From the IMG/VR virus record IMGVR_UViG_3300050343_000259: 64,000 bases of DNA; one strand, written 5' to 3'. Source of the DNA: an uncultured virus (IMG/VR IMGVR_UViG_3300050343_000259). Lineage: Duplodnaviria; Heunggongvirae; Uroviricota; Caudoviricetes. How positions within the stretch are numbered: position 1 is the stretch's first letter; every line of letters starts with the position of its first letter. Positions 1 to 64,000 of this stretch are shown here, piece by piece. The position numbers were made by a program, and so were the translations under genes. The notes beneath the pieces are model-generated. The model saw nothing but the letters and a program-made list of their open reading frames with translations, was not told where the DNA came from and ran no database searches.

Positions 1-1
1 A

Positions 2-3000
2 AGCACAGGTACACAAGGAACTCAAGGAGCACAAGGTACAAATGGTACTATAGGGTCACAAGGTGCTACAGGAAGTCAAGGAATAAAAGGAGATAGAGGT
101 AGTCAAGGTACTGCCGGAAGTACAGGAACTCAAGGTGCTACAGGTAGCCAAGGTGCTACAGGAACTCAAGGAACAAATGGAACTCAAGGAACTACAGGTG
201 CTCAAGGAACAAAAGGAGATACAGGTAGTCAAGGTACTACGGGTACACAGGGAACAACAGGAACAACCGGTGCTCAGGGTACTCAAGGAATTCAAGGTAG
301 ACAAGGAAACGGAGGTACACAAGGAACAACAGGTTCACAAGGTGCACAAGGAATTCAAGGTAGAGGAGGTCCACAAGGTGCTACAGGAACTCAAGGAACA
401 AATGGTACACAAGGAACAAATGGTACTCAAGGAACTACAGGAGCACAAGGTATTAAAGGTGATACCGGAAGTCAGGGTGCTACAGGTACTCAAGGAACAT
501 CAGGAAGTCAAGGTTCTACAGGTAGTCAAGGTGCTACGGGAGCAACAGGAATTCAAGGAACTAACGGGGCTCAAGGGGCACAAGGTAGAGCAGGAACTAC
601 AGGTAGCCAAGGTGCTACAGGTACTCAAGGAACTACCGGGGCTCAAGGAATAAAAGGTGATACAGGGGCTCAAGGGGCACAAGGAACATCAGGTACTCAA
701 GGTGCCACAGGTGCTCAAGGTATAAAAGGAGATACAGGTTCACAAGGTGCCACAGGAACTCAGGGTAGTAGAGGTGCACAAGGAACAACAGGTGCACAAG
801 GTACCACAGGAACACAAGGAACAACAGGAACTCAAGGTGCCACAGGAACTCAAGGTACAACAGGGGCTCAAGGAACTACAGGGGCTCAAGGTAGAGATGG
901 AACTAATGGTACTCAGGGTGCAACAGGAACACAAGGGGCTCAAGGAAGAATAGGAAGTCAAGGTGCAACAGGTTCACAGGGTACACAAGGTATAAAAGGA
1001 GATACAGGTTCACAAGGTGCAACCGGTTCACAGGGTGCTCAAGGAATTATAGGAAATCAAGGAATTACCGGAGGAACGGGAAGTCAAGGAACATCAGGTA
1101 CTCAAGGTGCAACGGGAAGTCAAGGTGCTCAAGGTATAAAAGGAAATCAAGGACTTACCGGTGGAACAGGTAGTCAAGGAACTACGGGTGCTCAAGGTGC
1201 TCAAGGAAGAACAGGAACAGGTGGTACACAAGGAACTACAGGTTCTCAAGGTTCACAAGGAATTCAAGGTAGAGGAGGTCCACAAGGTGCGACAGGAACT
1301 CAGGGAACTAATGGTACACAAGGAACAACAGGAACTCAAGGAACTAATGGAACTCAAGGTTCTACGGGTAGCCAAGGGTCAGCAGGTTCTCAAGGAACAA
1401 CAGGAACTCAAGGTGCAACAGGAAGTCAAGGTACTCAAGGAATTCAAGGAAGAGGTGGTTCTCAAGGTGCTACCGGAACGCAGGGTGCTACAGGTAGTCA
1501 AGGTGCCACAGGAACACAAGGTGCTACAGGAAATCAAGGAACTACAGGTACTCAAGGTGCTAGAGGAAGTCAGGGAACAACAGGAACTCAAGGAACAACA
1601 GGAACTCAAGGTGCTACCGGTTCTCAAGGTGCAACAGGTTCACAGGGTGCAACAGGTTCACAGGGTGCAACAGGTGCACAAGGAACTAATGGAACACAAG
1701 GAACAACAGGAACTCAAGGTGCTAGAGGAACTCAAGGTACAACCGGTAGTCAAGGAACGACAGGTTCTCAAGGTGCTACAGGTTCACAAGGAAGAACAGG
1801 TTCACAAGGTGCTACAGGAAGTCAAGGTGCTACAGGAAGTCAAGGTGCTCAAGGAACAAAAGGTGATACGGGTGCACAGGGAACTCAAGGAATTAAAGGA
1901 ACTCAAGGAACGACAGGTTCTCAAGGAACGACAGGTAGCCAAGGTACTCAAGGTCTACAAGGTAGAGCAGGAAATAATGGTGCTCAAGGTGCTACAGGTA
2001 GCCAAGGAACAACAGGAAGCCAAGGAACTACAGGAAGCCAAGGAACTACAGGAAGCCAAGGAACCAAAGGTGCACAAGGTGCTACAGGTTCGCAAGGTGC
2101 GACAGGAACTCAAGGAACTACAGGTTCTCAAGGTGCAACGGGAAGTCAAGGTACTACAGGTGCTCAAGGTATAAAAGGAGATACAGGTAGTCAAGGAACA
2201 ACAGGAACTCAGGGTGCGACAGGAACACAAGGCAGAACAGGTTCTCAAGGTGCGACAGGAACACAAGGTGCTACAGGTTCTCAAGGAACAACAGGAACAA
2301 CCGGTGCTCAGGGTACACAAGGTATTCAAGGTAGAATAGGAACTACAGGTTCTCAAGGAGCAACGGGAAGTCAAGGTACTCAAGGAATTCAAGGTAGAGG
2401 AGGTCCACAAGGTGCTACAGGTACACAAGGAACTACAGGTTCGCAAGGTACTACCGGAGCAACAGGAAGTCAAGGAGCCCAAGGAACAAAAGGAACGCAA
2501 GGTGCCACAGGTTCTCAAGGAATAAAAGGTGATACAGGAAGCCAAGGTACTCAAGGGCTTCAAGGTAGAGCAGGAAATACAGGTTCTCAGGGTGCAACAG
2601 GTTCTCAGGGAACAACAGGAACTCAAGGTGCTACCGGAAGTCAAGGTGCTACCGGAAGTCAAGGAACTACGGGAACACAAGGAACTACGGGAACTCAAGG
2701 AGCAACAGGAACACAAGGTGCCACAGGTAGCCAAGGTAGAACAGGTGCTCAAGGAACTACGGGAACACAAGGAACAACAGGAACTCAAGGTGCCACCGGA
2801 ACTCAGGGAACAACAGGAACTCAAGGTGCCACAGGTAGCCAAGGTGCTACAGGTGCTCAAGGGCAAAAAGGTGCACAAGGTGCTACAGGTTCGCAAGGAA
2901 CTACAGGAACTCAAGGTGCAACAGGTAGTCAAGGTATAAAGGGTGCTCAAGGTGCCACAGGTGCTACCGGAAGTCAAGGAACTACGGGAACTCAAGGTGC

Positions 3001-6000
3001 TACCGGAAGTCAAGGAACTACGGGAACTCAAGGAGCAACAGGTTCTCAAGGTACTACAGGTAGTCAAGGTAGAACAGGTGCTCAAGGAACAACAGGAACT
3101 CAAGGAACTACCGGAACACAGGGTATAAAAGGTGACACAGGTTCACAAGGTACGCAAGGATTACAAGGAAGAGCAGGAAATACAGGTTCGCAAGGTGCCA
3201 CAGGAACACAAGGAACTACCGGAACTCAAGGAGCAACGGGTGCTCAAGGAACTACGGGTGCTCAGGGTGTAAAAGGTAATCAAGGTACTACAGGAGCAAC
3301 CGGTTCGCAAGGTGCTACAGGTGCTCAAGGAAGAACAGGTACAGGTGGTACACAAGGAACAACAGGTTCTCAGGGTGCAACAGGAAGCCAAGGTATAAAA
3401 GGTGCACAAGGAACAACCGGAACTCAAGGAACTACAGGTAGTCAAGGAACTCAAGGTATTCAAGGTATAAAAGGTAATATTGGTGGAACAGGTTCTCAAG
3501 GTGCTACAGGTGCTCAAGGTACTACAGGTTCACAAGGTACTAGAGGAACACAAGGAACAACCGGAACTCAAGGAACAACAGGAGCAACAGGAAGTCAAGG
3601 GGCACAAGGAACTAAAGGAACTCAAGGTGCTACCGGTTCTCAAGGAACAAAAGGCGATACAGGTTCTCAGGGAACTCAAGGGCTTCAAGGTAGAGCAGGA
3701 AATACAGGTTCAACAGGTTCACAGGGAGCCACAGGTTCACAGGGAACAACAGGTAGTCAAGGTACCACAGGTTCACAAGGGGCTACAGGTGCTCAAGGGC
3801 AAAGAGGTGTAACAGGTTTAACAGGTAGCCAAGGTGCTACGGGTGCTCAGGGTACAACAGGTAGCCAAGGTACGACAGGTTCGCAAGGAACAAAAGGCGA
3901 TACAGGTAATACAGGGTCGCAAGGTGCTACAGGTGCTCAAGGAAGAACAGGTACAGGTGGTACACAAGGAACAACAGGTTCTCAGGGTGCAACAGGAAGT
4001 CAAGGTATAAAAGGTGCACAAGGAACAACCGGAACTACAGGTTCAACAGGTTCACAAGGTGCTACAGGTTCGCAAGGAACAAAAGGTGCTCAAGGTACGA
4101 CAGGAACTACAGGCTCTACAGGTTCTCAAGGTGCAACGGGTGCTCAAGGACAGAGAGGTGTAACAGGATTAACAGGTAGCCAAGGTGCCACAGGTAGCCA
4201 AGGTGCCACAGGTGCTCAGGGTACAACCGGAACTACAGGTTCAACAGGAAGCCAAGGAGCAACAGGTGCACAAGGACAAAGAGGTGTAACAGGTTTAACG
4301 GGTAGCCAAGGTGCCACAGGTTCTCAGGGAACAACCGGAACTACAGGGGCAACAGGTAGTCAAGGGGCTACAGGTGCTCAAGGAAGAACAGGAACAACCG
4401 GTTAAACAGGTAGCCAAGGTGCAACAGGTTCTCAAGGTACGACAGGAACTACAGGTTCTACAGGTTCGCAAGGGACAACAGGTGCAACAGGTAGCCAAGG
4501 TGCTACGGGTGCTCAAGGGCAAAGAGGTACTACCGGTTTAACAGGTTCTCAAGGAGCAACAGGTTCACAAGGAAGAACAGGAACTACAGGTTCAACAGGT
4601 TCGCAAGGAACTCAGGGACTTCAAGGATTAAAAGGTACGACAGGTAATACAGGTTCGCAAGGTGCTACGGGTGCACAAGGACAGAGAGGTGTAACAGGAT
4701 TAACAGGTTCGCAAGGTGCCACAGGTGCTCAGGGTACGACAGGTACAACCGGTAATACAGGTAGCCAAGGAGCAACAGGTTCTCAAGGAAGAACAGGAAC
4801 AACAGGTAATACAGGTAGTCAAGGTACGACAGGTGCAACAGGTAGCCAAGGAGCAACAGGTGCTCAAGGACAGAGAGGTACTACCGGTTTAACAGGGTCG
4901 CAAGGTGCTACAGGTTCGCAAGGAAGAACAGGAACTACAGGTTCTACAGGAAGCCAAGGAGCAACAGGTGCAACGGGTTCAACAGGTTCGCAAGGTACTC
5001 AAGGATTAAAAGGAACTACAGGTTCCACAGGTTCTCAGGGTGCTACAGGAACAACAGGTTCAACAGGAAGCCAAGGTGCTACAGGTGCACAAGGAAGAAC
5101 AGGAACAACCGGTTCAACAGGTTCGCAGGGTACTCAAGGATTAAAAGGAAATACAGGAAATACAGGTAGCCAAGGTACAACCGGTACTACGGGTGGAACA
5201 GGTTCTCAAGGTGCTACAGGTGCACAAGGACAAAGAGGTACTACCGGTTTAACAGGTTCTCAAGGTACAACAGGTGCTACAGGTGGAACAGGTTCGACAG
5301 GTAGCCAAGGTACTACGGGAGCCACAGGTGCACAAGGAAGAACAGGAACAACCGGTTCAACCGGTTCAACAGGTTCGCAGGGTACTCAAGGACTAAAAGG
5401 AAATACAGGAAATACAGGTAGCCAAGGTACAACCGGTGCTACGGGTGGAACAGGTTCTACAGGTTCGCAAGGTGCGACAGGTGCTCAGGGACAAAGAGGT
5501 ACTACCGGTTTAACAGGGTCGCAAGGAGCAACAGGGTCGCAAGGAAGAACAGGAACAACCGGTTCAACAGGTAGCCAAGGAGCAACAGGTGCTACGGGTG
5601 GAACAGGTGGAACAGGTTCGCAAGGTACTCAAGGATTAAAAGGTAATACGGGTAATACAGGTTCAACAGGTTCTCAAGGAGCAACAGGTGCTACGGGTGG
5701 AACAGGTGGAACAGGTTCTCAAGGTGCTACAGGTTCGCAAGGAAGAACAGGAACAACCGGTTCAACAGGTTCGCAAGGAACTACAGGTGCTACGGGTGGA
5801 ACAGGTGGAACAGGTTCTCAAGGTGCTACAGGTGCACAAGGACAAAGAGGTGTAACAGGATTAACAGGTTCGCAAGGAACTACAGGTACAACGGGGTCTA
5901 CAGGTTCAACAGGAAGCCAAGGTACTACGGGTGCTACGGGTGGAACCGGTTCGCAAGGTGCACAAGGTAGGACAGGAACTACAGGTTCAACAGGAAGCCA

Positions 6001-6436
6001 AGGTGCTCAAGGATTAAAAGGTAATACGGGTGGAACAGGTTCTCAAGGAACTACAGGTGCAACGGGGTCTACAGGTTCAACAGGTTCTCAAGGAACTCAG
6101 GGACTTCAAGGAAGAACAGGTACAACCGGTAATACAGGTAGCCAAGGTGCAACAGGTTCTCAAGGTAGGACAGGTACGACAGGTACTCAGGGTAGGACAG
6201 GTTCAACAGGTTCAACGGGTTCTCAAGGTTCTACAGGAACAACCGGAACACAAGGTTCTACAGGAGCAACAGGAGGTTCGCCTGTTTTTAGTAGTGCTCT
6301 TTCTACCTCACTCCAAAGAAATGGATTTAATACAAGTACACCTTCTGCTACAGGTCTTGCTCCGGCAGGTTGGATAATAGTTACTGCTAGTAATGGTACA
6401 AGTTATTACTTACCTGCTTGGATATATGATAAATAA
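2..6436 (+). CDS. Giant collagen-like (Gly-X-Y)n fibre protein, 5'-truncated by the window, with one in-frame TAA at 4403-4405
   Basis: Frame +2 reads [24 protein letters not shown]...; Gly register holds at every position I sampled from 8 to 6280; ends in the non-repeat tail ...[25 protein letters not shown] (TAA 6434-6436). Absent from the ORF track, apparently because no start codon lies in this frame. Confidence 0.93.
8..6280 (+). repeat. 9-bp periodic GGN-NNN-NNN coding repeat (about 697 units)
   Basis: Units such as ggtgctaca, ggttctcaa, ggaactcaa, ggaagaaca recur throughout; longer blocks are duplicated locally. Confidence 0.95.
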
Positions 6437-6441
6437 AGATT

Positions 6442-7194
6442 ATGAATAATAAGAAACTAAATATAGCTTTAACAGTAGTTAGTGTGCTTTTCATAGGGGT
6501 TAGTGGAACCTTATTAATCAAATACATCAGAAATAGAAGAAAAAATAATTTTAAAGATGTAAATGGTAAAACTACTAAAGATAACTTTTGGCAAAAATTG
6601 CTTTATGGTGTAATATCTGTAGAATATGGTTTTAATACTCCTTGCGATAATATTTGGAGTAAAGGGTGCAGAGGTAAAAGATATACTGATGTATTACATT
6701 TAGATAGTGGTACAATAGGTATAGCCCATTTTGCAGCAGGTGGTTTAGGTAAAGTATATAAAAATATGGACACCGAAAAATATTTTGGTCGTTCAGAAAA
6801 AGATATGGTTAACAACTATGCTGATAGAAAAAGTGGTGCTTCTGATAATCAATGGTGGATTGATGGATTTAGAAAATGGGTTAATGACCGCAGAAACGAT
6901 AAGGTACAAGATAAAATTTTCAGAGAAGCAAGACAGAAATCTATAAATTATGCTAAAGAAGAAGGCGGTTGGAATACTGATAGAGAATTTGCTATAGCAG
7001 CAGGAATAGGAAACTCTTATGGTGATTCAGGATTTAGAAAATATGCTAGACAATACAATTGGGATGCAGACAAACTGCTAGAAGCATATAAGTATAAATT
7101 TGGTCAAAATGAATTTAGTAATCATAAAAACAAAAGAGTCATCCAAATAAATAAATGGTTTCCTAAATCTAAAGAAAGAAAAATAAATCTATAA
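6442..7194 (+). CDS. N-terminally membrane-anchored protein, possible lysozyme-like cell-wall hydrolase
   Basis: TM helix LNIALTVVSVLFIGVSGTLLI; the E...DSGTIGIAHFAAGGL segment resembles phage muramidases (weak). Confidence 0.4.
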   Translation: MNNKKLNIALTVVSVLFIGVSGTLLIKYIRNRRKNNFKDVNGKTTKDNFWQKLLYGVISVEYGFNTPCDNIWSKGCRGKRYTDVLHLDSGTIGIAHFAAGGLGKVYKNMDTEKYFGRSEKDMVNNYADRKSGASDNQWWIDGFRKWVNDRRNDKVQDKIFREARQKSINYAKEEGGWNTDREFAIAAGIGNSYGDSGFRKYARQYNWDADKLLEAYKYKFGQNEFSNHKNKRVIQINKWFPKSKERKINL

Positions 7195-9490
7195 TTACTT
7201 CTTATCCGACCCAAACATTGCCTTATCTAATTGTTCTTGTGTAATTGTAGCTACTACTTTCATAGAATTTTCATTTAGCATATAACTAGATGCCTTTTTA
7301 GTATCTTCAGAAGTATCTAGCATTTTTTCCATAATTTTAGGATTTATATACTTCGGATGAACATACCAATCTTCATAACAAGCAGTATCATTTGGTGCTA
7401 TATTTCTTACAACTAATTCATATCCTTTAGAATTAAGGAATAATCTTGATAACTCTCTGTATTTACTTTTTGGGTCTGCATAATGGTCGTGCTCATATGT
7501 AATTACTTTAAAATCACACTTATCAAAAGGTATAGAAGTTAAAATATCAAAAGTTACAGAAGCAGGGTCACAATCTATTTGTAAATAATCAATTACACCG
7601 ATTAGGTTGGAATAATCATATTTTCTTGCATCACAAAGTTCAACTTTATTTTTCCTCTCTTCTCTAAATTTATTTACAAAAACTTCATCTATATCTATTG
7701 ATACTCCTGTCCAACCTAATTCTTCTAATAAAGCAGTATTATTTCCGTAGAATGGGTCAGCAGAGCCTATTTCAAGATATTCTCCATTAGTCTTTCCATC
7801 CAACATTGATAATACAAACATATCCTGATAACATTGAGAATAATTTTTATCTATTTTTTTATAATTTTTGAATTTATATCTTAAACTATCTGCCATAGAT
7901 TTATCATAAGGGAGGCACGGATGACTTACTTCCCCTAAATCTGTAATATTTTTTAATATTAAATCCTTATAGAATTGTGTTAAAGGATAGTCTGATGAAT
8001 AGAGTTTACTAAACTTTTTTCTAGCATCATTTCCTTGTCCTAAATTCCAATCACATATAGCATCTTGAAACTCTAATTCATAAAAATGATGATATAAAAG
8101 AGCATTACTTATTGGTTCGCTATTATTTTTAAATTCAAGACCCAACCTAGCAAAGGTTTGAGATTGAGAAAAATTATTTCTATGTTCAAAATACTGTGAA
8201 ACAAATAGATATGCTTCCGGTCTTGTTGGTTTATATCTAATAGCATTATGCCACAATTCTATTTCTGTATCATCTCTCCTACCCAATAGACTAATACATT
8301 TAGCTACAAATAATAATGATTCATAAACTAAATTTTCAGGTGTTTCTTCTATTTCAGCAGTTCTCAAAAAGAAAGATAAAGCTGATGAATATTGACCACT
8401 TGTAAAATAATACAACCCTAATTCGTAATTTGTATTATATATATTTGGAGAATTAATAAAACTATTAATTAATCCGTTTGTACCTTCTACATCTATTTTT
8501 TTAAGTTTTGTATTCGGCTTCCTTAATCCTACCATTTCCTCAAACATATCACAAGGAAGTTTTAATAAGAATGCGGTTGTATCTTGATAGCCAAATGGTA
8601 AATAAAAGTTATCTCCTTCTAAATGCAAACCACAGGTAAACTCTATCTGAGCATCCATAAATTTAAATTCTTCTGAATGATGTACTATTTTCCAATCTTT
8701 ATCCCAAACAATAAACCTATGATAGTATTCACAATCTTTATTATTCTGCTCGTTAAACCATAAATCAACTTCGTGAGTAACACATACCCAATAGTCTTTA
8801 TATTTTATTACTTGTGAACCTCCTCTTAAATCTCTTGGAAACTCAACATCTTGCTCAATCGTTTTTATTGTTTTAGATTTTGTTTTGGTATTATTTACCT
8901 TGACAATTTCTGTAGGAGATGTCCATTTAACATAGTGATTTGGCATATCTAAAATTGGCATCCAATTCTTTTCACAGTATGTTTCCCTTGGTGCTTCTAT
9001 TCTATTTCTTGAAATCTCTTTATTGTTTTTTACTTCTGAGATTTCCATTCTTCCCTGCCCGTTTGTAGTGGTATCTCTTCTAACTCCTGTTAGCAAAACT
9101 TTTCCTCCCCAATTTACTAATCTAGCATCTTCTAATCCTACAAAATCCCAAAGTGGCTTTACATCTAATTTGGAAGTATCTACTAGATTATGTTTTTTTA
9201 ACTCTAAAGTTTTAGGGTCTAACTCACATAAAAAATTTCTAGTAGTAAGTGTTATATCATCTTCAGGATTTAAATATACTAATGGGTCCGTAAGGACTTT
9301 GATGTTTTTGTTTGAATTCTGAGTGGTATAAAGAATAACCTACCCACCTCATCACAACATATATTTTGTTTTTGATTTTAAGAATTGAAGGGTTCATCAA
9401 TCCTAATCCTTCAGTTTTTTCAGTTGGTATAATTAATGGAGTAACGGAACCTCCTTTTTGAAGGGCTAATTTGCAAATATTTTTATTCAT
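7195..9490 (-). CDS. Glycosidase-like beta-propeller (GH130-like) + TPR + FkbM-type methyltransferase fusion; one +1 frameshift at about 9285
   Basis: Removing one base from GGG 9284-9286 joins ORF 9263-9490 to ORF 7195-9096 (GPLVYLNPEDDITLTTRNFLC...GLEDARLV); TPR-like helices; C-terminal YSQCYQDMFVL...YLEIGS...IDYLQIDCD. Confidence 0.75.
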
Positions 9491-9521
9491 CGGGTGTGTT
9501 TTGAGTTAATATTATTAATAA

Positions 9522-9529
9522 CAAAAATA
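9522..9529 (-). promoter_or_regulatory. Bacteroidota-type -7 promoter element TAnnTTTG
   Basis: TATTTTTG on - strand in the gap upstream of ATG 9490. Confidence 0.5.
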
Positions 9530-9751
9530 TCAATTATAAACAAATAATAAGCTAATAATCAATATATTTAGTTTTTCTATAGCTAAAATATGATAGTATG
9601 CAGCCTCTAATCTGATAGAAAAATCTGCATATTTATAATTATTTTTCTTTCCTAAATCATTAGCTAACTTTATTACTTTAGATTTTATTCTTTTATCTAA
9701 AGATGATTTTAGTATTGCTGACTCTTTAGTCATTGACCTCTCTATTACCAT
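9530..9751 (-). CDS. hypothetical protein
   Basis: ORF co-oriented with neighbours; boundaries uncertain. Confidence 0.45.
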   Translation of the reverse strand: MVIERSMTKESAILKSSLDKRIKSKVIKLANDLGKKNNYKYADFSIRLEAAYYHILAIEKLNILIISLLFVYN

Positions 9752-10439
9752 TATAAAAATTATACAATGTCAATAAAGCTAAAGCCGTATGATGTACCTG
9801 TAATAGTAAAAGTTGTTGAGGGGATAATTCTTTTGGATTATCGAATCCTGTAAAAACACCATTTGAATCTTGGTCTGATTCTAGTTTCATTATCCATTTT
9901 TCTTTAATAGCAAAAGAATCTATTTTTGATAAAAAATATAATGCTTCTGTAGATACATCTGTACTATCAGGAATTCTTATGTATAAATTTTGTAAAGACC
10001 AAATCATAAAGTCTTTATAAGTTCTTATTAGGTGATTATCCTTAACAATTGTAAATAATGCCCAAATTAAATGAGTTAATTCATATCCCTCATTTATTTG
10101 TTGCTCTATTGTTAGGGATTTGCTAGATGAAATAATTTTATTGTAGTAAGTTATTTGTTTAATATAATCTTCTAAATCAATATTTTTTTTCAATAAAACA
10201 TCTGCTACATATTTTCTTCCGGATAATCTTTCTACATCTTTAATTGGATAAGACACCAACATTGCATCTCTTAAATCATCTACATTTTCTGTGGGAAGCC
10301 CTAAATTAATTTTGTAATTATCTTGAACCATAAGAATTAATCCTCTTGCTCCTGCATCATCGTGAGTAGTCTTTTGAGAGGTATCAATTTCTTGACTTAC
10401 ATATCTCTTTAAAAAGTTTAAGGATTTGTCATAATTCAT
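9726..10439 (-). CDS. hypothetical alpha-helical protein (possible alpha/alpha-toroid)
   Basis: 237-aa ORF with its own promoter; YELTH...QDSNGVF...HHTALALL motifs. Confidence 0.6.
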   Translation of the reverse strand: MNYDKSLNFLKRYVSQEIDTSQKTTHDDAGARGLILMVQDNYKINLGLPTENVDDLRDAMLVSYPIKDVERLSGRKYVADVLLKKNIDLEDYIKQITYYNKIISSSKSLTIEQQINEGYELTHLIWALFTIVKDNHLIRTYKDFMIWSLQNLYIRIPDSTDVSTEALYFLSKIDSFAIKEKWIMKLESDQDSNGVFTGFDNPKELSPQQLLLLQVHHTALALLTLYNFYNGNREVND

Positions 10440-10444
10440 AGTAA

Positions 10445-10452
10445 CAAAGATA
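10445..10452 (-). promoter_or_regulatory. TAnnTTTG promoter element
   Basis: TATCTTTG 5 nt upstream of ATG 10439 (near-leaderless). Confidence 0.55.
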
Positions 10453-10487
10453 GAAAACTCATTATAATAAATTTGTTTTATTCTTAA

Positions 10488-10712
10488 TTATTTATTATAT
10501 GCTGCATACCATTCATCAAAGTTCATTGGTCTGTCCATAAGTTCGTGCCTAACATCTCTACAATAGTCACTATATTCAGTAGCAACAGTTTTTAATTCCT
10601 CGTATCTTATTGATTTCAAATGTTCTAGGTACTTTAAGTCCTGTCTGAGTTTTTTTATTTCACTATCTTTTGTTTTTAGCAACATATTTTTAATGTCCTC
10701 TTTTTTTTCCAT
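10488..10712 (-). CDS. hypothetical protein (C-terminal MNFDEW motif)
   Basis: ORF; shares NFDEW with adjacent gene. Confidence 0.65.
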   Translation of the reverse strand: MEKKEDIKNMLLKTKDSEIKKLRQDLKYLEHLKSIRYEELKTVATEYSDYCRDVRHELMDRPMNFDEWYAAYNK

Positions 10713-10717
10713 TTTTT

Positions 10718-10927
10718 TTATATATTAAATCGTGAAACATACCTGTCAAACCATTCATCAAAATTTAATTTATTGTCCTTATCTAATCTATTATTTGTAC
10801 GGTATCTATAATAATCTATTGATGTATTTTTAATAAGAGTATAACCTATGACTTGAAATTTATCTTTAAACTCTTCAAAAAAAATATTTGCCTCTTCTAA
10901 ACTTTGTGAAGATTTATTTTTTTCCAT
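10718..10927 (-). CDS. hypothetical protein (C-terminal LNFDEW motif)
   Basis: ORF overlapping recT stop. Confidence 0.65.
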   Translation of the reverse strand: MEKNKSSQSLEEANIFFEEFKDKFQVIGYTLIKNTSIDYYRYRTNNRLDKDNKLNFDEWFDRYVSRFNI

Positions 10928-11957
10928 TTTTCTTTAATTTTTCAATAGACTTCATATTATCTACTATTTTCTTCATCTGCTTATCAGTATATTTTTTAGT
11001 AGTTTTTGTTTCTTTTATTTCTGCCAAATGAATATTAGCTGATTTAACTTTAGGGTCTAATCCCGGAAGTATAGGCTCAAACTCTACTTTTATTTGTTTT
11101 AAGTCATCCATTGTTTCTTCAAATCCCGGAATATCCCCTTCCCAATCAGTATGCTCTGCCTGTTCTTCAATAGTGGCTCCTTCATCTTCTTTCATAGCTT
11201 TTTCAAAAAGACTTGCAGTAGTTTTAGGTTTTGTTTCTATAACTATAGGCTGATTATTATCATCTAACCTCATAGCCCCTCCTCCTTCTACTACATTATC
11301 ATAAGCTATAACTTTAGCCATATTTAAGTTCTTAGGTAGTAGTTTGCATAATTGTTTAAAGCAGGTTTTCTTTAGCATCCAATTCTCAGGGTCTTTGGGT
11401 GAAAACCATATAGAACCATTACCTGCCTTTGAAAGTGCTTGTATGGCTCTTAAATCATCCATATTCATAACTTTAAAGATAGGCTCTTGGTTGGAAAATC
11501 TTACTACACAATATACTGCGATTAATGCCCCTCTCTTTACTGAAGTAGGTTTATGAGATAAAGTAGGAGTTAATCCTAGTTCATATTCAAACTCATCGTT
11601 CTCATAAACACATTCACTTGTTATATTTTGAACATTAGGATTTCGATATAATAATTTACTTAATCCTTGATAACCTATTTGAAATTGACATTCATTTCCA
11701 TAAGGTATTAACCAACATTCTCCCATTTGAGCAGTTGGAGATAATCCAAATTCCGCACAAGTTAAAATTGAAGAAAATACAGATGCCGGATTTTTAGTAA
11801 ATACTTGAAGTAATCTTGAATTTCTTTTTATTTGATTAACCGCCATATGCATAAACTGCTGAGGGTTAATTTCTTGTTCTTCTAAAAGGTCCTTTATAGT
11901 TTGTAGATAATACTTACTAAGTTGACTTTCAAATTTTAATGCTATTTCTTTTGACAT
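10914..11957 (-). CDS. recT: RecT-family ssDNA annealing protein
   Basis: SVFSSILTCAEFGLSP...GECWLIPYGNECQFQIGYQGL...VYENDEF...MLKKT motifs. Confidence 0.93.
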   Translation of the reverse strand: MSKEIALKFESQLSKYYLQTIKDLLEEQEINPQQFMHMAVNQIKRNSRLLQVFTKNPASVFSSILTCAEFGLSPTAQMGECWLIPYGNECQFQIGYQGLSKLLYRNPNVQNITSECVYENDEFEYELGLTPTLSHKPTSVKRGALIAVYCVVRFSNQEPIFKVMNMDDLRAIQALSKAGNGSIWFSPKDPENWMLKKTCFKQLCKLLPKNLNMAKVIAYDNVVEGGGAMRLDDNNQPIVIETKPKTTASLFEKAMKEDEGATIEEQAEHTDWEGDIPGFEETMDDLKQIKVEFEPILPGLDPKVKSANIHLAEIKETKTTKKYTDKQMKKIVDNMKSIEKLKKNGKK

Positions 11958-11976
11958 AGTGTGTGTGTGTTTTTAA

Positions 11977-12087
11977 AATAGATGATACGGTAAAGTTCCT
12001 GCTCGGCAACGGTCAAGTATGCTCCACAGGTTCAACGGACTTTTTTGATGGAGGACTGCTCGTAACTTACCCCTGCACTCATCTATT
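11977..12087 (-). ncRNA. Candidate structured RNA / leader upstream of recT
   Basis: GC-rich intergenic island closed by the inverted repeat AATAGATGA/TCATCTATT, with inner GGTAAG/CTTTACC and CTCCA/TGGAG pairs. Confidence 0.4.
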
Positions 12088-12090
12088 ATA

Positions 12091-12525
12091 TTATTTATTT
12101 AACTCTTTATATCTTGCTATTTTTTGGTTCATTGTTTTACATCCTTTATACTCATCCCCGTAAGAACCCATAGTATATATTTTGCAAAACTCTTTAACCT
12201 TAATATCTGTCCATAAATATTCTTGAATATCTTCAGACTCTCCATTCCATTCAAACTCTAATTCTGATTTGCTAGTATCTTCATCAGCAATCATAAATAT
12301 TGGTGTTTTTTCTCCCATATAGCTTCCAACTACATTATGTTGAAAAAATTCTACCGCCTCTTCTTCAGTCATTTTATCTCTTTCCATAAGTATTTGTATG
12401 CATTTTTTACTGCTATAAATAGCTTTGACTGTATTACATTGTGATATTCCGACTATAGCTTCATTAAAACCATCTGCCAATAAGCATTGATTAAAATCTA
12501 ACAACATTTCTAGTTCTTTATTCAT
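12091..12525 (-). CDS. phage hypothetical protein
   Basis: ADGFNEAIVG...EEAVEFFQHNVVGSYMGEKTP pattern I recall from phage proteins. Confidence 0.75.
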   Translation of the reverse strand: MNKELEMLLDFNQCLLADGFNEAIVGISQCNTVKAIYSSKKCIQILMERDKMTEEEAVEFFQHNVVGSYMGEKTPIFMIADEDTSKSELEFEWNGESEDIQEYLWTDIKVKEFCKIYTMGSYGDEYKGCKTMNQKIARYKELNK

Positions 12526-12775
12526 AATAAAAGTTATTTAATAATATTTCTTTTGCTTCATCAATGTTTTGCCTATCGTAATCGTGAAACGAATTAATAA
12601 TATGCATATCCGATAAACCAATAGCCTTTAATATTTTAATCGTTTGCCTTATTCCAAATATTTCGCTGCATTGCACTATTTGAATTGGATTTTTTTTCCA
12701 ATAGCTAAATTCATTTTTAGCAATGGTTATATTTCCATTAATGTAGGTTTCTATAATTTCCGCTAGTCTATTCAT
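12518..12775 (-). CDS. hypothetical protein
   Basis: ORF in tight operon. Confidence 0.7.
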   Translation of the reverse strand: MNRLAEIIETYINGNITIAKNEFSYWKKNPIQIVQCSEIFGIRQTIKILKAIGLSDMHIINSFHDYDRQNIDEAKEILLNNFYYE

Positions 12776-12806
12776 AATATTCTGTTTTTAATTTTGGCTA
12801 TTCTTT

Positions 12807-13010
12807 CTACTTTCTACGATTAATAAACCACTCCAACTTTTTAGTGAAATATTTTATTTGTTCTATATCAAGACTATTAACTGCCATAGACAATTGTTCC
12901 TGATAATATTCTATTTTGGGAGTATATCCGTTAGGATAACGGACTTCGTTTATACTTCCTTTTCTAATTCGGTCAAGTTCTACTTGATGTCGATGGTGTG
13001 GATTACTCAT
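12807..13010 (-). CDS. hypothetical protein
   Basis: ORF. Confidence 0.65.
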   Translation of the reverse strand: MSNPHHRHQVELDRIRKGSINEVRYPNGYTPKIEYYQEQLSMAVNSLDIEQIKYFTKKLEWFINRRK

Positions 13011-13030
13011 ATCTATTTGTTTTTTTGAGT

Positions 13031-13112
13031 AATTAAGGAAGTTGTGTTCCGCAGTACCACCCTCAGCCTGAGTGGGTCTTTTGCTGACTGACTATTTACA
13101 ACCTCCCTAATT
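13031..13112 (-). ncRNA. Candidate structured RNA element
   Basis: 15-bp closing stem AATTAGGGAGGTTGT/ACAACTTCCTTAATT (two G-U pairs on - strand) around a GC-rich CCACTCAGGCTGAGGGTGG hairpin. Confidence 0.4.
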
Positions 13113-13115
13113 AAA

Positions 13116-13271
13116 TTAATTATATACTTTTTCGACTTCTACTCTAACTCTTTTTGTTACTTTATCAATAGTATGGACACATATTAATCCGGTTGTCAAT
13201 TCTATTCTTTCAATTTCTTTTATTCTTCCTCCAAGTAATAAATACTTAATTTTTTTTAATAAATTTTTCAT
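13116..13271 (-). CDS. small hypothetical protein (51 aa)
   Basis: Read by hand: MKNLLKKIKYLLLGGRIKEIERIELTTGLICVHTIDK... Confidence 0.55.
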   Translation of the reverse strand: MKNLLKKIKYLLLGGRIKEIERIELTTGLICVHTIDKVTKRVRVEVEKVYN

Positions 13272-13329
13272 AATTTCTATTTTAATGTTTTAAACTATAA
13301 TTTGTCTTAACAATAATTCCTTCTGAGAA

Positions 13330-13626
13330 TTAATGTCTGTTTGGATAACCTAAATCGTTTCTCCATTTGTCTTGAAGTTTACCCTGTCTTTTAAGATACT
13401 TTACTCCTCTAAATTGAGGTTCTTCTTCTTGCAGTTTTGCTCTTGCTCTTTTTATACTTGGAGCAGATGTTAATTGCTTAGTTGCGTACAATCTTAAAAA
13501 ATCTTTATTTTCATATCCAAGTTGTTGAATTTCCTTGGACCAAATGTTAGCAGATAATCTTTCATCATCATCCTTTAAGGAGGGATGTTTATTTAGCCAA
13601 TACTTTACTTTATCTTTAGTTTTCAT
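13330..13626 (-). CDS. phage hypothetical protein
   Basis: LNKHPSLKDDDERL...SIKRARAKLQ pattern; promoter upstream. Confidence 0.75.
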   Translation of the reverse strand: MKTKDKVKYWLNKHPSLKDDDERLSANIWSKEIQQLGYENKDFLRLYATKQLTSAPSIKRARAKLQEEEPQFRGVKYLKRQGKLQDKWRNDLGYPNRH

Positions 13627-13650
13627 TACTATTTGATTTTGATTTCATTA

Positions 13651-13658
13651 CAAATATA
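13651..13658 (-). promoter_or_regulatory. TAnnTTTG promoter element
   Basis: TATATTTG in AT-rich gap upstream of 13626. Confidence 0.6.
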
Positions 13659-13720
13659 TAAAAAAAAACATAAAAACAATATATCTTTAAAGATAATTTG
13701 ATAATTATTTTAAAAAATAT

Positions 13721-14095
13721 TTATTTAACCTGATAATCGCCCATAAAAAAGGCACCATCTTTATCTAATTTTTGCTCTCTAATATGGAAATAAGCTAAAT
13801 CTACAGACTTAATATATTTCATATTTCGGTTAAAATCGGTCATTTGATGTGCCAAAACACCATTCTCCCATTTTTTGTGACAGGAAACACAATGATATTG
13901 TATGTTATTAGGGTCGGTAATTAGGTGCCTTGACCTAGAACGAGGAATAAGATGTGAATGAGTTAATTGCCTATAGGTTCCGCATCCTGTGCAGCGATGA
14001 GGTCTTTCTTCTGATATTCTTTGATATACTTCCTTTAACTCTGTGTCTATTAAAGATTGTTTATCGCTTTTGTATGAAAGGTGTGTTTTTTTCAA
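13721..14095 (-). CDS. HNH endonuclease (NinG/Rap-like)
   Basis: CTGCG...HSHLIPRS...DPNNIQYHCVSCH. Confidence 0.85.
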   Translation of the reverse strand: MKKTHLSYKSDKQSLIDTELKEVYQRISEERPHRCTGCGTYRQLTHSHLIPRSRSRHLITDPNNIQYHCVSCHKKWENGVLAHQMTDFNRNMKYIKSVDLAYFHIREQKLDKDGAFFMGDYQVK

Positions 14096-14097
14096 AT

Positions 14098-14436
14098 CTA
14101 ATCTAATATATCTCTCATTGCATCAAATAACATTTCTACTGATTTTTTAGAATCTTTTTCATTTGAAACATCTTCAAGTTTTTTGGCAAACTTTCTAAGT
14201 TTGAATGGAAAGGTTATCTTTTTCCATAGGTTTTTAAAAAACTGCTTTATATTATAGTATAATTTCATAATGTGTAAAGGGAATGTAAATAATAAGCAAA
14301 CTATCCATAAAGAAATTTCAATAATAATTGGCTCGTGAAATGGGAAATCATCCTGTATTTTTTTTCTATACTCTTCTTGAACCTTAAAGTATTCTACTAT
14401 ACCAACCAATATGTATATTATAACAAATATTCCCAT
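14098..14436 (-). CDS. membrane protein
   Basis: Two hydrophobic segments. Confidence 0.65.
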   Translation of the reverse strand: MGIFVIIYILVGIVEYFKVQEEYRKKIQDDFPFHEPIIIEISLWIVCLLFTFPLHIMKLYYNIKQFFKNLWKKITFPFKLRKFAKKLEDVSNEKDSKKSVEMLFDAMRDILD

Positions 14437-14470
14437 CTGATTTATTTATTCTCAAAGATAATTAATTATA

Positions 14471-15013
14471 CTACATACTATCCACAACTAAGGTTATATT
14501 ATCAAGTTCATTTATAAAAGTGTTTACATTGATGTACTTCTTATAATAATCCTTATGCTTAAATACTTCAATAATTAAAGTTAAGTTATCTTTTACCTCA
14601 GAAAGGTCATTAAACTCTATCTTTCTACCAATTAATTTTTTAATAGATTTTAAAGAGTAATTATTTAATATATGAGAATAAGAATTATGGTTTATATCAG
14701 TATTAAAAACTACATTATTAACGAAATGCATATGCTCCCCATTAGTGCTTGATAATTTAAAATCTGAGTTCAACTTAAAAGGAGGCTCTTTTTCTCTTAT
14801 GCTATTGACCTCAACACCGGTCATTTCGCATACAAAGGGAATGTTTTCAGGTATTTTCCTGCCTTTCCTGTCTACATCTCTAATTAATGCTTTTTGATGC
14901 CTTAAAACAGATATATACCTTTTTTGTAATATTGGGTCTAATATATTTGACTCTATAAAGTCTATAACGACATTTAGTTCTTGTATTTTCTTATCAAGTT
15001 TGTTTGGTTTCAT
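14471..15013 (-). CDS. hypothetical protein
   Basis: 180-aa ORF. Confidence 0.7.
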   Translation of the reverse strand: MKPNKLDKKIQELNVVIDFIESNILDPILQKRYISVLRHQKALIRDVDRKGRKIPENIPFVCEMTGVEVNSIREKEPPFKLNSDFKLSSTNGEHMHFVNNVVFNTDINHNSYSHILNNYSLKSIKKLIGRKIEFNDLSEVKDNLTLIIEVFKHKDYYKKYINVNTFINELDNITLVVDSM

Positions 15014-15028
15014 TTATTAGTGTGTGTA

Positions 15029-15859
15029 TTAATCTCCTATATTTTTAGTTATATGCTTGATTGTTGTACTAAACCAAACTTCACTTACTTCAGGAACCTT
15101 TACTTTTTCTTTACAATTTTCATTCAAAAAACATTTTGCACATCTTGAAATATTAGGGATTGCTTTAAAACCTGTTTTAAAATTGTGCATTAGGAAATTT
15201 AGACCTACTCTTATATCATTTGCGTGTTCTTCATATAACTCTTCTTCTATGTGAACTTTAATAATTTTGAAATCGTGCTGATTCGTAGTAGAGAAAACCC
15301 AAAAATAAAAGTCTAAATCTTCTCCGTGCAACTCTTTATATAGCCATTTATAGTGTAATGCCTGAATCAATAAGGTTAATTTTGGTCTAAATTCACCTGC
15401 AAGGTGCTCTGTATTCCACCCAAAATCATTCCATTTGTCATCAAATAATGCCGTAGTTTTTAGGTCAATGATTGATTTTTTGCCATTCACTTTAGCAATA
15501 ATATCAGCAGTTCCTGTTATGTTTCCCCAATTCATACTTACTCCTGACTGAATATCAGTTACATTATAATGCTTTATAGCCTCTTTATAATTTTCAACTT
15601 GATTTAGCATTCTTTCATATGCTACAGATAGTTTTCCGCTTTTTAAAACTTTTGGCTCAGGTACTTCAGGATGGTATGCCGGTAATGCTCCCGTACATTT
15701 ATATTCAAACCAATTACCTAATGCTTGAGCATCAGTCGTGAATCCTTTTGCCCCTTTGATATATAGGGCTTCAACTTTTAAACCACATTCTTTTTTTTCA
15801 GCATATTTAGTTAGTGCTTTTAAAAGAGATTGAGATATAGATAAATTATCAACTTTCAT
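15029..15859 (-). CDS. PD-(D/E)XK exonuclease (Cas4/RecE-like), probable RecT partner
   Basis: TGTADII...IIDLKT, Q-x3-Y, N-terminal Cys plus C-terminal CAKC...C Fe-S-type ligands. Confidence 0.85.
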   Translation of the reverse strand: MKVDNLSISQSLLKALTKYAEKKECGLKVEALYIKGAKGFTTDAQALGNWFEYKCTGALPAYHPEVPEPKVLKSGKLSVAYERMLNQVENYKEAIKHYNVTDIQSGVSMNWGNITGTADIIAKVNGKKSIIDLKTTALFDDKWNDFGWNTEHLAGEFRPKLTLLIQALHYKWLYKELHGEDLDFYFWVFSTTNQHDFKIIKVHIEEELYEEHANDIRVGLNFLMHNFKTGFKAIPNISRCAKCFLNENCKEKVKVPEVSEVWFSTTIKHITKNIGD

Positions 15860-16983
15860 TATTTTTTATTTTCTTTTGGTATAAATAATATATCCCATAT
15901 TTTTTCTCCTAAATCAGCATTACATTCTGATATTAAGTTTTTATAAGTATATCCTAATTCTAATAACTTTTTGAATTTTGTTTCTATTTGTTCATCTGTA
16001 ATAATAGAACCATAATCATAATCTCCCATACATTCTAAAACAATTACAGGTTTGAACTTTTGAATTATTTTTAGCCCTCCCCTAATAACATTTTCTTCAT
16101 ATCCTTCTACATCTATTTTAAGATAATCTAGGCTATCTAATTTTAATGAATCAAGAGTAATTACATCTACTTCTAAATCTAACTCTAGGTCATTTTTGTT
16201 TTTCCAAGTCTTTTTTATAGCACCTCCTTGTAATATGGTTGCTCCACAATTACCATCAGCAATAAAATCTATTTTAATCTTTCCTTTTTTTTCGCCTATT
16301 CCTTTTTTAAATGTCTTTACATTTTTACAATTATTTAAATCTAAATTTTTGTTTAATAAATCATAAGATTGTTTTAATGGCTCAAAAGAATATACTTCTT
16401 TAGATAACTTGCTTAATATAACAGTTAGTGTACCAATGTGTGCCCCAACTTCTACTACTGTAGAATTTGAATCTAAATATTTATATGCTAAATCGTGATG
16501 ATGCTCTTCCCATCTATAACCTCTTCTGATACAATCGGATATAATACATTTTTGATAAAGTTGAAATTTAGCGGTTTGCTCTTTATAGTAATTTGGTAAT
16601 TCTCGTATGGTGTTATCTAATCTAAAAGTAGCTATTTCAGGATGTAATAAGTCGAACAATTCTTCATACCAACCATTATCTCCTTCTTTAACTTTAAATA
16701 TATCTTCATCTTCTGCCATATCTCCACTTTCGACTATTTCACAATTATTTTTTGTATAGTCATCTACATAGCCTTGCACAATATCAGCATCAATTTCCCA
16801 CATATCATCATCGTAATCGTGACAAACATCTCCATCTTCATCGAGGTATGTTTCAACAGGAGATACATTTGCATATTCTCTTAAAACTCCTTTGTCCATA
16901 TAACTATAGTTTATACCATAGTAATTATTGTCTTTATCCTTGTAATAACAAATTTCTCCTGTATCAAATAGATGTACTAACAT
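15859..16983 (-). CDS. FkbM-family SAM methyltransferase with acidic N-terminal domain
   Basis: VEVGAHIG...VYSFEP...LDYLKIDVEGYEENVIRGG. Confidence 0.9.
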   Translation of the reverse strand: MLVHLFDTGEICYYKDKDNNYYGINYSYMDKGVLREYANVSPVETYLDEDGDVCHDYDDDMWEIDADIVQGYVDDYTKNNCEIVESGDMAEDEDIFKVKEGDNGWYEELFDLLHPEIATFRLDNTIRELPNYYKEQTAKFQLYQKCIISDCIRRGYRWEEHHHDLAYKYLDSNSTVVEVGAHIGTLTVILSKLSKEVYSFEPLKQSYDLLNKNLDLNNCKNVKTFKKGIGEKKGKIKIDFIADGNCGATILQGGAIKKTWKNKNDLELDLEVDVITLDSLKLDSLDYLKIDVEGYEENVIRGGLKIIQKFKPVIVLECMGDYDYGSIITDEQIETKFKKLLELGYTYKNLISECNADLGEKIWDILFIPKENKK

Positions 16984-17207
16984 AATTCTTTTCGTTTTTC
17001 TAGTAATTGTAATTCTAATTGAGTTGACCCTACTAAATCATCAGTAGCATTCAAATACAATTTGATATAATTTTTTGCAGAATTTAAATGTTTATCATTC
17101 TTACAACTTTCAATTACTTTTTCCGCTTTATTCTTTGCTTTAATAATATCCTCTATAGTGTCTATAGAAAGATATATGAGATTTTGATTTTTGTCTTTCC
17201 CTATCAT
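16977..17207 (-). CDS. hypothetical protein
   Basis: ORF, translationally coupled. Confidence 0.7.
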   Translation of the reverse strand: MIGKDKNQNLIYLSIDTIEDIIKAKNKAEKVIESCKNDKHLNSAKNYIKLYLNATDDLVGSTQLELQLLEKRKELC

Positions 17208-17416
17208 TACTTTTTGATTTTTGATAATTTTTCTATAAGATTTAAGATTTCTTCTTTATGCTTATAGTCTGTGTTTTTTAATTTATCTGAAATATATACA
17301 AGGTCTGTAGTTTTATCTTTTTCAATACCCATTTCTAATGCAAGAGTTGATAATCTCTTATATTTCTCAAGAATATTCCTTGTTTCAGGATTCATTAAGT
17401 CTGCTAATGTTGACAT
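17207..17416 (-). CDS. hypothetical protein
   Basis: ORF, TAATG overlap. Confidence 0.7.
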   Translation of the reverse strand: MSTLADLMNPETRNILEKYKRLSTLALEMGIEKDKTTDLVYISDKLKNTDYKHKEEILNLIEKLSKIKK

Positions 17417-17435
17417 TTTAATTTTAGTTTAATTA

Positions 17436-17858
17436 TTAAATAACAAATTTATCTGTAAGTATCACTTTCCTGCCTCTATCTTTAGTTCTTACACCTCTAA
17501 AGGGCATTTTCATTAATTCCTTTACATCTAAGATTTTTTTTAACGCAGTTAATAGTGGTAATGAACAAAAAACTATATCAACTTTCTTTTCATTATAAAG
17601 TAACTCCCACATATTAATTCTTGACATAAGTGCTTTTGATAACATAAAATCCATTTCAACTCCTGAAATATCCCTTATGTCTTTAACTACTTTTTCTCTA
17701 AACTGTACTTTAAAAAGACTTGACTCTCTAATATCACATTTCATTAGTTTACTTCCATCATCAAATGTGAATATATGTGGACTACTAAAATTTGCTACTT
17801 TGGTTCCGTTTTTAAGAGTGATTATAGAATCCTCTAAATCTTGCATACTTCTTCTCAT
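17436..17858 (-). CDS. hypothetical protein
   Basis: 140-aa ORF. Confidence 0.7.
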   Translation of the reverse strand: MRRSMQDLEDSIITLKNGTKVANFSSPHIFTFDDGSKLMKCDIRESSLFKVQFREKVVKDIRDISGVEMDFMLSKALMSRINMWELLYNEKKVDIVFCSLPLLTALKKILDVKELMKMPFRGVRTKDRGRKVILTDKFVI

Positions 17859-17866
17859 ACATCAAT

Positions 17867-18475
17867 TTAGAAAGGTAGTTTATCATCTTCTTCGTATGAA
17901 GTCATTTCATCTGTGAAATCTTCATCTTGAATATCTAAATCCATTAAGGCATTTGCTTGTTCTTCAACTAAAGAATTTGCTTGTTCTTCAACTATCAATT
18001 CAGGAGAAGGCTTTTTTTGTTTCCAAAAATCCTCATCTCTTGTAAACCAAGATTTTAAAGTAAGTATAGAAACCTCTTTTATTAATACCGGAGTATTATT
18101 TCCTCCTTCAGAATCATCTAATTTTGTATTAACTTGTACTCCTGCTTTCGGCATCCAAGCATACATATTGTTTTCTTTATCTTCTATTTGTATAGCTTTT
18201 TCACTTATTTTACTTACAAATACATTTTTGTTTTCATTATAAGATTTATCCTCAAAAACACATTCTTGATTAAGAGATAAATGTAATACCTCGCATCGTG
18301 TATGAATTTTTTTATCTTGTTGAGTTTCTTTTCTTAAATGAATTATTTGTTTTTCTGAAAGTGTTCCTCTTTCTTTATATTGGTTTGATAATGACTTTAA
18401 AAAAGGATTTTCTTTGTCATAATTTTCTAAGAAGTTTTTTTCTTCATCATTTAATAGTGGTGTGTGATTGTCCAT
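17867..18475 (-). CDS. hypothetical protein with SSB-like acidic C-terminal tail
   Basis: Ends ...EEDDKLPF*. Confidence 0.7.
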   Translation of the reverse strand: MDNHTPLLNDEEKNFLENYDKENPFLKSLSNQYKERGTLSEKQIIHLRKETQQDKKIHTRCEVLHLSLNQECVFEDKSYNENKNVFVSKISEKAIQIEDKENNMYAWMPKAGVQVNTKLDDSEGGNNTPVLIKEVSILTLKSWFTRDEDFWKQKKPSPELIVEEQANSLVEEQANALMDLDIQDEDFTDEMTSYEEDDKLPF

Positions 18476-18493
18476 TTTATTTATTTTATTTAT

Positions 18494-18949
18494 TTAAAAG
18501 CTAATTGTTATTTCTTTCGTTTCCCAATCTATTTCTATTCTTGTTAAAATTAAATGAGGAGCAGAATCTGATTCGTTTGGTGTGTAGTCTGTTCTTACAA
18601 TCCACTTTCTTTCATCCAAACTGAGTTTTTTTCTTTCTGTATTTTCTTGAACAGATAACGGGTAGTTAATAAAGTCATCGACCTCTAATTTGTAACTTCT
18701 CTCTCCTTCATTATAATTATCTCCCGGAAGTTCTTCTATATAATTGTAATCATATTCTAGTGCAATCTTTTCGATGATTGGAAAAATATCTGTGATACCT
18801 TGACCTTCTCTTTGATAAATTTCTGCACTCCAAGAAACTAAAATATCAATATCATTATGATAATCGTGATGTTTGTCAATCATCTTAGTGAATCCATAAA
18901 AGTCAATATCTTGATAATCTTTTAGTTTTGTTCTAAATTTAAATTCCAT
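18494..18949 (-). CDS. acidic hypothetical protein
   Basis: 151-aa ORF. Confidence 0.7.
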   Translation of the reverse strand: MEFKFRTKLKDYQDIDFYGFTKMIDKHHDYHNDIDILVSWSAEIYQREGQGITDIFPIIEKIALEYDYNYIEELPGDNYNEGERSYKLEVDDFINYPLSVQENTERKKLSLDERKWIVRTDYTPNESDSAPHLILTRIEIDWETKEITISF

Positions 18950-18953
18950 AGTA

Positions 18954-19250
18954 TTAAGATTTTAATTCGTTATTTTCTTTTTCTTCAAGACAGTTTAAGT
19001 ATGCATCATAACTAAATTCTTCATTTAGCATTTTGGTTGGAAGATAACCAAGTTGAAAAAGGTTATTGCCTAATAACTGCATATCTTCAGCATTTGAAAC
19101 TTCTCTTTTTTCTACCGGCATATCCATAAGATACTTTTGTGCATAGTATAAGGCTTGACCTATAATATACTTTCCTCGCATATTGTGAAATAATTCTAAT
19201 GCTATTTCTTTTTCTGAGTTCTCTACTTTTTTGCTTTGCTTAGTTGCCAT
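18954..19250 (-). CDS. hypothetical protein
   Basis: ORF. Confidence 0.7.
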   Translation of the reverse strand: MATKQSKKVENSEKEIALELFHNMRGKYIIGQALYYAQKYLMDMPVEKREVSNAEDMQLLGNNLFQLGYLPTKMLNEEFSYDAYLNCLEEKENNELKS

Positions 19251-19273
19251 AATTATTTTTTTAAATTTTTATT

Positions 19274-19561
19274 TTAGATAAATAGGAAAAAAGGGTCATT
19301 TTCCTTTGTGCTAATTAAATCTTTAACAATAGATATTTTGAATTTCCAATCTTGATATAACTTCATATCAGCAGGTTCTTGTTGCTCTAACTCTTTATGA
19401 AATTCAATAAGTTCTTCTGATGAATAATTTTTAAGATGATTAAGTTCATAGTATTCTAACTCAGAAACTTTTTTATCATCTATAAAGTATTCCCATCCTG
19501 ACTGTTTATTCTTTTCGCTGCTGCTAAAAAGAAGTTTAATAACTTTTTTCTTGTTTCCCAT
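19274..19561 (-). CDS. hypothetical protein
   Basis: First ORF after the AT-rich gap 19562-19758. Confidence 0.65.
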   Translation of the reverse strand: MGNKKKVIKLLFSSSEKNKQSGWEYFIDDKKVSELEYYELNHLKNYSSEELIEFHKELEQQEPADMKLYQDWKFKISIVKDLISTKENDPFFLFI

Positions 19562-19758
19562 TTTGTGTAATTTATTAATTAACTATTTGTGACTTGATTT
19601 CGATGTAAAGATAATTAAATTTTATAATCCACAAAAAAAAATAGACATAAATTACATATTTTTATATGCAACATCAGTATTATCAGGGTATGAGAGCCTG
19701 AAATTTGTTTTTAAAAATAATTATAAAATGGCGAAAATCTTAAAAATAATTGAAATAA

Positions 19759-21120
19759 TTACTCTTTTTCGATTGGGAAATCGTGCTTTTTGAATAATTT
19801 TCTTGCACCTTGCTCGGTATCAAGTTGATGCTGAACAAACTCCGGTGATGGTATAAATAGGTTTGTTCTTTGGAATGTACTTCCTACCATATCGAACTGA
19901 GGCATTTCCTCTACCTTTTCTTTTGAGAAGCAATCATAATTAATCATCATTTGCTTGATGTATATTAACTTTGATTTAATTTGGTCTTGCCATTTAGGAT
20001 TTTTTCCTGCATTTGAAGTAGATACCGCAGATACAGAATTTCCTGATTGATTAGAAAACTCTGATTTTGATGGTTTACCATCTTTTATCCATCTTAATTT
20101 TTCACTTAAATGCTTACTTCTTTTCATTAAGAAATCACAACCATACTTATCATATCCTTTTTCTAAACTATCTACGAAATCAGGAGTTATATAATCCTTG
20201 TTTAGTTTTGGTTGTTTTACTTTGGCAATCAAAGGAGTTGCTATATCTATATATACATAGTCTAGTATTAACCTTACCGTTGTTAAAGGAAGTAAATTAT
20301 ATTTTATTTTCGTAAAACCATCGAGTATGTACCCTTTTCCTTTTGGTGTAATAATGTAATTTTGAGATTGATATGGGTCAATAGTCGGTGTAAGTACCTT
20401 TTGATATACTTTACCTGTAGCTAATGTTCTATCAAATAAAAACGGCTCTAATATTTGTTCTTGATTTTCAGAAAATATTTGAAAATTCTTTATGTCGTAT
20501 GTCCTCTGAATTGTACTATACAAAAAGTCGTTGTAAGGGAAATTAGAAGTAGATATTACAGAAATATTGGGATTTGAAGGCAAAGTAGGTGCTGCGGCTG
20601 ATGCTGAAGGATATACTTGTATTGGTAGCCAAATTGCTCCTCCGGTTTGACCATTTAATAATATAGATTCTACCCCATAATTATACTGAGCAGTTGTAGC
20701 AATATTTTGTGCAGCTATATATGCAGGGTCTACAATAACTCTAATTACAAAACTTGTGGATTCAAGACCATAAGGTCCATCTACTGTCCATTGTCCTATT
20801 ACGGCAAATGGGTTAGCTGCATCATTTAAATATGTAACTAATTCAGCAGTAGATATATTTGATAATTTTGGGTCGGCAAGAGAACCAACTATAAATGTAC
20901 TACCATCTGCTCTAAAAATTCTTATTGACACAGAACCATTAGAGGCTACAAGTTTAGGATTCCACCAATCACCAAGAGTATATATAGGTGACCAATTAGA
21001 TTCAAAGTTCCAAACAGTTTCCGTGCTTGTATTGGGTGCACCTAAAGCTGAAGTTTCAAAAACTGAAAATTCTTGAACTTCTGTAGAATTATTTCTAAAA
21101 CTAAATACCGATGCATCCAT
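19759..21120 (-). CDS. Paralog of the candidate capsid protein, with insertion domain (putative minor capsid/turret protein)
   Basis: KVLTPTIDPYQSQ...YILDGFT matches KTLVPTIDPYQNQ...YKWDGFT of 53404-54153. Confidence 0.6.
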   Translation of the reverse strand: MDASVFSFRNNSTEVQEFSVFETSALGAPNTSTETVWNFESNWSPIYTLGDWWNPKLVASNGSVSIRIFRADGSTFIVGSLADPKLSNISTAELVTYLNDAANPFAVIGQWTVDGPYGLESTSFVIRVIVDPAYIAAQNIATTAQYNYGVESILLNGQTGGAIWLPIQVYPSASAAAPTLPSNPNISVISTSNFPYNDFLYSTIQRTYDIKNFQIFSENQEQILEPFLFDRTLATGKVYQKVLTPTIDPYQSQNYIITPKGKGYILDGFTKIKYNLLPLTTVRLILDYVYIDIATPLIAKVKQPKLNKDYITPDFVDSLEKGYDKYGCDFLMKRSKHLSEKLRWIKDGKPSKSEFSNQSGNSVSAVSTSNAGKNPKWQDQIKSKLIYIKQMMINYDCFSKEKVEEMPQFDMVGSTFQRTNLFIPSPEFVQHQLDTEQGARKLFKKHDFPIEKE

Positions 21121-21797
21121 TATTTGCTATTTTTTAATATTGTGAACCAATCTTGGGTATTATCATTTAAATATCCATTATTGTCTATACTTACAATTCG
21201 TTTTGTAACTCCATTACTGACATTACCTCCTATTACCTCTATATTTTTTCTTTTTCTATTAACATCTACAACTATATCACAATGTGATTTATAACTACTT
21301 TTTGTATCATAGTTTACACCCGTTTGTCTAGGATAACATATCAAATCTCCTTTTTCAGGTTTAACTTCGTGTACCTTATATCCTTTAAAGTCCGAATTAT
21401 TGTTTTGTTTTCTATTCTGAATAAAAGGTCTTATATAATTAGTATGTGCCGATGAATAAGGGAATTCGTTTCCTGCCCCACTCTTTTTCATTATGAATGA
21501 AATAAAAGCAGATGACCAAGGAGTTTTTCTATCACAACCATCATAATTTTTACCTGTTCCTTTTTTCCAATACTCTCCTACTCTATCTTTATATATAGGA
21601 GTACATTCAAACTCTCCTGATTCTTCTAATTTTCCTCCTACTATTACAGGGCTGCCCCATAGTTTCCACTCTTTATTAGCATTTGAAATAATAGCAGATT
21701 TGAATCCACTTAAAAGATACTTTTTAAACAAAATATATAGACCTGCCGATACGACAAGACCTATTCCAACCCCTATTGCTACCTGCCCCTTTTTCAC
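21120..21797 (-). CDS. DUF2272-like (CHAP/NlpC-related) protein with N-terminal TM
   Basis: PWSSAFISFIM...SAHTNYI...PEKGDLICY...SHCDIVV...IGGNVSN. Confidence 0.8.
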   Translation of the reverse strand: MKKGQVAIGVGIGLVVSAGLYILFKKYLLSGFKSAIISNANKEWKLWGSPVIVGGKLEESGEFECTPIYKDRVGEYWKKGTGKNYDGCDRKTPWSSAFISFIMKKSGAGNEFPYSSAHTNYIRPFIQNRKQNNNSDFKGYKVHEVKPEKGDLICYPRQTGVNYDTKSSYKSHCDIVVDVNRKRKNIEVIGGNVSNGVTKRIVSIDNNGYLNDNTQDWFTILKNSK

Positions 21798-22195
21798 TTT
21801 TTAAATTTAGTATAGGCATAATATCCAATAGCAAAAAATGCAGCCCAATAATACCATTTAATAGCCTTATTTTGCATAACTCCATCATCAGCCCTCTCTT
21901 CTACATTTCCATTAAGAACTCCTCCTAAAGACTCTCCTGCCTTGTTGTATTCTAAATTTATAGTATTTGTGCCTGATGAAAAATCTTTAATAGATACAGT
22001 TTTGTTCTTATATCCAACATAAGAAATAGTAAGAAAGTCAGAAGGAAAGACATCAATGGTAAATAAACCTTTTTTATTTCCGCTTGTCTTTTTTTTATTA
22101 TCAATAATATTGCCCTCTCCATCAGTTACATAAACCGTTGCTTGTGGTAATATTTCTTGAGTTTTACTATCTACTACTAATCCGTTTGCTAACAT
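21794..22195 (-). CDS. Carboxypeptidase-regulatory-like domain (SusC N-terminal type) with C-terminal TM
   Basis: GLVVDSKTQEILPQATV...GLFTI...LTISYVGYK. Confidence 0.8.
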   Translation of the reverse strand: MLANGLVVDSKTQEILPQATVYVTDGEGNIIDNKKKTSGNKKGLFTIDVFPSDFLTISYVGYKNKTVSIKDFSSGTNTINLEYNKAGESLGGVLNGNVEERADDGVMQNKAIKWYYWAAFFAIGYYAYTKFKK

Positions 22196-22200
22196 TTTAT

Positions 22201-22332
22201 TTATTTTTCCTGTGTTTCATCTATCATTTTATTGGAAATTGTTCTATGAATTAGTAAAAACACTCCTAATAAGACAACTCCTATAATTATATCTCTTTCC
22301 GCTTTCTTTATTTCTTTTTTTATACTAGACAT
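22201..22332 (-). CDS. small membrane protein (43 aa)
   Basis: Read by hand: MSSIKKEIKKAERDIIIGVVLLGVFLLIHR... Confidence 0.6.
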   Translation of the reverse strand: MSSIKKEIKKAERDIIIGVVLLGVFLLIHRTISNKMIDETQEK

Positions 22333-22333
22333 T

Positions 22334-22498
22334 TTATTTTTTTGTTTTTTTGTTTTTCTCTGTTTTTTGGGCTTCTGCTACTTTAGATTTTATTGCTCCC
22401 GATAATCCTGTGTTTCCTTGAAATCCTTGATTTCCTATATTGCCTGAATTACCTGACCTTAAACCTAATCCTTTATTTGCTTTACCCGATAATCCCAT
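22334..22498 (-). CDS. small basic protein with short Gly-X-Y run (54 aa)
   Basis: MGLSGKANKGLGLRSGNSGNIGNQGFQGNTGLSGAIKSK...KKTKK; TAATG coupling to upstream gene. Confidence 0.6.
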   Translation of the reverse strand: MGLSGKANKGLGLRSGNSGNIGNQGFQGNTGLSGAIKSKVAEAQKTEKNKKTKK

Positions 22499-24804
22499 TA
22501 TTTTCTTCCTAAAAATATGCCAAGAAGAATACCTGCTAAACCTCCTATTAACATTGAATTATCACCTTTTTTAGTAGAACTTTTATCCATCTTCTCTGCA
22601 TATTTATTGTCTTTGTCTACTTTTGCTTGAGTTTTAGCTTTATTTTTTTCATAATCAGATAAATCTTCCCATTCTTTATCAGAATATCCCCAATATTTTT
22701 TGGTATCAGAAACACTTAATTGACCTTTTTTCTTAACTTCTCCACCTTTTGCATATTTATTATCTTTTCTTCTGTAAAAATAATCTTGTGTATCTTTTAT
22801 GCCATAAGTATCAACATTATCAAACACACCTTTCTTTTCAAGTCGTTTTTCTATCATACTTGCACCTCTAAAAGTGTCTGAACTACCAACTACCTCTCCA
22901 TCATAACCACTATCTTTGTGAACAATGTATCTTTTGACTTTACCACCTTTTGCAAATCTCCCCATTTTCAATTCTCTTCCTTCTTTATAGTTATCACCAT
23001 TAAACCATTTAGATATTTTATCAATACCTTTTTGTAGTTTTTCTTTTAAATCTTCTATACTATCAAAAGTGAATTTGTCTTGTGTGTAATCTTCGTAATT
23101 TCCTGTTCTGTGATAAGGTGCTTCCATATTTACATTACCGGTAAGAACTATAGTATGCTTACCATCAATACCTCTGCTATTATCAGGATTATAGTAAAAT
23201 GCTTCTACTTCAAACATAATACTATCATCATCACTTCTTGAAAACTCATCTAAATCTTCTGCCTCATCCATATATCCTGCATCCTGTAAAGAAGAGTAAT
23301 CAACATTTTCAATACCTCCTAATTCTTTTACTATGTCAGGATATTCTTCTTCAAATCTTTCTTTACCATATTCATAATTTAGATTTTCTACTCTTTCTAA
23401 TTCAGCATCTAAAGTATTTGTAGGCAATGATTTTCCTGAGCCTGTTAGATAGTTTCCGTATGTGAAAAAACGGTATTCATAGCCTCCATCAGTAAAAGGT
23501 ATAAAGCCATCTCGACTCTTATATTCTACCTCTTCTCCTTTTATTTCTTGACCTTCATATTCTTGATTAGCATCTTCTAAAACATCTTCTAACTCATCTT
23601 TTAATACCTCAACTATTTTTTCTCTACTTATAGTTTCTCCACCCTCGGCAAACCCTTGAGGGAATTTAGAACTATATATTTCATCGTTATATCGAGATGC
23701 ATTATCAACTACTCTTACCCAAGTATTAGAATCTTCTATTTCTCTTGCTTTTGATATTGCTCTTTTTTTATTTGGTGCCTCATCATCTAAATACACTACA
23801 TCGTAGTTTTCATCAAAATCATAATCATCTTCGTTGTTGTAAACTCTAATAATATATTCTTTGTTTTCATCTAAATCTCCACCTTTTTCAAAACTTCTAA
23901 TCACGAAAATATCTCCATCATTAGACTTGTATTTCATTTTAGGAAAATACTTTTGTTTAGCTTCTTCAAAATTATCTCTATTCTGTCTTTCTGAATCAAC
24001 AAAAATCACTTTATAATTATCTCCTGCTAATACTTTTATTTCTTCTACATCATAATCATAATCTCCTCCGGACTGCCAATCATCTCCGAACTTTTGCTTT
24101 GCTAAATCAATTAAACCGTTTTCACTAACAAAATCATCTGTTGATGTGTAATTTCCACTTAAATCCTTTCCTAAACTGCCACCTTTTGCATATTTAGATA
24201 AATCGTATTCTTTTACTGTTCCTCCCTTTTTATAGTTTTGAAAATAATGTCCATCATATTCGTTATAATTGTTTATTGATAAATCTCTTCCCAAAGCCTC
24301 ATAGTCAAAATAATATTCAGGATTTGAAACACCTTCAATACCTCCTACATTATCAACATAATTTTCTCCTAATTCGTAATCCCCATCATATTGTCCTATA
24401 TATCTATCATCTACAAATTCCTCTAAATTATCAGGGCTAAAATCATTTGCTATGGATTGTAATACTTCAGCAGGAATTCCTTTTTCTTCTGATATTTTAT
24501 GAGTATCAATAATAATATCATAATCTGCCTCTCCCATATACTCACTATATAGGCTGCTATCAAAATTTTCGTAGTCGTGAATTGAGTGCTCAGTTTCTTC
24601 TCCGTTATGATACTTCTTGCTATATTCTTTCATAAGAGAAGCAATTTTATCGCTAACTTCTTCTCCACTATCATAATCAGTTAAATCAACCCACTCACCA
24701 ACTAACCTACCTTCATTATAAGATTTTAAGTCTGCAACATAAATTTTTGGAGTATCATCTTTAAATTCTCCTCCTTTATTATATTTATATTTTTTCATTT
24801 CCAT
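22498..24804 (-). CDS. Modular polyprotein: ArdA anti-restriction domain plus further modules separated by 7 [FY]xxGG linkers; C-terminal TM
   Basis: KIYVADLKSYNEGRLVGEWVDL...IHDYE...YFDYEALGRDL matches ArdA; ends MLIGGLAGILLGIFLGRK. Confidence 0.85.
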   Translation of the reverse strand: MEMKKYKYNKGGEFKDDTPKIYVADLKSYNEGRLVGEWVDLTDYDSGEEVSDKIASLMKEYSKKYHNGEETEHSIHDYENFDSSLYSEYMGEADYDIIIDTHKISEEKGIPAEVLQSIANDFSPDNLEEFVDDRYIGQYDGDYELGENYVDNVGGIEGVSNPEYYFDYEALGRDLSINNYNEYDGHYFQNYKKGGTVKEYDLSKYAKGGSLGKDLSGNYTSTDDFVSENGLIDLAKQKFGDDWQSGGDYDYDVEEIKVLAGDNYKVIFVDSERQNRDNFEEAKQKYFPKMKYKSNDGDIFVIRSFEKGGDLDENKEYIIRVYNNEDDYDFDENYDVVYLDDEAPNKKRAISKAREIEDSNTWVRVVDNASRYNDEIYSSKFPQGFAEGGETISREKIVEVLKDELEDVLEDANQEYEGQEIKGEEVEYKSRDGFIPFTDGGYEYRFFTYGNYLTGSGKSLPTNTLDAELERVENLNYEYGKERFEEEYPDIVKELGGIENVDYSSLQDAGYMDEAEDLDEFSRSDDDSIMFEVEAFYYNPDNSRGIDGKHTIVLTGNVNMEAPYHRTGNYEDYTQDKFTFDSIEDLKEKLQKGIDKISKWFNGDNYKEGRELKMGRFAKGGKVKRYIVHKDSGYDGEVVGSSDTFRGASMIEKRLEKKGVFDNVDTYGIKDTQDYFYRRKDNKYAKGGEVKKKGQLSVSDTKKYWGYSDKEWEDLSDYEKNKAKTQAKVDKDNKYAEKMDKSSTKKGDNSMLIGGLAGILLGIFLGRK

Positions 24805-24808
24805 ATTT

Positions 24809-25486
24809 TTATTTTATCAATAGTGCAGGTATAAGAATTCCTGTCCCTACACCTAGACCATACCAAAATCCTTTTTTATCATAGAATCTAGTATCATTTC
24901 TGATAACTATATTTTTCAAACTACTAACATTTACATAAGGATTTTCGTTTTTCACCAAGACTGAAGGTGTGGGAGCCTTGAAAAAACCGTTACTTTTCAT
25001 TCCCAAAGTAATAGTTTGCCGATTATACAAAGATAAAGAATCTATCCACATACCCTTTGTATTTATAGTTGAATATATAGAGTACCATTCATCTTCCACA
25101 CCGAACTTAGTAGGAAGTTTTAAAAAAGGTAATCCTGTAGCATCAAATGTAACTCTTTCAATAGTGTCTATAATGGGGACATATATACTATCTATCTTTG
25201 TAATAGTTCTAACTGTTACTTGAGATTTGACCTTTTTTAAATCCTCTATAACAAGCAAATTTAGAGCAATGGCATCCTTTTGTGAAAGGATTACCTGCTC
25301 TTGTTCTGCTATTTTTTCTCCGTTTTCATTTAATTTCTCAACAAAAACTTGTTCTCCATCTTTAAATTTAATGACCTGACTTTTATAATCTCTTAATCTT
25401 TCATTAGCACTAAAAAGTTGCCAAATAAGAATAAATAGAATTATAATACATATAGTTAGTGCATTATTTTTAAGTTTAGAAAACAT
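24809..25486 (-). CDS. N-terminal TM + coiled-coil protein, possible spanin-like lysis protein
   Basis: N-terminal TM, coiled coil, C-terminal GLGVGTG; next to a holin-like gene. Confidence 0.5.
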   Translation of the reverse strand: MFSKLKNNALTICIIILFILIWQLFSANERLRDYKSQVIKFKDGEQVFVEKLNENGEKIAEQEQVILSQKDAIALNLLVIEDLKKVKSQVTVRTITKIDSIYVPIIDTIERVTFDATGLPFLKLPTKFGVEDEWYSIYSTINTKGMWIDSLSLYNRQTITLGMKSNGFFKAPTPSVLVKNENPYVNVSSLKNIVIRNDTRFYDKKGFWYGLGVGTGILIPALLIK

Positions 25487-25494
25487 AATCCATT

Positions 25495-25689
25495 TTATTT
25501 CTTGTTTCCTATATTTGACAAGTGTTCTCCGGCATTACCTACTGCATAAATACCAAATATCCACATTACAAACTCAGACCAATTAGCAAAGTCTGCCTGT
25601 CCAATAAACAAGAAAACTGTTGCACATATAAACAATAAAATCGCAAAAAACATTTTACGACCACCTAAAAAACTAAATACTTTTTCCAT
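25495..25689 (-). CDS. small two-TM protein, holin-like
   Basis: FLGGRKMFFAILL..., two TMs, YAVGNAGEH. Confidence 0.6.
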   Translation of the reverse strand: MEKVFSFLGGRKMFFAILLFICATVFLFIGQADFANWSEFVMWIFGIYAVGNAGEHLSNIGNKK

Positions 25690-25701
25690 TTTTTCTTTTT
25701 T

Positions 25702-26373
25702 TTAATTCATAATTCTAACATCATATATATTCTGATTGGCGGCTATTATTCTTCTATTAACCTCATCCCAATTTATAATTTTAAATATATTTTTGATGTA
25801 TTTCGTTCTGTCTGCATCGTATTTCAAATAATATGCGTGTTCCCACACATCTACTCCTAATAAAGGATATGATTGATACTCAGGCATATATGGATTGTCT
25901 TGATAAGGGGTAGCTAGTATATTTGTACTGCCATCTCTATTCATTACCCACCATACCCATCCTGAGCCGAATCTTTTCTGCGATGCTTCAATAATAAATT
26001 CTTTAAATTGTCCGTAAGTACCAAAGTCTTGAATAATTTTAGCCAATGAAACACCGTGTGGTGGATTTGACTTTTTTGATGGATTAGGTTTAAGCATTTT
26101 CCAAAACATAGAATGATTTACATACCCTCCTCCATTATCTCTAATTTCAATTGGGTATCTATCTATGTTCTGCATTACTCTAATAACCGGGTCAGTAATA
26201 TCATATTTGTCTACTGCTGCGTTAAACTTTTTTAAATACCCTAAATAATGTTTATTGTAGTGTATTTGCATAGTTTCCTCATCAATATATGGCTCTAAAC
26301 CGTTATATTTATAAGGAAGCCTTACAGGAGAAAAATGTATTAAATCATAGTCATCATATTTATTCATTTTCAA
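25702..26373 (-). CDS. sodA: Fe/Mn superoxide dismutase (Mn-type signature)
   Basis: LPYKYNGLEPYI...HYNKH...NGGGYVNHSMFW...FGSGWVW...QDNP...DVWEHAYY; start may be the second Met (26367). Confidence 0.93.
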   Translation of the reverse strand: MKMNKYDDYDLIHFSPVRLPYKYNGLEPYIDEETMQIHYNKHYLGYLKKFNAAVDKYDITDPVIRVMQNIDRYPIEIRDNGGGYVNHSMFWKMLKPNPSKKSNPPHGVSLAKIIQDFGTYGQFKEFIIEASQKRFGSGWVWWVMNRDGSTNILATPYQDNPYMPEYQSYPLLGVDVWEHAYYLKYDADRTKYIKNIFKIINWDEVNRRIIAANQNIYDVRIMN

Positions 26374-26488
26374 ACTTTTTATTGCGTGTTAAGTTGCGTG
26401 TGGTAACATACGAACCTCTGAACAAAGCAAAAGAACCAATTACACACACGACTAACAAAGCACTTAGAACAACTTTATTATTCACTTA

Positions 26489-26587
26489 TTACTTACACTT
26501 ATAGATTAAGTAACCTAACATTCCAATGATAATTACATTGTGAACATTGTTACCACCTAAAAAATCTGCACTTTTAATATCAAACAT
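26489..26587 (-). CDS. micro membrane protein (32 aa)
   Basis: MFDIKSADFLGGNNVHNVIIIGMLGYLIYKCK. Confidence 0.5.
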   Translation of the reverse strand: MFDIKSADFLGGNNVHNVIIIGMLGYLIYKCK

Positions 26588-26796
26588 TTTTTTTAAATTT
26601 TTGGGTTAATACTCGTTTTATTTACTCTCCTGCAAGTTATATTTTTTAATGAGATTTTTAGCGATAGTTTGTAACTTCTTTTTATCGGCTCTTGCAGGTG
26701 GGAGATTGTCGTTAGTAATATTAAGTTTAGACTCTTGCATACTTGCAATTGTATATTTTAAATTCTTAACGATTTCTCTTGCCCTATTTACACTCA

Positions 26797-27288
26797 CTAC
26801 TTCTTCAATAATAAATAGGCACCTACACCTATTGCTATATATAAAATTAAATCATTATTATCTTTTTTACCTTCAACCGGCTCCGGATTTACTACAACTA
26901 CAGGAGTAGGTGTTACAGGAACTTCTGTAATAGGCTCAGTAACTACATTTTCTACAACGGCAGGACTGTATGGTAAAATAGGGTCAGTTAAAATAGGGTC
27001 AATAACAAAAGGTTCATCTTCTTTGGTTACTACCACAGGTGGACCTTTTACAATTGGTGTATTGCAAGGGTCTTTATCTAATGTCCATCCTTGAGGGCAA
27101 ACTGTTCCGGGGAACATATTAGAAACCCCATATCCTTTATCACACTTATTACATATTACAGTCTGAGTAACAGGGTCTACAGGTCTAGTTGGTACACTTG
27201 GCACCGAAACAGGTGGTCGATTAGTTGGTAATACAACCCTACTTCGACCTTGAGTAGCTGCTGCTTCAAACCATAATTCATTTGACAT
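26797..27288 (-). CDS. Pro/Val-rich tail-anchored protein with small Cys domain
   Basis: ICNKC...CPQGW...PC; C-terminal TM + KK. Confidence 0.75.
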   Translation of the reverse strand: MSNELWFEAAATQGRSRVVLPTNRPPVSVPSVPTRPVDPVTQTVICNKCDKGYGVSNMFPGTVCPQGWTLDKDPCNTPIVKGPPVVVTKEDEPFVIDPILTDPILPYSPAVVENVVTEPITEVPVTPTPVVVVNPEPVEGKKDNNDLILYIAIGVGAYLLLKK

Positions 27289-27481
27289 ATCTTTTTATTT
27301 TTTATTATTTAATCTAATCCTACTAATTCATCAATAGTTTTGCCATCGAAATATTTATCTTTTAAGAAATTATCATAAAAACCAACCAAGGCTACAATAG
27401 CTAATAAGTTAAAAGCTACTTGATATTCAAAAGGGGCTAAACCACCTTTTTTTAATTTATTGTATGACCTTTTATTCATTT

Positions 27482-27697
27482 TTAATCTTCATTTATATTC
27501 CAATCTTGCTGAGGCTTTACGGCAATTATTTTAGGTGAATTTTCTTCTTTTAATTCTTTTTTTACTAATTTTATTCTTAAAACATCTAAATATGTTTTTA
27601 CAATATAAGAAACTCCTATAGCAATTGCAATAGAACCTCCTACTGTTAGTATTTTTTGAAGATGACCTTCTTCTAAATAATCTTCCCACTTAGCCAT
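27482..27697 (-). CDS. small membrane protein
   Basis: Single TM. Confidence 0.7.
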   Translation of the reverse strand: MAKWEDYLEEGHLQKILTVGGSIAIAIGVSYIVKTYLDVLRIKLVKKELKEENSPKIIAVKPQQDWNINED

Positions 27698-27818
27698 TTA
27701 CAATGTGTTTTTAGTTATTGTAATATTTTTTGCTATATATTCTTGGTAAATCATATAAGCACCGTACCCTGCAAGGGCATATTTTATTATTGAAAACATA
27801 GTATATTATTTTTATTTG

Positions 27819-28271
27819 TTATGCTCCACAAGAACCACAAGCATTACTCATATTTGAAGTTTGCCAATCAGTACCTTGTAGGTTTCCTGATGCATTACTC
27901 ATATTAGTAGTTTGCCAATTTGTTCCTTGTAAATTTCCATTTGCACCATAGAATCCGGTTCTTCTTCTTCCCGGAATAGCTGCTAACCAATTGTTATCTG
28001 CACTAGGCAATGCTTTTCTATCTCTTGGTGGACCGTAAGGAATCATATATCCTCTTCTTGCTCCTGAAGCATTCTGAAACACACCACCTTCTTGCCACAT
28101 AGTTTCTCTGTTTCTACCTGACTGTTGCCAATTTGTTCCTGTAAAACTTGAAGTTGGTTCAGCACCTTCAATTGGTGGAACTGTACTTGTTTTTGGTTTA
28201 GAGAAATGCTCGTAAGCTGCATATGCTCCAAATCCTGCTAGTCCGTAAAGACCAATTTTCATTAAATCCAT
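27819..28271 (-). CDS. N-terminal TM protein with GTNWQ/NASG repeats
   Basis: Internal repeats GNLQGT[ND]WQT[TS]NMSNA; block shared with 50390-50779. Confidence 0.8.
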   Translation of the reverse strand: MDLMKIGLYGLAGFGAYAAYEHFSKPKTSTVPPIEGAEPTSSFTGTNWQQSGRNRETMWQEGGVFQNASGARRGYMIPYGPPRDRKALPSADNNWLAAIPGRRRTGFYGANGNLQGTNWQTTNMSNASGNLQGTDWQTSNMSNACGSCGA

Positions 28272-28290
28272 TTTTTCTTTTTTTTATTGA

Positions 28291-28704
28291 TTAATAATTA
28301 TTTAATTTTTGTTTGATAGGTATTTCTAAAACTTCGTTACCTTTAAATGTATATTCATTTTCAGGGTACATCATTTGCGAGTTACCTAAGTTGTCTATTC
28401 CCCAAACAGGAAAATCCACATCTTTCATTGTGATTCTTCCATTTGGAATGAGATTATAAGGTCTGTTTAAATCCTTACTATCTCTTTTATAACCTGTAAC
28501 AGAATATATGTCACCATTAAATCCTAATGATGCGGCTCCTCCAATTGGTAAGCCTCCTATTACTCCACTACTAGGTACAGTCACAACATATGGTTGTGAT
28601 TGTCTATTAGAATCAAAAAAGTCATCACCTTCGTTAAACCACGAGTTATTCGTGTCTAACAAATTAGATACATCAGCATAGCCATCTTTAATAATACTAT
28701 CCAT
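28291..28704 (-). CDS. phage hypothetical protein (ITMK...FPV domain)
   Basis: GYKRDSKD...NLIPNGRITMKDVDFPVWGID...MYPENEYTFKG..VLEIP, a module I recall from large phage proteins. Confidence 0.7.
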   Translation of the reverse strand: MDSIIKDGYADVSNLLDTNNSWFNEGDDFFDSNRQSQPYVVTVPSSGVIGGLPIGGAASLGFNGDIYSVTGYKRDSKDLNRPYNLIPNGRITMKDVDFPVWGIDNLGNSQMMYPENEYTFKGNEVLEIPIKQKLNNY

Positions 28705-28870
28705 TTAATCCTTTTTTGTCTAATTCTTCTTTTACTATTTTCTTTACTCCCGGTCTAAAAACATATATTTCTGCCCACATTTCAAGAGCAACAAAGGCAG
28801 CTACTGCTACTGTAACCGTACCCCAATTTATTTTATCACCGAATAACTTCATATTACCTTTTATATATTA

Positions 28871-29239
28871 TTAAAACAAAAATCTTGAGCCTGTAGGAAT
28901 ATCATATACAAAATCTTCACCTTCACAATAAAATGCTCCTTTTTTGCCATTTTTATCTAGCCAAAATTTTGATACAGTACAAGGTGTTTTACCATTAATA
29001 AGTCCTTTTGTTCCAATATGTAATCTTTCAGTTGCTTCATATTTATCATCACGAATTAAATCAATTGCATTATTATTTTTTGCATCACTAATGTTGATTG
29101 AATTATTAAATGTTGAAGCTAAATTATCCTGCCCTAAAGTTGTTTCAGTTAATTCATTTTTATCTTTTTTAATAAATAAAAAGTAAGCTGCTACTGCCGC
29201 TACTGATACACCTATAATAATTTTTGTTTTCTTATCCAT
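28871..29239 (-). CDS. N-terminal TM protein
   Basis: MDKKTKIIIGVSVAAVAAYFLF. Confidence 0.75.
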   Translation of the reverse strand: MDKKTKIIIGVSVAAVAAYFLFIKKDKNELTETTLGQDNLASTFNNSINISDAKNNNAIDLIRDDKYEATERLHIGTKGLINGKTPCTVSKFWLDKNGKKGAFYCEGEDFVYDIPTGSRFLF

Positions 29240-29252
29240 TTTATTATTTTAA

Positions 29253-29396
29253 TTACTTCTTTTTATATATCATCATACCTGTCTTTGTTTTTGATGCCAC
29301 ATAGGTACTTCCGTTATAACTAAATGATTTTTTTCCGGCTTTTCTTGCCTTTTCTTTTGCTTTCATATAAGCATTCATTGCTCTTTTCTTTGCCAT
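29253..29396 (-). CDS. small basic protein (47 aa), putative DNA-binding
   Basis: MAKKRAMNAYMKAKEKARKAGKKSFSYNGSTYVASKTKTGMMIYKKK. Confidence 0.7.
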   Translation of the reverse strand: MAKKRAMNAYMKAKEKARKAGKKSFSYNGSTYVASKTKTGMMIYKKK

Positions 29397-29398
29397 AA

Positions 29399-29563
29399 TT
29401 ATTTATTTTTAAATTTATTTTTATATATGTAAAATGCTAAACCTGCCACAAGAATTGCACCTCCTATATACATTAGATTCTTATTTCTTTTTTCCGTTTT
29501 TACTTCTTGAGTACGAGCATCAATAACTGCCTGTTCTTCAATAGTATGTTGTTTAGCCGCCAT
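29399..29563 (-). CDS. small tail-anchored protein (54 aa)
   Basis: MAAKQHTIEE...NLMYIGGAILVAGLAFYIYKNKFKNK. Confidence 0.7.
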   Translation of the reverse strand: MAAKQHTIEEQAVIDARTQEVKTEKRNKNLMYIGGAILVAGLAFYIYKNKFKNK

Positions 29564-29566
29564 AAT

Positions 29567-29833
29567 TTATTTTTTAAAAATTCCCTTACTGTAGGCATAA
29601 TATACACCTACTCCAATAATTGCTATCCAAGCTAAGTTTGGTAAGCCCATAAAACCTGCTTTTTTTGGCTTTACCTCTGCCGGTTTAGTTCCCACATTAT
29701 CTCCGGGTCCTATTACTTCTGCTTCAGCTAATAATTCTTCTTTTACTTCGGCATCATCTTTTCCTGCTCCGTATAAAGCATCATTTACCTTTTTTATATA
29801 TTCCGGGTCTGTTCCTTCTGCGAATCTTGACAT
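29567..29833 (-). CDS. tail-anchored protein, paralog of 29954-30217
   Basis: KKAGFMGLPNLAWIAIIGVGVYYAYSKGIFKK. Confidence 0.8.
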   Translation of the reverse strand: MSRFAEGTDPEYIKKVNDALYGAGKDDAEVKEELLAEAEVIGPGDNVGTKPAEVKPKKAGFMGLPNLAWIAIIGVGVYYAYSKGIFKK

Positions 29834-29839
29834 AATTTT

Positions 29840-29947
29840 TTATTTTTTTCGGGTATGACTTTTTACTGTCTTACCTTTTCGTTTATAACTCTTGATTATT
29901 GTGCAAGATTTACTTCCACTTTTTTTTACTGCTTTTTTCTTTGCCAT
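29840..29947 (-). CDS. small basic protein (35 aa)
   Basis: MAKKKAVKKSGSKSCTIIKSYKRKGKTVKSHTRKK. Confidence 0.65.
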   Translation of the reverse strand: MAKKKAVKKSGSKSCTIIKSYKRKGKTVKSHTRKK

Positions 29948-29953
29948 AATTTA

Positions 29954-30217
29954 TTATTTTTTAAACACTCCTTTTGTGTAAGCATAATATACACCTGCAC
30001 CAATAATTGCAACCCAAGCTAAAGTTGGCAATCCCATAAATCCTGCTTTTTTTGTTTTACCATCTACAACTTCTGTGGTAGTAGATTCTGCTGCTACTTC
30101 AGTTGTAGGTTCAGGTGTTGCAATTTTAACATTATCACTAGGTGCTTCTTTAAATTGTTCTGCCAATATTTCTTTTCTTTCTGCTACGAATTTTGGGTCT
30201 ATTTTTTTTGATGCCAT
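29954..30217 (-). CDS. tail-anchored protein, paralog of 29567-29833
   Basis: KKAGFMGLPTLAWVAIIGAGVYYAYTKGVFKK. Confidence 0.8.
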   Translation of the reverse strand: MASKKIDPKFVAERKEILAEQFKEAPSDNVKIATPEPTTEVAAESTTTEVVDGKTKKAGFMGLPTLAWVAIIGAGVYYAYTKGVFKK

Positions 30218-30235
30218 TTTTTATTAATTAATTAT

Positions 30236-30799
30236 TTATTTATTTCTGTTTCTTAACATATATGCTATAGCTAGTGCTCCTGCTACTGCTACTCCAAAAA
30301 TTAGGAGGTTATTAGTTGTTTTAGCTTTTTCTTCCGCCATATCTCTTGACAGTATCATATCGGTTTGTGCTTTACCTAATTCTATAGCAATTTGTTTTCT
30401 TGCGTTTAACTCTGCTAGTTCTCTATAGAATCTTTTATCTTCCTTGTCATACTGCTCTTGCCTTCTTGCCATATCACGACCAAAAGCTGCGTTTTTAGCA
30501 CCTATAAATATACCTGCTACTGATTGTGCAACTGCTGAAACTGCCGTTGCAATACCTACTAAAAGTGTAGCTGCTATATTAGAGAATCTTCCCTCCTCTA
30601 CCTTGCTTTGAAAAATTATTATTCTAGCAATAAAATCTTCATCTAGCATATGATATGCTACTGCTTTATTTACTTCATCTACAGGAGTATTAACAGGCAA
30701 CTCAGCATAACCATTCTCATTAAGCCATTGAATTACCAAAACTTTATGGTCAAGAATGAATCCGGCTAAACCCTTAAATGCTAAATTATTTGTTTTCAT
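30236..30799 (-). CDS. two-hydrophobic-segment membrane protein (family with 30799, 52070, 52770)
   Basis: Helical N-domain, FSNIA, hydrophobic segment, coiled coil, C-terminal TM. Confidence 0.8.
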   Translation of the reverse strand: MKTNNLAFKGLAGFILDHKVLVIQWLNENGYAELPVNTPVDEVNKAVAYHMLDEDFIARIIIFQSKVEEGRFSNIAATLLVGIATAVSAVAQSVAGIFIGAKNAAFGRDMARRQEQYDKEDKRFYRELAELNARKQIAIELGKAQTDMILSRDMAEEKAKTTNNLLIFGVAVAGALAIAYMLRNRNK

Positions 30800-31356
30800 T
30801 ATTTCATTATTTTTATCGCTATATATACAACTACTCCACCTGCTAATGCTATATATAATGAATTCATTCTCGTATTTTCTCTATTTTTTTGTATCAAATT
30901 TTCTTCTTGTTGTAGATAATCTGATTGTGCTAAAAGAAATTGTTTTTGCATTTCTTTTCTTTGTAAAAATGCTATTTCATCTCTTGTTTCTTTATTTAAA
31001 TACCTAGACCTAAAACCTTCTCTAAATATTTCTTCACGCATTTTTTTGTTTCTGCGTATATCTTGTTGTACCGCAATTCCTGCCGTTACAACTAATAAAC
31101 TTCCTATTATCCAAGCAGCCGTTGCAGTTAGAGTAAAAATTGCATTTTTATATTCATTTTCTTCAGTAGCTATTTCCATCAATCCGTTTTGTAACTCTTT
31201 ATTGGTTGAGTTATCAATAACTACTTCATTTACACTTGCAATAGGTGCATTTAAAGGCAGCGATGCTATCCTTAACCTATTGATTAGGGATATTACATCA
31301 TTTTTATTTTGCAGTAAAAAAACTGCTAAATTAGATATTGCCTTTTCTTTGTTCAT
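30799..31356 (-). CDS. two-hydrophobic-segment membrane protein, paralog of 30236-30799
   Basis: LAVFLLQNKNDVI...LPLNAPIASVN; YKNAI; C-terminal TM. Confidence 0.8.
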   Translation of the reverse strand: MNKEKAISNLAVFLLQNKNDVISLINRLRIASLPLNAPIASVNEVVIDNSTNKELQNGLMEIATEENEYKNAIFTLTATAAWIIGSLLVVTAGIAVQQDIRRNKKMREEIFREGFRSRYLNKETRDEIAFLQRKEMQKQFLLAQSDYLQQEENLIQKNRENTRMNSLYIALAGGVVVYIAIKIMK

Positions 31357-31357
31357 T

Positions 31358-31855
31358 TTATACTGTTGCAGGTTTCTTTTTTAATGCTACATATGCTACC
31401 ACTCCTATAACTAATGCCCCAACTCCTAAAGCAACATAGGTTAATGTTTTATCTTCTGTTTTTCTTGCAGCACTTTTCAAATTTGCTTCTTGAAACATTT
31501 TTTCAATATTAGCATCAAATTCTGCTGCTTGTTCATCTAATTTTTTCTGAGAACAGTCTAGTTCATCCCATTTATTTTTAAAGTCTAATCTTCTATTTTC
31601 TAAGGCTCTTGAATTTCTTGTGATTACTCTGTCTTTAGCACCACTATTAGCATTTTTAGTCAAATCCTTATCAATAACACCAATAGTATCATCAATGGTA
31701 TCACAATCCATCTCATCTTCTAACTTGTACTTATCGTTATATCTGTCTACTGCCTTGTTATATCTTTCTTTTTCTGCTTTTTTAGGTGCAAAAAAATCCT
31801 TGAACCAAGTTCCTCCTATAAATCCGGGGTGATTAAACCATAATTCTTCTTGCAT
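31358..31855 (-). CDS. tail-anchored helical protein, NHPGF family
   Basis: WFNHPGFIGGTWFKD; Cys pair; C-terminal TM. Confidence 0.8.
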   Translation of the reverse strand: MQEELWFNHPGFIGGTWFKDFFAPKKAEKERYNKAVDRYNDKYKLEDEMDCDTIDDTIGVIDKDLTKNANSGAKDRVITRNSRALENRRLDFKNKWDELDCSQKKLDEQAAEFDANIEKMFQEANLKSAARKTEDKTLTYVALGVGALVIGVVAYVALKKKPATV

Positions 31856-31859
31856 AATT

Positions 31860-32081
31860 TTATTTTTTTAATTTACTATATATTATTATTGCTACTATCG
31901 CAAGAGATATTCCTCCTACTAATTTTAAAACTGCACTTCCAATACTATTATCTTCTTCTTTAAATTCATCTATGCTTCCAACTGCATTAGAGTAATTTTC
32001 TTGTTTACATTTACCTCCGCACTTACATTCACCTCCATTTTGGCAAGGGTGATACTCTTTATTTTTGCATCCACAACTCAT
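31860..32081 (-). CDS. small Cys-rich (metallothionein-like) tail-anchored protein
   Basis: MSCGC...CQNGGECKCGGKC, YSNAVG, TM. Confidence 0.7.
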   Translation of the reverse strand: MSCGCKNKEYHPCQNGGECKCGGKCKQENYSNAVGSIDEFKEEDNSIGSAVLKLVGGISLAIVAIIIYSKLKK

Positions 32082-34348
32082 TACTTTCTTCCTAAAAATA
32101 TACCAAGAAGAATACCTGCAATTCCTCCTATCAGCATTGTGTTATGCTCTTCATTTCCTTTTTTCTTTACCTCTCCACCTTTTGCATAACCTCTTTCAGC
32201 TTTTATTTCTTCAATAGCATCTTGATATGTTTCATCCGTAGGAGTTCCATCTTCATTATATCCATCAAGTTCAGGATGTTTTTCAAGCCATTCTATTATT
32301 TCTTGATGTGATATTTCTCCACCTTTTGCAAAATCTTCTTTATCAAGTTCTAATGCCTCTAATAATTCTTCTTTAGTGTTTATGGGTGTCGGTGTATTCA
32401 TAGAATTTCCTAACCATATTTCATAAAGTTCTTCTCTTGATGGGTTGTTTTCAAGAACTTCCTCTATGTGCGAAACATCAATACCATCATTATTCATATC
32501 ATCTATATACATACGAACTATCTCCTCACTATTTACATTATCCCAATCTCCCTCGCCCTTATCTTGTAAATAATCATAAAATTCTCCAAAAGACATATCC
32601 TTAATAGAGCCACCTTTAGCAAAGTCCAATTTAGGTGTCCACTCTACTACTTTATATTGAATAGAACTACTCATTCTTTGCAGTTTATTTTTTTCGTCTT
32701 GAGCATCTTTGTATGATAGATATTTTTTGCCACCCGTTAAAAACTTCTCATCTTTCCATTTTGGAACTCCTAAATCATATTTACTTTTTTCTTGAATTTT
32801 GTAAATCTTTCCTTGTGTTTTACCACCTTTAGCAAATCTGTTTTTTTCTTCTACATATTTTAAACCTTGATTAGATAATTTATATTCTCCTTTATTTATT
32901 AATCTTGCCCAATTTTCAGCTTCTTTTTTTGTTTTATAAGAAGGGTTTGAGTATGTACTTCCATATTTTTTTAAGTAGTATTTTCCGTTAGTTCCATAAA
33001 CAGATACTTCCCCACCTTTTGCAAAAGTTTCTAAATTTTTAACCATTGCTTCAACTCTTCTTCCATTTGTTGCTTCAACTATTGCCACACCCCCATCATC
33101 TCCATCTGCTCTTAATTTTATTATTTCTTCTACTTTACCACTTTGTCCTTTTCCCATACCACTTATTGAATGTGGGAAATTGTCTTTTGTTGCTCTAACC
33201 ACATCTCCTACTTCAATTTTACCACCTTTAGCATAAGATTGAACACCATCTTCATCTACTTCCCAAAGATAACCTTGTTGACTCATAATTTGAGATTTAT
33301 ATGCACCATCTTCAATACTTGAAAGTGCAATTTCTAATGCCTCACTATATGTTTTTACTTCTTTATCTAAACTTGGCTTATTGCTATTGTATCTTGCTTT
33401 ACTTTTCCAAACCTCAACTGAAAAAGGACTATCTTTTTTAGGCTCTACTTCGCCACCTTTTGCGAACTCTAATTTCTCTTTTTTATAGACTTCATATGGA
33501 AATAAAAATTGAGCAGAATACAACTTCATTTCACCTTTTTTCCAAAGTTCTATTTCTTTTTCAGTAGGTGCAGAAAACTCATCCCAATCACTACCTTTTT
33601 CGTGCTTTACAAGAGCACTTGTTTGAATAGTATCTTCATCAACATAAAAATCCTCTTCTTTCATATCTGCGTATGAAACAAAATCATTTAAAGTTTCAAA
33701 TAAATCTTTTTTATTAGTAAACTTAGTTTTATATGGAAAATCATTTTCACCTAAGTAATATGAATGAAATTGGTCTTGCTCTCCCTCTTCATAAGAATCT
33801 TCGTAAAAAGTAACATCAGCACCCTTTATTTGGTATGTTTTTCCAACTTCCCCACCTTTTGCATAATCTTCGTGTTCTATTCCAAAATTATCATAATCCT
33901 CAATATCGTTTTTACTATCTATTAAGCCCTCTGATTCTTCGCTAATGTTTATTCCATAAATCTCTATTTTATCCCAATTTTTCTCTGCAAACGACTTGCT
34001 TACTTCTTGAAATTTATATCCATCAGAGAATGTTATAAAACCGCCTTTAGCAAATTTTGCTTTTTGTTTCTTAGCATCTTGAACGGTTTTGTATATGCCT
34101 CCTAAATCTTTCTTGATGTCTTTAATTTTGTTCTCTCTGTCCTTAATAGATTTCTTTTCTCTATCAATGCCACTTTCTAAATTATTAATTTGATTTTCGG
34201 AACTTGTAATATCTTTACGAATGCTTTTTATCTCATCTCTACCTTCATTGATTTCTTTATCGCCTTTTTTAGCGACATTACCCATAGCTTTAGCAAGTTC
34301 AATTTGACCTCCTCTTTCGTAACTATTATTTCTATTTCCTCTTTTCAT
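32081..34348 (-). CDS. Modular polyprotein with 10 [FY]xxGG linkers and C-terminal TM
   Basis: YERGG plus nine F/YAKGG; ends MLIGGIAGILLGIFLGRK. Confidence 0.85.
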   Translation of the reverse strand: MKRGNRNNSYERGGQIELAKAMGNVAKKGDKEINEGRDEIKSIRKDITSSENQINNLESGIDREKKSIKDRENKIKDIKKDLGGIYKTVQDAKKQKAKFAKGGFITFSDGYKFQEVSKSFAEKNWDKIEIYGINISEESEGLIDSKNDIEDYDNFGIEHEDYAKGGEVGKTYQIKGADVTFYEDSYEEGEQDQFHSYYLGENDFPYKTKFTNKKDLFETLNDFVSYADMKEEDFYVDEDTIQTSALVKHEKGSDWDEFSAPTEKEIELWKKGEMKLYSAQFLFPYEVYKKEKLEFAKGGEVEPKKDSPFSVEVWKSKARYNSNKPSLDKEVKTYSEALEIALSSIEDGAYKSQIMSQQGYLWEVDEDGVQSYAKGGKIEVGDVVRATKDNFPHSISGMGKGQSGKVEEIIKLRADGDDGGVAIVEATNGRRVEAMVKNLETFAKGGEVSVYGTNGKYYLKKYGSTYSNPSYKTKKEAENWARLINKGEYKLSNQGLKYVEEKNRFAKGGKTQGKIYKIQEKSKYDLGVPKWKDEKFLTGGKKYLSYKDAQDEKNKLQRMSSSIQYKVVEWTPKLDFAKGGSIKDMSFGEFYDYLQDKGEGDWDNVNSEEIVRMYIDDMNNDGIDVSHIEEVLENNPSREELYEIWLGNSMNTPTPINTKEELLEALELDKEDFAKGGEISHQEIIEWLEKHPELDGYNEDGTPTDETYQDAIEEIKAERGYAKGGEVKKKGNEEHNTMLIGGIAGILLGIFLGRK

Positions 34349-34350
34349 AA

Positions 34351-35388
34351 TTATCTTCCTATAAAAAATGCACCAAGTAAAATACCTGCTATCCCTCCTA
34401 CAAGTAAAGTTTGATTATTATTATCTTCAGTATTATCAACTTTTTTTGCTTCTACTTTTTCAATTTTATCATCACATTTATCTTTAGTGATAGTTGCTTT
34501 TCTTAAAGCACCTTTTTCCTTCTTTAGTTTAGCAATTTCTTTGTCTTTTTCTCTTCTTAGCTTAACATATCTATCTCTGTCAATTTTACCTTCAACAGAG
34601 CCTCCACGAGCCATTTTTATTTTCTCTATGCTTCTAACTCCATTTGCAAGTTGCTCTCCTTTGTTAAAATCTTCAATAGATTTATAATTAGTTTCAAAAC
34701 CTTCATTATGCTCATTAATAAATTCCATAGCTTCTGATTTTGTTAGATATTCAGTAGCATCTTCATCATCAGATTCACGATATACATATCCACCTTTAGC
34801 CATTTTTCTTTTGCCTTTATCCATTGTAGATACATCAGCATACTTTCTTCTACCCATAGATTTTTCCATTCCTGCACTTTCTCTCATTCTACTGTCTAAA
34901 GATTGAGATTTTTTTCCTCTGTTTCTTTCTCCTATGCTTTCTCTATCTCTGTCATCATAACCCTGAGTTTTTCCACCTTCCATAAACATTCTATCGCCTT
35001 TGTCCATAGTGTCTACACTTGAATATGCTCTACGACCTAGATTTTTATTAGCTGCTTTGCTTTCATCTCTTCGGTCTTTTAATGTTTGTGTATAATTGCT
35101 TTCTCTTCCAAGTCTAGTTCCTAAATCTTCATTTAACTTGTCGTTATACCCTTGTGGTTTATCGGTTTCTCCTCCTTTAGCCATCTTTTTCTTATTTGCT
35201 ATTTGTTGCATATTTAAAGCAAATTGTGCTCTTTCACGAGTTCTTTCTGAAAAGTCAGTTGGATTATCTTTTACTTTTTTAGCAAAATCTTGAACGGACA
35301 TACCTGCATCAGTAGCTTGTTTAGTAAACGCACCAACAGTTCCTTTTTTTTCCATTTCTTTATCTACATTTTGAATCCAATCTGCCAT
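34351..35388 (-). CDS. Modular polyprotein with 4 [MF]xxGG linkers, internal duplication and C-terminal TM
   Basis: MAKGG x2, FMEGG, MARGG; duplicated QGY[ND]D...ES...GRR.Y..V.TMDKG; ends LLVGGIAGILLGAFFIGR. Confidence 0.85.
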   Translation of the reverse strand: MADWIQNVDKEMEKKGTVGAFTKQATDAGMSVQDFAKKVKDNPTDFSERTRERAQFALNMQQIANKKKMAKGGETDKPQGYNDKLNEDLGTRLGRESNYTQTLKDRRDESKAANKNLGRRAYSSVDTMDKGDRMFMEGGKTQGYDDRDRESIGERNRGKKSQSLDSRMRESAGMEKSMGRRKYADVSTMDKGKRKMAKGGYVYRESDDEDATEYLTKSEAMEFINEHNEGFETNYKSIEDFNKGEQLANGVRSIEKIKMARGGSVEGKIDRDRYVKLRREKDKEIAKLKKEKGALRKATITKDKCDDKIEKVEAKKVDNTEDNNNQTLLVGGIAGILLGAFFIGR

Positions 35389-35392
35389 ATTA

Positions 35393-35896
35393 TTAATTTT
35401 TTTTCATTATTAAATAACCTAAAACTAAAACAACTGCTCCAATACCTAAATACATTGCCATATTGCTATCATCATCTGAGCCTGATGTAACACCTGCTGC
35501 TACACTATCATCGTTTACATCATAAGAGGTCAAGTCATCTGAATCAACTCCTAAATCTTCATCTATAACTTCATCAATCTCTTCTTGATTACTTGGTTGT
35601 TCCGAAATAGTCATTTCTGATAATTCATCATTAAAATCACTAAGATTCATAGATGTACCACCTTTTACTGTAACTTCTTTTCCGGGGTATCGTGAGTCTG
35701 ATGGTCCGTGTTCTCTTAATGTTGCACTATATCCATCTCTTACTGAAATATGTGATGCATCATCATTTGGAAAATCAGTATCTCCTAAAAAAGTACCTTC
35801 TCCAAAATTTTCTTGCCATCCCGGAAATCTACTATCACCATCTCCGTGTTGAGATAATGTTACTGCTCCTGTTTGTCCAAACCAAATATCACTCAT
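35393..35896 (-). CDS. beta-gamma-crystallin-like domain protein, tail-anchored
   Basis: VTLSQH...FPG...NDDASHISVRDGYSATLREH...YPG...FNDELSEMTI (two Greek-key-like motifs). Confidence 0.7.
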   Translation of the reverse strand: MSDIWFGQTGAVTLSQHGDGDSRFPGWQENFGEGTFLGDTDFPNDDASHISVRDGYSATLREHGPSDSRYPGKEVTVKGGTSMNLSDFNDELSEMTISEQPSNQEEIDEVIDEDLGVDSDDLTSYDVNDDSVAAGVTSGSDDDSNMAMYLGIGAVVLVLGYLIMKKN

Positions 35897-35997
35897 ATCT
35901 ATTTATTTATTAAAAACATTTTTGTTCATATACCATAATCCTACGGCTATAATTGACCAAAATACTATTCTAGGTTTTCTTTTCTTTTCTTTTGCCA

Positions 35998-36480
35998 TTA
36001 TCCTTCAGGGTTAAATGTTGCTTCCGGCAACTCCGGTCTTGGAGGTGCAGGAGCCATTGGAGCCTCTGCTACAGGTGAAGGCACAGTTTGTGGGGTAGGA
36101 GTATAGTCTACTTCTCCACCGTGGTCAAACTCTGCTCCATCTTCTTTCTCAAAGAATAATTTATATCCTACATAAACAATTCCTAAAAGCACCAATGCAT
36201 CAAAAATCTCTCTCTTGTTTCTTTGAAAGAAATTTCTTTTCCTAGACAATTCTTTTTTCTTGTATTGTTTTATGCTACTTTTTTGCATATCCTCAACCCA
36301 ATCTGAATTTCCATCATCGCTGACTTCCATTTTTCCATCAACGACATAAGTTTCTTCAGAATTTTTTTGAGTGTCAGAGCCTTTAGGTTCAGATAGTTTC
36401 TTGTCTATAAGACCCCATCTTTCCTGTTCTTCTCTGTCATCTACAAAGCCATTACTTTTAAAACCTGCATCTATACTCAT
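35998..36480 (-). CDS. membrane protein with FDHGG motif and Pro-rich tail
   Basis: Central TM; EFDHGGEV. Confidence 0.75.
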   Translation of the reverse strand: MSIDAGFKSNGFVDDREEQERWGLIDKKLSEPKGSDTQKNSEETYVVDGKMEVSDDGNSDWVEDMQKSSIKQYKKKELSRKRNFFQRNKREIFDALVLLGIVYVGYKLFFEKEDGAEFDHGGEVDYTPTPQTVPSPVAEAPMAPAPPRPELPEATFNPEG

Positions 36481-36644
36481 AACTTAATTATTTTTGTTCT
36501 CTTGCTACATTTCTACCTTTTTGCCACCCATATCCAAGTGCAAAAAACATTGCTCCTGTTAACACAAGAGAAACTGCGAAAGTGCCAATATTCATTTTTT
36601 GTTTTGCCATTTTATTATTATTTAATTGTTACAATTATTTATTA

Positions 36645-37031
36645 TTAAAGCATTGCATTATTATAATACTCTTCACTTGCCTGACCATATACTGCATTAG
36701 GGTACATTGATTTAAATGCTTCAAATGGTGATTGTTCTGATTTTAATGCTGCTTCGGTGTTTGAACCAAATTTTCCATCAACTTTTAAACCATAACTTCC
36801 TGCATCATTTAAAAATCTTTGTAAATTTTCTACTTTTACTCCTCCGCTACCTTTTTTTAATGGAAAGCCTCTTCCTGAAAATTTATCTACTGTTTTAATA
36901 TTAGGGCTATTATTTGTTCCATTATTACTTGGGGTAATTCTAACTCTACTAGGTCTTAATAGATAATATAGACCTACTCCTGTTCCGAGTACACCTACAA
37001 CTATTAATGTTATTTTTAAGTTTTTATTCAT
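36645..37031 (-). CDS. N-terminal TM + peptidoglycan-binding domain
   Basis: FPLKKGSGGVKVENLQRFLN...LKVDGKFGSNTEAAL (PG_binding_1 pattern). Confidence 0.85.
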   Translation of the reverse strand: MNKNLKITLIVVGVLGTGVGLYYLLRPSRVRITPSNNGTNNSPNIKTVDKFSGRGFPLKKGSGGVKVENLQRFLNDAGSYGLKVDGKFGSNTEAALKSEQSPFEAFKSMYPNAVYGQASEEYYNNAML

Positions 37032-37036
37032 AATTA

Positions 37037-37486
37037 TTAATCATTAAACCACATTTGGTCATTATATCCTCCAAAACCTTGTTGATTAAAATTAGAGTAT
37101 GATTCTCCATCAAATCCTATACTATTTCTTCCTCTAACGGAGCCACAACTTGCAGGGCTATTACTATAATTACCCAAAGAACCACAGTTACCTTGAGATG
37201 TTAGTGTTGTAAAGTTTGAACCCGGCATTGGCATTCCCACACCTTGACATCCTTGTGGATAGCAAAATCCTGTGTAGGTACAACTTCCATCATCTGTATT
37301 TGCTCCCGGACTATAATTGTTTGCACTAGAATCAGTACAACCGCTAATAGTATATTCACACGGACAATCAACCGTTGGTGGTGGTGGTGGTGGTGGTACA
37401 TTTATATTTGCTGCTGCATTAAAGAATTCATCTCTTGAAATGTAAGAGTTAAATCCATCTTGGTCGTTATTTAGTAAAAAAGCCAT
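37037..37486 (-). CDS. Cys-rich protein with GCTD...DDGSC repeat; paralog of 43801-44259
   Basis: GCTDSSANNYSPGANTDDGSC; ends GFGGYNDQMWFND. Confidence 0.8.
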   Translation of the reverse strand: MAFLLNNDQDGFNSYISRDEFFNAAANINVPPPPPPPTVDCPCEYTISGCTDSSANNYSPGANTDDGSCTYTGFCYPQGCQGVGMPMPGSNFTTLTSQGNCGSLGNYSNSPASCGSVRGRNSIGFDGESYSNFNQQGFGGYNDQMWFND

Positions 37487-37504
37487 TTTTTTTTATTTTT
37501 TATA

Positions 37505-38170
37505 TTAATAATCCCCCATCATAAAGGTTCCATCAAATCCTCTTGAATATGGTACACCTGTATTTACATTAGTTACTACATTTCCTGAATTAGGAGAAGT
37601 AGAACATCCGACTGTTGCATTAGGATTATAGTTATCTGCCAATGGGTCAGTACATCCTACTATTTGAACAGGAGGATATTGACAACTTCCATCATCTGCA
37701 ACTGCTAAAGAATCATAGTTTAATGCTGAAGGGTCCATACATCCTGCTATTGGCATTGGTGGTGGATTTAATTGACAAGTTCCATCATCACTATTTGCAT
37801 TAGGATTGAAATTAACTGCCTGTGGGTTGGTACACCCAAATACTGTGTAAGTACAACTTCCATCATCTGTATTTGCTCCCGGTGCAAAATTATTTGCATT
37901 AGAATCAGTACAACCTAAAATTTTTTGTGGAGGTGGCGGTAAAATAGTTATTGGGTCATCCGTATCTAGTGGAGGAAAGGTTGGTTGTGGTGTTACAATT
38001 AATGGCTCCTCTACATATATTGGCATTGAAGGCGGAACAACAATTGGCTCTGTTGGTGGCAATGTTGGTTCGGTATTGCTTACTATAGCAACCGTTTCAT
38101 CCTTTTTCTTGTTAAGAAGTAAGTAGGCAGCCACACCGATGCCTAATAATCCCAATAATTTGTTGTCCAT
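37505..38170 (-). CDS. N-terminal TM, Pro-rich stalk, four GC[TM][DN]..A.N[YF] repeats
   Basis: Repeats visible in translation; ends RGFDGTFMMGDY. Confidence 0.85.
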   Translation of the reverse strand: MDNKLLGLLGIGVAAYLLLNKKKDETVAIVSNTEPTLPPTEPIVVPPSMPIYVEEPLIVTPQPTFPPLDTDDPITILPPPPQKILGCTDSNANNFAPGANTDDGSCTYTVFGCTNPQAVNFNPNANSDDGTCQLNPPPMPIAGCMDPSALNYDSLAVADDGSCQYPPVQIVGCTDPLADNYNPNATVGCSTSPNSGNVVTNVNTGVPYSRGFDGTFMMGDY

Positions 38171-38176
38171 TTTTCT

Positions 38177-38416
38177 CTATTTTGTTAGTTCTTTCTTTAG
38201 TTTTTCAGCATCATTTTCATTAAAACCATCAAGAATTGTTTGCGATGTTCCGGAAACAGGTGTGGTAGGATTTGTCACATTTGCTACACTACCGTTTGAA
38301 ATGGCAGTATTTTTAGTAGCAGTTGTGCTTTCTCCTTGTTTACGAGAAAATATCCTGTGAAGGATAAATGTTGCAGCAATGGCTCCGATGATATATGTTA
38401 ATGGTACTTTTTTCAT
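38177..38416 (-). CDS. N-terminal TM protein
   Basis: Hydrophobic N-terminus. Confidence 0.7.
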   Translation of the reverse strand: MKKVPLTYIIGAIAATFILHRIFSRKQGESTTATKNTAISNGSVANVTNPTTPVSGTSQTILDGFNENDAEKLKKELTK

Positions 38417-38617
38417 TACTATTTTTTCTTTCTAGCTTTTTTTTCTTTAACTACAGGCTCTTCTACAACAGGTGGTGGTGGAGGAGGTGCCGGTAATTCT
38501 CCTGTTAAATCTACAGTTCCATAGGTATTAATTTCTTTTACTCCCCATCCTAATGCTTTATAATGCTTAAACATTATGCTTTTTTGTCTTGCGTTCATAG
38601 TTTTTAATTTTTTTTAA

Positions 38618-38872
38618 TTATTTCCAAAATTTAACTACTGCGGTAATTATAATACCCCATATTGTAGTTACGGCAGTTACTCCTCCCATAATTTTGTTTT
38701 TAAATGTTTTATCTTCGGCTATGTACTCAGAGTGCTCATTTACTTGTTCAATCAAGCCTTTTTGACCAAACTCTGCATCACCACATACCGCATTAGCTAA
38801 TCTCTCAATAAGAACACTTTGTTTAGTTAGTTCTTGCTTTATGTATGTTATATTCTCTTTTTGCGTTGCCAT
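38618..38872 (-). CDS. coiled-coil + C-terminal TM protein (holin/XhlA-like)
   Basis: Probable start MATQKEN at 38872; AVCGDAEFGQKGLIEQV then TM. Confidence 0.65.
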   Translation of the reverse strand: MATQKENITYIKQELTKQSVLIERLANAVCGDAEFGQKGLIEQVNEHSEYIAEDKTFKNKIMGGVTAVTTIWGIIITAVVKFWK

Positions 38873-38874
38873 AA

Positions 38875-39153
38875 TTACATTGCTACTACTATACCTGTGC
38901 TTCCTGCTCCACAAGTAATATCCAATACACCTAAATTTCTATTATCAGGGTTTTGGATTGTTATACTTTCATTTGCTTTTAAAACAATATTATTTGAATC
39001 ATCCCCTCCTATACTTCCTGTGCCTAGAATAGTAATTCCATTGGCTCCCGTATTATCTGTTTTACATAAGACAGAAATATATGTTATTCCCATACTTAAT
39101 GTTGTAGATACCGTGTCAGTTGCGGTTAGGGTTCTTGTAAATATTGCACTCAT
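38875..39153 (-). CDS. small all-beta protein, putative virion component
   Basis: Alternating beta-strand pattern, Thr/Gly-rich. Confidence 0.6.
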   Translation of the reverse strand: MSAIFTRTLTATDTVSTTLSMGITYISVLCKTDNTGANGITILGTGSIGGDDSNNIVLKANESITIQNPDNRNLGVLDITCGAGSTGIVVAM

Positions 39154-39154
39154 A

Positions 39155-39596
39155 TTATCCTATATTTCCTAATATCTCTTCAGGCTTATCGAATAGCCAA
39201 TTGAAAGATATTTGTTTAAAAAATTCGTTGTTGTGATAGGCTAACATATATACTTTATTAGCATCGCTATCTTTTGTTACTATTACAGATGACATTTCGT
39301 TTACATCTGTGTTTTTTTTCTTCTGCTAATCTTATAATAGATTGTTGTAAAAAAGGTGCGGTTAAAAACTCTCTTTGTTTAAAGTCAAACTTTACATCTA
39401 AAATTTCGTTGAAAGTTAAGTCACTTATTTTTTCATAATCTTTCATATAAGAATATAAAACACTTTTCCCGTTAAACTTAATAACGAGTTGAATGTTTTT
39501 TGCATCACAATTGTTTTTATCAGACAACCTTTTTAGAGCATTGCTCATTATGTCAATCGCTGAATTTACTATTTGTGCTTTTAGTGCCGTGTTCAT
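39155..39596 (-). CDS. hypothetical protein with +1 frameshift in an A8 run
   Basis: Deleting one T of 39312-39319 extends the ORF (EEKNTDVNEMSSVIV...EEILGNIG*) to a stop 1 nt before the next ATG. Confidence 0.7.
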
Positions 39597-39613
39597 CTTC
39601 TAGTTTTTATTTT

Positions 39614-39621
39614 CAAAAATA
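39614..39621 (-). promoter_or_regulatory. TAnnTTTG promoter element
   Basis: TATTTTTG upstream of ATG 39596. Confidence 0.45.
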
Positions 39622-39648
39622 ATAAAATTATTCAATTTATCCATTTTT

Positions 39649-40134
39649 TTATCCTATAAAATCACTTGTAGATGCCGTAACATCAATAGGTAAATTATTT
39701 ATAGTTACTATTCCTGCTCTTACATCTAAGCTACCTCTAAGGGTTGCCACTCCCGGTGTCTTATCTACTAATTGATTTATTATTGTTGCAATACCTAATG
39801 ATAATGACAAATTAGTGTCTGCATTCGCTACTACAGGAATTATTACTGAACCTTTTGCAGGAATATTATATTCTTTATCATCAGATGATTTTGCAACTAT
39901 CTTATTATCAATAATTAAATCAAATTGATACCTTTTTACTTTTATATTAAAATCCGCAGTATTTGTGAATTTCATTTGAACTTCTATTTTAGTATTGTTA
40001 TTAGATGTGCCTAAATATGTTACATTTTTTATCTTATATCCAAATGCTGATAGCAAATTTCTTTGTCTATTTATATAAGTTGCAAATGCAATACCGGCAG
40101 CCCCTAAAAGTGTAATAAACCAATACTTTTTCAT
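39649..40134 (-). CDS. LEA2/WHy-like domain protein with N-terminal TM
   Basis: IEVQMKFTNTADFNIKV...FDLIIDNKIVA...IPAKGSVIIPV. Confidence 0.75.
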   Translation of the reverse strand: MKKYWFITLLGAAGIAFATYINRQRNLLSAFGYKIKNVTYLGTSNNNTKIEVQMKFTNTADFNIKVKRYQFDLIIDNKIVAKSSDDKEYNIPAKGSVIIPVVANADTNLSLSLGIATIINQLVDKTPGVATLRGSLDVRAGIVTINNLPIDVTASTSDFIG

Positions 40135-40140
40135 AGTTAT

Positions 40141-40899
40141 TTAGTCGTTATAAAATTCCGGTTTTGGTCCTGATGCTTTAATTGCCATATATCCTAATGT
40201 TGCAACAACTCCTGCCACTAAGACCCATCCAATAATTTTAGTTGTACCATCTCCACCTAATGATGCTTGAGTAGTTGTAGTGGTTGTTCCTGCATTTACA
40301 TTTGCATTAGGGTCAAATTGTGGAGCCGGTACCCCCGGTTTTGTCATATTTACTCCTGTTGAAAAGCCTTTATTGATACTATCAAATATATTACCTATTT
40401 TACTCCAAGTATTTTGTTTTCTCGCATCAATTTCTGTTTGAGATAAACAAGTATTTCTTGAACTTGATGTCCATCCTGCCGGTTGTTGATTTTTAGGAAA
40501 TTGTTGACTGATTGGCATACCGTTTTGGCAAGTATGATAAGTTCTCATACCATCTCCACCAAAAATTCCTGATATAAATCCACCTCCACTAGAACTCTCT
40601 TCTGTAGCAGGAACTGTTCCTAAATCTACAGGAGGTAATTCACCTCCATCAACAGTATCGTTATCTCCTCCTCCAAATATTCCGCCTAAAAATCCCGGAT
40701 GATTACTCCAAGCATCATCTTGTACCTCTCCTGTAAAACTATTGTATTCAGCAGTACCATTTAATCCATCTCCTTGGTCAACAGAATTCGCTTGAGTATC
40801 AGGATTACCTCTCAATCCAAACGGATTTGGTAAAGGATTATGAAATGTATAATCTTGGGAATCTCCAAAGAAGTTTAAATATTTATCTTCACTTTTCAT
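40141..40899 (-). CDS. Gly-rich tail-anchored protein
   Basis: YLNFFG, WSNHPGFLGG, CQNG..C, QASLGG + TM. Confidence 0.8.
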   Translation of the reverse strand: MKSEDKYLNFFGDSQDYTFHNPLPNPFGLRGNPDTQANSVDQGDGLNGTAEYNSFTGEVQDDAWSNHPGFLGGIFGGGDNDTVDGGELPPVDLGTVPATEESSSGGGFISGIFGGDGMRTYHTCQNGMPISQQFPKNQQPAGWTSSSRNTCLSQTEIDARKQNTWSKIGNIFDSINKGFSTGVNMTKPGVPAPQFDPNANVNAGTTTTTTQASLGGDGTTKIIGWVLVAGVVATLGYMAIKASGPKPEFYND

Positions 40900-40907
40900 A
40901 TCTTTTT

Positions 40908-41567
40908 TTATTTTTTCATTATAAGATAGATAGCAACTGCACCTAATACTAATGCTATCGTTTTATCTATACACTTTTCTTCTCCTTGTACTTTAAATGG
41001 AATAGTATATTGGTCATCTCCACATCCACTTGACACTACCACAGGTGCCGGTTCAGGCACTACTACTACAGGCACAGGTTCCGGTTCAACCGTAGAAGTT
41101 GGTATTTGAGTCACGGTTAGAACAGTAAGTTCTGAAGATGCAAAGAAACCTGTTGTTCCATTATCCCAAAGTATTTCATATTTTTCAGGATATGTTTTTT
41201 GAATATTTCCTGTTACTGTTCCTTCAATCATATTAGCACTCATAGGACAAGGTGGCACCAAACAAGCCATATGGCTAACCATACCTACTCTTTGACCTGC
41301 TAACAATCTAATTGGCTTAATTCCTCCTGTATTGGGTGGTGTTGGTGTTGGCACGGGTGGTAAAACATAACCTACATCATTTGCTATTTCTTGTTGTGTT
41401 GCTCCCGGAGCAGGTAATCCTGATGCTACAGGTGTACCCATTGGTATTACTCCTCTATCTACAATGAAATTTCCTGCATTATCTTGAGGACATCCTCCAT
41501 ATATATTATCACAACTAATTCCGTTGTAAGTTTCTCCTGATTGATTGAACCATAATTTATTATCCAT
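40908..41567 (-). CDS. tail-anchored Cys/Pro-rich protein
   Basis: Probable start MDNKLWFNQSG at 41567; CLVPPCP; C-terminal TM. Confidence 0.8.
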   Translation of the reverse strand: MDNKLWFNQSGETYNGISCDNIYGGCPQDNAGNFIVDRGVIPMGTPVASGLPAPGATQQEIANDVGYVLPPVPTPTPPNTGGIKPIRLLAGQRVGMVSHMACLVPPCPMSANMIEGTVTGNIQKTYPEKYEILWDNGTTGFFASSELTVLTVTQIPTSTVEPEPVPVVVVPEPAPVVVSSGCGDDQYTIPFKVQGEEKCIDKTIALVLGAVAIYLIMKK

Positions 41568-41577
41568 AATTTTTTTT

Positions 41578-43008
41578 TTAGTAATCTCCGAACATAAATT
41601 CTCCATCAAAACCTCTTGTTGAGGAAGATATGTTTGTATTGTTTTTAATTTGTGTTTGTATTGGTTTAGTCGGTAACGGTGGCAATGTTGGACTCGTAGG
41701 TCTTGTCGGTCTTGTTGAACCTTGTTCGCAACATCTTTTTAATATATCGTATGCCTGATTATATGATAGTGTAAATCCAATACCTGCTGCATAAGTAGTA
41801 AATGTGCTTACTACATTTGGTATAGCAGTTTGTGGCTGACCGAATGCACTAGCATTTCTGAATTGTATGCAAAATTCTTCAGGTACATTTTCACAAGAAT
41901 AATCGCCTGATTGGTTAGATGGTTCACAACAAGAACAATAATCTGTTCCATTTGCTTGGTCATAGTACCAATTTCCTGTATTTGGATTCCAACTTACAGG
42001 GAAACTTCCATTTCCTGCTCTACATCTATCACAGTAATTGTTTTTACCATAGTTATAATTTGGCTGACCAATTGTTCCTCCCATTGCAAGATTTACCCAA
42101 TTTGGGTCATTACAAGGGTTATCACCTGTGTTACCATCACGACAACATTTTTGTAATAAACCATATGCTTGGTCATAAGTAAGAGTAACTCCATAACCAC
42201 TTGCGTAAGTAATAAATGGTATTACAGTTCCTTGCATATTAGGTGAATCTTTTCCAAATGCAAATGCTTGATTAAACTTAATGCACCATTCTTGTGTTAC
42301 AAATGAGCAATCAAAAGAAATCGGGTCATCTGTAGGCTCATCTATTGGTAATTCATAACCTTTACATAAGCATCTTTCAGCTAATAAAGCCTTTGCTTGT
42401 GCGTTGTCAATATTATACATTGATGCTACTGTAGCAGCTATTGTATTCATAGCACCGCCATTTCCTGAAATATAGGCTTGATAATATTTATCACAATATG
42501 CATCAACATTTGAATAATCATTTACAGGAGGTACTGAAATAGAAGGTCTTACAGGTCTTACAGGTTGAGCCGTTTGACCCAATGGTATTTCACGATTATA
42601 TACTTGAGGTACTGATGGCTCTATACCACCTGTACTTAAAAGCATATCTATGTAAGAAATTTTGTTTACTAGAAGTTGTTGCCATTTAGGGTATGTTCCT
42701 GCTGATGCTAATCCATTAAGTGTATTAACATTTACATTTCTTCTGTTTTGTAAAAATGAAACCCCAAACTTTTTAAATCCATCAATCATATTATTTTGGA
42801 ATATAACGGATGGTTGAATATCTTCTTTATCTTGATTTAGTGTGCCTATATTTTGACTTCCTGTACCTGCTTGTGCATAAGGGCTTTGAGATGGACAAGG
42901 TGTATTTCTTAATATTACCGTACCATCTGAATAAACACATTTAAATGTATATACATTATCATCTGAGCCTACAAATTGTCCTTGTCCTTGTCCTGTTAAT
43001 TCTGCCAT
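41578..43008 (-). CDS. Cys-rich repeat protein
   Basis: Probable start MAELTG at 43008; repeats C..V..E[WF]CI.F..A.AFG...Y.QAY..L..CC; ends RGFDGEFMFGDY. Confidence 0.8.
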   Translation of the reverse strand: MAELTGQGQGQFVGSDDNVYTFKCVYSDGTVILRNTPCPSQSPYAQAGTGSQNIGTLNQDKEDIQPSVIFQNNMIDGFKKFGVSFLQNRRNVNVNTLNGLASAGTYPKWQQLLVNKISYIDMLLSTGGIEPSVPQVYNREIPLGQTAQPVRPVRPSISVPPVNDYSNVDAYCDKYYQAYISGNGGAMNTIAATVASMYNIDNAQAKALLAERCLCKGYELPIDEPTDDPISFDCSFVTQEWCIKFNQAFAFGKDSPNMQGTVIPFITYASGYGVTLTYDQAYGLLQKCCRDGNTGDNPCNDPNWVNLAMGGTIGQPNYNYGKNNYCDRCRAGNGSFPVSWNPNTGNWYYDQANGTDYCSCCEPSNQSGDYSCENVPEEFCIQFRNASAFGQPQTAIPNVVSTFTTYAAGIGFTLSYNQAYDILKRCCEQGSTRPTRPTSPTLPPLPTKPIQTQIKNNTNISSSTRGFDGEFMFGDY

Positions 43009-43009
43009 A

Positions 43010-43504
43010 TTATATATTATTTTTATTACCAAAAATTCCTTTAGTGTAAGCATAGTATATACCACCTGCTGCTAAAAGCAATACAATTATAAGTTTGGTG
43101 TTACTACTACCCATTCCTGCTTCCAATACATCTCCCTCAGCCCCTGTTGTTTCAACTGAACTTGTCACTTCTGTATCATCAGAACTAGATGCGGCACAAT
43201 CCTTATAAAAATCAAGCCTATCTTGATTAGATGCAAATTTCATTGTCATAGCTGCATCTACACAACTTTGTGGAATTTTGGTTCTTGTCCCACCCTCTCT
43301 AAAACCTGCATTTGGGTTATTAGGATTACCACCTCTTCTATTAGGTGGATTTGTTCTTGCATTTATATAATCTTCAACCTCAGAGTTCATTTCTATTTCA
43401 CCTGATGCTACTGCTTCTTGAACTACCCTTATTTGGGCTTCACGAACTGCCGGTGAGTCAAATCTGCTTCCACCTTGATTGCTTCTTCCTCTTATAAATG
43501 CCAT
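43010..43504 (-). CDS. tail-anchored protein
   Basis: EAGMG + TM + YYAYTKGIF (same tail as 29567/29954). Confidence 0.8.
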   Translation of the reverse strand: MAFIRGRSNQGGSRFDSPAVREAQIRVVQEAVASGEIEMNSEVEDYINARTNPPNRRGGNPNNPNAGFREGGTRTKIPQSCVDAAMTMKFASNQDRLDFYKDCAASSSDDTEVTSSVETTGAEGDVLEAGMGSSNTKLIIVLLLAAGGIYYAYTKGIFGNKNNI

Positions 43505-43511
43505 ATTCTAT

Positions 43512-43775
43512 TTATTTTTTAAAATATTTTTGATAAGCTAGTAAACCAATTACACCGGCAGCTACACCAATCCAATAATTTTTTTCACTAAAAATATTTG
43601 TGTATGAATCAGCATCTCCACTCATTCTTCTATATCCTCTTCTGCTTCCTCCTGCTGAAGAACCTGATTTACCTGTGCATTGATAACCACTACATCCTCC
43701 ACATCCTTTTGGACATCCTACATTTGCATCACAGTAATAAGCACTACACGGTTTTTTACTTGCATTAATTGCCAT
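43512..43775 (-). CDS. small Cys-rich tail-anchored protein
   Basis: MAIN start, six Cys, TM. Confidence 0.75.
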   Translation of the reverse strand: MAINASKKPCSAYYCDANVGCPKGCGGCSGYQCTGKSGSSAGGSRRGYRRMSGDADSYTNIFSEKNYWIGVAAGVIGLLAYQKYFKK

Positions 43776-43800
43776 ATCTTTTATTTTTATTTGTTAATTA

Positions 43801-44259
43801 TTAATCGTTAAACCACATTTGGTCGTTATATCCACCAAATCCTTTTTGGTTGAAATTTGAGTATGAGCCACACCCACCTGCATTATAAAATGTTCCATCA
43901 AAACCTGAAGTTGGTCCTACACTTACAGGTCCTTGACTTGCACCACCTAATGCATTTCCGTTACAATCTACATTAGCACTAGGGTTGTAATTAAGTGCTG
44001 ATGGGTCAGTACATCCTGAAACAGGGGCTATACAAGAACCATCATCTTGATTTGCGTTAGGGTTATAGTTTAAGCTACCTGCGGTAGTACATCCTAAAAT
44101 TGGTGCAGGTGCATATTGACAAGGGCAACTTGCAGTTGGATTACCACCACCTACTGATGAATTACCAAGCCCTGTTGATATACTTCCTGCTACTCCTCCG
44201 CCTATTGTTCCTACTTGATTAAGCCAAGCATAATTTTCATTGTTTCTTAAAAAACTCAT
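43801..44259 (-). CDS. Cys-rich GCT..repeat protein, paralog of 37037-37486
   Basis: CPC, two repeats, YSNFNQKGFGGYNDQMWFND. Confidence 0.8.
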   Translation of the reverse strand: MSFLRNNENYAWLNQVGTIGGGVAGSISTGLGNSSVGGGNPTASCPCQYAPAPILGCTTAGSLNYNPNANQDDGSCIAPVSGCTDPSALNYNPSANVDCNGNALGGASQGPVSVGPTSGFDGTFYNAGGCGSYSNFNQKGFGGYNDQMWFND

Positions 44260-44286
44260 ATTTCTTTTTTTTATAATTATTTAATT

Positions 44287-44334
44287 AAAGGAAAGAGAAA
44301 GGGGACACACCCTCCCCTTGACTAAAAAGTCAAT
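44287..44334 (-). terminator. Hairpin pair / putative intrinsic terminator
   Basis: TTGACT-AAAA-AGTCAA and AAGGGGA...TCCCCTT stems, followed on - by a pyrimidine-rich tract. Confidence 0.45.
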
Positions 44335-44354
44335 CTCAATCCCGATTTATTTAT

Positions 44355-45197
44355 TTAAGGTACATCATCAAAAAATTGTTGTACCGATTGCACTTCGCTT
44401 TCTGTTCCTGTTTGTCCATCAAATGATAAAGCATCAGGACCTGAAAAACCAAATCCTTTACCCATTCCATAACTATGAGTCATAGAACTTTGCTTTGGGT
44501 AGTCATCTACAAAAGCATATTTACTTTTATAAAACTTACCTAATGGACTATCATACTTTTCTCCGAATCCGGGAACATTAAAATTGCTATATCCTGAAAA
44601 TCCACTAAAACCTGCACTTTTAAGTGCTTCATCACTAACATCTGCACCGTTTATAATGCTATTAAATAGTCCTTCAGTAATTTTCATATCTTCGCAATTA
44701 CATACTTCCCAAAGAAAACCTGAACTTTTACATAATCCGTACCATCTTCCTAATTGTTTTGCAGTTGAAGGACCTAAATCACCATCAACAGTAAGGTTGG
44801 AATGTTGATAGGGTGTACTTGGTAAACAAGCCCAATTGTATTCACTTCCCTGTCCTAATGAACTTCCGGGATTATGTTTTTCGTTTATTGCTAATTGTAG
44901 TTGAGCAACTTGTTTACAAGAATCTCCAACTCTTAAAGGAAAAGAACAACTTCCTAATACGGTAGTTTCTCCTTCATTAGGTTTATACTTAGGGTCTAGG
45001 TCATTTATTCTGTTTTTCTCTTCATCAGTCAGATTATTTTCATCTTTATTTCGTAATATATCTAACTCTCTTCTTTCTGAAGATGATAATTTATTTGTTT
45101 TAGTTTTTTTAAACAAAGCCCTAACTCCAAAAAATAATCCGGTAGCTAATGCTAATCCTCCTAAACTATATAATGCTATTTTTGTTGTTTTTTCCAT
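44355..45197 (-). CDS. N-terminal TM + PG-binding-like domain with Cys insertions
   Basis: FPLRVGDSCKQVAQLQLAIN...LTVDGDLGPST. Confidence 0.75.
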   Translation of the reverse strand: MEKTTKIALYSLGGLALATGLFFGVRALFKKTKTNKLSSSERRELDILRNKDENNLTDEEKNRINDLDPKYKPNEGETTVLGSCSFPLRVGDSCKQVAQLQLAINEKHNPGSSLGQGSEYNWACLPSTPYQHSNLTVDGDLGPSTAKQLGRWYGLCKSSGFLWEVCNCEDMKITEGLFNSIINGADVSDEALKSAGFSGFSGYSNFNVPGFGEKYDSPLGKFYKSKYAFVDDYPKQSSMTHSYGMGKGFGFSGPDALSFDGQTGTESEVQSVQQFFDDVP

Positions 45198-45198
45198 A

Positions 45199-45654
45199 TT
45201 ATGCGTTTCTAAATGGTGGTTTTTGAGATAGTATTTGTCCTATTTGACTAACTGTACCTTTATTTAAATCACCTATTTTTGTTCTTAAATCTCCATATCC
45301 TTTTTCTTCAAACTTCTGTGCAACCTGACTTAATGCTACACCATCAGGAAGTGACCTCATAACTCCAATAATTTCATTTTTATCATCGCTAAAAATACCA
45401 AATGCATCACCTAGCTTTCTTGCTTTTTGTAAAGCTAGACCGGGTGTAAGCAAAATATGTCCTCCATTGCTATAAGATGTATAATAAGTTGGACTAAACC
45501 ATTCATTATAATTACTAATATTGGCTCCTTCTCCCCCAATAGCAGAATATATTTCAGTAAATAATTTTTTTCTTCTAATTGAAGTGACAACTAAATACAC
45601 AATACCTAATCCGGCAACTGATGCTCCTAATGTTATTTTTTGCTTTCTAGTCAT
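45199..45654 (-). CDS. N-terminal TM + annexin-like repeat
   Basis: ARKLGDAFGIFSDDKNEIIGVMRSL...LSQVAQKFEEKGYGDLRTKI. Confidence 0.6.
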   Translation of the reverse strand: MTRKQKITLGASVAGLGIVYLVVTSIRRKKLFTEIYSAIGGEGANISNYNEWFSPTYYTSYSNGGHILLTPGLALQKARKLGDAFGIFSDDKNEIIGVMRSLPDGVALSQVAQKFEEKGYGDLRTKIGDLNKGTVSQIGQILSQKPPFRNA

Positions 45655-46097
45655 TATTGTCCTATTGCTTTTTGACCTCCGCCTATTTGTCCTGCTTCTG
45701 ACATTCCTCTTGTTCCTATTGCTGCACCAAGTCTTTTTGCTCCTTCAGGAGTTTTAACAATATTATAAATCATTAAACCTGCTCCTCCCACAATAATTAA
45801 TACAATTATCTTAGAGATAGTAGAACCAAAATTTATAGAGTTTCCAATAAAATCAAATACTCCTTTTCCTGTATCGGTCAATCTGTCTAAAACATCTCTA
45901 TCTAATTGAACACCTTGTTCTTCCATATACTCTCGTAATTCAACGGAATCCCCCGGCATTTCTTTATCAAAATTCATCATCCAAAGTTGATTGGCTTGTG
46001 ATTTTCCAACACAACTTTTTAATGACTTATGCCATTCTATCCAAGTAGAGAAACTACTTTGATTAGTAGGTATTATTAAACAGGCATCTTTGCTCAT
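45654..46097 (-). CDS. membrane protein
   Basis: Trp-rich N-domain, TM near C-terminus. Confidence 0.75.
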   Translation of the reverse strand: MSKDACLIIPTNQSSFSTWIEWHKSLKSCVGKSQANQLWMMNFDKEMPGDSVELREYMEEQGVQLDRDVLDRLTDTGKGVFDFIGNSINFGSTISKIIVLIIVGGAGLMIYNIVKTPEGAKRLGAAIGTRGMSEAGQIGGGQKAIGQ

Positions 46098-46103
46098 ATT
46101 TAT

Positions 46104-46625
46104 TTAATCAATTATTTTGACAACAACAACAACTATTAAAGCTGCTAATAAAAAAGTGTTAGTGTCTATACCTGCTGCTATATTATTATCTTCTATAGGT
46201 TCTTCAGCATCACAAAGAGAATTTGCTATTTCTAATTCTAAAAAATTATTATCTTTAGATACTGTTGGTTTTTCACTTTTGACTGCAATCTTTTTTATTA
46301 CATCTTCTTTTACTACTTTTTCTTTTGGCTCAAATGCATCATCTCTTTCAATACGAGTAACATTTTCTAACTTATCTCTTTTTTCTTTTTCTAAAGACAA
46401 AGAATTTAATTTAGATTTAAGTATCATTTCATCTTCTTCACAATTAGGCTCAATAGATGAAACTTCATTAATCATATCTGTTAAGTCATCATACTCCATA
46501 TGGTTAGCCATTCGTGATGAATTGGACTTATTACGATTAGGAATATTATATACTGTTACATTATCATCTCCCCAAGCTGAATTGCTTTTTCTAAATGCAT
46601 CTTTATGATTATTAAGAAATGCCAT
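46104..46625 (-). CDS. tail-anchored protein
   Basis: Probable start MAFLNNH at 46625; AAGID + TM. Confidence 0.75.
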   Translation of the reverse strand: MAFLNNHKDAFRKSNSAWGDDNVTVYNIPNRNKSNSSRMANHMEYDDLTDMINEVSSIEPNCEEDEMILKSKLNSLSLEKEKRDKLENVTRIERDDAFEPKEKVVKEDVIKKIAVKSEKPTVSKDNNFLELEIANSLCDAEEPIEDNNIAAGIDTNTFLLAALIVVVVVKIID

Positions 46626-46626
46626 A

Positions 46627-47097
46627 TTATGTAATATTTTGTATTGATGAAATTTTACAAGATTTTCTAGCCATATTATATGCCGTTTTAAATCCGGGAC
46701 CAATATAACCATCTACTCCACCTGAAGAATCAATTATAACCTTGATGTCAGGACTTAAATCAGACAGATTCATTTGCATTTTTTCGATTTCGGAAGATGA
46801 ATAATCATCTGCCTTAATACCATCCGCAGTATATGGGTCTGCCGGTGCTTCACAAGTTGGTGCCGTTGTAGGATTATTTTCTTTTTCTTTTTTTGCAAAA
46901 AGTTCAGAAAACAAATTTCCAATTGTTGTGCCCAAACTATCTACGGTGCTAGTTGATGGGTCATTTTGAATTGAACCGCCCCCTCCTGTAGTAGTAATAG
47001 TTGTTGTAGTTCCGGGTTTTCTAGTAAGCAAATAAACCCCAACACCTAATGCTCCAACTACACCAACACCAATAAGAATCTTATTAGTATCTGTCAT
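46627..47097 (-). CDS. N-terminal TM protein with PG-binding-like C-terminus
   Basis: IEKMQMNL...GGVDGYIGPGF. Confidence 0.7.
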   Translation of the reverse strand: MTDTNKILIGVGVVGALGVGVYLLTRKPGTTTTITTTGGGGSIQNDPSTSTVDSLGTTIGNLFSELFAKKEKENNPTTAPTCEAPADPYTADGIKADDYSSSEIEKMQMNLSDLSPDIKVIIDSSGGVDGYIGPGFKTAYNMARKSCKISSIQNIT

Positions 47098-47101
47098 AAT
47101 T

Positions 47102-47458
47102 TTACTTTTTTAAATATTTGTTATAAGCCCAAAATCCTACTAAAAGTGCTCCTGCAATAAATACTACTTTCTTAGTTGGAAAGTTAGATACACTTGCACC
47201 TGCCGTTACTTCTGAACTTCCTAAACTTACTGAACCGCTAACGGCTGCTCCTCTTGGAAACTCTATATTTTCATCAGCATTATCTAATACCACTTGCTCT
47301 TTAGTTCTTGGTGCATCAGGAATAAATCCTTCGCCATTCATATTAATGAATTCTTCATTTTCAATGAATTTTGCTCCATACTTGTTTTTTTGCTCTCCTA
47401 CCCACTCGCTGAATGGAGTATCTGAACCTGATAATTTGTAAACTTGATTTGCAGTCAT
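47102..47458 (-). CDS. tail-anchored protein
   Basis: FINMNG; C-terminal TM + KK. Confidence 0.75.
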   Translation of the reverse strand: MTANQVYKLSGSDTPFSEWVGEQKNKYGAKFIENEEFINMNGEGFIPDAPRTKEQVVLDNADENIEFPRGAAVSGSVSLGSSEVTAGASVSNFPTKKVVFIAGALLVGFWAYNKYLKK

Positions 47459-47491
47459 TTTTTTTTGATTTTAATTGTTAATTGTTATTAT

Positions 47492-48085
47492 TTATTTTTT
47501 TAAGACAAGAACTAAAAGCATAATTCCTACTAATGCTCCTGCACCTATCATTAAATTCTTTTTTTCTTTATCGGCTTTTGCAGTTTCACGATTTATTAAA
47601 GCCTGTGCTTCATTAAATGTTCTTTCAGTTGCTGCTGCCGAGTCCTTGCCCAATTGTGTTAATTGCTCTCTTATAGCATCTAGTTCTTTGTTTTTTTCTG
47701 CTACATCTGCAATACCTGCATCAATAGAAGATTCTACTGTAGTATTTACCTGACAATCTCTAGCATCCATAAAACTAACTACTTTACCTTTGTGGAATGT
47801 AGCTGCCTTTCTTTTTCTCTTAGGAACTCTACTATTACCTGTATTAGAGTTATAGATGTTTTGAAAGAAATCTTTACACTCTTGTAAGTCTACACAACTA
47901 TCTCCTGCTGCGTAATCACAATCAGCTTTTTGACTTGCCAATTCGGCATTATATCTGTCACTTTCGGCTCCTTTAGGGTTAGTTATATCTTTAAACCAAG
48001 ACCCTCCAATAAAGCCGGGATGATTTAAGAATTCACCATCTGTAAGAGATGATACATTTTGATTTGAATCACTATCTAAAAACAT
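47492..48085 (-). CDS. tail-anchored helical protein, NHPGF family
   Basis: FLNHPGFIGGSWFKD; FMDARDC shared with 48089. Confidence 0.8.
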   Translation of the reverse strand: MFLDSDSNQNVSSLTDGEFLNHPGFIGGSWFKDITNPKGAESDRYNAELASQKADCDYAAGDSCVDLQECKDFFQNIYNSNTGNSRVPKRKRKAATFHKGKVVSFMDARDCQVNTTVESSIDAGIADVAEKNKELDAIREQLTQLGKDSAAATERTFNEAQALINRETAKADKEKKNLMIGAGALVGIMLLVLVLKK

Positions 48086-48088
48086 AAT

Positions 48089-48919
48089 TTATTTCTTTTT
48101 TAATATTAATACTGCAATGACTATAGCTGCTCCAATCATAATCATTTTATTTCTTTTTGCTAACTCAGCATTATCTTCTGCTGCTATTGCTGCTGCTGCA
48201 TCTGACTCTTCTTTTATTAGTTCTATTTCTTGATTATATGCTGCATCTGATGTTTCTTTTTCTATTTGTGCTAATTCTGCTGCTGCTGCTGCATCTTCTG
48301 CTGCTGCTTCTGCTGCATTTTGTGCAATTTGAGCAGTATCAATAGCTGAGGTTGTGCCATTACAATCTCTTGCATCCATAAATCCTGAAACCTTACTTAA
48401 AGCATCAGAAATTTCACTTAAATATTTTGCTCTATAATCTCTATCAAATTCGTGTACTACCGAAGCATTACTCCAATCATTCATTAAAGAATTTAAACTT
48501 TCAGTAACACTAACATACTCTGCACAAGTCATATCTGAAGTAAATGGAACTAAGTTTTTTACTCTTGATTTAACTGAAGCAAGACTACTACTCATAGTAG
48601 CTAAATTAAGTCCGTGTGAGTTTAAACTTCTAGCTTTTGTATCATATGCTTCTTTGATTGCTTGATTTGAAGAGTAATCTCCAATTTTAAAGCCGGGTGT
48701 TTGGCACAGAATACCCATAAAACCTCTACAAGGAGTATATCCTGCATTTTGGAAACCTGCCTTACCGGGGAAAATATTATATTTTATAACAAATTCTCTG
48801 TAATTTACACTTGCAGCAGCATTATAATATTCTCCACTTGCATAAAGTGAGTTGTCCTGCATTGCATCTGTGTCAAAATTTCCAAAACTATTTGCGTTAA
48901 AGTCGCTATCTATAAACAT
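48089..48919 (-). CDS. tail-anchored helical protein, paralog of 47492
   Basis: MFIDSD start, FMDARDC, Ala-rich coiled coil, TM. Confidence 0.8.
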   Translation of the reverse strand: MFIDSDFNANSFGNFDTDAMQDNSLYASGEYYNAAASVNYREFVIKYNIFPGKAGFQNAGYTPCRGFMGILCQTPGFKIGDYSSNQAIKEAYDTKARSLNSHGLNLATMSSSLASVKSRVKNLVPFTSDMTCAEYVSVTESLNSLMNDWSNASVVHEFDRDYRAKYLSEISDALSKVSGFMDARDCNGTTSAIDTAQIAQNAAEAAAEDAAAAAELAQIEKETSDAAYNQEIELIKEESDAAAAIAAEDNAELAKRNKMIMIGAAIVIAVLILKKK

Positions 48920-48929
48920 ATTTCTTTTT

Positions 48930-49199
48930 TTAATTATCCATTACACCGTTTTTGAAACGGTATGCCCCAAGTTTTAATCCTTCTACTCCTCCAAACTTAG
49001 ATTTTGTTTTACAATCTTTATTTGTGAAAATTCCATCTCCACTATCATCCATACTGTCACAACCTCTGTCCCAAGTTAGTACAGGCTCATATGAATACTT
49101 ATCTCCTCCTACAGTAATAACTGCATCTCCGGATTGATTAAACCAAAGTTCTGTACTATTTTGTGCTCCTGATTGATTAAACCATAAATTGTTTTCCAT
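48930..49199 (-). CDS. small protein with tandem LWFNQSG motifs
   Basis: Probable start MENNLWFNQSG at 49199. Confidence 0.75.
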   Translation of the reverse strand: MENNLWFNQSGAQNSTELWFNQSGDAVITVGGDKYSYEPVLTWDRGCDSMDDSGDGIFTNKDCKTKSKFGGVEGLKLGAYRFKNGVMDN

Positions 49200-49209
49200 T
49201 TTCTTTTTT

Positions 49210-49533
49210 TTAATAATCTCCAAACATAAAATCACTACTACCACCAAATCCAAACCACACATCTGAATTGGCTTTTGTTCCTCCACTTGCATTTAGCATA
49301 GATGGAGTAATATTTTGATAAGGGTCAATCACACTTGTATTAACTCTTGTAGATGTATTACCTGCAACTGCATTTCCTGTTGTAACACTATATTGTTCAG
49401 TTGGACCACCAATACCATCTCCACCAAAAATTGATGAATAATCGCATCCGCTTCCATCAGGTAAACTACATAAAGGATAGCAAGGGTCATTTGTAACATA
49501 TTGTCCGTTACATAACATTGTTTTGTTGCTCAT
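49210..49533 (-). CDS. small Cys-rich protein ending FMFGDY
   Basis: Four Cys at N-terminus; MLNASG. Confidence 0.75.
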   Translation of the reverse strand: MSNKTMLCNGQYVTNDPCYPLCSLPDGSGCDYSSIFGGDGIGGPTEQYSVTTGNAVAGNTSTRVNTSVIDPYQNITPSMLNASGGTKANSDVWFGFGGSSDFMFGDY

Positions 49534-49537
49534 AATT

Positions 49538-50227
49538 TTATCTTTTCATTACTTTATAAATACCATATCCAACTGCTCCAAGAACTAAAAATCCAAGCAT
49601 TAAGTTTGTAGGACTATTTAGACCTCCTGTTGCTGCTGCGGATTGTGTAAATAATTGTTGTTGATTAGCCAAATTGACTTGTTGTGCTTGTTGTTCTGCA
49701 ATACAAGCTGATTCCATAGCATCTTTTATACTTGGTCTACGAATACCTCTTGTTTTTCTTGCTCTTGCATTAACTCTTCTAGAACCTCTACTTCCTCCAT
49801 CTTTATTGGCTTCTAATCTATCTACATCTCCATCTAATCTTTCTAAACTTGATGTAAGAACCGCACAGTTTCCTGTATTAGGATATTCTGCATTTACTTT
49901 AGCTTGTTCTTTAGCTTCTCGTTCTCTTTCAGCTTTCTTTTTACTCCAAGTTATGCCTAAAAATCCGGGATGGTTACTCCATACATCACTATCAGGCATT
50001 GAATTATTATCATCATCAGTTAAGACCATATTTGGTCTATTTCCAATATGATGGTCTAATGTGATTGATTCTTCTCCTGATGCATTAAAAGCAGTACCAA
50101 CTATCTGAGATACTCTTACTGCTTCTTCTTTTGTTACATTTCCTGCTTGATTTGACCAAACTGTGTTGCCCCAAGGCATATCATTTGGTACATCTGAAGC
50201 ATCCATATTTAAAAAGTTATTGTCCAT
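49538..50227 (-). CDS. tail-anchored protein, NHPGF family
   Basis: WSNQAG, FNASG, WSNHPGFLG; Arg-rich helix; TM. Confidence 0.8.
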   Translation of the reverse strand: MDNNFLNMDASDVPNDMPWGNTVWSNQAGNVTKEEAVRVSQIVGTAFNASGEESITLDHHIGNRPNMVLTDDDNNSMPDSDVWSNHPGFLGITWSKKKAEREREAKEQAKVNAEYPNTGNCAVLTSSLERLDGDVDRLEANKDGGSRGSRRVNARARKTRGIRRPSIKDAMESACIAEQQAQQVNLANQQQLFTQSAAATGGLNSPTNLMLGFLVLGAVGYGIYKVMKR

Positions 50228-50389
50228 TTTTTATATTTTTTTATTAAGCTGATTCTTGTCCTTTATAATATCCATAGCCAATTACATAAAATAATAATCC
50301 TACTGATACCATTGATAAAACAAAATTACCTACACTCATTTTCGATACATTTTCTTCTTCTGTTCTTGCCATTTTTTTAATTTTTTTTA

Positions 50390-50779
50390 TTACTTAGCAG
50401 CCGTACCGCCTTTTCTAATTGCATACCCAATTACAAATGCAGTTAAACCAATTCCTAAATATCCCATAACTAATTTGCCTACAGTCATTTTCATAACTCC
50501 TTTATTTTGTGACTCACCTGAAGCATTTTGGAATACTCCACCATCTTGCCACATAGTTTCACGATTTCTTCCTGATTGTTGCCAATTAGTACCCGTAAAA
50601 CTTCTAAAGTTTTGTCTTTGCCCTCTTGGACCATATCTTAATGAGCCTTGTGAAGGAACTCCTCTTGTTTTTGAAACATTAGTTCTAGGTACTTCAACAC
50701 AAATGCCATTTTGACATTCATAATTACAATTTGGACCACAAGTGGGGCACGAATAGGTACTACTACAATTAATTGCCAT
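50390..50779 (-). CDS. Cys-rich tail-anchored protein sharing a block with 27819-28271
   Basis: SFTGTNWQQSGRNRETMWQDGGVFQNASG. Confidence 0.8.
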   Translation of the reverse strand: MAINCSSTYSCPTCGPNCNYECQNGICVEVPRTNVSKTRGVPSQGSLRYGPRGQRQNFRSFTGTNWQQSGRNRETMWQDGGVFQNASGESQNKGVMKMTVGKLVMGYLGIGLTAFVIGYAIRKGGTAAK

Positions 50780-50790
50780 ATCTTTTTTTT

Positions 50791-51621
50791 TTATTTACTT
50801 GCTCTCAAATTAGGTGTACTATTCTGAGTGCAAAATTTATTTCTTTCAAAATTTGTTATAAACTGATTTAAAATGTCAAATCTTTCTTTATTTTGAGGTG
50901 TTGGAGTGTCCTTAAATGTTGTAAGGAAACTTTGATAAGCCTCTATTCTTGGATAACCAAGAGCCAAATAAATTAATAATCCATTCAAATCTGCTTCTGT
51001 TTCATCTTCCATATTCTCATTCAAATAAAAATGAGAAAACTCGTGTAATAGAATTGCCATTCTCATTGGAACAGTAAACTTTTTATAGTGTGCTTTGCTT
51101 ACTTGTATAATTCCTTTTGACTGACTAATTCTTGCAGGGGTTTGTATTACCAAACCTCTTTTTGTTCTAATATCATCAAAGTAATCTATTCTAAAATTAC
51201 CCTCATCTGAGATATATGTGCTTCCGTTTGGAAACTTTCCTGCACTTAATATTCCTGCGTTGTCTGAAAATTGTTGAGCAAAATTTGCAAAATCTCTTAT
51301 TTTTGGATTACTCCAATCAACACAATCCATTTTTCTTTCTAATGGTCTAGCATCTATTTTTACAACTTTAAATGATGCATCTTGACCCTTTTTCAAATTA
51401 CCGTTAGCTTTATTATATACACTTATAAGTGCTTCATAAGGAGATAAAGGCATTCTAACGAAGAATCTTTGCTTACCATCAATAGTTGCATATCTATTAG
51501 TATAATCAGTATTAGGCTTATTAATATCCTTAACTACTATCTGAATTTTTTGAGGACTATTTGTTACGACCTCTATCATAATAGTTAACGATTTTTGCTT
51601 TGTTTTAAATAAAATATTCAT
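50791..51621 (-). CDS. Zincin-like metalloprotease (HExxH)
   Basis: MAILLHEFSHFYLN...ETEADLNGL: HExxH plus downstream E-x-x-A-D ligand helix. Confidence 0.7.
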   Translation of the reverse strand: MNILFKTKQKSLTIMIEVVTNSPQKIQIVVKDINKPNTDYTNRYATIDGKQRFFVRMPLSPYEALISVYNKANGNLKKGQDASFKVVKIDARPLERKMDCVDWSNPKIRDFANFAQQFSDNAGILSAGKFPNGSTYISDEGNFRIDYFDDIRTKRGLVIQTPARISQSKGIIQVSKAHYKKFTVPMRMAILLHEFSHFYLNENMEDETEADLNGLLIYLALGYPRIEAYQSFLTTFKDTPTPQNKERFDILNQFITNFERNKFCTQNSTPNLRASK

Positions 51622-51749
51622 TTCTTAATTACCAAAATTATTAAACCTAATAATATGACTCCTCCTACTAACCTTAATCGAGTTACTGATATACCCTTTA
51701 TTTGCATATCCATTTCTTCTCTTTCTAAAGGTTGTAGTGCCACTTATCA

Positions 51750-52058
51750 TTACTTTTTAAAATTTATAATACTCTCCTTTGCTATGTAACCTCCGGCTAA
51801 TCCTCCGGCTAAAACTCCCATCCATACACTTTTCTTTCTCCATAATGATAGAATAGCCCCTAATACACTTCCTAATACTGCTCCTTTCAACATCTCTTTA
51901 GTGCTATCTTTAACTAAAGCTGCCTTTCCATCATCTACAATCGTACTGATACTTTCTTGTGTTTCAGTTGGCATTGTCATTCTGTTTGTGACATTATTTT
52001 GTCCATCAAAAGAAATTTCCTGAGCCTCATCAAAAAGATTTACTTCGCTATCAAACAT
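51750..52058 (-). CDS. membrane protein with glycine-zipper hairpin
   Basis: GAVLGSVLGAIL...GVLAGGLAGG. Confidence 0.75.
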   Translation of the reverse strand: MFDSEVNLFDEAQEISFDGQNNVTNRMTMPTETQESISTIVDDGKAALVKDSTKEMLKGAVLGSVLGAILSLWRKKSVWMGVLAGGLAGGYIAKESIINFKK

Positions 52059-52069
52059 ATTTCAAAGAA

Positions 52070-52768
52070 CTAATTTTGTACTGCCGGTGATGAACTTCCT
52101 TTTCTGCTATTATATAAAGCAAAACCTATAACTGCTAAAACCCCAACACCTAATAAAATAAATACAACTTTGCTAGAGCCTCCTAAACCTGCTTGAGTTG
52201 GCGGTAATACAGTTTGATTTGCACCTAATTCCATTTGCTGCAACATCAAATCTCTATTCATTCCTGCAAGTTCCAATTCGTGAGCCCTTTGCTTTCCTGC
52301 TTCTTTATAACTTTTATTTCCTTGCCAAATACCTGCAACTGTAGATAAGACTTGAATTCCTCCGTTTAACCATTGTCCGCCTGTTACTCCTGCACCTGTA
52401 CTTGCTGATGGAGCAGGAACTCCTCCTACTTGATTCATAAATCCATCTCTACTAGCATCCGTGTCCATTGGACTAATTTCTTCTGCACCTTCAATAAATG
52501 GCAATTGATTAGCTAAAACTAATTTCATAATTCCAATCCTTACACATTCACTTGTTAAATTGTATGCTACTGCCGTAACTAATTCAACTTTTCCTGCTCG
52601 TGAAGAAACTTTCACACCACAGTTAATAAGTGTTTTTCGTACTAAAGCCGGTCTACCCTCTATCACTTTAGCAACTTCGGATAACATTAACTCTCTCGTT
52701 ATAGCCATATCTTTTGTTTTATTTATTGCTTTAAAATTTTCTTTAAAATTATGATGCTCATATCTCAT
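52070..52768 (-). CDS. tail-anchored protein (30236 family)
   Basis: FMNQVGG, amphipathic segment, QAGLGG + TM. Confidence 0.8.
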   Translation of the reverse strand: MRYEHHNFKENFKAINKTKDMAITRELMLSEVAKVIEGRPALVRKTLINCGVKVSSRAGKVELVTAVAYNLTSECVRIGIMKLVLANQLPFIEGAEEISPMDTDASRDGFMNQVGGVPAPSASTGAGVTGGQWLNGGIQVLSTVAGIWQGNKSYKEAGKQRAHELELAGMNRDLMLQQMELGANQTVLPPTQAGLGGSSKVVFILLGVGVLAVIGFALYNSRKGSSSPAVQN

Positions 52769-52769
52769 A

Positions 52770-53279
52770 CTACTTTTTTGCTATTATATATCCTACCGCA
52801 AAACCAACTGCTAATAAAAGAATTGGAGATGTTTGCATTTCTTTCATTTTTCTATCTCTTGCTCTCCTATCTCTTTTTAGCTTTTCTCTAAGTATTTCTT
52901 TTTTTACTTCTTTTATTTCACTTACTACCTCTTTTGCATCAAAATTAGAACTTGATGTATTAGGCTCAAATGAAGATGGAGCCTCCGGTTTAAATGGGGT
53001 TGGCTCTACAACTTCAGGTTCAGCAAATCCCGGTGTTCTACCTGTTGCATAAGCGAAATCTTTATCTGAACCAAATGATTTAGTGAAAGACTCTAATAAA
53101 GACTTATCAGGATGAATTTCACTAATATCTTGTAAGGCAACTTTTTTGTATTTTCTTACAATTATTTTTAATCTGCTAATTAATTCACTTATACTGTTGG
53201 TAGCTTGAAAACCATAATTACTTAAAAGTTCATTAGCCCCTGAAGAATTATTATGTGCTATGTATGTGTATAAATTCAT
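52770..53279 (-). CDS. tail-anchored protein
   Basis: EIHPDK motif, C-terminal TM + KK. Confidence 0.8.
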   Translation of the reverse strand: MNLYTYIAHNNSSGANELLSNYGFQATNSISELISRLKIIVRKYKKVALQDISEIHPDKSLLESFTKSFGSDKDFAYATGRTPGFAEPEVVEPTPFKPEAPSSFEPNTSSSNFDAKEVVSEIKEVKKEILREKLKRDRRARDRKMKEMQTSPILLLAVGFAVGYIIAKK

Positions 53280-53317
53280 TTTTATCTTTTTTGTATATTT
53301 TTAATTTATCTTTTAGT

Positions 53318-53370
53318 AAAAAAAAATGGGGCTCGAAGAAAATGCCTTTGCATCTACCTCTGCCCCATTT
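53318..53370 (-). terminator. Intrinsic terminator after the candidate capsid gene
   Basis: AAATGGGGC...GCCCCATTT stem followed by T9 on - strand. Confidence 0.75.
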
Positions 53371-53403
53371 AATATCTAATCTCTAAGAATTAATAACTTA
53401 ATA

Positions 53404-54153
53404 TTAACCCTGTAATGCACGAGCAACTCCTTGACCAAGAACAATCTTGTCTTGTCTTACAACATTTGGATTACCATAACCACGAGCAATTGAATTGCCT
53501 GTTAGAGCACGACCTTGAGAAACAGTTTCAGATGGGAACAAGTAGACTTTTAAAGTCGCTTTTGCTGCAATACTGTTAACTGTTAATGTAGTAAAGCCAT
53601 CCCACTTATAGGTATGCTTTAATACAGTAATGTCTGTTTGGTTTTGGTAAGGGTCAATTGTAGGAACAAGAGTTTTTTGTTGTTGATTACCATTAGAGTC
53701 AACTACTTTTACTACGATAGTTTCTAGGACCTGTGTTGAGCCTCCATCACTTTGTAGGTAAGTTAATCCAACCACGAATGGTTTAGATGAACTTTGCCAT
53801 AAAAATTCAAGATAAGTTACACCTGAAATAGCCATATTATATAGGATATTTGCCGTGTTACCTGCTTCACCTGCCGGAATACCTCCACCTGCTGCGATTG
53901 CGGTTACCTTAGTTATCGTGTTATATGCTCCACCAATTTCAACAGATGCTACATCTGCTGCCGTAGAGTTATATAATGAGATAATGTAAGGTTGTGATGA
54001 ACTAGCATCAGCCGAACCCATTGCGTTTAAGTATTCTTCTTCAGAACCACCAAAGTCAAAAGCATCATCCCAATCATTTACACCATTAGCTGACATAAAT
54101 TCGTTTGAAATGTTTTCTTCTGCATCAGAGAAATAACGGTTTAAATTTTCCAT
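53404..54153 (-). CDS. Candidate major capsid protein (single jelly-roll-like) with acidic N-terminal extension
   Basis: Beta-strand-rich; codon choice looks high-expression; own terminator and structured leader; paralog at 19759; near packaging ATPase. Fold is inferred, not computed. Confidence 0.55.
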   Translation of the reverse strand: MENLNRYFSDAEENISNEFMSANGVNDWDDAFDFGGSEEEYLNAMGSADASSSQPYIISLYNSTAADVASVEIGGAYNTITKVTAIAAGGGIPAGEAGNTANILYNMAISGVTYLEFLWQSSSKPFVVGLTYLQSDGGSTQVLETIVVKVVDSNGNQQQKTLVPTIDPYQNQTDITVLKHTYKWDGFTTLTVNSIAAKATLKVYLFPSETVSQGRALTGNSIARGYGNPNVVRQDKIVLGQGVARALQG

Positions 54154-54188
54154 TTTTTCTTTAATTTTATTTGGTTAAACAATTATAA

Positions 54189-54345
54189 TTCATAAACTTT
54201 TTATGAACTAAACAACATAAACTCCCCTTAACGGGTCACTCTTTTTACAAAACTTAATAATTATCTTGTTATCAATTATCAACCTTTAGGAGCCGTGGGC
54301 TCAACTAAAAGGACCATATCAAACTGACTGCCCTTGGGACTTACC
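54189..54345 (-). promoter_or_regulatory. Structured leader upstream of candidate capsid gene
   Basis: Hairpins at 54283-54312 (CTTT[T]AG/GAGCC-cac-GGCTC/CTAAAG) and 54189-54207 (TTCATAAA-aag-TTTATGAA). Confidence 0.45.
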
Positions 54346-54356
54346 ATCAATAATTA

Positions 54357-54485
54357 CTATGCTTCACCATCTTTGTCTAGGAAATTCTTTTCAACCACAT
54401 TTGCTCCAATGATACCTATCATTACACCAACTGCGACTCCAAGAATACCCATCAACATAGACTTTTTTCCTTTTCCTTCAATCAT
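54357..54485 (-). CDS. small membrane protein (42 aa) preceding the capsid gene
   Basis: MIEGKGKKSMLMGILGVAVGVMIGIIGANVVEKNFLDKDGEA. Confidence 0.7.
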   Translation of the reverse strand: MIEGKGKKSMLMGILGVAVGVMIGIIGANVVEKNFLDKDGEA

Positions 54486-54671
54486 CTTACTAAAGATTTT
54501 AAATTAAACTTAGGCACAAGCCATTGTTAAATACAAAAACAAATTTATAAACATATATAGGTTTATTAGCTTGTTGTTATGTAAATAAGTGTAACCGGTT
54601 TGGTTGAAGTTATTTTAGAAAATACTATTTAACCCTGAAAATTTGATAAAAAAGTTGAAATTAAGTTGAAA

Positions 54672-54908
54672 TTAAAATGATTTTTTAACTTCATTGACTA
54701 TTACACCATTCATAATAGAAAATATTCCTACTATTAATGCTAACTTAACTAACTCTTTAGAATCCGGTAATTTGAAGTTATTTGGATTTGTCACTTCGCC
54801 TTCTAATTCTTTTGTATGATTTTTACCCATATTAAAATGGATAATTGCTTCAGTCATAAATAGAACAAAAGTTGTGCCTCCAACAATAAGACCTAGATTC
54901 TTTTTCAT
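54672..54908 (-). CDS. two-TM protein
   Basis: TTFVLFMTEAIIHFNMG...LALIVGIFSIMNG. Confidence 0.75.
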   Translation of the reverse strand: MKKNLGLIVGGTTFVLFMTEAIIHFNMGKNHTKELEGEVTNPNNFKLPDSKELVKLALIVGIFSIMNGVIVNEVKKSF

Positions 54909-54912
54909 TGGA

Positions 54913-54920
54913 CAAAGATA
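54913..54920 (-). promoter_or_regulatory. TAnnTTTG promoter element
   Basis: TATCTTTG 4 nt upstream of ATG 54908. Confidence 0.55.
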
Positions 54921-54942
54921 TATAAAAATATATTATAAAAAA

Positions 54943-56417
54943 TTAATTCAATATTTTTTCAATTTCCATTCCTGTTAAAACATACTTAATATCAGGATTT
55001 ATAGCAATATGATATTCTTTATAAAGCCCCATAGCTATTGCCATAGAAACGGAAGGATTGCAATAAAACTTACTACATTTTTTTATCATCCAAGCCATAT
55101 CATATAAGTCTTTGACTTTATCACCATAAAAAATTAAATTATCTTTTACATCATATTCTTTTAAAAGGGCTTCATATTCATCTTTTAAACCAATAAAATA
55201 GTTTTTACCTTTTTGTTCTTTTATGCATTTTTCCCAATTAAAATCTACACCATCTCTGTACCTCTGTGTTATATGGAAAACATTAAATTTTCCTTTTGGA
55301 ATTTCTACATTATTATTTAATTCAGGAGTATTAAATTTAAAATCATCCTTTAATAATAAATAAGGAAATGGGGTGTCTTGAGGATTTTCTTTCCAAACTC
55401 TAAAATATGAAAACACTACTTGTTCTTCAAAAAGTTTTGGCGAAAGCCTAAAATAATCTAAATCATAATCTAACTCTACTGAATTATCATATTTTACTTT
55501 AACACCTGTGTCGATTTCAGATGTTGAACCTTTTTTGTATGTTTTTTCTCCAAAACCATCTTTATATAAATTTACATTATTTATATAAGGTTGACATTTA
55601 AGCAGCCTGTATAAAGATTGATATTGCTTATTGGTGGCAGAAAATTTATGTTTATTTTTTAAATAAATATCTCCTCCTCCTTTTTTAATAATTAATGGCA
55701 ATGAAAATATTACATCTCCTAAACTTCCGCTATGTAAAAAACTTTGAACTCTTTTTTTAGAAAAATTTTCTACCCCTACTTCTTCTATAAATTCTTCTGT
55801 GCTCTTTATATTCATCCACTCTTCTCTGTTTTTTGAGAAATTATCCCAATCAAGAGTTATTTTACCTTTGATAGCCGGTTTTTTCTTTTGGGCAAATGTA
55901 ATCATACCAACCCCTGTATCTGTATCAATTACTGACATTTCTACATCTGTTCTTTCATTTCTAACTCGAACAAATGCTTTCCAAACATCTCCATTCCAAT
56001 AACTTGTTACTGCCGGTACTTTTTGATGGTCCTCTTCTAAAGGCAAACAATCGTGCATTAAAATTGTACCCCCCTTTATTTAAACAATCTATAGAATTAT
56101 TTATATCTCTATATACTTGCTCATTTAGGTGTAATCCATCAATAAATATAATATCATATTTGTGATTGTGATTTTTAAAATATTCATCTGATGTCATTCT
56201 AAAATCTACATCTATTTCTGATGGTTTCCATTTTTTATCAGATGTACTTTTAGCAACAGAAAATTCCGCTAAAAATCCTTCATCTAAAGGGTCACATCCT
56301 TTTTTATCATCTATTATAATTTGATTGAAACATTCTTTATCCCTTACCCCTATTTCGAGATATGTTTTGTAATTGTTTTTTTTTAATCAATGCGTTTATA
56401 ATGTCAAATCTTTTCAT
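54943..56417 (-). CDS. Class I SAM methyltransferase fused to a GT9-like glycosyltransferase; two +1 homopolymer frameshifts
   Basis: Correcting T9 (56376-84) and C6 (56069-74) gives MKRFDIINALIKKNNYKTYLEIGV...IFIDGLH...GGTILMHDCLP...HSGSLGDVIFSLP. Confidence 0.8.
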
Positions 56418-56437
56418 TTATTTATTTTTTAAAATAT

Positions 56438-57256
56438 TTATGTTAGGAAATATTGCTGCCTTATTCTAGCCCTTACTTGTCTAATAGCTTCATCTCTATC
56501 AATTTTAGAGCCATCACTTAAACTTTTTTTATTAATAGCAGGTTTTACTACGGAATTAAAATTTTTAGATAAGTATTCATCTATTCCATTATTTATAATT
56601 GCTTCAGACATTTTTCCTTTTAATTTTTCTTCATCTAAATCTACATACATAAAATATCTAGGATTATCATTAAAATACTGTGTGTTTACTATATTTTCAG
56701 CTATACTAAACATTTCGTATTTATCAGGAAATTTATTTCTATGTCTTTCAATACTATCTGAGTTTTTATGAAACCTCAACCAATTAGCATTTTGCCATAC
56801 TTTAGTTGTTATTCTTCCAATACTCTGAAAATGCATAATAATATCTAAGTCTGTGTGTCTGTTGGAGCAAATAGCACCTACAATATCTGTTGGAAGATGG
56901 TCACCTACATACTTATTAATGTCCTCAATCAATAACATACCCCCTCTAAAATAGTGTAGTATATCCCATAATTGATTTGCTATTTCTTTTAAAGTAAGTC
57001 TTATTCCTGTTTGCTCATTAAAAGGTCTTACCCTTCTTATTTCTGCGGTAGGCATAACAGAAAATCTTACTAAATCTTTCATAGATATAGCTTTATAATC
57101 TACAAACTCATCATTAACATCTAAAATTAATACTCTACGAGGAAGAACCCCTTTTGATGGATTTCCATAAACATAGGATTCAATAAGTATTTTAGTTTGA
57201 TAAGTTTTACCAATCCCTTTTTTTCCTACTGCCATTCCTAGCTTTGGTTCTCTCAT
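56438..57256 (-). CDS. A32/P9-like (FtsK-HerA superfamily) ATPase, candidate genome-packaging ATPase
   Basis: N-terminal Walker A GKKGIGKT, strand VLILDVNDEF, Walker B LLIED, RH..LDIIMHFQ (Arg finger and Q sensor); compact, no TM. Confidence 0.8.
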   Translation of the reverse strand: MREPKLGMAVGKKGIGKTYQTKILIESYVYGNPSKGVLPRRVLILDVNDEFVDYKAISMKDLVRFSVMPTAEIRRVRPFNEQTGIRLTLKEIANQLWDILHYFRGGMLLIEDINKYVGDHLPTDIVGAICSNRHTDLDIIMHFQSIGRITTKVWQNANWLRFHKNSDSIERHRNKFPDKYEMFSIAENIVNTQYFNDNPRYFMYVDLDEEKLKGKMSEAIINNGIDEYLSKNFNSVVKPAINKKSLSDGSKIDRDEAIRQVRARIRQQYFLT

Positions 57257-57257
57257 T

Positions 57258-57884
57258 CTATAATTTTTTAAATGTAGCAGTTAATATATTTGGTGTGTAA
57301 TTTTTATCAATTCTAACTTTATCTTCTATGTTAGTATAATTAATAATTTCAAAACCCATTCTTTTCATAAATTTTTCTAATGATTTTTCATCAAAGTGAT
57401 ACAAATGTTCATCAGGCTTTCTATGTTTCCAATTATTAAACCATTCATCATCTGATGCCCCCCAACACCAAGGAAGAGATATAACTGCGTATTTACACTT
57501 TAAATCTTTTACAAACTCAATATCATTAAAATGCTCTAAACTGTCAAAAAATGTAATCACATCCACCTCAACAGAGGTTATATCTTTTACAAATTTTATA
57601 TTATCTTTTAAAGGATATGCAGGTTCTACATCATTTCCATAAAGAACATCTATTGAGTTTTTACACGCATCTAAAAAATCTCCATTGCCATATCCAACAT
57701 CCATTAACGATTTTGGAATATGACCTATTGAGCCAATAATATATCCTAATCTTAGGTTAAGTATATTTCCCCTGTCATTAAATACTGAATACCTGCTATC
57801 TGAATATTCTTTAGAATATATATACGGTTTGCAATTTATTTGCTTAACTACTCCATCTATATTTTTTTTATAGTTAGCTAACAT
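57258..57884 (-). CDS. SAM-dependent methyltransferase
   Basis: LMDVGYGNGDFL...ITFFDSLEHF...EHLYHF. Confidence 0.85.
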   Translation of the reverse strand: MLANYKKNIDGVVKQINCKPYIYSKEYSDSRYSVFNDRGNILNLRLGYIIGSIGHIPKSLMDVGYGNGDFLDACKNSIDVLYGNDVEPAYPLKDNIKFVKDITSVEVDVITFFDSLEHFNDIEFVKDLKCKYAVISLPWCWGASDDEWFNNWKHRKPDEHLYHFDEKSLEKFMKRMGFEIINYTNIEDKVRIDKNYTPNILTATFKKL

Positions 57885-58316
57885 TTATTTTTTTTTATAG
57901 TCATTCACTTTTTTTTCACTTTCACCTGCTTCAAATCGTTTCATAAAATCTTCTTTGTAATAAATATATGTGTCTACATAAACATTTTTTTGAGATACGA
58001 TTTCTATTTTAATATTATGAGCATCTATTTTTGCCTGTGCTACATCTAATAGCATTTTATTATCCTCAATAGGATGTGCAATATATTCTTTAAGACATTT
58101 TTCTTTATCTTCTAAAAGTTCAACATATTTTTTTCGCAATTCTAACTGCCCCTCTAATCTTTCTTTTTGACCCTTCATAGAAGTATCTCTCTTCTTATCT
58201 CTTTCGCCTATATATTTTGTTATATCTCCGGGCATTTTCCACTTAAAGTCTTTATAATGAGTTTTTTTTGGCTCTTTCCTTAAATACTCTTTTCCGTTGT
58301 TTGCAAAGTGATTCAT
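57885..58316 (-). CDS. coiled-coil hypothetical protein
   Basis: 143-aa ORF. Confidence 0.7.
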   Translation of the reverse strand: MNHFANNGKEYLRKEPKKTHYKDFKWKMPGDITKYIGERDKKRDTSMKGQKERLEGQLELRKKYVELLEDKEKCLKEYIAHPIEDNKMLLDVAQAKIDAHNIKIEIVSQKNVYVDTYIYYKEDFMKRFEAGESEKKVNDYKKK

Positions 58317-58336
58317 ATTTTAATTGTGTTTATTTT

Positions 58337-59044
58337 TTAATTATAATCTTTTCCAAATTCTCCCCATTTTGAATTCTTATGTTTACATATTATACCTGTA
58401 TGAGCAAAATATTTTTGACCATTACGATATAAATCGTTTATGTAAACCACATCAGGAAACCATCTTTGCCCTTCTATATATCTGAAATCATACTTTTCAA
58501 ATACCGGTCTTGCAATCAAAATGCACCCTAAACCTGCTGACAATGTTTGAACAGGCTTTCCATCTATCATAAAGTTGTTACTTGCCCCTGAAATAGAACA
58601 TCTATGGTCATCTAAGTCTGATGATATTCTATTCAACATAGGTTGCCTATTCTCGTTATCGTTTAACTGATACAAGGCACCTATTACGGGCTTTCTTTCA
58701 AACATTAAGTCCTGAATTACATCAGGTGGAGGAAACACATCTGTTTCGAGATGAAGTATGTAGTCGTAATTCTTTCTTAAAGCATACTGCCTACACAACT
58801 CGTGACTAATCGCTAGTCTTTTTAAAACAGAATCTTTGTTATCTTCTTCAGTTACATTAATACAATCAAAACCTTTGGTTTTAATATATTCACTAAAGTC
58901 CTTTGTCAAAGAATTGTCCGCAAGAAAAACATCATATTCAGGATAGGTAAAGTTTTTTACATTTTCTGCCCACTCATCAAAGCAATAATCTTTTATATCT
59001 GATTGTGGTCCGCAGACTAAAACCTTTTTCCTTCTGTATTTCAT
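58337..59044 (-). CDS. GT-A fold (GT2-like) glycosyltransferase
   Basis: Probable start MKYRRK at 59044; YDYILHLETDVFPP...AGLGCILI...CKH. Confidence 0.8.
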   Translation of the reverse strand: MKYRRKKVLVCGPQSDIKDYCFDEWAENVKNFTYPEYDVFLADNSLTKDFSEYIKTKGFDCINVTEEDNKDSVLKRLAISHELCRQYALRKNYDYILHLETDVFPPPDVIQDLMFERKPVIGALYQLNDNENRQPMLNRISSDLDDHRCSISGASNNFMIDGKPVQTLSAGLGCILIARPVFEKYDFRYIEGQRWFPDVVYINDLYRNGQKYFAHTGIICKHKNSKWGEFGKDYN

Positions 59045-59048
59045 TTTT

Positions 59049-59258
59049 CTATTTCTTTTTCGTAAATCTTCCTCTAGGTCCTCTGTCAACATTTTTGTTG
59101 TACTGAGGATGCAGGTTCTTTTGAGCCCTCTTGATACTTTCTACTCTTTTGTCTTTGGGTTTAGAAGAATCATTTTCACAACTTCCTTTTCTGTTACACA
59201 AAGAATAAATAGAAAAACCAAAAAGAATAAGAACTACTAAAAAAATAATTATTTTCAT
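59049..59258 (-). CDS. small N-terminal TM protein with RGPRGRF tail
   Basis: ORF. Confidence 0.7.
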   Translation of the reverse strand: MKIIIFLVVLILFGFSIYSLCNRKGSCENDSSKPKDKRVESIKRAQKNLHPQYNKNVDRGPRGRFTKKK

Positions 59259-59289
59259 AATTTCATTTTTGGGTTAATACTAAGTTTAA

Positions 59290-60459
59290 TTATTTTTCTT
59301 CAGCTTCCATAGCATCTGACATATCGAAACCTTTATTTAAATCTACATCTTCAACTGTAGCTTCTATAATTGTTGTTTTACTTTCTTCTTCTGTTGGCTC
59401 TAACCTCATTTTTTTTCTAGGTCTGCCTCTTCTTCTTTTTGGAACTACGGTTATTTCATCTTCCATATCATCGTGAAAAGTTCCTTCATCTTCATTCGGA
59501 GAATTCATTTCCTGTTCTACAGTTTGTTTTATAGGGTTTGCAATTTCTTCTTGTTTCGGAAGCCCTCCAAACACCTCTTCTTCTCTTAAAGCAGATGGTG
59601 CTTCAGGCTCCGGAGTTGGTGGTGGCGGAGGTGGTGATTGGGGCTTAGGAGGATTTGGTGGAGGTGACTGAGGAGGAGGACTTTGTGGTCTTGGTCCTGT
59701 TGCTCCTTGAGAACTAGAGTTAAACTCAGGATTTACTTGAGCATTATACATTTCTGTCATCATTTTCAACGATTGTGTAAGTGATTTTTTGAATGTATAA
59801 AGTTGTGCTCCTTTTTGAACTATATCTTTTCCAAATGCTACCATTAAGAATTGCTCATCACTCAAACCATATCCTCTTGAAGAGAATACTCTAATCATTA
59901 CGGGTCTTACACTTTCTACAAACTCATCATCAACTACTAATACTTCAGTTACCTGTCTATTATATTCTCCAATAAACTCTTGAACTGAAATTGTTTGAGT
60001 CTGAGAAATAGGGATTCGCATATCAGGATTTATCTCTCCCTTGATAGCTTTTTTAACAATTTCTTCTTCACTTAATGAAAAGTATTTTTGTCCAAATGTA
60101 TGTGCAACTTTATATCCTTCTAAAAAAGTGTCTACCATCAAACTAGCACTTTCATCGGCATCTTTTTTACTATAATCTTGCAGGTCGTTATTTACAAAAG
60201 GGTCATCGCTTCCAAATCCTGATTTAGGTTTTGAGGGCTTTTCCTTTTTTGAAGCAGGTTTATCATCTTCATAATCATCCTCTTGTAATTCATCTAAATT
60301 CGGTTGCTGATACATTGGCTCCGGAATGCTTGTTATTGAAGCAGGGTCATAAGATACCTTGGGTTTTGTATATTCCCTTTGAACTACCGGCTCATCAAAT
60401 GGGTTGAAGTTTTCAGGAGTAGATAATTCCGAATAATCCGGTGTAGTGTTTTCAGACAT
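59290..60459 (-). CDS. Acidic/Pro-rich protein with AT-hook
   Basis: Probable start MSENTTP at 60459; poly-Pro; KRRRGRPRK. Confidence 0.8.
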   Translation of the reverse strand: MSENTTPDYSELSTPENFNPFDEPVVQREYTKPKVSYDPASITSIPEPMYQQPNLDELQEDDYEDDKPASKKEKPSKPKSGFGSDDPFVNNDLQDYSKKDADESASLMVDTFLEGYKVAHTFGQKYFSLSEEEIVKKAIKGEINPDMRIPISQTQTISVQEFIGEYNRQVTEVLVVDDEFVESVRPVMIRVFSSRGYGLSDEQFLMVAFGKDIVQKGAQLYTFKKSLTQSLKMMTEMYNAQVNPEFNSSSQGATGPRPQSPPPQSPPPNPPKPQSPPPPPPTPEPEAPSALREEEVFGGLPKQEEIANPIKQTVEQEMNSPNEDEGTFHDDMEDEITVVPKRRRGRPRKKMRLEPTEEESKTTIIEATVEDVDLNKGFDMSDAMEAEEK

Positions 60460-60460
60460 A

Positions 60461-60898
60461 TTATTTATTATTTTCAACGAATATCTTAATATCGTTGTTT
60501 ATTTTAATTAATTTATTATTTTGTTTTTTTTCTTCAGGAAATTTCGGATTCAAATTTTCCATATAACGCATATCTCTGCTTACAGTCGCTTTATTTAATT
60601 TAAGATTTTGAGATATTTGAGATTGTGACCAATGTAGATGTTCTCTGATTAGTAATACTAACATTGCTCGTGCTTTTGTTCTAACACCAAACTTCCTGCT
60701 TTTGCCTAGAAACAGTTCACTCTCTGATATGTTGAAATTTTTGCAAGTTGTTTTGATAATATAAGCTAAAAGATAATCTTGATTTTCATATCCTTCTTTT
60801 AGTCCTTTATCTATAATTTTTTTTGCCTTTTCGATTCCTTTCTCATCAACGAGTTTCATTAATTTTTTAATGAGTTCAAAAGAATTGGTGTGTTTCAC
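60461..60898 (-). CDS. DnaA C-terminal-like HTH DNA-binding protein
   Basis: IIKTTCKNFNISESEL...SRK...ARAMLVLLIREHLHWSQSQISQNL...ATV. Confidence 0.75.
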   Translation of the reverse strand: MKHTNSFELIKKLMKLVDEKGIEKAKKIIDKGLKEGYENQDYLLAYIIKTTCKNFNISESELFLGKSRKFGVRTKARAMLVLLIREHLHWSQSQISQNLKLNKATVSRDMRYMENLNPKFPEEKKQNNKLIKINNDIKIFVENNK

Positions 60899-60939
60899 GA
60901 ATGAATAATTTTATTTTAATAAATAATTACTAATTGCAA

Positions 60940-60947
60940 CAAAAGTA
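60940..60947 (-). promoter_or_regulatory. TAnnTTTG promoter element
   Basis: TACTTTTG in gap upstream of 60898. Confidence 0.5.
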
Positions 60948-60963
60948 AAAAAAAAAATTGCAA

Positions 60964-61359
60964 TTACAACCTATTTACTTGAATAATTATTTTTGGCTCT
61001 CCTTTTTGAAAGAAATAATGAATCTGTTGTATATGATGAACACTATCATCTTCTATTTTTCCCATTCTTTTAAGCAAATCACATAATACCTTTTGCCAAA
61101 AAAATGCTTTATTATCTAAATCGAAATGATTGTTTTTGTCTGTTTGATAACCTATTGATATACTTAGATTGCTTCCAAGAACCGGACAGTCTTGCAAGTG
61201 AGGAAGTAAAAATTGTTTAGCTTCATCGACCACTTGTTTTCTAACTTGGTAATGAACACTACTATAAAATAAATTTGCGGTTAAGTAGTAGGTAGATTTC
61301 TTTTTCTTTCCTAATTCTACTTTTTCTATTGGGGTGGGAATGACTTTTCTATACAACAT
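60964..61359 (-). CDS. RusA-like Holliday junction resolvase
   Basis: FDLDN...KVLCDLL...GKIEDDS; ATG at 61359. Confidence 0.75.
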   Translation of the reverse strand: MLYRKVIPTPIEKVELGKKKKSTYYLTANLFYSSVHYQVRKQVVDEAKQFLLPHLQDCPVLGSNLSISIGYQTDKNNHFDLDNKAFFWQKVLCDLLKRMGKIEDDSVHHIQQIHYFFQKGEPKIIIQVNRL

Positions 61360-61363
61360 AAAC

Positions 61364-61391
61364 AAAAAAAAAGTCAGGCACCAACCTGACT
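61364..61391 (-). terminator. Intrinsic terminator
   Basis: AGTCAGG-ttggtg-CCTGACT followed by a T run on - strand. Confidence 0.75.
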
Positions 61392-61437
61392 GAATTCTAA
61401 GGAATAAACAATTTGTAAAAAAGAGTTGTTTAAGCTA

Positions 61438-61445
61438 CAAATATA
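61438..61445 (-). promoter_or_regulatory. TAnnTTTG promoter element
   Basis: TATATTTG in gap downstream of amidase. Confidence 0.55.
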
Positions 61446-61484
61446 TAAAAAATTTATTAAACAAATCATTTTTGTGTTTTTTTT

Positions 61485-62120
61485 TTACAAGAACTTTAAT
61501 CCTCTCTCGGTTACTTCTTGTATTGATTTAAAATGTGATAATGAAAGTTGATAACTACCTTCATCACTCATTAGAACTTCAGCCTCTTTTAAATTGGTCA
61601 TAAATCCATTTTCAGTTAATACTGAAGGCATTGATGTATATTTTAATACATAAAAATTAGCGGTTTTAATACCTCTATTTCTCCATTTCATCTCCTCAAC
61701 AACATTATCATTAAATATGGATGCTAATCTTAATCCTTTGTCTGATTTTGGATAATGATAAGTTGACAATCCGTGTGCATTATTCCAACCTTTTCCGTAA
61801 GCATTATGATGTATTGATACATATATACAGTTATCTATCTTTTCAGCTATTAAATTAGCTTTTGAAACTCTATCGCTTAAAGAATTATCTCTCCATTCCT
61901 CTGATACTACACTATATTCGTAGTTGTTTTCATCTAGTAACTCTTTTAAACAATGTAAAACCTGTCTATTTCTTACTCCTTCATACAATACTTCTCCTGC
62001 ATATTTATTTGGAGTAGGGAATACCGGGCTTCTTTTACCTCTTGTTTGATACTCTCCGGTTTCAGGATTCAATCCTCCGTGACCTGCATCTAATATCCAA
62101 TGATATTTTTTAGTATTCAT
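61485..62120 (-). CDS. N-acetylmuramoyl-L-alanine amidase (Amidase_3), endolysin
   Basis: ILDAGHGG...E...SIHHNA...VLTENGFMTN; probable start MNTKK at 62120. Confidence 0.92.
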   Translation of the reverse strand: MNTKKYHWILDAGHGGLNPETGEYQTRGKRSPVFPTPNKYAGEVLYEGVRNRQVLHCLKELLDENNYEYSVVSEEWRDNSLSDRVSKANLIAEKIDNCIYVSIHHNAYGKGWNNAHGLSTYHYPKSDKGLRLASIFNDNVVEEMKWRNRGIKTANFYVLKYTSMPSVLTENGFMTNLKEAEVLMSDEGSYQLSLSHFKSIQEVTERGLKFL

Positions 62121-62130
62121 ATACTTATGT

Positions 62131-63099
62131 TTATTTAGGACCAAACGGAGGCATACCTCCTTCAGGTGCTTTAGGAAGCCCTCCAAATACCTCATTTTCA
62201 TTTACTGTTTTAGGTGGAGCAAATCTATTAGGATTTTGTCCTTGATTGCCTTGAGGACTGTTTTGTACTGCATTAGAGATTCCATAATTTTGTTGTGAAT
62301 CAAAATAATTTTCTGTCCCCGGATTATTATTTACATAATTCTTTATTGGGCTTTTGCTATCTCCTATACTTTCTGCAATTTTACTTGCATTAAAATATTT
62401 ATTTTTAAAGTTGTCATCGTTAATAATACCCTGAGCCAATTGCTTACCAAAAACTTCATCAGAAGGAAAATGAACTCCTAAAATTATTCTTGATTTAGAG
62501 CATTTATCAGCAAATTTAGTTAGCATATCTTGTTGGTCGGGATAACGAAAAGATAATATCTCTGCAAATACCCTGCTTTGTACTGTATGACCTGAAGGGT
62601 ATGAAGGTGACTGAGCAGATACCGTAGGCATTGGGTTCAAAGGAAACTTATAAATATTTGCAAGTTGATAAGGTCTTATTCTATTATAATAAAATTTTAA
62701 CTTCATTATAATTGGATTTATATCTTTATATAATTCTTTTACAAAACCTTCAGGATTTGAAACTCCGCATTTATATGCAGTATCAAGAAACATTCCTTCT
62801 AAATCTTCATCAAATTTGATACTTAACTCCACAACTTTATCGTGTTGGAGTTTTTCCATATCTTTTTGTATATCCTTTAACTCTTTAGCGGCATAAGTAC
62901 CATCATTATTTGGATAGGGTTTATCCATAAAATAATTTGCTATGTAATCAAAATCTCCTTCTTTTCTAATAAGTATATCTTGTGCTGCATTAGGATTTCC
63001 ATATGTTAGATTATTAACAGGAATTAGCCCATACTTAGTTTCAGGTGTAGAAGTATTAATTGTTTGCTGAGTTCTTTTTCTTGTTCTTGTTCTAGCCAT
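62131..63099 (-). CDS. PAP2/vanadium-haloperoxidase-superfamily phosphatase
   Basis: KFYYNRIRP, SPSYPSGH, SRIILGVHFPSD. Confidence 0.9.
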   Translation of the reverse strand: MARTRTRKRTQQTINTSTPETKYGLIPVNNLTYGNPNAAQDILIRKEGDFDYIANYFMDKPYPNNDGTYAAKELKDIQKDMEKLQHDKVVELSIKFDEDLEGMFLDTAYKCGVSNPEGFVKELYKDINPIIMKLKFYYNRIRPYQLANIYKFPLNPMPTVSAQSPSYPSGHTVQSRVFAEILSFRYPDQQDMLTKFADKCSKSRIILGVHFPSDEVFGKQLAQGIINDDNFKNKYFNASKIAESIGDSKSPIKNYVNNNPGTENYFDSQQNYGISNAVQNSPQGNQGQNPNRFAPPKTVNENEVFGGLPKAPEGGMPPFGPK

Positions 63100-63108
63100 A
63101 ATTATATA

Positions 63109-63543
63109 TTAAAAAAAGTAATCAAAAAGTGAATTTCCCTCTTGCTTAGGTTTAGACTCAGGCTCTTCTTTCAATTTTTCTTCTTCTAATCTTTTAGCTT
63201 CTGCCTGTTCTGTTCGCTTTAAATCCTCTTCTTCTTGAATTCTTTTTAGTTCTAAGGCTTCTTGTTGTAGTCTTTCTTCTTCTTTCTTTCTAGCTACGGC
63301 TTCTTGCCTTGTGGTATTCATATCTTCATAAATCTGAACACAAACTGATTTTGATAATCTTATTAATTTTTGTGTGTCAGATTCTGATACTTCAAAATCT
63401 TTGCCTTTTTTTTCTGCTCTTGATTGCTTTAAAGAAACTCCTCTATGAAAATGATTAAAATCTTTTAAATAATTTTGTGCTTCTCTTGTCAGATTTTCTT
63501 TTTGAAGTTTCTGCTCTTCCATTAAAACTTGGTGTGGGTACAT
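63109..63543 (-). CDS. coiled-coil hypothetical protein
   Basis: 144-aa ORF. Confidence 0.7.
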   Translation of the reverse strand: MYPHQVLMEEQKLQKENLTREAQNYLKDFNHFHRGVSLKQSRAEKKGKDFEVSESDTQKLIRLSKSVCVQIYEDMNTTRQEAVARKKEEERLQQEALELKRIQEEEDLKRTEQAEAKRLEEEKLKEEPESKPKQEGNSLFDYFF

Positions 63544-63565
63544 AATGTATAAGTTTAGTTAATAA

Positions 63566-64000
63566 TTAATTTTGTGCACCGGGCTTCAATCTTCCGGATG
63601 CTATGTCGGCTCTTATCTCGCCTAATTTTTTAATCAAATCTTTTATTAATTGGTCTGCATCTTTTTTATATTGTATCATTTCAACACAATTTTTAACAAT
63701 AGACTCAATATTGAATGCAATGGCTTTTTGTTCACTTTTGGTAATCTTCTGACCGGCATCAGATTTACTCTCAATAGTTTTAGCTTCATTTTTCAATGAT
63801 GTACTTGGTTTTAATGAACCATCTTTGATTGCTCTTCCTGATTTAATATTTTTTTCAGTTGTATCTTCTGCCTTTATATATCTTGCCTTCATCTCTGCTA
63901 GGATTTTATTACAATCCTCCTTAGAATATGTTCCTGCTATTTTCTTAGATTTTTTTTCTTTGGCTTTTTTGTCAGTTTCTGACTTTTTAGTTGCTTTAGC
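63566..64000 (-). CDS. Lys-rich protein, 5'-truncated by window edge
   Basis: The reading frame of ORF 63566-63892 appears open to the window end (AKATKKSETDKKAK...). Confidence 0.6.
   Translation of the reverse strand, partial: AKATKKSETDKKAKEKKSKKIAGTYSKEDCNKILAEMKARYIKAEDTTEKNIKSGRAIKDGSLKPSTSLKNEAKTIESKSDAGQKITKSEQKAIAFNIESIVKNCVEMIQYKKDADQLIKDLIKKLGEIRADIASGRLKPGAQN

Follow-up and report, generated by a model that had tools for sequence, protein, structure and literature searches.

The locus described here raises the question of why one short Gly-Gly motif recurs along three proteins of an uncultured virus, and what proteins built in this way might do for it. The three are encoded on the minus strand of the window (the whole stretch of DNA analysed, 64 kb in length), and their open reading frames were borne out as described: polyprotein A (22498..24804, 768 aa), polyprotein B (32081..34348, 755 aa) and polyprotein C (34351..35388, 345 aa). 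Their layout was established by ORF translation, motif scan and module string.

A recurrent motif between small modules

With the tight pattern [FYM]x[KRE]GG the proteins A, B and C contain 7, 10 and 4 copies, respectively, the same counts as had been given by a sequence-only reading of this DNA. The looser pattern [FYM]xxGG gives 9, 12 and 4, the extra matches being FTDGG, FLTGG and the MLIGG of two anchors. When each protein was shuffled 5000 times by residue the tight motif appeared on average 0.22, 0.20 and 0.085 times in A, B and C, with maxima of 3, 3 and 2, and 21 of its 23 matches among all minus-strand ORFs of at least 50 aa fall in these three proteins. The consensus over 505 unique instances is [YFM]-A-K-G-G-x-[VITL]; over the same instances the information is confined to positions -3 to +2 and the flanks are hydrophilic and unconserved, a pattern that, as far as sequence can tell, would be expected of an exposed short linear motif rather than of a fold element. 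The residue at -1 is K, D, H or mixed depending on the lineage (mixed in the relative G003). No description of this motif was found in the accessible portions of the phage literature, that on the cleavage of polyvalent proteins included.

The codons of the motif vary synonymously, alanine being encoded by GCA (8) or GCT (7) and the second glycine by GGA (10), GGC (6), GGT (5) or GGG (2). Moreover, the motif is retained in relatives of 41-43% GC, in a set of genomes spanning 32-43% GC. Taken together, these observations argue that selection acts on the peptide and that conservation lies at the protein level, not at the DNA level; a recombination signal in the DNA as the cause of the conservation is ruled out by the synonymous variation.

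Protein A begins with a short leader ending in YNKGG, which is followed by an ArdA module, seven further pieces and a C-terminal tail anchor. In B a 14-aa leader ending in YERGG precedes a conserved 89-aa coiled-coil head, nine variable modules and the tail anchor, with a YAKGG directly before the latter. Protein C consists of a 73-aa head, two repeated modules of ~61-66 aa, one further module and the anchor, and its four motifs are of the type M-A-K/R-G-G. Split at the motifs, A, B and C yield 10, 12 and 5 pieces, which belong to different clusters in the module clustering; the pieces between motifs measure 12-183 aa. The earlier statement that the motifs separate unrelated modules is upheld by this and by the ten family proteins found to carry Pfam domains, where the motif lies outside all 12 domain stretches, interrupting none, and most domain edges are found 1-9 residues from it. 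Among the 73 family proteins a motif ends within the first 20 residues in 30, and in 29 of the 32 anchored ones a motif lies at most 25 residues before the anchor; two proteins of the relative G002 terminate 2-3 residues past a motif. The motif is also present at chain ends, where a linker is not needed.

All three proteins end in a glycine-zipper tail anchor, read from the translations on the minus strand as ...SMLIGGLAGILLGIFLGRK in A (22501..22557, with Gly at i, i+4, i+8 and i+12), ...TMLIGGIAGILLGIFLGRK in B (32084..32140) and ...TLLVGGIAGILLGAFFIGR in C (34354..34410). These agree with the nearly identical anchors quoted before. The further statement that YAKGGEVKKKG is shared in front of the anchor holds for B (755 aa), where the peptide directly precedes it; in A (768 aa) it lies ~70 residues upstream. 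The same anchor type is found in 32 of the 73 family proteins, and the unanchored relatives carry in its place another conserved, basic C-terminal tail. A C-terminus such as ...LIGGIAGILLGIFLGRK runs from GG through a membrane helix to basic residues, the order known from the GlyGly-CTERM / rhombosortase signal, which also has an N-terminal signal peptide. No such peptide was found: the N-termini are hydrophilic (MKRGNRNNSYERGG..., MEMKKYKYNKGG...) and the scan for hydrophobic stretches was empty there. Sorting of this kind was therefore rejected, the C-terminal likeness being superficial.

Cargo and exchange of the modules

The module that follows the leader of A (residues 13-190; 24235..24768, minus strand) is an ArdA anti-restriction module by its Pfam, PHROG and PDB matches. 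Pfam ArdA matches residues 21-187 (E 4.4e-23), the PHROG anti-restriction protein matches A at E 2e-25, and PDB entry 2w82 (E 1.4e-7) aligns residues 18-178 of A with residues 3-150 of a 165-residue chain. Judged from these alignments the module is full-length, lacking little of the 165-aa ArdA of known structure; it is bounded by one motif ending at residue 12 and the next starting at residue 191. Only this one of the ~25 modules in the window has a recognised function. Relatives sharing modules carry ART-PolyVal, Zeta-toxin, RadC and DUF2958 domains (Pfam), any Pfam domain being present in only 9 of 62 relatives. The anti-defence cargo that had been proposed is thus represented by one full-length ArdA, and the first three of these domains in the relatives are suggestive of it. 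Some modules match stand-alone small genes of cultured phages. Protein B had no match among 50,697 cultured-phage records, only a 65-residue piece of C had one, and no cultured-phage DNA matched the window between 22 and 46 kb. In addition, PDB sequence searches with B and C gave nothing meaningful and the Protein Atlas returned nothing usable for the 133-aa module of B. Each chain may well be a series of independent small proteins, at least one of them anti-restriction.

The 618 pieces obtained from the 73 proteins form 258 module clusters, of which 179 are singletons; modules of one cluster keep their length while differing in position from protein to protein. Relatives gain, lose and swap modules exactly at the motif, and between strains otherwise 99-100% identical the indels of single modules begin and end at motifs. 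The 70-aa module of B (residues 377-446; 33011..33220, minus strand) is present or absent among near-identical strains: it is missing from P0002-P0006 and L003, elsewhere 99% identical, and two of three runs have it on a contig piece of its own, 262 nt long and of lower depth. In the L001 allele of C the first MAKGG is immediately followed by an additional module of 74 aa. Moreover, of 13 nodes at which contigs break in four public runs, 8 touch motif codons (2.5 expected). The flanking genes keep 95-100% identity where the content of A, B and C differs. It had been asked whether homologues swap modules exactly at GG, and this is what was found, with break-points at the motif and with order and content varying among relatives. 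One deletion junction lies inside 8 nt (AAAGGTGG) common to two motif copies, which agrees with the further suggestion that linker DNA promotes shuffling; the conservation of that DNA, which the suggestion also implied, does not stand, the codons varying synonymously.

The ArdA of A, together with the ART-PolyVal, Zeta-toxin and RadC domains of relatives, places these chains with the polyvalent proteins of Iyer et al. (2017), of which they represent a new format. With some reason A, B and C can be regarded as hypervariable polyvalent (multi-effector) proteins of an uncultured marine bacterial virus. As in the polyvalent proteins described in PMC5512222, unrelated conflict domains stand on one viral polypeptide and the architectures are mosaic and fast-changing. 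Unlike those, A, B and C have a fixed motif of seven residues wherever two modules meet and a C-terminal membrane anchor; their modules are mostly very small (~40-180 aa) and of mostly unnamed families; the chains are without a peptidase domain, which is frequent but not universal in the published proteins, the candidate zincin being a separate gene; and the virus carrying them is of a different, seemingly tailless kind. The words 'linker', 'glycine' and 'transmembrane' do not occur in the main text of PMC5512222.

Possible roles of the motif

The best explanation of the whole, to which we give a probability of roughly 0.5, is that A, B and C are chains of effectors joined by the motif, cut, and gathered at a membrane. 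The chain would be held by its constant ends, N-terminally a leader or head module and C-terminally the glycine-zipper anchor, and the gain, loss and exchange of modules would take place at cassette borders set by the motif. The motif would also be the recognition site of a protease, perhaps the virus's own M48-like zincin, and cutting would separate the modules and detach them from the anchor. Counter-defence and takeover proteins would be made late and gathered at the membrane where virions assemble, and a ready-made set of effectors would be available at or before the next infection. The parts of this reading do not stand equally firm. The motif, the modular build, the hypervariability at motif borders, the ArdA module and the anchors are observations; the rest is inferred. 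We consider the loading of A, B and C into virions to be evenly poised, and cutting at the motif to be a tentative proposal falling a little short of that.

Cutting is favoured by the excess of the motif and its confinement to A, B and C, by its lack of relation to folds and its presence even where a linker is superfluous, and by the existence of a zincin whose HExxH...E...D is intact, invariant and kept across the virus group. Against it, the lineage-dependent residue at -1 could also arise in a passive inherited linker, and a motif with only 2-3 residues between it and the chain end would be of little use for cutting; a docking peptide or the remnant of a cassette is the better fit. The membrane part of the reading fits the gene context, most ORFs of the block being membrane proteins and the jelly-roll and ATPase genes adjoining it. 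A tail-anchored protein has its bulk on the cytoplasmic side, and in PRD1-type assembly this side ends between capsid and membrane, not with the DNA; such a topology combined with such assembly leaves the delivery of ArdA into the next host unexplained.

The candidate processing protease is a stand-alone zincin of 276 aa (50791..51621, minus strand), proposed from HExxH conservation, an AF2 model (pLDDT 94.2) and structural matches. It consists of an N-terminal beta-sandwich followed by the HExxH domain, and H193, E194, H197, E207 and D211 are invariant in 62 sequences. Residues ~106-262 match BepA (Z 8.5 over 120 residues, rmsd 4.1), 3c37 (Z 6.8), Ste24 (Z 6.5) and ZMPSTE24 (Z 6.3); among the matches listed, all of those over this C-terminal domain are M48-type proteases, and a Z of ~8 lies in the grey zone of the tool. 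The model had no Foldseek match at E<=0.001, and profile searches gave neither a Pfam Peptidase_M48 match nor a PDB sequence match. The HExxH and downstream Glu are shared with M48 enzymes (BepA, Ste24/ZMPSTE24, HtpX), from which the protein differs in having no membrane segment and an added N-terminal beta-sandwich. M48 enzymes work at membranes, and to our knowledge none is known to cut after Gly-Gly. With 591 representative homologues the zincin is conserved across the virus group, and it also occurs in two distant relatives (G004) in which no motif arrays were seen in the 80 kb around each; it is thus a core gene not tied to the motif. A complex prediction for the zincin with zinc and residues 280-320 of B scored 0.01, which is evidence neither way. 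Zincin peptidases are predicted by Iyer et al. (2017; PMC5512222) to process polyvalent proteins. The M48-like zincin is accordingly our best candidate for the cutting enzyme, a link that we hold to be doubtful.

A weaker candidate than the zincin is a membrane-anchored papain-fold hydrolase encoded two genes downstream of A (21120..21797, minus strand), with matches to Pfam DUF2272 (E 2.6e-29) and CHAP (E 4.3e-5) and an N-terminal TM segment at residues 6-24; most likely it is a cell-wall entry enzyme. No peptidase family was detected inside A, B and C at E<=1, nor inside 62 homologues at E<=1e-4 with the exception of one RadC/JAB.

The chains might instead stay uncut, the motif being a multi-copy docking peptide. 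Its partner, from the virus or from the host, could be a chaperone, the translocation machinery, or a protein of the capsid or membrane; it would load the whole chain, hold it unfolded or thread it, and the effectors would act at the membrane while strung together like beads. The motif has GG between two hydrophobic positions that lie five residues apart, which recalls peptides bound in an extended state; a large copy number would raise avidity, and motifs at the extreme N- and C-termini suit a binding tag better than a cutting site. Furthermore, the basic tail that replaces the anchor in relatives suggests that the chain end is an address label and that the chain travels whole, and PMC5512222 describes transfer without cleavage for the virion RNA polymerase of phage N4 and for ArdC and TraC1 of plasmids. 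However, the position of a motif just ahead of the anchor in nearly all anchored proteins resembles a release site. Tethering between modules on a membrane might also hinder ArdA, which works as a DNA-mimicking dimer. Docking without cutting is, in our view, unlikely, even if it deserves to be kept in mind.

Somewhat further down we place the possibility that the motif is a mere structural joint, a Gly-Gly turn with a hydrophobic cap and no recognition function, inherited with the cassette and kept by recombination between motif-coding repeats. The deletion junction within 8 shared nucleotides and the clustering of break nodes of natural populations at motif codons speak for it, as do the residue at -1, uniform within a genome and different between lineages as under concerted evolution, and the terminal motif copy in G002, which resembles a cassette remnant. 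Passive linkers are normally variable, however, and here three to five positions hold over the 505 instances and across genomes of 32-43% GC. Nor is there any DNA-level conservation beyond the peptide: synonymous sites vary freely, so that the DNA common to motif copies amounts to at most 8-14 nt. A joint would moreover be superfluous 10-14 residues from the N-terminus. We judge this reading to be rather improbable.

Cutting after GG by an adenain/Ulp1-type cysteine protease, of the kind used by adenovirus, African swine fever virus and polinton-like viruses, is very improbable. GG with an upstream hydrophobic residue resembles the consensus sites, and such proteases are found in the lineage with jelly-roll proteins and a HerA/FtsK ATPase, to which this virus may belong, but the adenain consensus (M/L/I)-x-G-G|x has its hydrophobic residue at P4 and the motif has it at P5, three before GG, and no CE-clan match was found in the 67 window proteins or the 92 proteins of the 132-kb relative G002. 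The searches covered Peptidase_C5, C48, C57 and similar families in the window, which spans 64 kb of the virus's 99-kb contig (all 67 proteins at E<=0.001 and 51 a second time at E<=0.05), and G002 gave only a weak LRAT/PPPDE papain-fold match under the PPPDE cut-off. The protease of this type to which the sequence-only reading had pointed is therefore not supported.

Known delivery systems and the virus

In phage T4 the internal proteins and Alt carry a capsid-targeting leader that is removed by the prohead protease gp21, and the particle is loaded with anti-restriction and ADP-ribosylating proteins that enter the cell together with the DNA. Ready-made effectors, and a short N-terminal leader followed by a (putative) protease site, are features common to T4 and to A, B and C, for which packing is a proposal. 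T4 uses separate genes with one site each (Leu/Ile-x-Glu) and targeting to a protein core, in contrast to many units per chain, another motif and a membrane anchor here. Phage P1 DarA and DdrB and the N4 virion RNA polymerase are similar in that anti-restriction cargo is packed, which for A, B and C is proposed; cleavage of DdrB and DarA precedes or accompanies packing (PMC5512222). P1 and N4 are nevertheless tailed phages with single cuts and without a repeated motif or a membrane.

The motif would mark the exact borders of small proteins that viruses value enough to make in advance, and the 258 clusters, nearly all without a known family, could be screened as candidate counter-defence proteins against the defence systems of bacteria. 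Were the motif a cutting site, a new protease/site pair could be used as a tool and polyprotein processing would be a delivery strategy in bacterial viruses. Should the whole reading be true, it would be the bacterial-virus counterpart of the polyprotein processing of eukaryotic viruses, releasing dozens of ready-made effectors, and the motif would be a natural barcode for the borders of hundreds of anti-defence proteins. Frozen neighbours beside shuffling cassettes, within single seawater samples, offer a natural system in which an arms race can be followed as it happens.

The surrounding genome points to an abundant virus group missed by current tailed-phage markers. A jelly-roll-like protein of 249 aa (53404..54153, minus strand) with 870 homologues is a candidate capsid protein; its AF2 model is a single eight-strand sandwich (pLDDT 69), with Z 4.6-6.4 to PBCV-1, FLiP, PR772 P31, Faustovirus and PRD1 proteins, among unrelated sandwiches, and no Foldseek match at E<=0.001. 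A P-loop ATPase of HerA/FtsK type (272 aa; 56438..57256, minus strand; 835 homologues) is a candidate genome-packaging ATPase: 32 of 41 family members match Pfam DUF87/HerA (best E 2.5e-7), the window's own protein at E 9e-4, below the curated cut-off, and a PDB sequence search with it gave nothing meaningful. For the 371-aa protein at 54943-56058 the Protein Atlas gave nothing usable. A hydrophobic helix is predicted in 36 of 100 ORFs, concentrated at 21-55 kb, and is C-terminal in 16; this is indirect evidence for a lipid membrane in the particle. No tailed-phage hallmark genes were found in the 132-kb relative, the one relative checked.

The host virus looks like a member of an undescribed membrane-rich group of 50-150 kb; the group was not found described in the accessible literature on membrane-containing marine jelly-roll viruses. 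That this is a group of large (50-150 kb) tailless, membrane-containing viruses of marine and freshwater bacteria, probably Bacteroidota, which string early counter-defence proteins into membrane-tethered polyproteins and cut them at [YFM]-A-K-G-G-x-[VIT] with their own M48-like zincin, is speculative, and we consider it unlikely as a whole. Scans of IMG/VR with B, a B-type alignment, the ATPase and P0067 gave no match, and one with P0043 matched one contig. The stretch itself is present in 20 runs from 15 studies.

Motif-bearing, membrane-anchored chains

The three proteins singled out by the sequence-only reading are encoded on the minus strand by ORFs of 768 (A, 22498-24804), 755 (B, 32081-34348) and 345 amino acids (C, 34351-35388), in a window of about 30% GC in which genes are packed on this strand from 7.2 kb onward. 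The tight motif [FYM]x[KRE]GG occurs 7, 10 and 4 times in A, B and C, which together hold 21 of the 23 matches present in all minus-strand ORFs of at least 50 aa; 5000 shuffles of each protein gave mean counts of 0.22, 0.20 and 0.085, with a maximum of 3. All three chains also end, as had been described, in a hydrophobic tail that repeats glycine with a spacing of four and closes with one or two basic residues. The sequence YAKGGEVKKKG, said to precede this anchor in two chains, adjoins it in B and lies about 70 residues upstream of it in A. The observation of motif-divided, anchored proteins is confirmed, and its interpretation as cassette polyproteins that are cut to release effectors is, as a whole, partly supported.

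Relatives were reached via IMG/VR (G001, 51 kb) and via MAG contigs, including G002 (132 kb, binned with a Sediminibacterium MAG), G003 (148 kb), G004 (two stretches of a Parvicellaceae MAG chromosome), G005 and G006; no cultured phage resembling this virus was found. With B as query, 71 marine-metagenome proteins of 436-1285 aa were retrieved, and these together with A and C contain 657 unique GG contexts, 505 of which carry F, Y or M at the third position ahead of the GG. The consensus of these 505 instances is Y/F/M (44, 39 and 17%), A (69%), K (66%), G, G, any residue and then V, I, T or L (85% together), while the other positions from -8 to +8 carry no information and K, D, E, N and G abound in the flanks. 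This pattern marks it as a linear motif that is short and exposed. Its codons vary synonymously about as much as elsewhere in these genes and it is kept in relatives of 41-43% GC, so conservation acts on the peptide. The -1 residue differs by lineage: the window and G001 have K, G002 has D, G005 and G006 have H or K, and G003 is mixed.

The B-type proteins have in common a leader of 14 aa that closes with YERGG, together with an 89-aa coiled-coil head and the anchor. Of the 73 family proteins, 30 have a motif that is complete by residue 20, and of the 32 anchored ones 29 have a motif at most 25 residues before the anchor. Unanchored relatives have a conserved basic helix as C-terminus, and two chains of G002 end 2-3 residues past a motif. 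The presence of the motif where no linker is needed argues for a functional site or a cassette mark and not for a spacer. A second conserved element, (G/K)RR(A/K)YS(S/D)V.TMDKG, is found among the C-type proteins (twice in C itself), in protein P0025, at locus L018 (9020-13864) and in the G005 and G006 chains. In distant unanchored chains it stands close to the C-terminus, in many cases just ahead of the basic tail ...LAKEIRKEGEKWQDAVKRA..., and it may be part of an address label.

Variable modules in a constant neighbourhood

Splitting the 73 proteins at the motif yielded 714 pieces, and the 618 with at least 25 aa fell into 258 clusters, 179 of them singletons. A given cluster can recur with unchanged length at differing positions in different proteins, examples being modules of 133, 97 and 47 aa. 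Of the BLAST alignment ends, 40% fall no more than 6 residues from a motif, compared with 14% of randomly chosen points. The expectation that motifs lie outside folded domains was borne out in ten family proteins, where none of 12 Pfam domain stretches contains a motif and most have one within 1-9 residues. The first module of A is the anti-restriction protein ArdA (Pfam E 4e-23, PHROG E 2e-25, PDB 2w82 E 1.4e-7), the match spanning residues 3-150 of the solved 165-aa protein. Only 9 of 62 relatives contain any Pfam domain, namely ArdA (in three), ART-PolyVal, Zeta_toxin/AAA_33, RadC, DUF2958, DUF5824, DUF5661, DUF4240 and DUF7447. Stand-alone small genes of cultured phages match single modules, for example gp134 of Cellulophaga phage phi17:2, which belongs to a cluster of small genes next to a DNA methylase.

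The same gene order was found at 17 metagenome loci. At the closer ones the neighbouring genes are 95-100% identical to those of the window and the genes in the places of A, B and C vary in both length and content; at L005, for instance, a B-type protein of 611 aa is 53% identical and its neighbours are 97-100% identical. Gain and loss of modules exactly at the motif, another prediction of the sequence-only reading, was seen as two exact indels between near-identical strains. The 70-aa module at residues 377-446 of B is absent from locus L003, with the junction inside AAAGGTGG, which is common to both flanking motif copies, and C of locus L001 has one additional 74-aa module straight after the first MAKGG, the remainder being identical.

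The stretch was recovered nearly unchanged in 20 public runs from 15 studies, five runs being labelled viral metagenome. In four runs compared with it, the 70-aa module of B forms a separate contig piece of 262 nt, shallower than its flanks in two of them (depth 6.3 versus 15-18 and 19.4 versus 31-34). Among the pieces listed, 8 of 13 internal boundary nodes touch the 15-nt interval encoding the motif, where 2.5 would be expected at random (P ~0.0007).

Candidate protease and function of the motif

No adenain- or Ulp1-type enzyme, the kind of protease originally proposed, was found among the proteins of the window or of G002. The candidate is instead a zincin of 276 aa with the signature HEFSH (50791-51621), in which H193, E194, H197, E207 and D211 are invariant in 62 homologues. 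Foldseek and sequence searches against the PDB gave no match for this protein. Its model, which is confident (pLDDT 94.2, pTM 0.91), consists of an N-terminal beta-sandwich and a helical/beta domain, and the matches listed for the second domain are all M48-type zinc proteases (BepA, Z 8.5; 3c37, Z 6.8; Ste24, Z 6.5; ZMPSTE24, Z 6.3). G001 and all five MAG records searched contain the gene. Six of eight elements have motif arrays; none were detected in the two G004 stretches although the zincin is there, which indicates a core gene not tied to the arrays.

A, B and C are polyvalent proteins as Iyer et al. 2017 (PMC5512222) use the term, and that paper predicted that zincin peptidases process such proteins. 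Linkers, glycine and membrane anchors do not come up in its main text. Features new by comparison are the presence of a fixed motif at each border, the anchor at the tail, modules that are very small and of unknown family, a candidate protease encoded as a stand-alone gene, and the kind of virus. The most likely function of the motif is cutting, to which we give a probability of about 45%. A docking site on a chain that stays uncut is a less probable explanation, and a passive inherited joint is somewhat less probable still.

Cutting apart, a chain anchored by its tail is oriented towards the cytoplasm. PRD1-type assembly leaves the cytoplasmic face on the outside of the vesicle whose membrane encloses the DNA, and this creates a topology problem for ArdA to reach the cytoplasm of the next host. 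The finding is worth experimental follow-up.

The virus and its other genes

Between 21 and 55 kb most ORFs encode a hydrophobic helix, in many cases right at the C-terminus and trailed by KK. The region is unusually dense in small proteins whose single membrane helix is C-terminal and has KK or K/R after it as the last residues. A strict scan gave 16 C-terminal-helix proteins and missed A and B themselves. This ending may serve as a shared signal that directs proteins to the viral membrane. The block includes membrane-anchored cell-wall enzymes (CHAP/DUF2272, 21120-21797; PG_binding). It also holds a conserved jelly-roll-like protein of 249 aa (53404-54153, minus strand), with 870 homologues and fold matches of only Z 4.6-6.4, the capsid proteins of PBCV-1, FLiP, PR772 and PRD1 among them, and a 272-aa ATPase from a family in which 32 of 41 members match HerA/DUF87. 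In G002, neither portal, HK97-type capsid, tail tube nor sheath was detected (Pfam, 92 proteins; PHROGs, 53 proteins), and the only terminase match in these searches was a weak one on the small ATPase. Taken together, the membrane-protein block, the jelly-roll-like and ATPase genes and the lack of these hallmarks in G002 suggest that the virus belongs to an undescribed group, probably tailless and membrane-containing.

The 249-aa protein has (L/V)(T/V)PTIDPYQ(S/N)Q in common with a protein of 453 aa (19759-21120, minus strand), and the two may be jelly-roll capsid paralogues, as in viruses with shells of two single jelly-rolls. The G004 stretches (L054-L061, in two 2.25-Mb Flavobacteriales MAG records) carry distant versions of five genes, those for the ATPase and the 360-aa protein next to it, the jelly-roll protein, the zincin and the CHAP enzyme. 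This hints that the relatives are integrated or co-assembled and that the hosts are Bacteroidota; nearby proteins of 1266-2549 aa there are without motif.

G002 (contig C9, L035-L041, 132,486 bp) has a long sugar-modification block with several glycosyltransferases, a sulfotransferase, an APS kinase, an aminotransferase and an acetyltransferase. It also encodes a 747-aa DUF285-repeat protein and a GDSL lipase. An ART-PolyVal gene stands alone next to an HNH endonuclease, and a conserved set of five genes adjoining the polyproteins includes a MoxR/AAA_5 ATPase.

The first 6 kb of the window have about 50% GC, against 30% elsewhere, and a strong excess of A and of G on the plus strand. The sole large plus-strand gene (2-4405) is an open-ended ORF of 1467 aa that consists of collagen triple-helix repeats (Pfam Collagen, E 1e-211); its product may be a fibre of the particle. 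A complete gene for an Fe/Mn superoxide dismutase (25702-26373, minus strand) lies inside the membrane-protein block and is 87-100% identical in every relative covering its place. In addition, five paralogous minus-strand proteins (37037-37486, 37505-38170, 41578-43065, 43801-44259 and 49210-49533), for which no family match was obtained, end in GF(D/G)G..(F/Q)M.F.(D/N)(Y/D). Several of them contain repeated Cys-rich units C.D..A.NY.P.A..DDGSC.Y, and the C-terminal endings of the set are conserved in relatives.

Follow-up and report, generated by a model that had tools for sequence, protein, structure and literature searches.

Introduction

ArdA has been listed among the domains of polyvalent proteins, the mobile-element polypeptides that each carry many unrelated counter-defence or effector domains. 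In the paper describing them, most of the ArdA-bearing examples belong to conjugative elements of Firmicutes and show a link to ArdC-N, and processing of polyvalent proteins by a zincin metallopeptidase, often but not always part of the same polypeptide, is proposed (Iyer, Burroughs, Anand, de Souza and Aravind 2017; PMC5512222); its main text mentions neither 'linker' nor 'glycine'. The small internal proteins IPI-IPIII of phage T4 are made as anti-restriction precursors that lose a short N-terminal targeting leader inside the head, and they are injected together with the DNA (PMC12373910). In large eukaryotic DNA viruses, Gly-Gly-X polyprotein processing has been described for pp220 and pp62 of ASFV and for adenovirus core precursors (PMC10308890).

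Here, we analysed a window of 64,000 nucleotides (the whole stretch of DNA studied, to which all coordinates refer) from an uncultured virus. We read the gene at 22498-24804 as encoding a modular polyprotein for counter-defence in an AT-rich lineage of uncultured marine viruses; the junctions of this polyprotein would be processing sites, and we assign this reading a probability of about 0.5. In open-access text, no published description of the junction motif was found among the matches listed, those for its core sequence being unrelated peptide papers, and the open-access literature on Gly-Gly cleavage in virions yielded nothing on phage polyproteins.

Results

The ArdA cassette

The gene (22498..24804, minus strand) is a 768-aa ORF of the polyvalent type, with seven junction motifs and seven motif-delimited modules. 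Its 12-residue N-terminal leader, MEMKKYKYNKGG (24769..24804, minus), closes with the first motif, YNKGG (residues 8-12, 24769-24783), and close homologues have a similar leader of 10-12 aa plus motif. The ArdA cassette follows (24220..24768, minus) and comprises residues 13-195 including the closing YKKGG (residues 191-195, 24220-24234). The sequence-only reading had placed an ArdA domain exactly between these two motifs at 24236-24768, and with the motifs at these positions that span is exactly residues 13-190.

The Pfam family ArdA (PF07275) matched the 768-aa protein with an E value of 4.4e-23 and 83.1 bits (cut-off, 27); the envelope 24244-24744, residues 21-187, was aligned with positions 1-153 of the 155 in the profile, that is, above the gathering score and over the whole domain. 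The PHROG family phrog_2059, 'anti-restriction protein', matched the cassette at E 2.1e-25, and the solved ArdA of Tn916 ORF18 (PDB 2w82_A) matched it at E 1.4e-7, residues 18-178 corresponding to 3-150 of the 165 residues of the chain. The three hallmarks named earlier, IYVADLKSYNEGRLVGEWVDL, IHDYE and YFDYEALGRDL, are all present in the ORF translation; the last pairs with YIDYQAYGRDL of 2w82_A, and the C-terminal YxDYxAxGRDL block is kept. Free-standing ArdA proteins end at ...DGY[IL]Fxx[YH], and since this end position aligns with the Y of YKKGG, the cassette corresponds to one whole ArdA protein. Judged by these matches, the domain is a bona fide, complete ArdA. It is also as acidic as had been claimed (183 residues, 13-195; pI 4.12, net charge -31, 25% Asp+Glu), and this strong acidity, taken from the composition, fits that expected of a DNA mimic. 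The cassette has in common with known ArdA (PF07275, 2w82) the full-length match, the conserved block, the acidity and the matching termini, but it has no gene of its own and instead follows a leader of 12 aa within a membrane-tailed protein of 768 aa. The polyprotein matched 99 GenBank phage records, each over the ArdA cassette only; of the 30 matches listed with their annotation, 29 were ArdA-like or anti-restriction and one was hypothetical.

Behind the cassette lies a 14-residue peptide, TVKEYDLSKYAKGG (residues 196-209; 24178..24219, minus), which closes with motif 3 and represents a conserved tail of the ArdA cassette: a peptide of the form x[IV][KR]K[YF]DLxxY after the YK[KR]GG of ArdA is the extreme C-terminus of the homologues P0252, P0255 and P0253.

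The other modules and the membrane tail

The remainder of the protein, all on the minus strand, consists of module 3 (residues 210-309; 23878..24177; acidic, pI 4.5; between YAKGG and FEKGG), module 4 (residues 310-389; 23638..23877; acidic, pI 4.2; between FEKGG and FAEGG), module 5 (residues 390-621, 232 aa; 22942..23637; pI 4.3), module 6 (residues 622-688; 22741..22941; basic, pI 9.4) and a tail module (residues 689-768 and the stop codon; 22498..22740). In a Pfam search of the 768-aa protein, ArdA was the sole family recognised, and none was assigned to module 3. Going by their charge, the other acidic modules may be DNA mimics as well.

Module 5 is the most widespread cassette of the family. 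It was found in 105 of 120 homologues, a frequency skewed to the query's own modules because these 120 are the best of 199 hits seeded by the 768-aa query, and its closing motif was exact in 104 of the 105. The module also occurs free-standing (200-318 aa) in other phage contigs (L006-L013). Its AF2 model was poor (pLDDT 64.9), and the motif-bearing residues 218-232 scored below 50, a low confidence that is consistent with an exposed linker. Foldseek searches with this model gave no match at E <= 0.001, the best E values being 0.17 in the PDB and 0.057 in BFVD. The best VIA-align match was a Mediator fragment (Z 9.3, rmsd 4.5, 109 aligned), and the next ones were capping proteins and chaperone-like alpha/beta sandwiches, which amounts to a generic arrangement. 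A role of module 5 as a protease was ruled out, His176 and Ser41 not being kept in the free-standing relatives.

The tail module carries a transmembrane helix at residues 751-766 (SMLIGGLAGILLGIFLG; 22507-22554), with a GxxxGxxxGxxxG pattern (glycine zipper) and followed by RK, in agreement with the earlier description of ArdA as one module of a membrane-anchored protein. No signal peptide is visible at the N-terminus, MEMKKYKYNKGGEF. The tail is tripartite, with GG, a helix of about 13 hydrophobic residues and basic residues, and we take it to resemble GlyGly-CTERM signals; it could then be a sorting signal of that type, cut by a host rhombosortase-like enzyme, with the internal GG motifs as related sites. 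However, NCBIfam, which includes models of such sorting domains, gave no family at E <= 0.01 (in a long protein, a short model may escape detection), and the protein has no N-terminal signal peptide for export. To our knowledge, a rhombosortase is not expected in Bacteroidota, the suggested hosts (see below), and we consider such a sorting signal very improbable.

Homologues and cassette shuffling

The 199 homologues of the 768-aa protein show mosaic architectures. Across the 122 family members examined, 990 modules fell into 327 clusters whose relative positions varied; 499 of the 990 were acidic and 358 basic. The same transmembrane tail was present in 23 of the 122, in 21 of these as a module of 25-30 aa right after a motif, and given this low number membrane tethering is optional. 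The cassettes, ArdA and the membrane tail included, shuffle between relatives precisely at the junctions.

Relatives carry RelA_SpoT, DUF5824, Zeta_toxin and ART-PolyVal (PF18760) cassettes on the same motif. RelA_SpoT was found in six of 30 polyproteins scanned, one of the six just under the cut-off, and ART-PolyVal was recognised in a paralogous polyprotein of the complete relative G001 (35.1 bits; cut-off, 31.2). With these cassettes on the same motif, the family is a marine-virus variant of the polyvalent proteins described by Iyer et al. (2017), and the presence of ArdA in a motif-flanked cassette points to a cassette system for counter-defence proteins. A peptidase domain was detected neither in the 768-aa query nor in 30 family polyproteins scanned (E <= 0.001). 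Locus searches of IMG/VR with single proteins (the 768-aa query, P0002 and P0014) gave no match, and related loci were found there through the module 5 alignment only.

The junction motif

The junction is a sharp seven-residue motif, [YFM]-A-K-G-G-x-[VITL]. The pattern [YFW]x[KE]GG occurred at 546 sites in the 120 homologues compared to 17.9 +/- 4.0 in 50 shuffles, which lends weight to the exact bracketing of ArdA by GG motifs, and 19 of the 20 sites of [YFM]x[KE]GG in the window lie within three genes. Among 853 unique junction sites, P4 was Ala in 68%, P3 was Lys in 59% and P2' was V, I, T, L or M in 90%; the information was high at unconstrained positions and almost nil beyond P6 and P3'. 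On this sequence evidence, selection acts at the protein level on the junction, which is a short linear motif.

The motif could instead be a nucleic-acid signal, either AAAGGAGG serving as an internal Shine-Dalgarno sequence with nested starts, or a DNA word for cassette recombination. Lys-Gly-Gly can be encoded as AAAGGAGG, GGAGG is present in five of 21 sites, and the position two past GG is often V, I, L or M. However, the other 16 sites are devoid of GGAGG (GGTGGN was used in 15 of the 21), eight different Gly-Gly codon pairs occur, and the codons at P5 and P4 vary too. Moreover, a Shine-Dalgarno site leaves the conserved aromatic residue and Ala unexplained, and nested starts give no discrete modules. 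The idea was rejected on the codon variety, and we regard it as extremely improbable.

The borders of ArdA coincide with the motif throughout the family. In 24 of 27 ArdA-bearing homologues the motif ends 0-2 residues before the projected start of ArdA, while in the remaining three ArdA starts at the protein's own N-terminus; at the other side, the motif ends exactly at the projected end in 22 of the 27. The offsets of 0-2 residues hold at N-terminal, internal (288-754) and C-proximal (992-1056) positions. In 40% of cases, versus 12% at random, a BLAST alignment ended no more than 5 aa away from a motif. Together with the downstream motif of module 5, these family-wide ArdA borders provide good support for the view that units are delimited by the GG motifs, as the sequence-only reading had argued from the boundaries of ArdA.

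Alternatively, the junction could be a conserved hinge or docking motif in a tethered multi-domain protein that stays uncleaved, with modules acting while strung on the membrane; docking might be, for example, to the capsid interior, to a packaging partner or to a chaperone. The 7-15 repeats of the motif per protein are what a multivalent docking motif would show, PMC5512222 names polyvalent proteins that are transferred without processing (N4 vRNAP, ArdC, TraC1), and the candidate protease considered below is not specific to motif-bearing genomes. Nevertheless, a hinge could do without five to seven specified residues, and there would be no call for one behind a leader of 12 aa, ahead of a tail of 25 aa or on the flanks of a lone ArdA domain. 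The motif is kept in places without domains to link, namely after the 12-aa leader and before transmembrane tails of 25-30 aa, and it stands on both flanks of ArdA in the near-standalone 220-aa protein P0258. Short ArdA homologues of at least 47% identity had the motif in 17 of 17 cases, and distant ones had any [YFM]xxGG in three of 19. Since motifs and cassette borders correspond one to one, a separator is a better fit than a docking signal, and we judge the uncleaved protein unlikely.

A candidate processing enzyme

For processing at the junctions, a stand-alone gene at 50791..51621 (minus), a core gene of the virus lineage, was considered. By sequence and model, its product is a beta-sandwich plus HExxH zincin metallopeptidase, M48-like in its HExxH, downstream acidic ligand and zincin fold. 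The zincin has 1661 homologues; all of 24 sequences compared keep H193, E194, H197 and the block E207-x-E209-A210-D211. In the AF2 model (pLDDT 88.7), residues 124-261 best matched the M48 peptidase BepA (6sar_A; Z 8.6, a score only just over the level that the structure-comparison tool calls common; rmsd 4.8, 121 aligned), followed by 3c37 (Z 6.6) and Ste24p (Z 6.1). Like the M48-type zincins BepA, HtpX and Ste24, the candidate has an invariant HExxH and a downstream acidic block, but it differs from them in lacking transmembrane segments, in its extra N-terminal beta-sandwich and in having no sequence-level match. Indeed, no sequence match was obtained in Pfam, NCBIfam or the PDB (profile search, E <= 10), Foldseek with the model gave nothing in the PDB at E <= 0.001, and an Atlas lead to DUF4344 scored only 0.87.

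The zincin was present in all three IMG/VR records with motif polyproteins, and zincin-bearing IMG/VR records numbered 53. Among ten long zincin-bearing records, two showed no more than background numbers of the motif: G009 (rated complete, 100 kb) with three hits versus two in the control, and G014 with one versus one. Because of these two genomes the zincin is only a weak candidate protease, and since all motif-positive zincin records are relatives, the co-occurrence is confounded by kinship. A complex prediction of the zincin with polyprotein residues 180-225, run without controls, scored 0.00 and speaks neither for nor against binding. We consider it doubtful that this zincin would be the cutter; if it were, the cut might fall directly before the conserved hydrophobic residue two positions past GG.

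Genomic neighbourhood and virus lineage

The window contains three polyprotein genes, all closed by one and the same glycine-zipper transmembrane tail. Besides the ArdA-bearing gene, these encode a second polyprotein of 755 aa (32081..34348, minus) with ten junction motifs and no Pfam family, and a third of 345 aa (34351..35388, minus) with four junction motifs and mostly basic repeat modules. About 27 small membrane-protein genes surround them, and they share their strand with a lysin-like DUF2272 gene, a conserved ATPase and candidate capsid genes. The polyprotein genes of G001 adjoin AAA ATPases and are found upstream of its membrane-protein block.

No capsid, portal, tail or terminase family was recognised in the window or in the complete relative, and NCBIfam searches of 60 window proteins added nothing on capsid or protease genes; the structural region named in the sequence-only reading is thus a putative one. 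Membrane-containing PRD1-like viruses are marked by a jelly-roll major capsid protein and a packaging ATPase of the FtsK/HerA type. The ATPase of the window, a P-loop protein of 272 aa, had weak matches only (DUF87, E 9e-4; phrog_2666, E 1.8e-4) and is 56.5% identical between the window and G001, with a conserved protein of 230-249 aa nearby. For the candidate capsid protein at 53404-54153, the best Atlas score was 0.78, and nothing was obtained from Atlas or the PDB. Megablast of window positions 20000-30000 against GenBank phages gave no match, and neither did tblastn with the zincin and the ATPase, so that no cultured relative was identified. The marine-phage literature on polyvalent proteins and metallopeptidases held nothing on this virus lineage among the matches listed. 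A SusC-type CarboxypepD_reg domain in a neighbouring gene suggested Bacteroidota as hosts.

These surroundings bear on whether the polyprotein is virion cargo at all. It could be an intracellular, early-expressed counter-defence precursor, made after DNA entry and, cleaved or not, guarding replicating or incoming DNA with its tail in the host inner membrane. ArdA/Ocr-type mimics are classically expressed early from incoming DNA; the bulk of the polyprotein should stay cytoplasmic, since it has no signal peptide; no neighbouring gene is identifiable as that of a virion protein; and the gene order of G001, upstream of the membrane-protein block and beside the AAA ATPases, would agree with such a role. 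On the other hand, in the window the three genes are embedded among the small membrane-protein genes and share the strand of the lysin-like, ATPase and candidate capsid genes, and ART-PolyVal and zeta-toxin cassettes such as those of the relatives were interpreted as delivered effectors by Iyer et al. (PMC5512222). We hold the intracellular precursor to be somewhat unlikely.

Discussion

In the mechanism that we favour, a tethered precursor would be cut into free proteins, one of them an ArdA of about 21 kDa. That the junction is a proteolytic processing site freeing ArdA is, in our estimate, an even bet. ArdA proteins act as dimers against type I restriction-modification enzymes, and the freed ArdA is predicted to mimic DNA and to block enzymes of this type. 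The precursor might be loaded into the virion via its membrane tail, the cassettes then being present at DNA entry; to this step we give somewhat less than an even chance. Delivery of ArdA pre-made with the genome, as proposed by the sequence-only reading, would follow by analogy. With a tail anchor and no signal peptide, the N-terminal modules should lie on the cytoplasmic face. In a PRD1-type virion this face is outside the DNA-containing vesicle, which would make delivery together with the DNA awkward.

Were processing and delivery to hold, T4 IPI-IPIII would work alike, although they are separate small genes without a membrane tail and inhibit type IV instead of type I enzymes. The leader of the T4 internal proteins is a capsid-targeting sequence cut at Leu/Ile-x-Glu. 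The structural or core polyproteins of ASFV and adenovirus, located beneath an inner membrane and matured by cuts at Gly-Gly-X, offer an analogy only, and the register of the motif differs here. Their cutters are Ulp1/adenain-type cysteine proteases; family-profile searches detected no domain of this type in the window proteins.

The present family is closest to the polyvalent proteins, with which it shares many unrelated domains per polypeptide and, in particular, ArdA, RelA/SpoT, ART and zeta-type kinase domains. It differs from those described by Iyer et al. in that the element is a marine virus and not a Firmicutes conjugative element, in that no MPTase, MuF or ArdC-N is found in cis, the zincin standing alone elsewhere in the genome, and in its uniform seven-residue separator and the transmembrane tail of some members. 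ArdA had been taken to be normally a standalone gene: the present one is indeed a cassette, but fused ArdA was already described in that paper (PMC5512222), and the contrast with a standalone gene is to that extent not new.

Joined into one picture, these elements would describe an abundant marine lineage whose linear genomes of about 60-100 kb have inverted terminal repeats and encode tail-anchored membrane proteins by the dozen, but no gene recognisable as that of a tailed phage. It would hold a plug-and-play arsenal of ArdA, alarmone synthetase, ADP-ribosyltransferase, zeta kinase and hundreds of other cassettes, arranged as beads on polyproteins with one universal seven-residue cleavage site. 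The precursor would be held at an internal membrane of the virion by its glycine-zipper tail and cut by a virion zincin, and ready-made products would enter the host with the DNA. As a whole, we find this picture quite improbable.

If the junction is a cleavage site, each stretch between motifs would be a self-contained, naturally delimited protein worth carrying for the virus. The 990 units in 327 clusters from 122 proteins would then be a boundary-annotated catalogue of candidate anti-defence proteins for screening; nearly all of these units are of unknown function, and the ArdA, RelA/SpoT and ART cassettes would serve as internal positive controls. It would also provide a defined sequence motif with which the processing of such proteins can be tested, and the idea of polyvalent proteins would reach a large group of marine viruses beyond current annotation tools.

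A complete ArdA cassette between two peptide junctions

The ORF at 22498-24804 (minus strand) encodes 768 residues, with YNKGG at residues 8-12 and YKKGG at residues 191-195, and the interval separating the two is precisely 24236-24768, the span that the sequence-only reading had assigned to an ArdA domain. In the proposed HMM check, Pfam PF07275 matched with an E of 4.4e-23 (83.1 bits versus a cut-off of 27) over 153 of 155 profile positions. The stretch from YNKGG to YKKGG is also matched by PHROG 2059 'anti-restriction protein' (E 2.1e-25), and the solved ArdA of Tn916 ORF18 (2w82) aligned to the 768-aa protein with an E of 1.4e-7, YFDYEALGRDL of the polyprotein pairing with YIDYQAYGRDL. 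The computed net charge of the module is -31 and its pI 4.12. As three independent libraries agree, the sequence-based identification as ArdA can be regarded as secure.

Free-standing ArdA proteins of the database terminate at ...DGY[IL]Fxx[YH], and since this end aligns with the Tyr of YKKGG, the cassette is exactly one entire ArdA protein. Among GenBank phages, tblastn found 99 records matching the 768-aa protein, every one confined to query residues 15-194 and none spanning 80% of the query; an ArdA-like or anti-restriction annotation is given for 29 of the 30 matches listed, the remaining one being called hypothetical.

The same borders were found in relatives of the protein. In 24 of 27 ArdA-bearing homologues the motif ends 0-2 residues upstream of the projected ArdA start, while in the remaining three ArdA lies at the N-terminus of the protein, which gene calling may partly explain; the projected ArdA end is exactly the motif end in 22 of the 27. 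This fit is independent of place, as ArdA may come first, internally (start 288-754) or on the C-terminal side (992-1056). Module 5 (residues 390-621) is present in 105 of the best 120 of 199 homologues, with the closing motif exact in 104 and the opening motif within 6 residues of the start in 93. Furthermore, 40% of the BLAST alignment ends of family members (26,991) fall within 5 residues of a motif, versus 12% of random points. Cutting 122 proteins at the motifs yielded 990 pieces of at least 40 aa (median 80 aa), which form 327 clusters whose members differ widely in relative position. The loose motif also picks FT[DN]GG, internal to module 5, so some GG sites are not junctions. These results show that the mosaic protein contains a complete ArdA cassette and that a uniform peptide junction coincides with the cassette borders. 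The initial observation was therefore correct and holds across a large family, and the borders of ArdA and module 5 give good support to the proposal that functional units are delimited by GG motifs.

The junction is conserved as a peptide

The homologue set comprised the best 120 of 199 proteins (E <= 1e-3) among 8000 candidates; it contains 546 occurrences of [YFW]x[KE]GG, against 17.9 +/- 4.0 in shuffled sequences. A logo was made from 853 unique sites, the search itself having fixed Y/F/M at P5 and Gly at P2 and P1 (P1 being the last Gly). At the free positions, Ala occupies 68% of P4, Lys 59% of P3 and V/I/T/L/M 90% of P2', information being nearly nil outside P6 to P3'. The junction unit is therefore [YFM]-A-K-G-G-x-[VITL]. 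At the 21 sites of the window the glycines are encoded by GGTGGN (15 sites) or GGAGG (5 sites), among others, and because their codons vary, the target of selection is the peptide, rather than a recombination word or one resembling a Shine-Dalgarno sequence. A signal at the nucleic-acid level was rejected for this codon variety and is very unlikely.

The motif is also found after the 12-residue leader of the 768-aa protein, and it stands immediately N-terminal to the membrane tail of 25-30 residues in 21 of 23 tailed family members. In P0258, a homologue of 220 residues that contains hardly more than a leader, ArdA and a 13-residue tail, it flanks ArdA on both sides. All 17 short ArdA homologues of at least 47% identity carry the motif, while any [YFM]xxGG occurs in 3 of 19 distant ones (<= 37% identity). 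These data show that the motif is conserved in its own right and retained at places where a plain linker would serve no purpose. A GlyGly-CTERM-like sorting signal is very improbable. The AlphaFold model of module 5 has a pLDDT below 50 over its final 15 residues, which include the motif. That the protein stays uncleaved and tethered, with the motif as a hinge or docking site, appears unlikely. We favour, with a probability of about 0.5, the junction as a cleavage site, at which the precursor would be cut to release free ArdA and further products.

Three polyproteins with a common membrane tail

The 21 sites of [YFM]x[KER]GG in the window are confined to three minus-strand genes: seven in the ArdA polyprotein (22498-24804), ten in a second polyprotein of 755 aa (32081-34348) and four in a third of 345 aa (34351-35388). 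With P3 restricted to Lys or Glu, 19 of 20 [YFM]x[KE]GG sites lie in these genes and one at 43289-43303. The three proteins have a near-identical tail, ...(M/L)L(I/V)GG(L/I)AGILLG(I/A)F(L/F)(G/I)(R/G)(K/R), which forms a transmembrane helix where every fourth residue is Gly. Such a spacing constitutes a glycine zipper and favours helix-helix association. The modules are both acidic and basic; in the 768-aa protein the pI is 4.1 for ArdA, 4.2-4.5 for modules 3-5 and 9.4 for the last two. The sequence-only suggestion that the other acidic modules mimic DNA is tentative. Two basic repeat modules lie in tandem in the third polyprotein; they end in ...(R/K)xY(S/A)xVxTMDKGxR(M/K)(F/M)(M/A)(E/K)GG and may be nucleic-acid-binding, and the polyproteins of IMG/VR loci L001 and L003 have a similar C-terminal end.

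We also consider that the precursor or its products might be carried by the particle and come into play on DNA entry, a reading that is plausible but held with less confidence than cleavage. Its model would be the T4 internal proteins, which travel in the particle and act when DNA enters, as described in PMC12373910. The 768-aa protein is tail-anchored without a signal peptide, which holds its bulk on the cytoplasmic face and is a difficulty for delivery with the DNA. In PRD1-type assembly, this is not the side of the lumen that contains the DNA. An early, intracellular, membrane-anchored precursor that is not virion cargo, which is compatible with cleavage, is a possibility that we rate somewhat below particle delivery.

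A candidate protease

The HExxH-containing ORF at 50791-51621 (minus strand) has 1661 homologues; its HExxH, which is followed by DExEAD, is invariant in 24 sequences. Its sequence found no match in Pfam, NCBIfam or PDB. AlphaFold modelled it with confidence (pLDDT 88.7, pTM 0.88) as an N-terminal beta-sandwich and a C-terminal domain, for which the M48 peptidase BepA ranks first in structural comparison (Z 8.6, rmsd 4.8, 121 aligned), ahead of 3c37, a putative Zn peptidase (Z 6.6), and Ste24p (Z 6.1). Zincins usually choose the residue following the cut, so the conserved V/I/T/L two positions past GG would fit a cut at GG-x|hydrophobic, although this position is speculation.

The zincin is present in all three IMG/VR records with motif polyproteins and in neither of two with module 5 but no motif, but it belongs to the core genes of the lineage (53 IMG/VR loci). 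In ten long zincin-bearing records, the strict coding pattern [YF]AKGG occurred 6, 1, 2, 0, 10, 4, 3, 8, 0 and 10 times, always on the same strand within a record, versus 0 for the reversed-pattern control. A looser pattern left both records without hits at background (G009, 3 vs 2; G014, 1 vs 1). Because these records have the zincin with the motif at background only, the enzyme is independent of the motif and may be a general maturation enzyme. Its tie to the junctions is weak, and that this stand-alone zincin would make the cut is doubtful, the least confident of the three steps after cleavage and particle carriage.

The virus

After a GC-rich plus-strand collagen-like gene, GC falls to about 30% and nearly all coding in the window is on one strand. 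That ORF (2-4405, plus strand), open at the window start and of at least 1467 aa, consists almost wholly of collagen triple-helix repeats (PF01391, E 1e-211); its GC is about 0.50 and its AT skew about 0.43, against about 0.30 GC in the rest of the window, and the GC-rich block runs to about 6000. Recognised genes include RecT, a PD-(D/E)XK nuclease, RusA and HNH; Amidase_3, DUF2272/CHAP and PG-binding proteins; and methyltransferases, glycosyltransferases, PAP2 and an Fe/Mn superoxide dismutase. The latter (25702-26373; Sod_Fe_N E 5e-21, Sod_Fe_C E 1e-32) lies between membrane-protein genes and the ArdA polyprotein. This gene set is consistent with a virus of bacteria, and a SusC-type CarboxypepD_reg domain hints at a Bacteroidota host. 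A Cys-rich set (37037-37486, 37505-38170, 41578-43065, 43801-44259, 49210-49533) has repeated units 'GCTD..A.NY.P.AN.DDGSC' and the common endings ...GFDG(E/T)FM(F/M)GDY and ...YSNFNQ(Q/K)GFGGYNDQMWFND; several other ORFs begin ...LWFNQSG.

No cultured relative was found among GenBank phages. The relative G001 (loci L017-L020) is 68,799 bp, rated complete, with perfect 127-bp inverted terminal repeats, and at least two other zincin-bearing records (G007, G012) are likewise classed with such repeats. Neither the 68-69 window proteins nor the 58 of G001 gave a match to any capsid, portal, tail, terminase or DNA polymerase family (Pfam, for the polymerase of G001), so that the label 'structural region' of the sequence-only reading is tentative. 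The minus-strand proteome is highly atypical. A strict scan of 7195-64000 found a transmembrane helix in 27 of 95 minus-strand ORFs, 17 of them at the extreme C-terminus and followed by KK or RK; further tail-anchored ORFs were seen by eye, e.g. 21794-22195, 26797-27288, 29567-29833 and 43512-43775. A 272-aa P-loop ATPase (56438-57256), 56.5% identical to its G001 counterpart, has weak HerA and terminase-like matches. Given the absence of tailed-phage families, the many transmembrane ORFs and these ATPase matches, a membrane-containing, non-tailed particle is an attractive guess from sequence. Near the ATPase, a 249-aa protein (53404-54153) has 39.6% identity to its G001 counterpart; it and the longer 19759-21120 are paralogues with a common block 'PTIDPYQ.Q' and are candidate capsid or vertex proteins.

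Relation to polyvalent proteins

A Pfam scan of 30 family proteins gave ArdA in six, RelA_SpoT in six (one slightly below the cut-off, at 26.2 bits), DUF5824 in one and no family in 18. Module 5 (232 aa) represents a phage protein family that is widespread and modelled in neither Pfam nor PHROG: as a free-standing protein of 200-318 aa it occurs in unrelated phage contigs whose GC ranges from 0.21 to 0.64 (L006-L013, IMG/VR), one of 363 kb, and it also lies within a 2237-residue protein without junction motifs. The second motif-bearing protein of G001 (1173 aa, L017:11355-14876) combines DUF5824, AAA_33, a zeta-toxin-type kinase (Zeta_toxin, E 1e-22) and the ADP-ribosyltransferase ART-PolyVal PF18760 (35.1 bits versus a cut-off of 31.2) with three junction motifs; DUF5824, Zeta_toxin and ART-PolyVal are hallmark contents of polyvalent proteins (Iyer et al. 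2017). In PMC5512222, ArdA is counted among polyvalent-protein domains, chiefly of Firmicutes conjugative elements, and a zincin 'MPTase' is proposed to split such proteins into units; its main text makes no mention of the junction motif, nor of 'linker' or 'glycine'. The system is thus the known polyvalent-protein theme in a variant form, carried by a marine virus lineage that is essentially undescribed.

Follow-up and report, generated by a model that had tools for sequence, protein, structure and literature searches.

A conserved short motif in jelly-roll and small membrane proteins of a large marine virus of bacteria, possibly a targeting and processing signal

The window, the whole 64,000-nucleotide stretch analyzed here (G+C content of about 30%), comes from a large, uncultured marine virus of bacteria, whose relatives with complete genomes measure about 100 kb. 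Searches of the window revealed no structural genes of tailed phages, and neither terminase, portal, nor HK97 capsid gave a match in a 101-kb relative rated complete. Besides a jelly-roll protein, the block from 27 to 54 kb encodes a conserved zinc metalloprotease (zincin) and dozens of small proteins, with C-terminal membrane anchors in 25 of the 48 block proteins versus 4 of 45 elsewhere. All the features described below are on the minus strand. A conserved neighbor of this module, found in 70 sources, is a P-loop NTPase of 272 amino acids (aa) (56438-57256), a candidate genome-packaging ATPase without the motif described below. It matched PHROG 2666 (E value of 1.8e-4) and, weakly and below the cutoff, Pfam DUF87/HerA (E value of 9e-4), while a PDB profile search gave matches at the P-loop level only.

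In the jelly-roll protein (53404-54153; 249 aa), found in 72 of 73 sources, a leader some 50 aa long precedes an eight-stranded beta core. Its AF2 model had a mean pLDDT of 63.5 (75 to 86 in the core blocks and below 50 at residues 15 to 51), and its fold matches were weak, to viral and C1q/TNF-type jelly rolls (Z scores of 5 to 6.7). On this moderate-confidence model and these weak matches, we consider the protein a candidate, not a settled, capsid protein.

The zincin (50791-51621; 276 aa) ends 1,783 bp from the jelly-roll gene, within the 2 kb that the sequence-only reading had given. It combines an N-terminal beta-sandwich (about residues 1 to 95), resembling CBM-like folds (Z score of about 7.8), with a C-terminal M48/M56-like gluzincin domain, in which the zinc-binding and catalytic motif HEFSH (51031-51045; residues 193 to 197) is followed by E207 and D211. 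The AF2 model was of high quality (pLDDT of 88.8 and pTM of 0.88), and its C-terminal domain matched BepA (6sar; Z score of 8.1, 122 aa aligned, rmsd of 4.1), 3c37 (Z score of 6.5), Ste24 (6.3), and ZMPSTE24 (6.0). The H, E, H, E, and D residues were invariant in 35/35 aligned homologs (numbered 192, 193, 196, 206, and 210 in that alignment, where the query lacks Met1), and HE..H was present in 120/120. No Pfam family was matched at threshold; among the homologs, weak, subthreshold hits were to SprT-like, M56 (6/35), M48 (4/35), and PhageMetallopep families. The protein shares the fold, HExxH, and the downstream E-x-x-x-D with minimal M48/M56 gluzincins (BepA, HtpX, Ste24/ZMPSTE24, BlaR1, and abylysin). 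It departs from them in being soluble, not membrane-borne, in its N-terminal beta-sandwich, and in the short spacing of 10 residues from the second His to the Glu. Sequence conservation and the model make it a credible active metalloprotease, syntenic throughout the lineage; apart from cell-wall hydrolases, it is the only protease-like protein recognized in the window.

The motif was scored with a strict pattern, [WFYM].N[AQHFM].G, and every instance listed earlier, strict or variant, was found in the sequence. In the jelly-roll protein, YLNAMG (54016-54033; residue 41) lies in the acidic N-terminal leader, with a looser copy, FMSANG (nt 54082-54099), at residue 19. A degenerate FAYATG (53040-53057; residue 75 of 52770-53279) occupies the column where orthologs have E-x-[YF]-[LMF]-N-[AF]-[ST]-G. 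FMNQVG (52424-52441; residue 110 of 52070-52768, 232 aa) follows an N-terminal domain and precedes a Gly-rich linker leading to the C-terminal anchor, and FMNQTG, FMNQAG, and FMNADG are clade variants at the same gene position. The protein at 50390-50779 (129 aa; Cys-rich N terminus and C-terminal anchor) has FQNASG at residue 83 (50516-50533) and shares a 29-aa stretch, 96.6% identical, with 27819-28271 (DNA repeat D8). Two sites occur in 49538-50227, WSNQAG (50141-50158; residue 24) and WSNHPG (49964-49981; residue 83), the latter followed by FLGITWSKKK, and MLNASG (49282-49299) is residue 79 of 49210-49533. Two copies of WFNQSG, 13 residues apart (49128-49184), are found in 48930-49292, and one (41535-41552) in 40908-41609. 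DNA repeat D3 spans the start region of the former and also involves the latter, and the true starts are likely to be internal Met residues (MENNLWFNQSG and MDNKLWFNQSG, respectively). FLNHPG (48014-48031; residue 19 of 47492-48085) precedes FIGGSWFKD, and FINMNG (47333-47350; residue 37 of 47102-47458) aligns to FINANG of one relative (L001).

Farther along the block, 43801-44259 contains WLNQVG (44209-44226; residue 12) and FYNAGG (43873-43890; residue 124), and 40141-40899 contains YLNFFG (40864-40881; residue 7) and WSNHPG (40693-40710; residue 64), the last followed by FLGGIFGGG. The 73-aa protein at 31860-32081 has the order Cys-rich N terminus, motif (YSNAVG, 31977-31994; residue 30), and C-terminal anchor. 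WFNHPG (31823-31840; residue 6 of 31358-31855) is followed by FIGGTWFKDFF, and orthologs show Y-S-[NY]-A-x-G or F-K-N-F-x-G in its column. Three copies are found in 27819-28271 (27834-28079), namely, FQNASG (residue 65), MSNASG (124), and MSNACG (141), the last two within an internal 51-nt tandem repeat (DNA repeat D12). The loose variants are YYNAAA (48812-48829; residue 31 of 48089-48919), FFNAAA, which lacks the Gly (37409-37426; residue 21 of 37037-37486), WFGQTG, with Gly for Asn (35867-35884; residue 5 of 35393-35896), FSNIA (30236), and YKNAI (30799). Outside the block, FSNQSG (20041-20058) is residue 355 of 19759-21120 (453 aa), which shares a jelly-roll segment with 53404-54153 (32% identity over 88 aa; E value of 4e-7).

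The 48 open reading frames (ORFs) starting in the block (26797-54153; 8,492 aa) had 20 strict sites in 14 ORFs, while 1,000 composition-preserving shuffles gave a mean of 1.08 and a maximum of 6. The remaining 45 minus-strand ORFs (8,223 aa) had 3, with 0.68 expected, and the recurrence noted from the sequence is confirmed. The looser [WFY].N..G was found 19 times in the block (4.84 expected). In an unbiased enumeration of about 39,700 three-position patterns, W.N..G (9 versus 0.53 expected; P = 5.5e-9) and [FYW].N..G (19 versus 4.58; P = 3.9e-7) were among the top patterns, with proline-rich low-complexity runs and GF.G ranking above them. Paralogy accounts for part of the count, through the groups NHPGF[IL]GG (31358, 47492, 49538, and 40141), FQNASG (27819 and 50390), and WFNQSG (40908 and 48930). 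Grouping the strict sites by flank identity left 16 groups and by BLAST paralog family about 12 to 13, that is, 12 to 16 independent sites where shuffles predict about 1. The figure of about 25 structural proteins given by the sequence-only reading is reached only when loose variants are counted, the strict count being 14 plus 19759-21120. Recurrence in small membrane and jelly-roll proteins is what was observed; "structural" and "capsid" are interpretations of those proteins.

Along similar lines, 72 related loci had 317 strict sites (42.6 expected), and each of the 72 exceeded its own expectation; within the window's own clade, 25 of 26 loci had 5 to 16 sites (<0.9 expected). By family, the strict form was found in 61/86 jelly-roll, 51/69 52770-like, 20/35 NHPG, and 12/15 family 29 proteins, as well as in 20/69 47102-like proteins, where the other 49 lack it and other clades have it replaced. 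It was absent from the zincin (0/73 in the family counts, 0/120 homologs, and no copy in the window zincin) and the ATPase (0/70) and nearly so from the 59290-like family (1/65). The alignment position was kept in at least five unrelated families among orthologs at 40 to 50% identity. The settings were the jelly-roll leader, the first 5 to 25 residues of several small proteins, and domain-anchor linkers in others. As had been proposed, these are flexible, mostly acidic segments, and the jelly-roll leader (median of 53 aa; net charge of −8) is modeled as disordered. Among 116 jelly-roll homologs with a recognizable core, the leader had the relaxed motif in all, the strict form in 106, and two relaxed copies in 101; in 113, the last copy was 4 to 14 residues ahead of the conserved SQPYI strand, the first conserved strand.

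Ala follows the Asn in 197 of 267 sites, and an acidic residue stands two positions ahead of the aromatic one in 135. The flavor of the motif varied by clade: the aromatic residue was Trp at 62 of 180 unique sites in the window's clade versus 14 of 423 in other relatives, and Gln or His followed the Asn in 81/180 versus 6/423. Since the consensus shifts together across unrelated families within a clade, one common reader is suggested. In whole clades, the Asn itself was swapped in the same column (F-x-G-A-D-G, Y-S-Y-A-D-G, and M-S-Y-A-G-G). Tandem arrays of 5 to 7 copies within 70 to 170 residues occurred in two distant relatives (L069 and L070), with 2 to 3 copies elsewhere. In single distant relatives, the three-position pattern was only 2- to 4-fold enriched and rarely ranked high (1st in L020, 11th in L069, and 13th in L008, but in the hundreds or thousands elsewhere). 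These comparisons establish [DE]-x-[FYW]-x-N-[A/F/M]-x-G, here also with Q/H after the Asn, as a conserved short linear motif. Its enrichment, independence from paralogy, lineage-wide presence, conserved position, and concerted drift give good support to its reading as a shared signal, probably an assembly or maturation tag.

Co-occurrence of motif and zincin in the first 72 loci is circular because most of these were found through the zincin. A search begun from the jelly-roll gene turned up a downstream zincin at 43 of 53 loci. Among the other 10, 7 break off ≤2.1 kb past the match, and the remaining 3 match only distantly or in part. The zincin lay downstream of the jelly-roll gene wherever the available sequence was long enough. 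One distant locus (L133) had neither acidic leader, motif, nor zincin.

The suggestion of a shared maturation-cleavage or docking signal stands as far as a shared functional signal is concerned; the zincin is a candidate for its reader, and cleavage and docking are not separated by these data. The reading that we tentatively place first, by analogy, is a T4-like targeting and processing signal read by the zincin. On this view, the enzyme would shorten acidic leaders and linkers by cutting them at the motif or next to it. Cleavage ahead of the A/F/M/Q/H residue would fit the S1' pocket of a gluzincin, and cleavage past the Gly would uncover segments like FIGGTWFKDFF. In T4, a conserved capsid targeting sequence on internal proteins directs unrelated virion proteins into the particle (PMC3012670). 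The resemblance lies in the five window proteins with the motif within their first 12 residues and in a leader about as short. The T4 sequence is removed by the prohead protease gp21 at an L/I-x-E consensus. In T4, a tailed phage with the HK97 fold, the signal is strictly N-terminal and the enzyme a serine protease. The motif described here occurs internally and in tandem as well, most of its proteins have membrane anchors, a zincin is the candidate enzyme, and the searches of the window and of the 101-kb relative detected no tailed-phage genes.

A second parallel comes from jelly-roll-lineage viruses that reuse one consensus in many structural proteins and have Gly at the scissile bond or close to it: adenovirus adenain cuts at (M/I/L)-x-G-G|x or (M/I/L)-x-G-x|G, poxviruses at A-G|x, and ASFV at G-G|x. 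Cleavage of adenovirus pVI exposes an amphipathic, membrane-active N terminus, which the putative NHPG-family cuts G|FIGGTWFKDFF and G|FLGGIFGG would resemble. Those enzymes, however, are cysteine proteases of eukaryotic viruses, and the motif here, unlike their sites, needs an aromatic residue and Asn. The small P-loop ATPase beside a jelly-roll protein and the many small membrane proteins recall the membrane-containing tailless phages (PRD1, PM2, Bam35, SSIP-1, and relatives), with ATPase class and capsid role being candidate assignments only and the relatives of about 100 kb being far larger. To our knowledge, neither a maturation protease nor a shared motif is known in that group.

Several observations count against processing. 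The tandem arrays are typical of multivalent docking motifs and fit docking at least as well as cleavage. For the 52770-like and 47102-like families, processing would split a conserved N-terminal domain off from its anchor, and the motif is replaced in many 47102-like orthologs. Between clades with different motif flavors, the zincin hardly changes in its catalytic helix or in the conserved TPARISQ strand. The weak enrichment in single relatives and the slight excess of anchors in the motif proteins of the block (9/14 versus 16/34 without motif) point the same way. Nearly as likely as zincin processing is a docking or registration motif without cleavage, a multivalent handle whose binding pocket would belong to the shell protein or to some other hub of assembly, e.g., the zincin beta-sandwich. 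Virus membrane proteins would be recruited to a membrane patch enclosed by the shell, and the N-arm of the shell protein itself would dock into that pocket on a neighboring copy. The arrays in acidic disordered regions, the copies between domain and anchor in several families, the copy just ahead of the jelly-roll fold, the single receptor implied by concerted drift, and the richness of the block in anchored proteins all fit. On the other hand, the shell role of 53404-54153 is not settled, retention in the module of a protease with invariant catalytic residues would go unexplained, and so acidic a leader may be easier to accommodate near membrane or DNA if removed.

It is improbable that a host factor (protease, chaperone, or membrane insertase) reads the motif, as when the host Prp protease trims the capsid and scaffold proteins of staphylococcal phage 80alpha. 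In that case, a change of host would underlie the clade-wide shift to Trp and Gln/His, consistent with a changing consensus beside a nearly unchanged zincin catalytic region, but the motif is restricted to a single gene block and tracks a virus-encoded protease with no other obvious role. Less probable still is intrinsic chemistry of the Asn, either autocatalytic backbone cleavage by cyclization, as in nodavirus, tetravirus, and reovirus capsid maturation and at the NPTH site of FlhB/YscU, or an Asn-Lys isopeptide staple, as in HK97. The Asn and the Gly three residues on define the pattern at every site, with a small residue after the Asn in most and the frequent upstream acidic residue in keeping, but whole clades have Gly, Tyr, or Ser instead of Asn, and autocleavage sites are known from folded, active-site-like environments, not from disordered tandem repeats. 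Already disfavored and scarcely credible is the absence of any shared function, with the motif arising incidentally from paralogy, from short DNA cassettes exchanged by recombination, and from an Asn/Gly/aromatic-rich composition: several sites do lie in paralog groups and DNA repeats, the expression was defined after the fact, and low-complexity patterns score high too, but the independent contexts, the positions conserved in unrelated families, the enrichment in every relative, and the conserved nonstructural families without the motif stand against it.

Under zincin processing, the tentative first choice, the motif would flag proteins for inclusion as the particle assembles, and the zincin would then remove the tag.

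Every instance of the motif listed in the sequence-only reading was present in the window. In its strict form, [WFYM]-x-N-[AQHFM]-x-G, we counted 20 sites, spread over 14 of the 48 ORFs within the block at 26797..54153, with a shuffle mean of 1.08, and none of 1,000 shuffles reached 20. The remaining 45 viral ORFs of the window held 3 strict sites (0.68 expected). The earlier figure of about 25 proteins applies when loose variants are admitted, while the strict form gave 14, plus 19759 (proteins are named by the left coordinate of their ORF) outside the block. Since this regular expression had been written after the fact, every three-position pattern spanning up to six residues was counted as a check. 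Both W.N..G (9 versus 0.53 expected; p, 5.5e-9) and [FYW].N..G (19 versus 4.58 expected; p, 3.9e-7) were among the strongest non-low-complexity patterns of the block, and the six patterns listed for the viral ORFs outside it included neither. Some copies were paralogous: three motif groups had common flanks, some together with common DNA repeats that included the upstream region and start codon, which left 16 independent motif contexts by flank identity and ca. 12 to 13 by paralog family. The motif fell within the first 12 residues of five window proteins, and in the NHPG family (31358, 40141, 47492, and 49538) its Gly was followed by amphipathic aromatic segments.

The DNA repeats, at 27268-27306, 31822-31889, 41534-41601, and 49166-49233, span A/T-rich upstream DNA, the start codon, and the initial codons (M-x-x-x-L-W-F) of four genes; repeat families D3 and D9, with three copies apiece, have two of these sites in common. 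This suggests either a common cassette with a late promoter or ribosome site or gene conversion in the recent past. Because the repeats cover start codons, 40908 and 48930 appear to begin at internal Met codons. Other signatures were shared by proteins of the same region. Three anchorless proteins (37505-38170, 41578-43065, and 49210-49533) have [FM]-[FM]-G-D-Y at the extreme C terminus, preceded in two of them by GFDG, and another two (37037-37486 and 43801-44259) both end in YNDQMWFND. Several small proteins (31860-32081, 43512-43775, and 50390-50779) have clusters of Cys residues (CxC, CxxC) immediately before the motif, and most orthologs of 52770 have C-G-C-x-x-C ca. 10 residues before it; these clusters may serve as metal-binding sites or disulfide knots.

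Across 72 related loci taken from viral contigs, we found 317 strict motifs versus 42.6 expected, with an excess in each locus, and the consensus over 267 unique contexts was [ED]-x-[FY]-x-N-A-[SD]-G. Within single relatives, the three-position pattern was just 2- to 4-fold enriched and seldom ranked high. Among clustered families, the strict motif was found in 61 of 86 jelly-roll proteins, 51 of 69 52770-like proteins, 12 of 15 members of family 29, 20 of 35 of the NHPG family, 27 of 96 of family 0, and 20 of 69 47102-like proteins. In equally conserved families, it was absent from the zincin (0/73) and the P-loop ATPase (0/70) and present in a single 59290-like protein (1/65). The motif kept a fixed column in family alignments, in which residue numbers for minus-strand genes are the ORF number minus 1 (start codon left out). 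Entire clades had Gly, Tyr, or Ser in place of its Asn, and many 47102-like orthologs had lost the motif altogether, so that it must be dispensable in that family. In the most distant relatives (zincin ca. 30% identical), single proteins had 5 to 7 tandem copies in acidic N-terminal regions.

Among the closest relatives of the virus (26 metagenome loci of at least 10 kb with a zincin 75 to 100% identical), each locus had 5 to 16 strict sites versus <0.9 expected, the one exception, with a single site, being a locus that ended just past the zincin. Trp occupied the aromatic position in 62 of 180 unique sites in this clade versus 14 of 423 in other relatives, and Gln or His followed the Asn in 81/180 versus 6/423. 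This shift spanned unrelated proteins and included orthologs of families that use Y-S-N-A-T-G elsewhere. A concerted drift of this kind would be expected were all motif copies read by a single factor, although it does not imply the identity of that factor. The zincin itself had 8 clade-specific positions, among them a two-residue insertion (130-131), and none lay in the catalytic helix.

To the right of ca. 9.5 kb, the whole of the window consists of closely packed minus-strand genes with ca. 30% G+C. Pfam and PHROGs recognized replication and recombination proteins (RecT, HNH, PD-(D/E)XK, and RusA-like), methyltransferases, ArdA, superoxide dismutase, PAP2, cell wall enzymes (CHAP/DUF2272, Amidase_3, and a PG-binding domain), and the small P-loop NTPase at 56438-57256, and almost no proteins between 27 and 54 kb. 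Within the block, a C-terminal hydrophobic anchor was predicted by a hydropathy rule in 25 of 48 ORFs versus 4 of 45 elsewhere, which would make it rich in small virus-encoded membrane proteins, as in PRD1-like tailless phages. Searches of 50,697 deposited phage genomes gave no match to 24 kb of the window (megablast) or to the ATPase (tblastn), while metagenomes provided at least 1,381 homologs of the zincin, on contigs of up to ca. 120 kb, and 174 of the jelly-roll protein. Full-text literature searches listed no account of this virus group, of an assembly-module zincin in tailless phages, or of the motif.

Contigs of related viruses reached ca. 100 kb, and three were 100% complete by the CheckV estimate of the collection. 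The whole sequence of one of these (G002; 101,210 bases) was examined, applying Pfam to 111 proteins of at least 90 amino acids (aa) and PHROGs to 24 larger proteins, and no terminase, portal, HK97-type capsid, or tail tube was matched (Pfam E value, 1e-4; PHROGs E value, 1e-3); rows labeled "tail" were limited to collagen repeats and a single partial match to a tail spike. On the grounds of this screen, an absence of matches rather than proof, the virus looks like a large bacterial virus lacking detectable tailed-phage structural genes. G002 (loci L073 and L079 to L082) also has at least 8 DNA methyltransferase genes, a 1,933-aa polyvalent protein (Zeta_toxin-type kinase, DUF5824, and ART-PolyVal), a 2,575-aa orphan protein, sulfotransferase and APS-kinase genes, and a PAS domain protein between the ATPase and jelly-roll genes. 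In the window, an open-ended ORF of at least 1,467 aa (2-4405, plus strand) is made up of collagen triple-helix repeats (Pfam E value, 1e-211) and is followed by more collagen-like ORFs to ca. 6.4 kb; this region has 49% G+C and a strong purine skew, versus 30% G+C in the rest. Since G002 encodes collagen-like proteins too, the region probably encodes a viral fiber and is not host DNA. The 768-aa protein at 22498-24804, with an N-terminal ArdA antirestriction domain, is a distant paralog of a 755-aa protein encoded within the structural block (32081-34348) that has a C-terminal membrane anchor, and both may be delivered ("polyvalent"-type) proteins.

The protein at 53404..54153 (minus strand; 249 aa), which has YLNAMG in an acidic leader, had been called the capsid protein. 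Its structure model is indeed a single jelly roll, with residues 15 to 51 disordered, but confidence was moderate (pLDDT, 63.5) and fold matches were weak (Z of ≤6.7; BFVD TM score of ≤0.34), mixing capsid and penton proteins of PR772, FLiP, PBCV-1, and phiCjT23 with C1q/TNF-type heads. A PDB profile search gave nothing significant for it (best E value, 0.1), and its assignment as the capsid protein, based on the model, is uncertain. Among 116 homologs with a recognizable core, the leader had a median length of 53 residues with a net charge of -8, two relaxed motif copies were present in 101, and the last copy lay 4 to 14 residues upstream of the conserved SQPYI strand in 113. A distant homolog (28% identity) on a 17-kb IMG/VR contig (L133) has a basic leader without the motif, and its gene is followed by those of proteins of 811, 1,661, and 586 aa, with no zincin within 10 kb; given this different context, the fold must also be present in a different kind of element. 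The window has two jelly-roll paralogs, 28291-28704 (137 aa; acidic leader with WFNEGDD and then QSQPYVV; weak PHROG match to "virion structural protein") and 19759-21120 (453 aa; 32% identity over 88 aa to 53404). The real shell protein could instead be the 395-aa product of 59290-60477, conserved across 65 of 73 sources, whose G002 counterpart (392 aa) adjoins the ATPase, directly upstream; it matched no recognizable family, and the ESM Atlas was uninformative for it. Were it a double jelly-roll capsid protein, 53404 would become a candidate penton or spike.

For the ATPase (56438..57256, minus strand), the Walker A and B residues were invariant. Pfam DUF87 (E value, 9e-4) was under the cutoff, and a PDB profile search gave P-loop-level matches alone (best E value, 0.039; HerA, 0.064). 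The FtsK/HerA-type (A32-like) class suggested by sequence for this candidate packaging ATPase is tentative.

The proposed protease, a zincin of 276 aa (50791..51621, minus strand), was modeled with high confidence (pLDDT, 88.8; pTM, 0.88). Residues 1 to 95 form a beta-sandwich resembling carbohydrate-binding modules (Z of ca. 7.8), and residues 105 to 260 are M48-like, with BepA (6sar; Z of 8.1 over 122 aa) ranked first among 48,161 chains, although the search tool itself grades a Z near 8 as no more than moderate. Further matches were 3c37 (Z of 6.5), Ste24 (6.3), and ZMPSTE24 (6.0); Foldseek alone gave nothing below an E value of 0.001. The zinc-binding HExxH motif (HEFSH at residues 193 to 197) was invariant in 35 of 35 aligned homologs, and HE..H was present in 120/120. 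Equally invariant (35/35) were E207, ten residues past HExxH, and D211 (E-x-x-x-D), which, by the thermolysin pattern, may be the third zinc ligand and its supporting residue, respectively. No protein scored above the Pfam gathering score for M48 or M56, and the window zincin had no match at all; below threshold, homologs matched SprT-like (6/35), M56 (6/35; best E value, 0.012), M48 (4/35; best E value, 0.015), and PhageMetallopep (3/35). A PDB profile search was likewise without significant matches (best E value, 0.64), and the ESM Atlas returned unnamed viral clusters only, plus a lead of 0.84 to DUF4344. Together, the fold and the invariant residues make an active gluzincin plausible, yet with the Pfam scores below threshold, it stands outside any curated family.

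When we searched from the jelly-roll protein instead of the zincin, a zincin lay downstream in 43 of 53 new loci; among the other ten, seven ended ≤2.1 kb past the match, and three were distant or partial matches (including L133). A complex prediction of the zincin with jelly-roll residues 1 to 62 and zinc gave a median score of 0.23 versus a mark of 0.32.

These patterns can be accommodated in a T4-like scheme, to which we give a little less than an even chance. The motif would tag proteins for the assembling particle, and the zincin of the module would then trim the acidic leaders and linkers that carry it. In its favor, the module has retained a protease whose catalytic residues do not vary, the sites lie in flexible, acidic segments, and the motif is near the N terminus of the five proteins mentioned. 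Two more points argue for it, namely, the hydrophobic or small residue after the Asn, as a gluzincin S1' pocket would presumably prefer, and the segments after the Gly in the NHPG family, in our view reminiscent of adenovirus protein VI. As in T4, one short motif is common to unrelated proteins of one virus, here of presumed virion location. T4 differs in using a gp21-type serine prohead protease; neither the window nor the 101-kb relative gave a match to such an enzyme (gp21/S77, S78, or ClpP-like), and the zincin is the sole candidate.

The same sites might instead serve for docking without cleavage, a reading only slightly less probable that agrees with the tandem motif arrays and with the position of the motif between domain and anchor. 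That the common factor expected from the concerted drift is a host-encoded reader seems improbable. Self-chemistry based on the Asn, a residue replaced in whole clades, is more doubtful still, and a motif without function is scarcely credible next to its excess in every related locus. Several known signals were rejected. A sortase-, exosortase-, or rhombosortase-type C-terminal signal does not fit a motif-to-anchor spacing from ca. 15 to >60 residues or the many copies that are N-terminal or in anchorless proteins. An N-glycosylation sequon (N-x-S/T) would be satisfied by 92 of 267 unique sites, while 113 have D, G, or N at that position, and the first position of the motif is aromatic and not the Asp of an EF-hand/DxDxDG calcium loop.

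In its broadest form, the T4-like scheme would make the motif a universal virion address and processing label of globally distributed, uncultured, apparently tailless, membrane-lined phages of ca. 100 kb, read by a particle-associated M48-like metalloprotease; we put this forward tentatively, as a possibility with the odds against it. If true, it would be without precedent as a metalloprotease-driven maturation system and as a consensus targeting or cleavage code in a membrane-containing virus of prokaryotes, the motif and its reader coevolving clade by clade. The number of zincin homologs and the lack of any deposited-phage match indicate a virus group that is abundant yet uncultured and whose genes are nearly all unannotated. 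For such a group, a motif that tags particle proteins would predict which orphan genes encode virion components. It would also single out one enzyme, with its candidate substrates, for tests in Escherichia coli that need no culture of the virus. Should cleavage be confirmed, consensus-site maturation, as in T4, giant phages, adenovirus, poxviruses, and ASFV, would extend to membrane-containing phages and to a metalloprotease, while a docking handle would explain how, in such viruses, virus-encoded membrane proteins are selected for the internal membrane.
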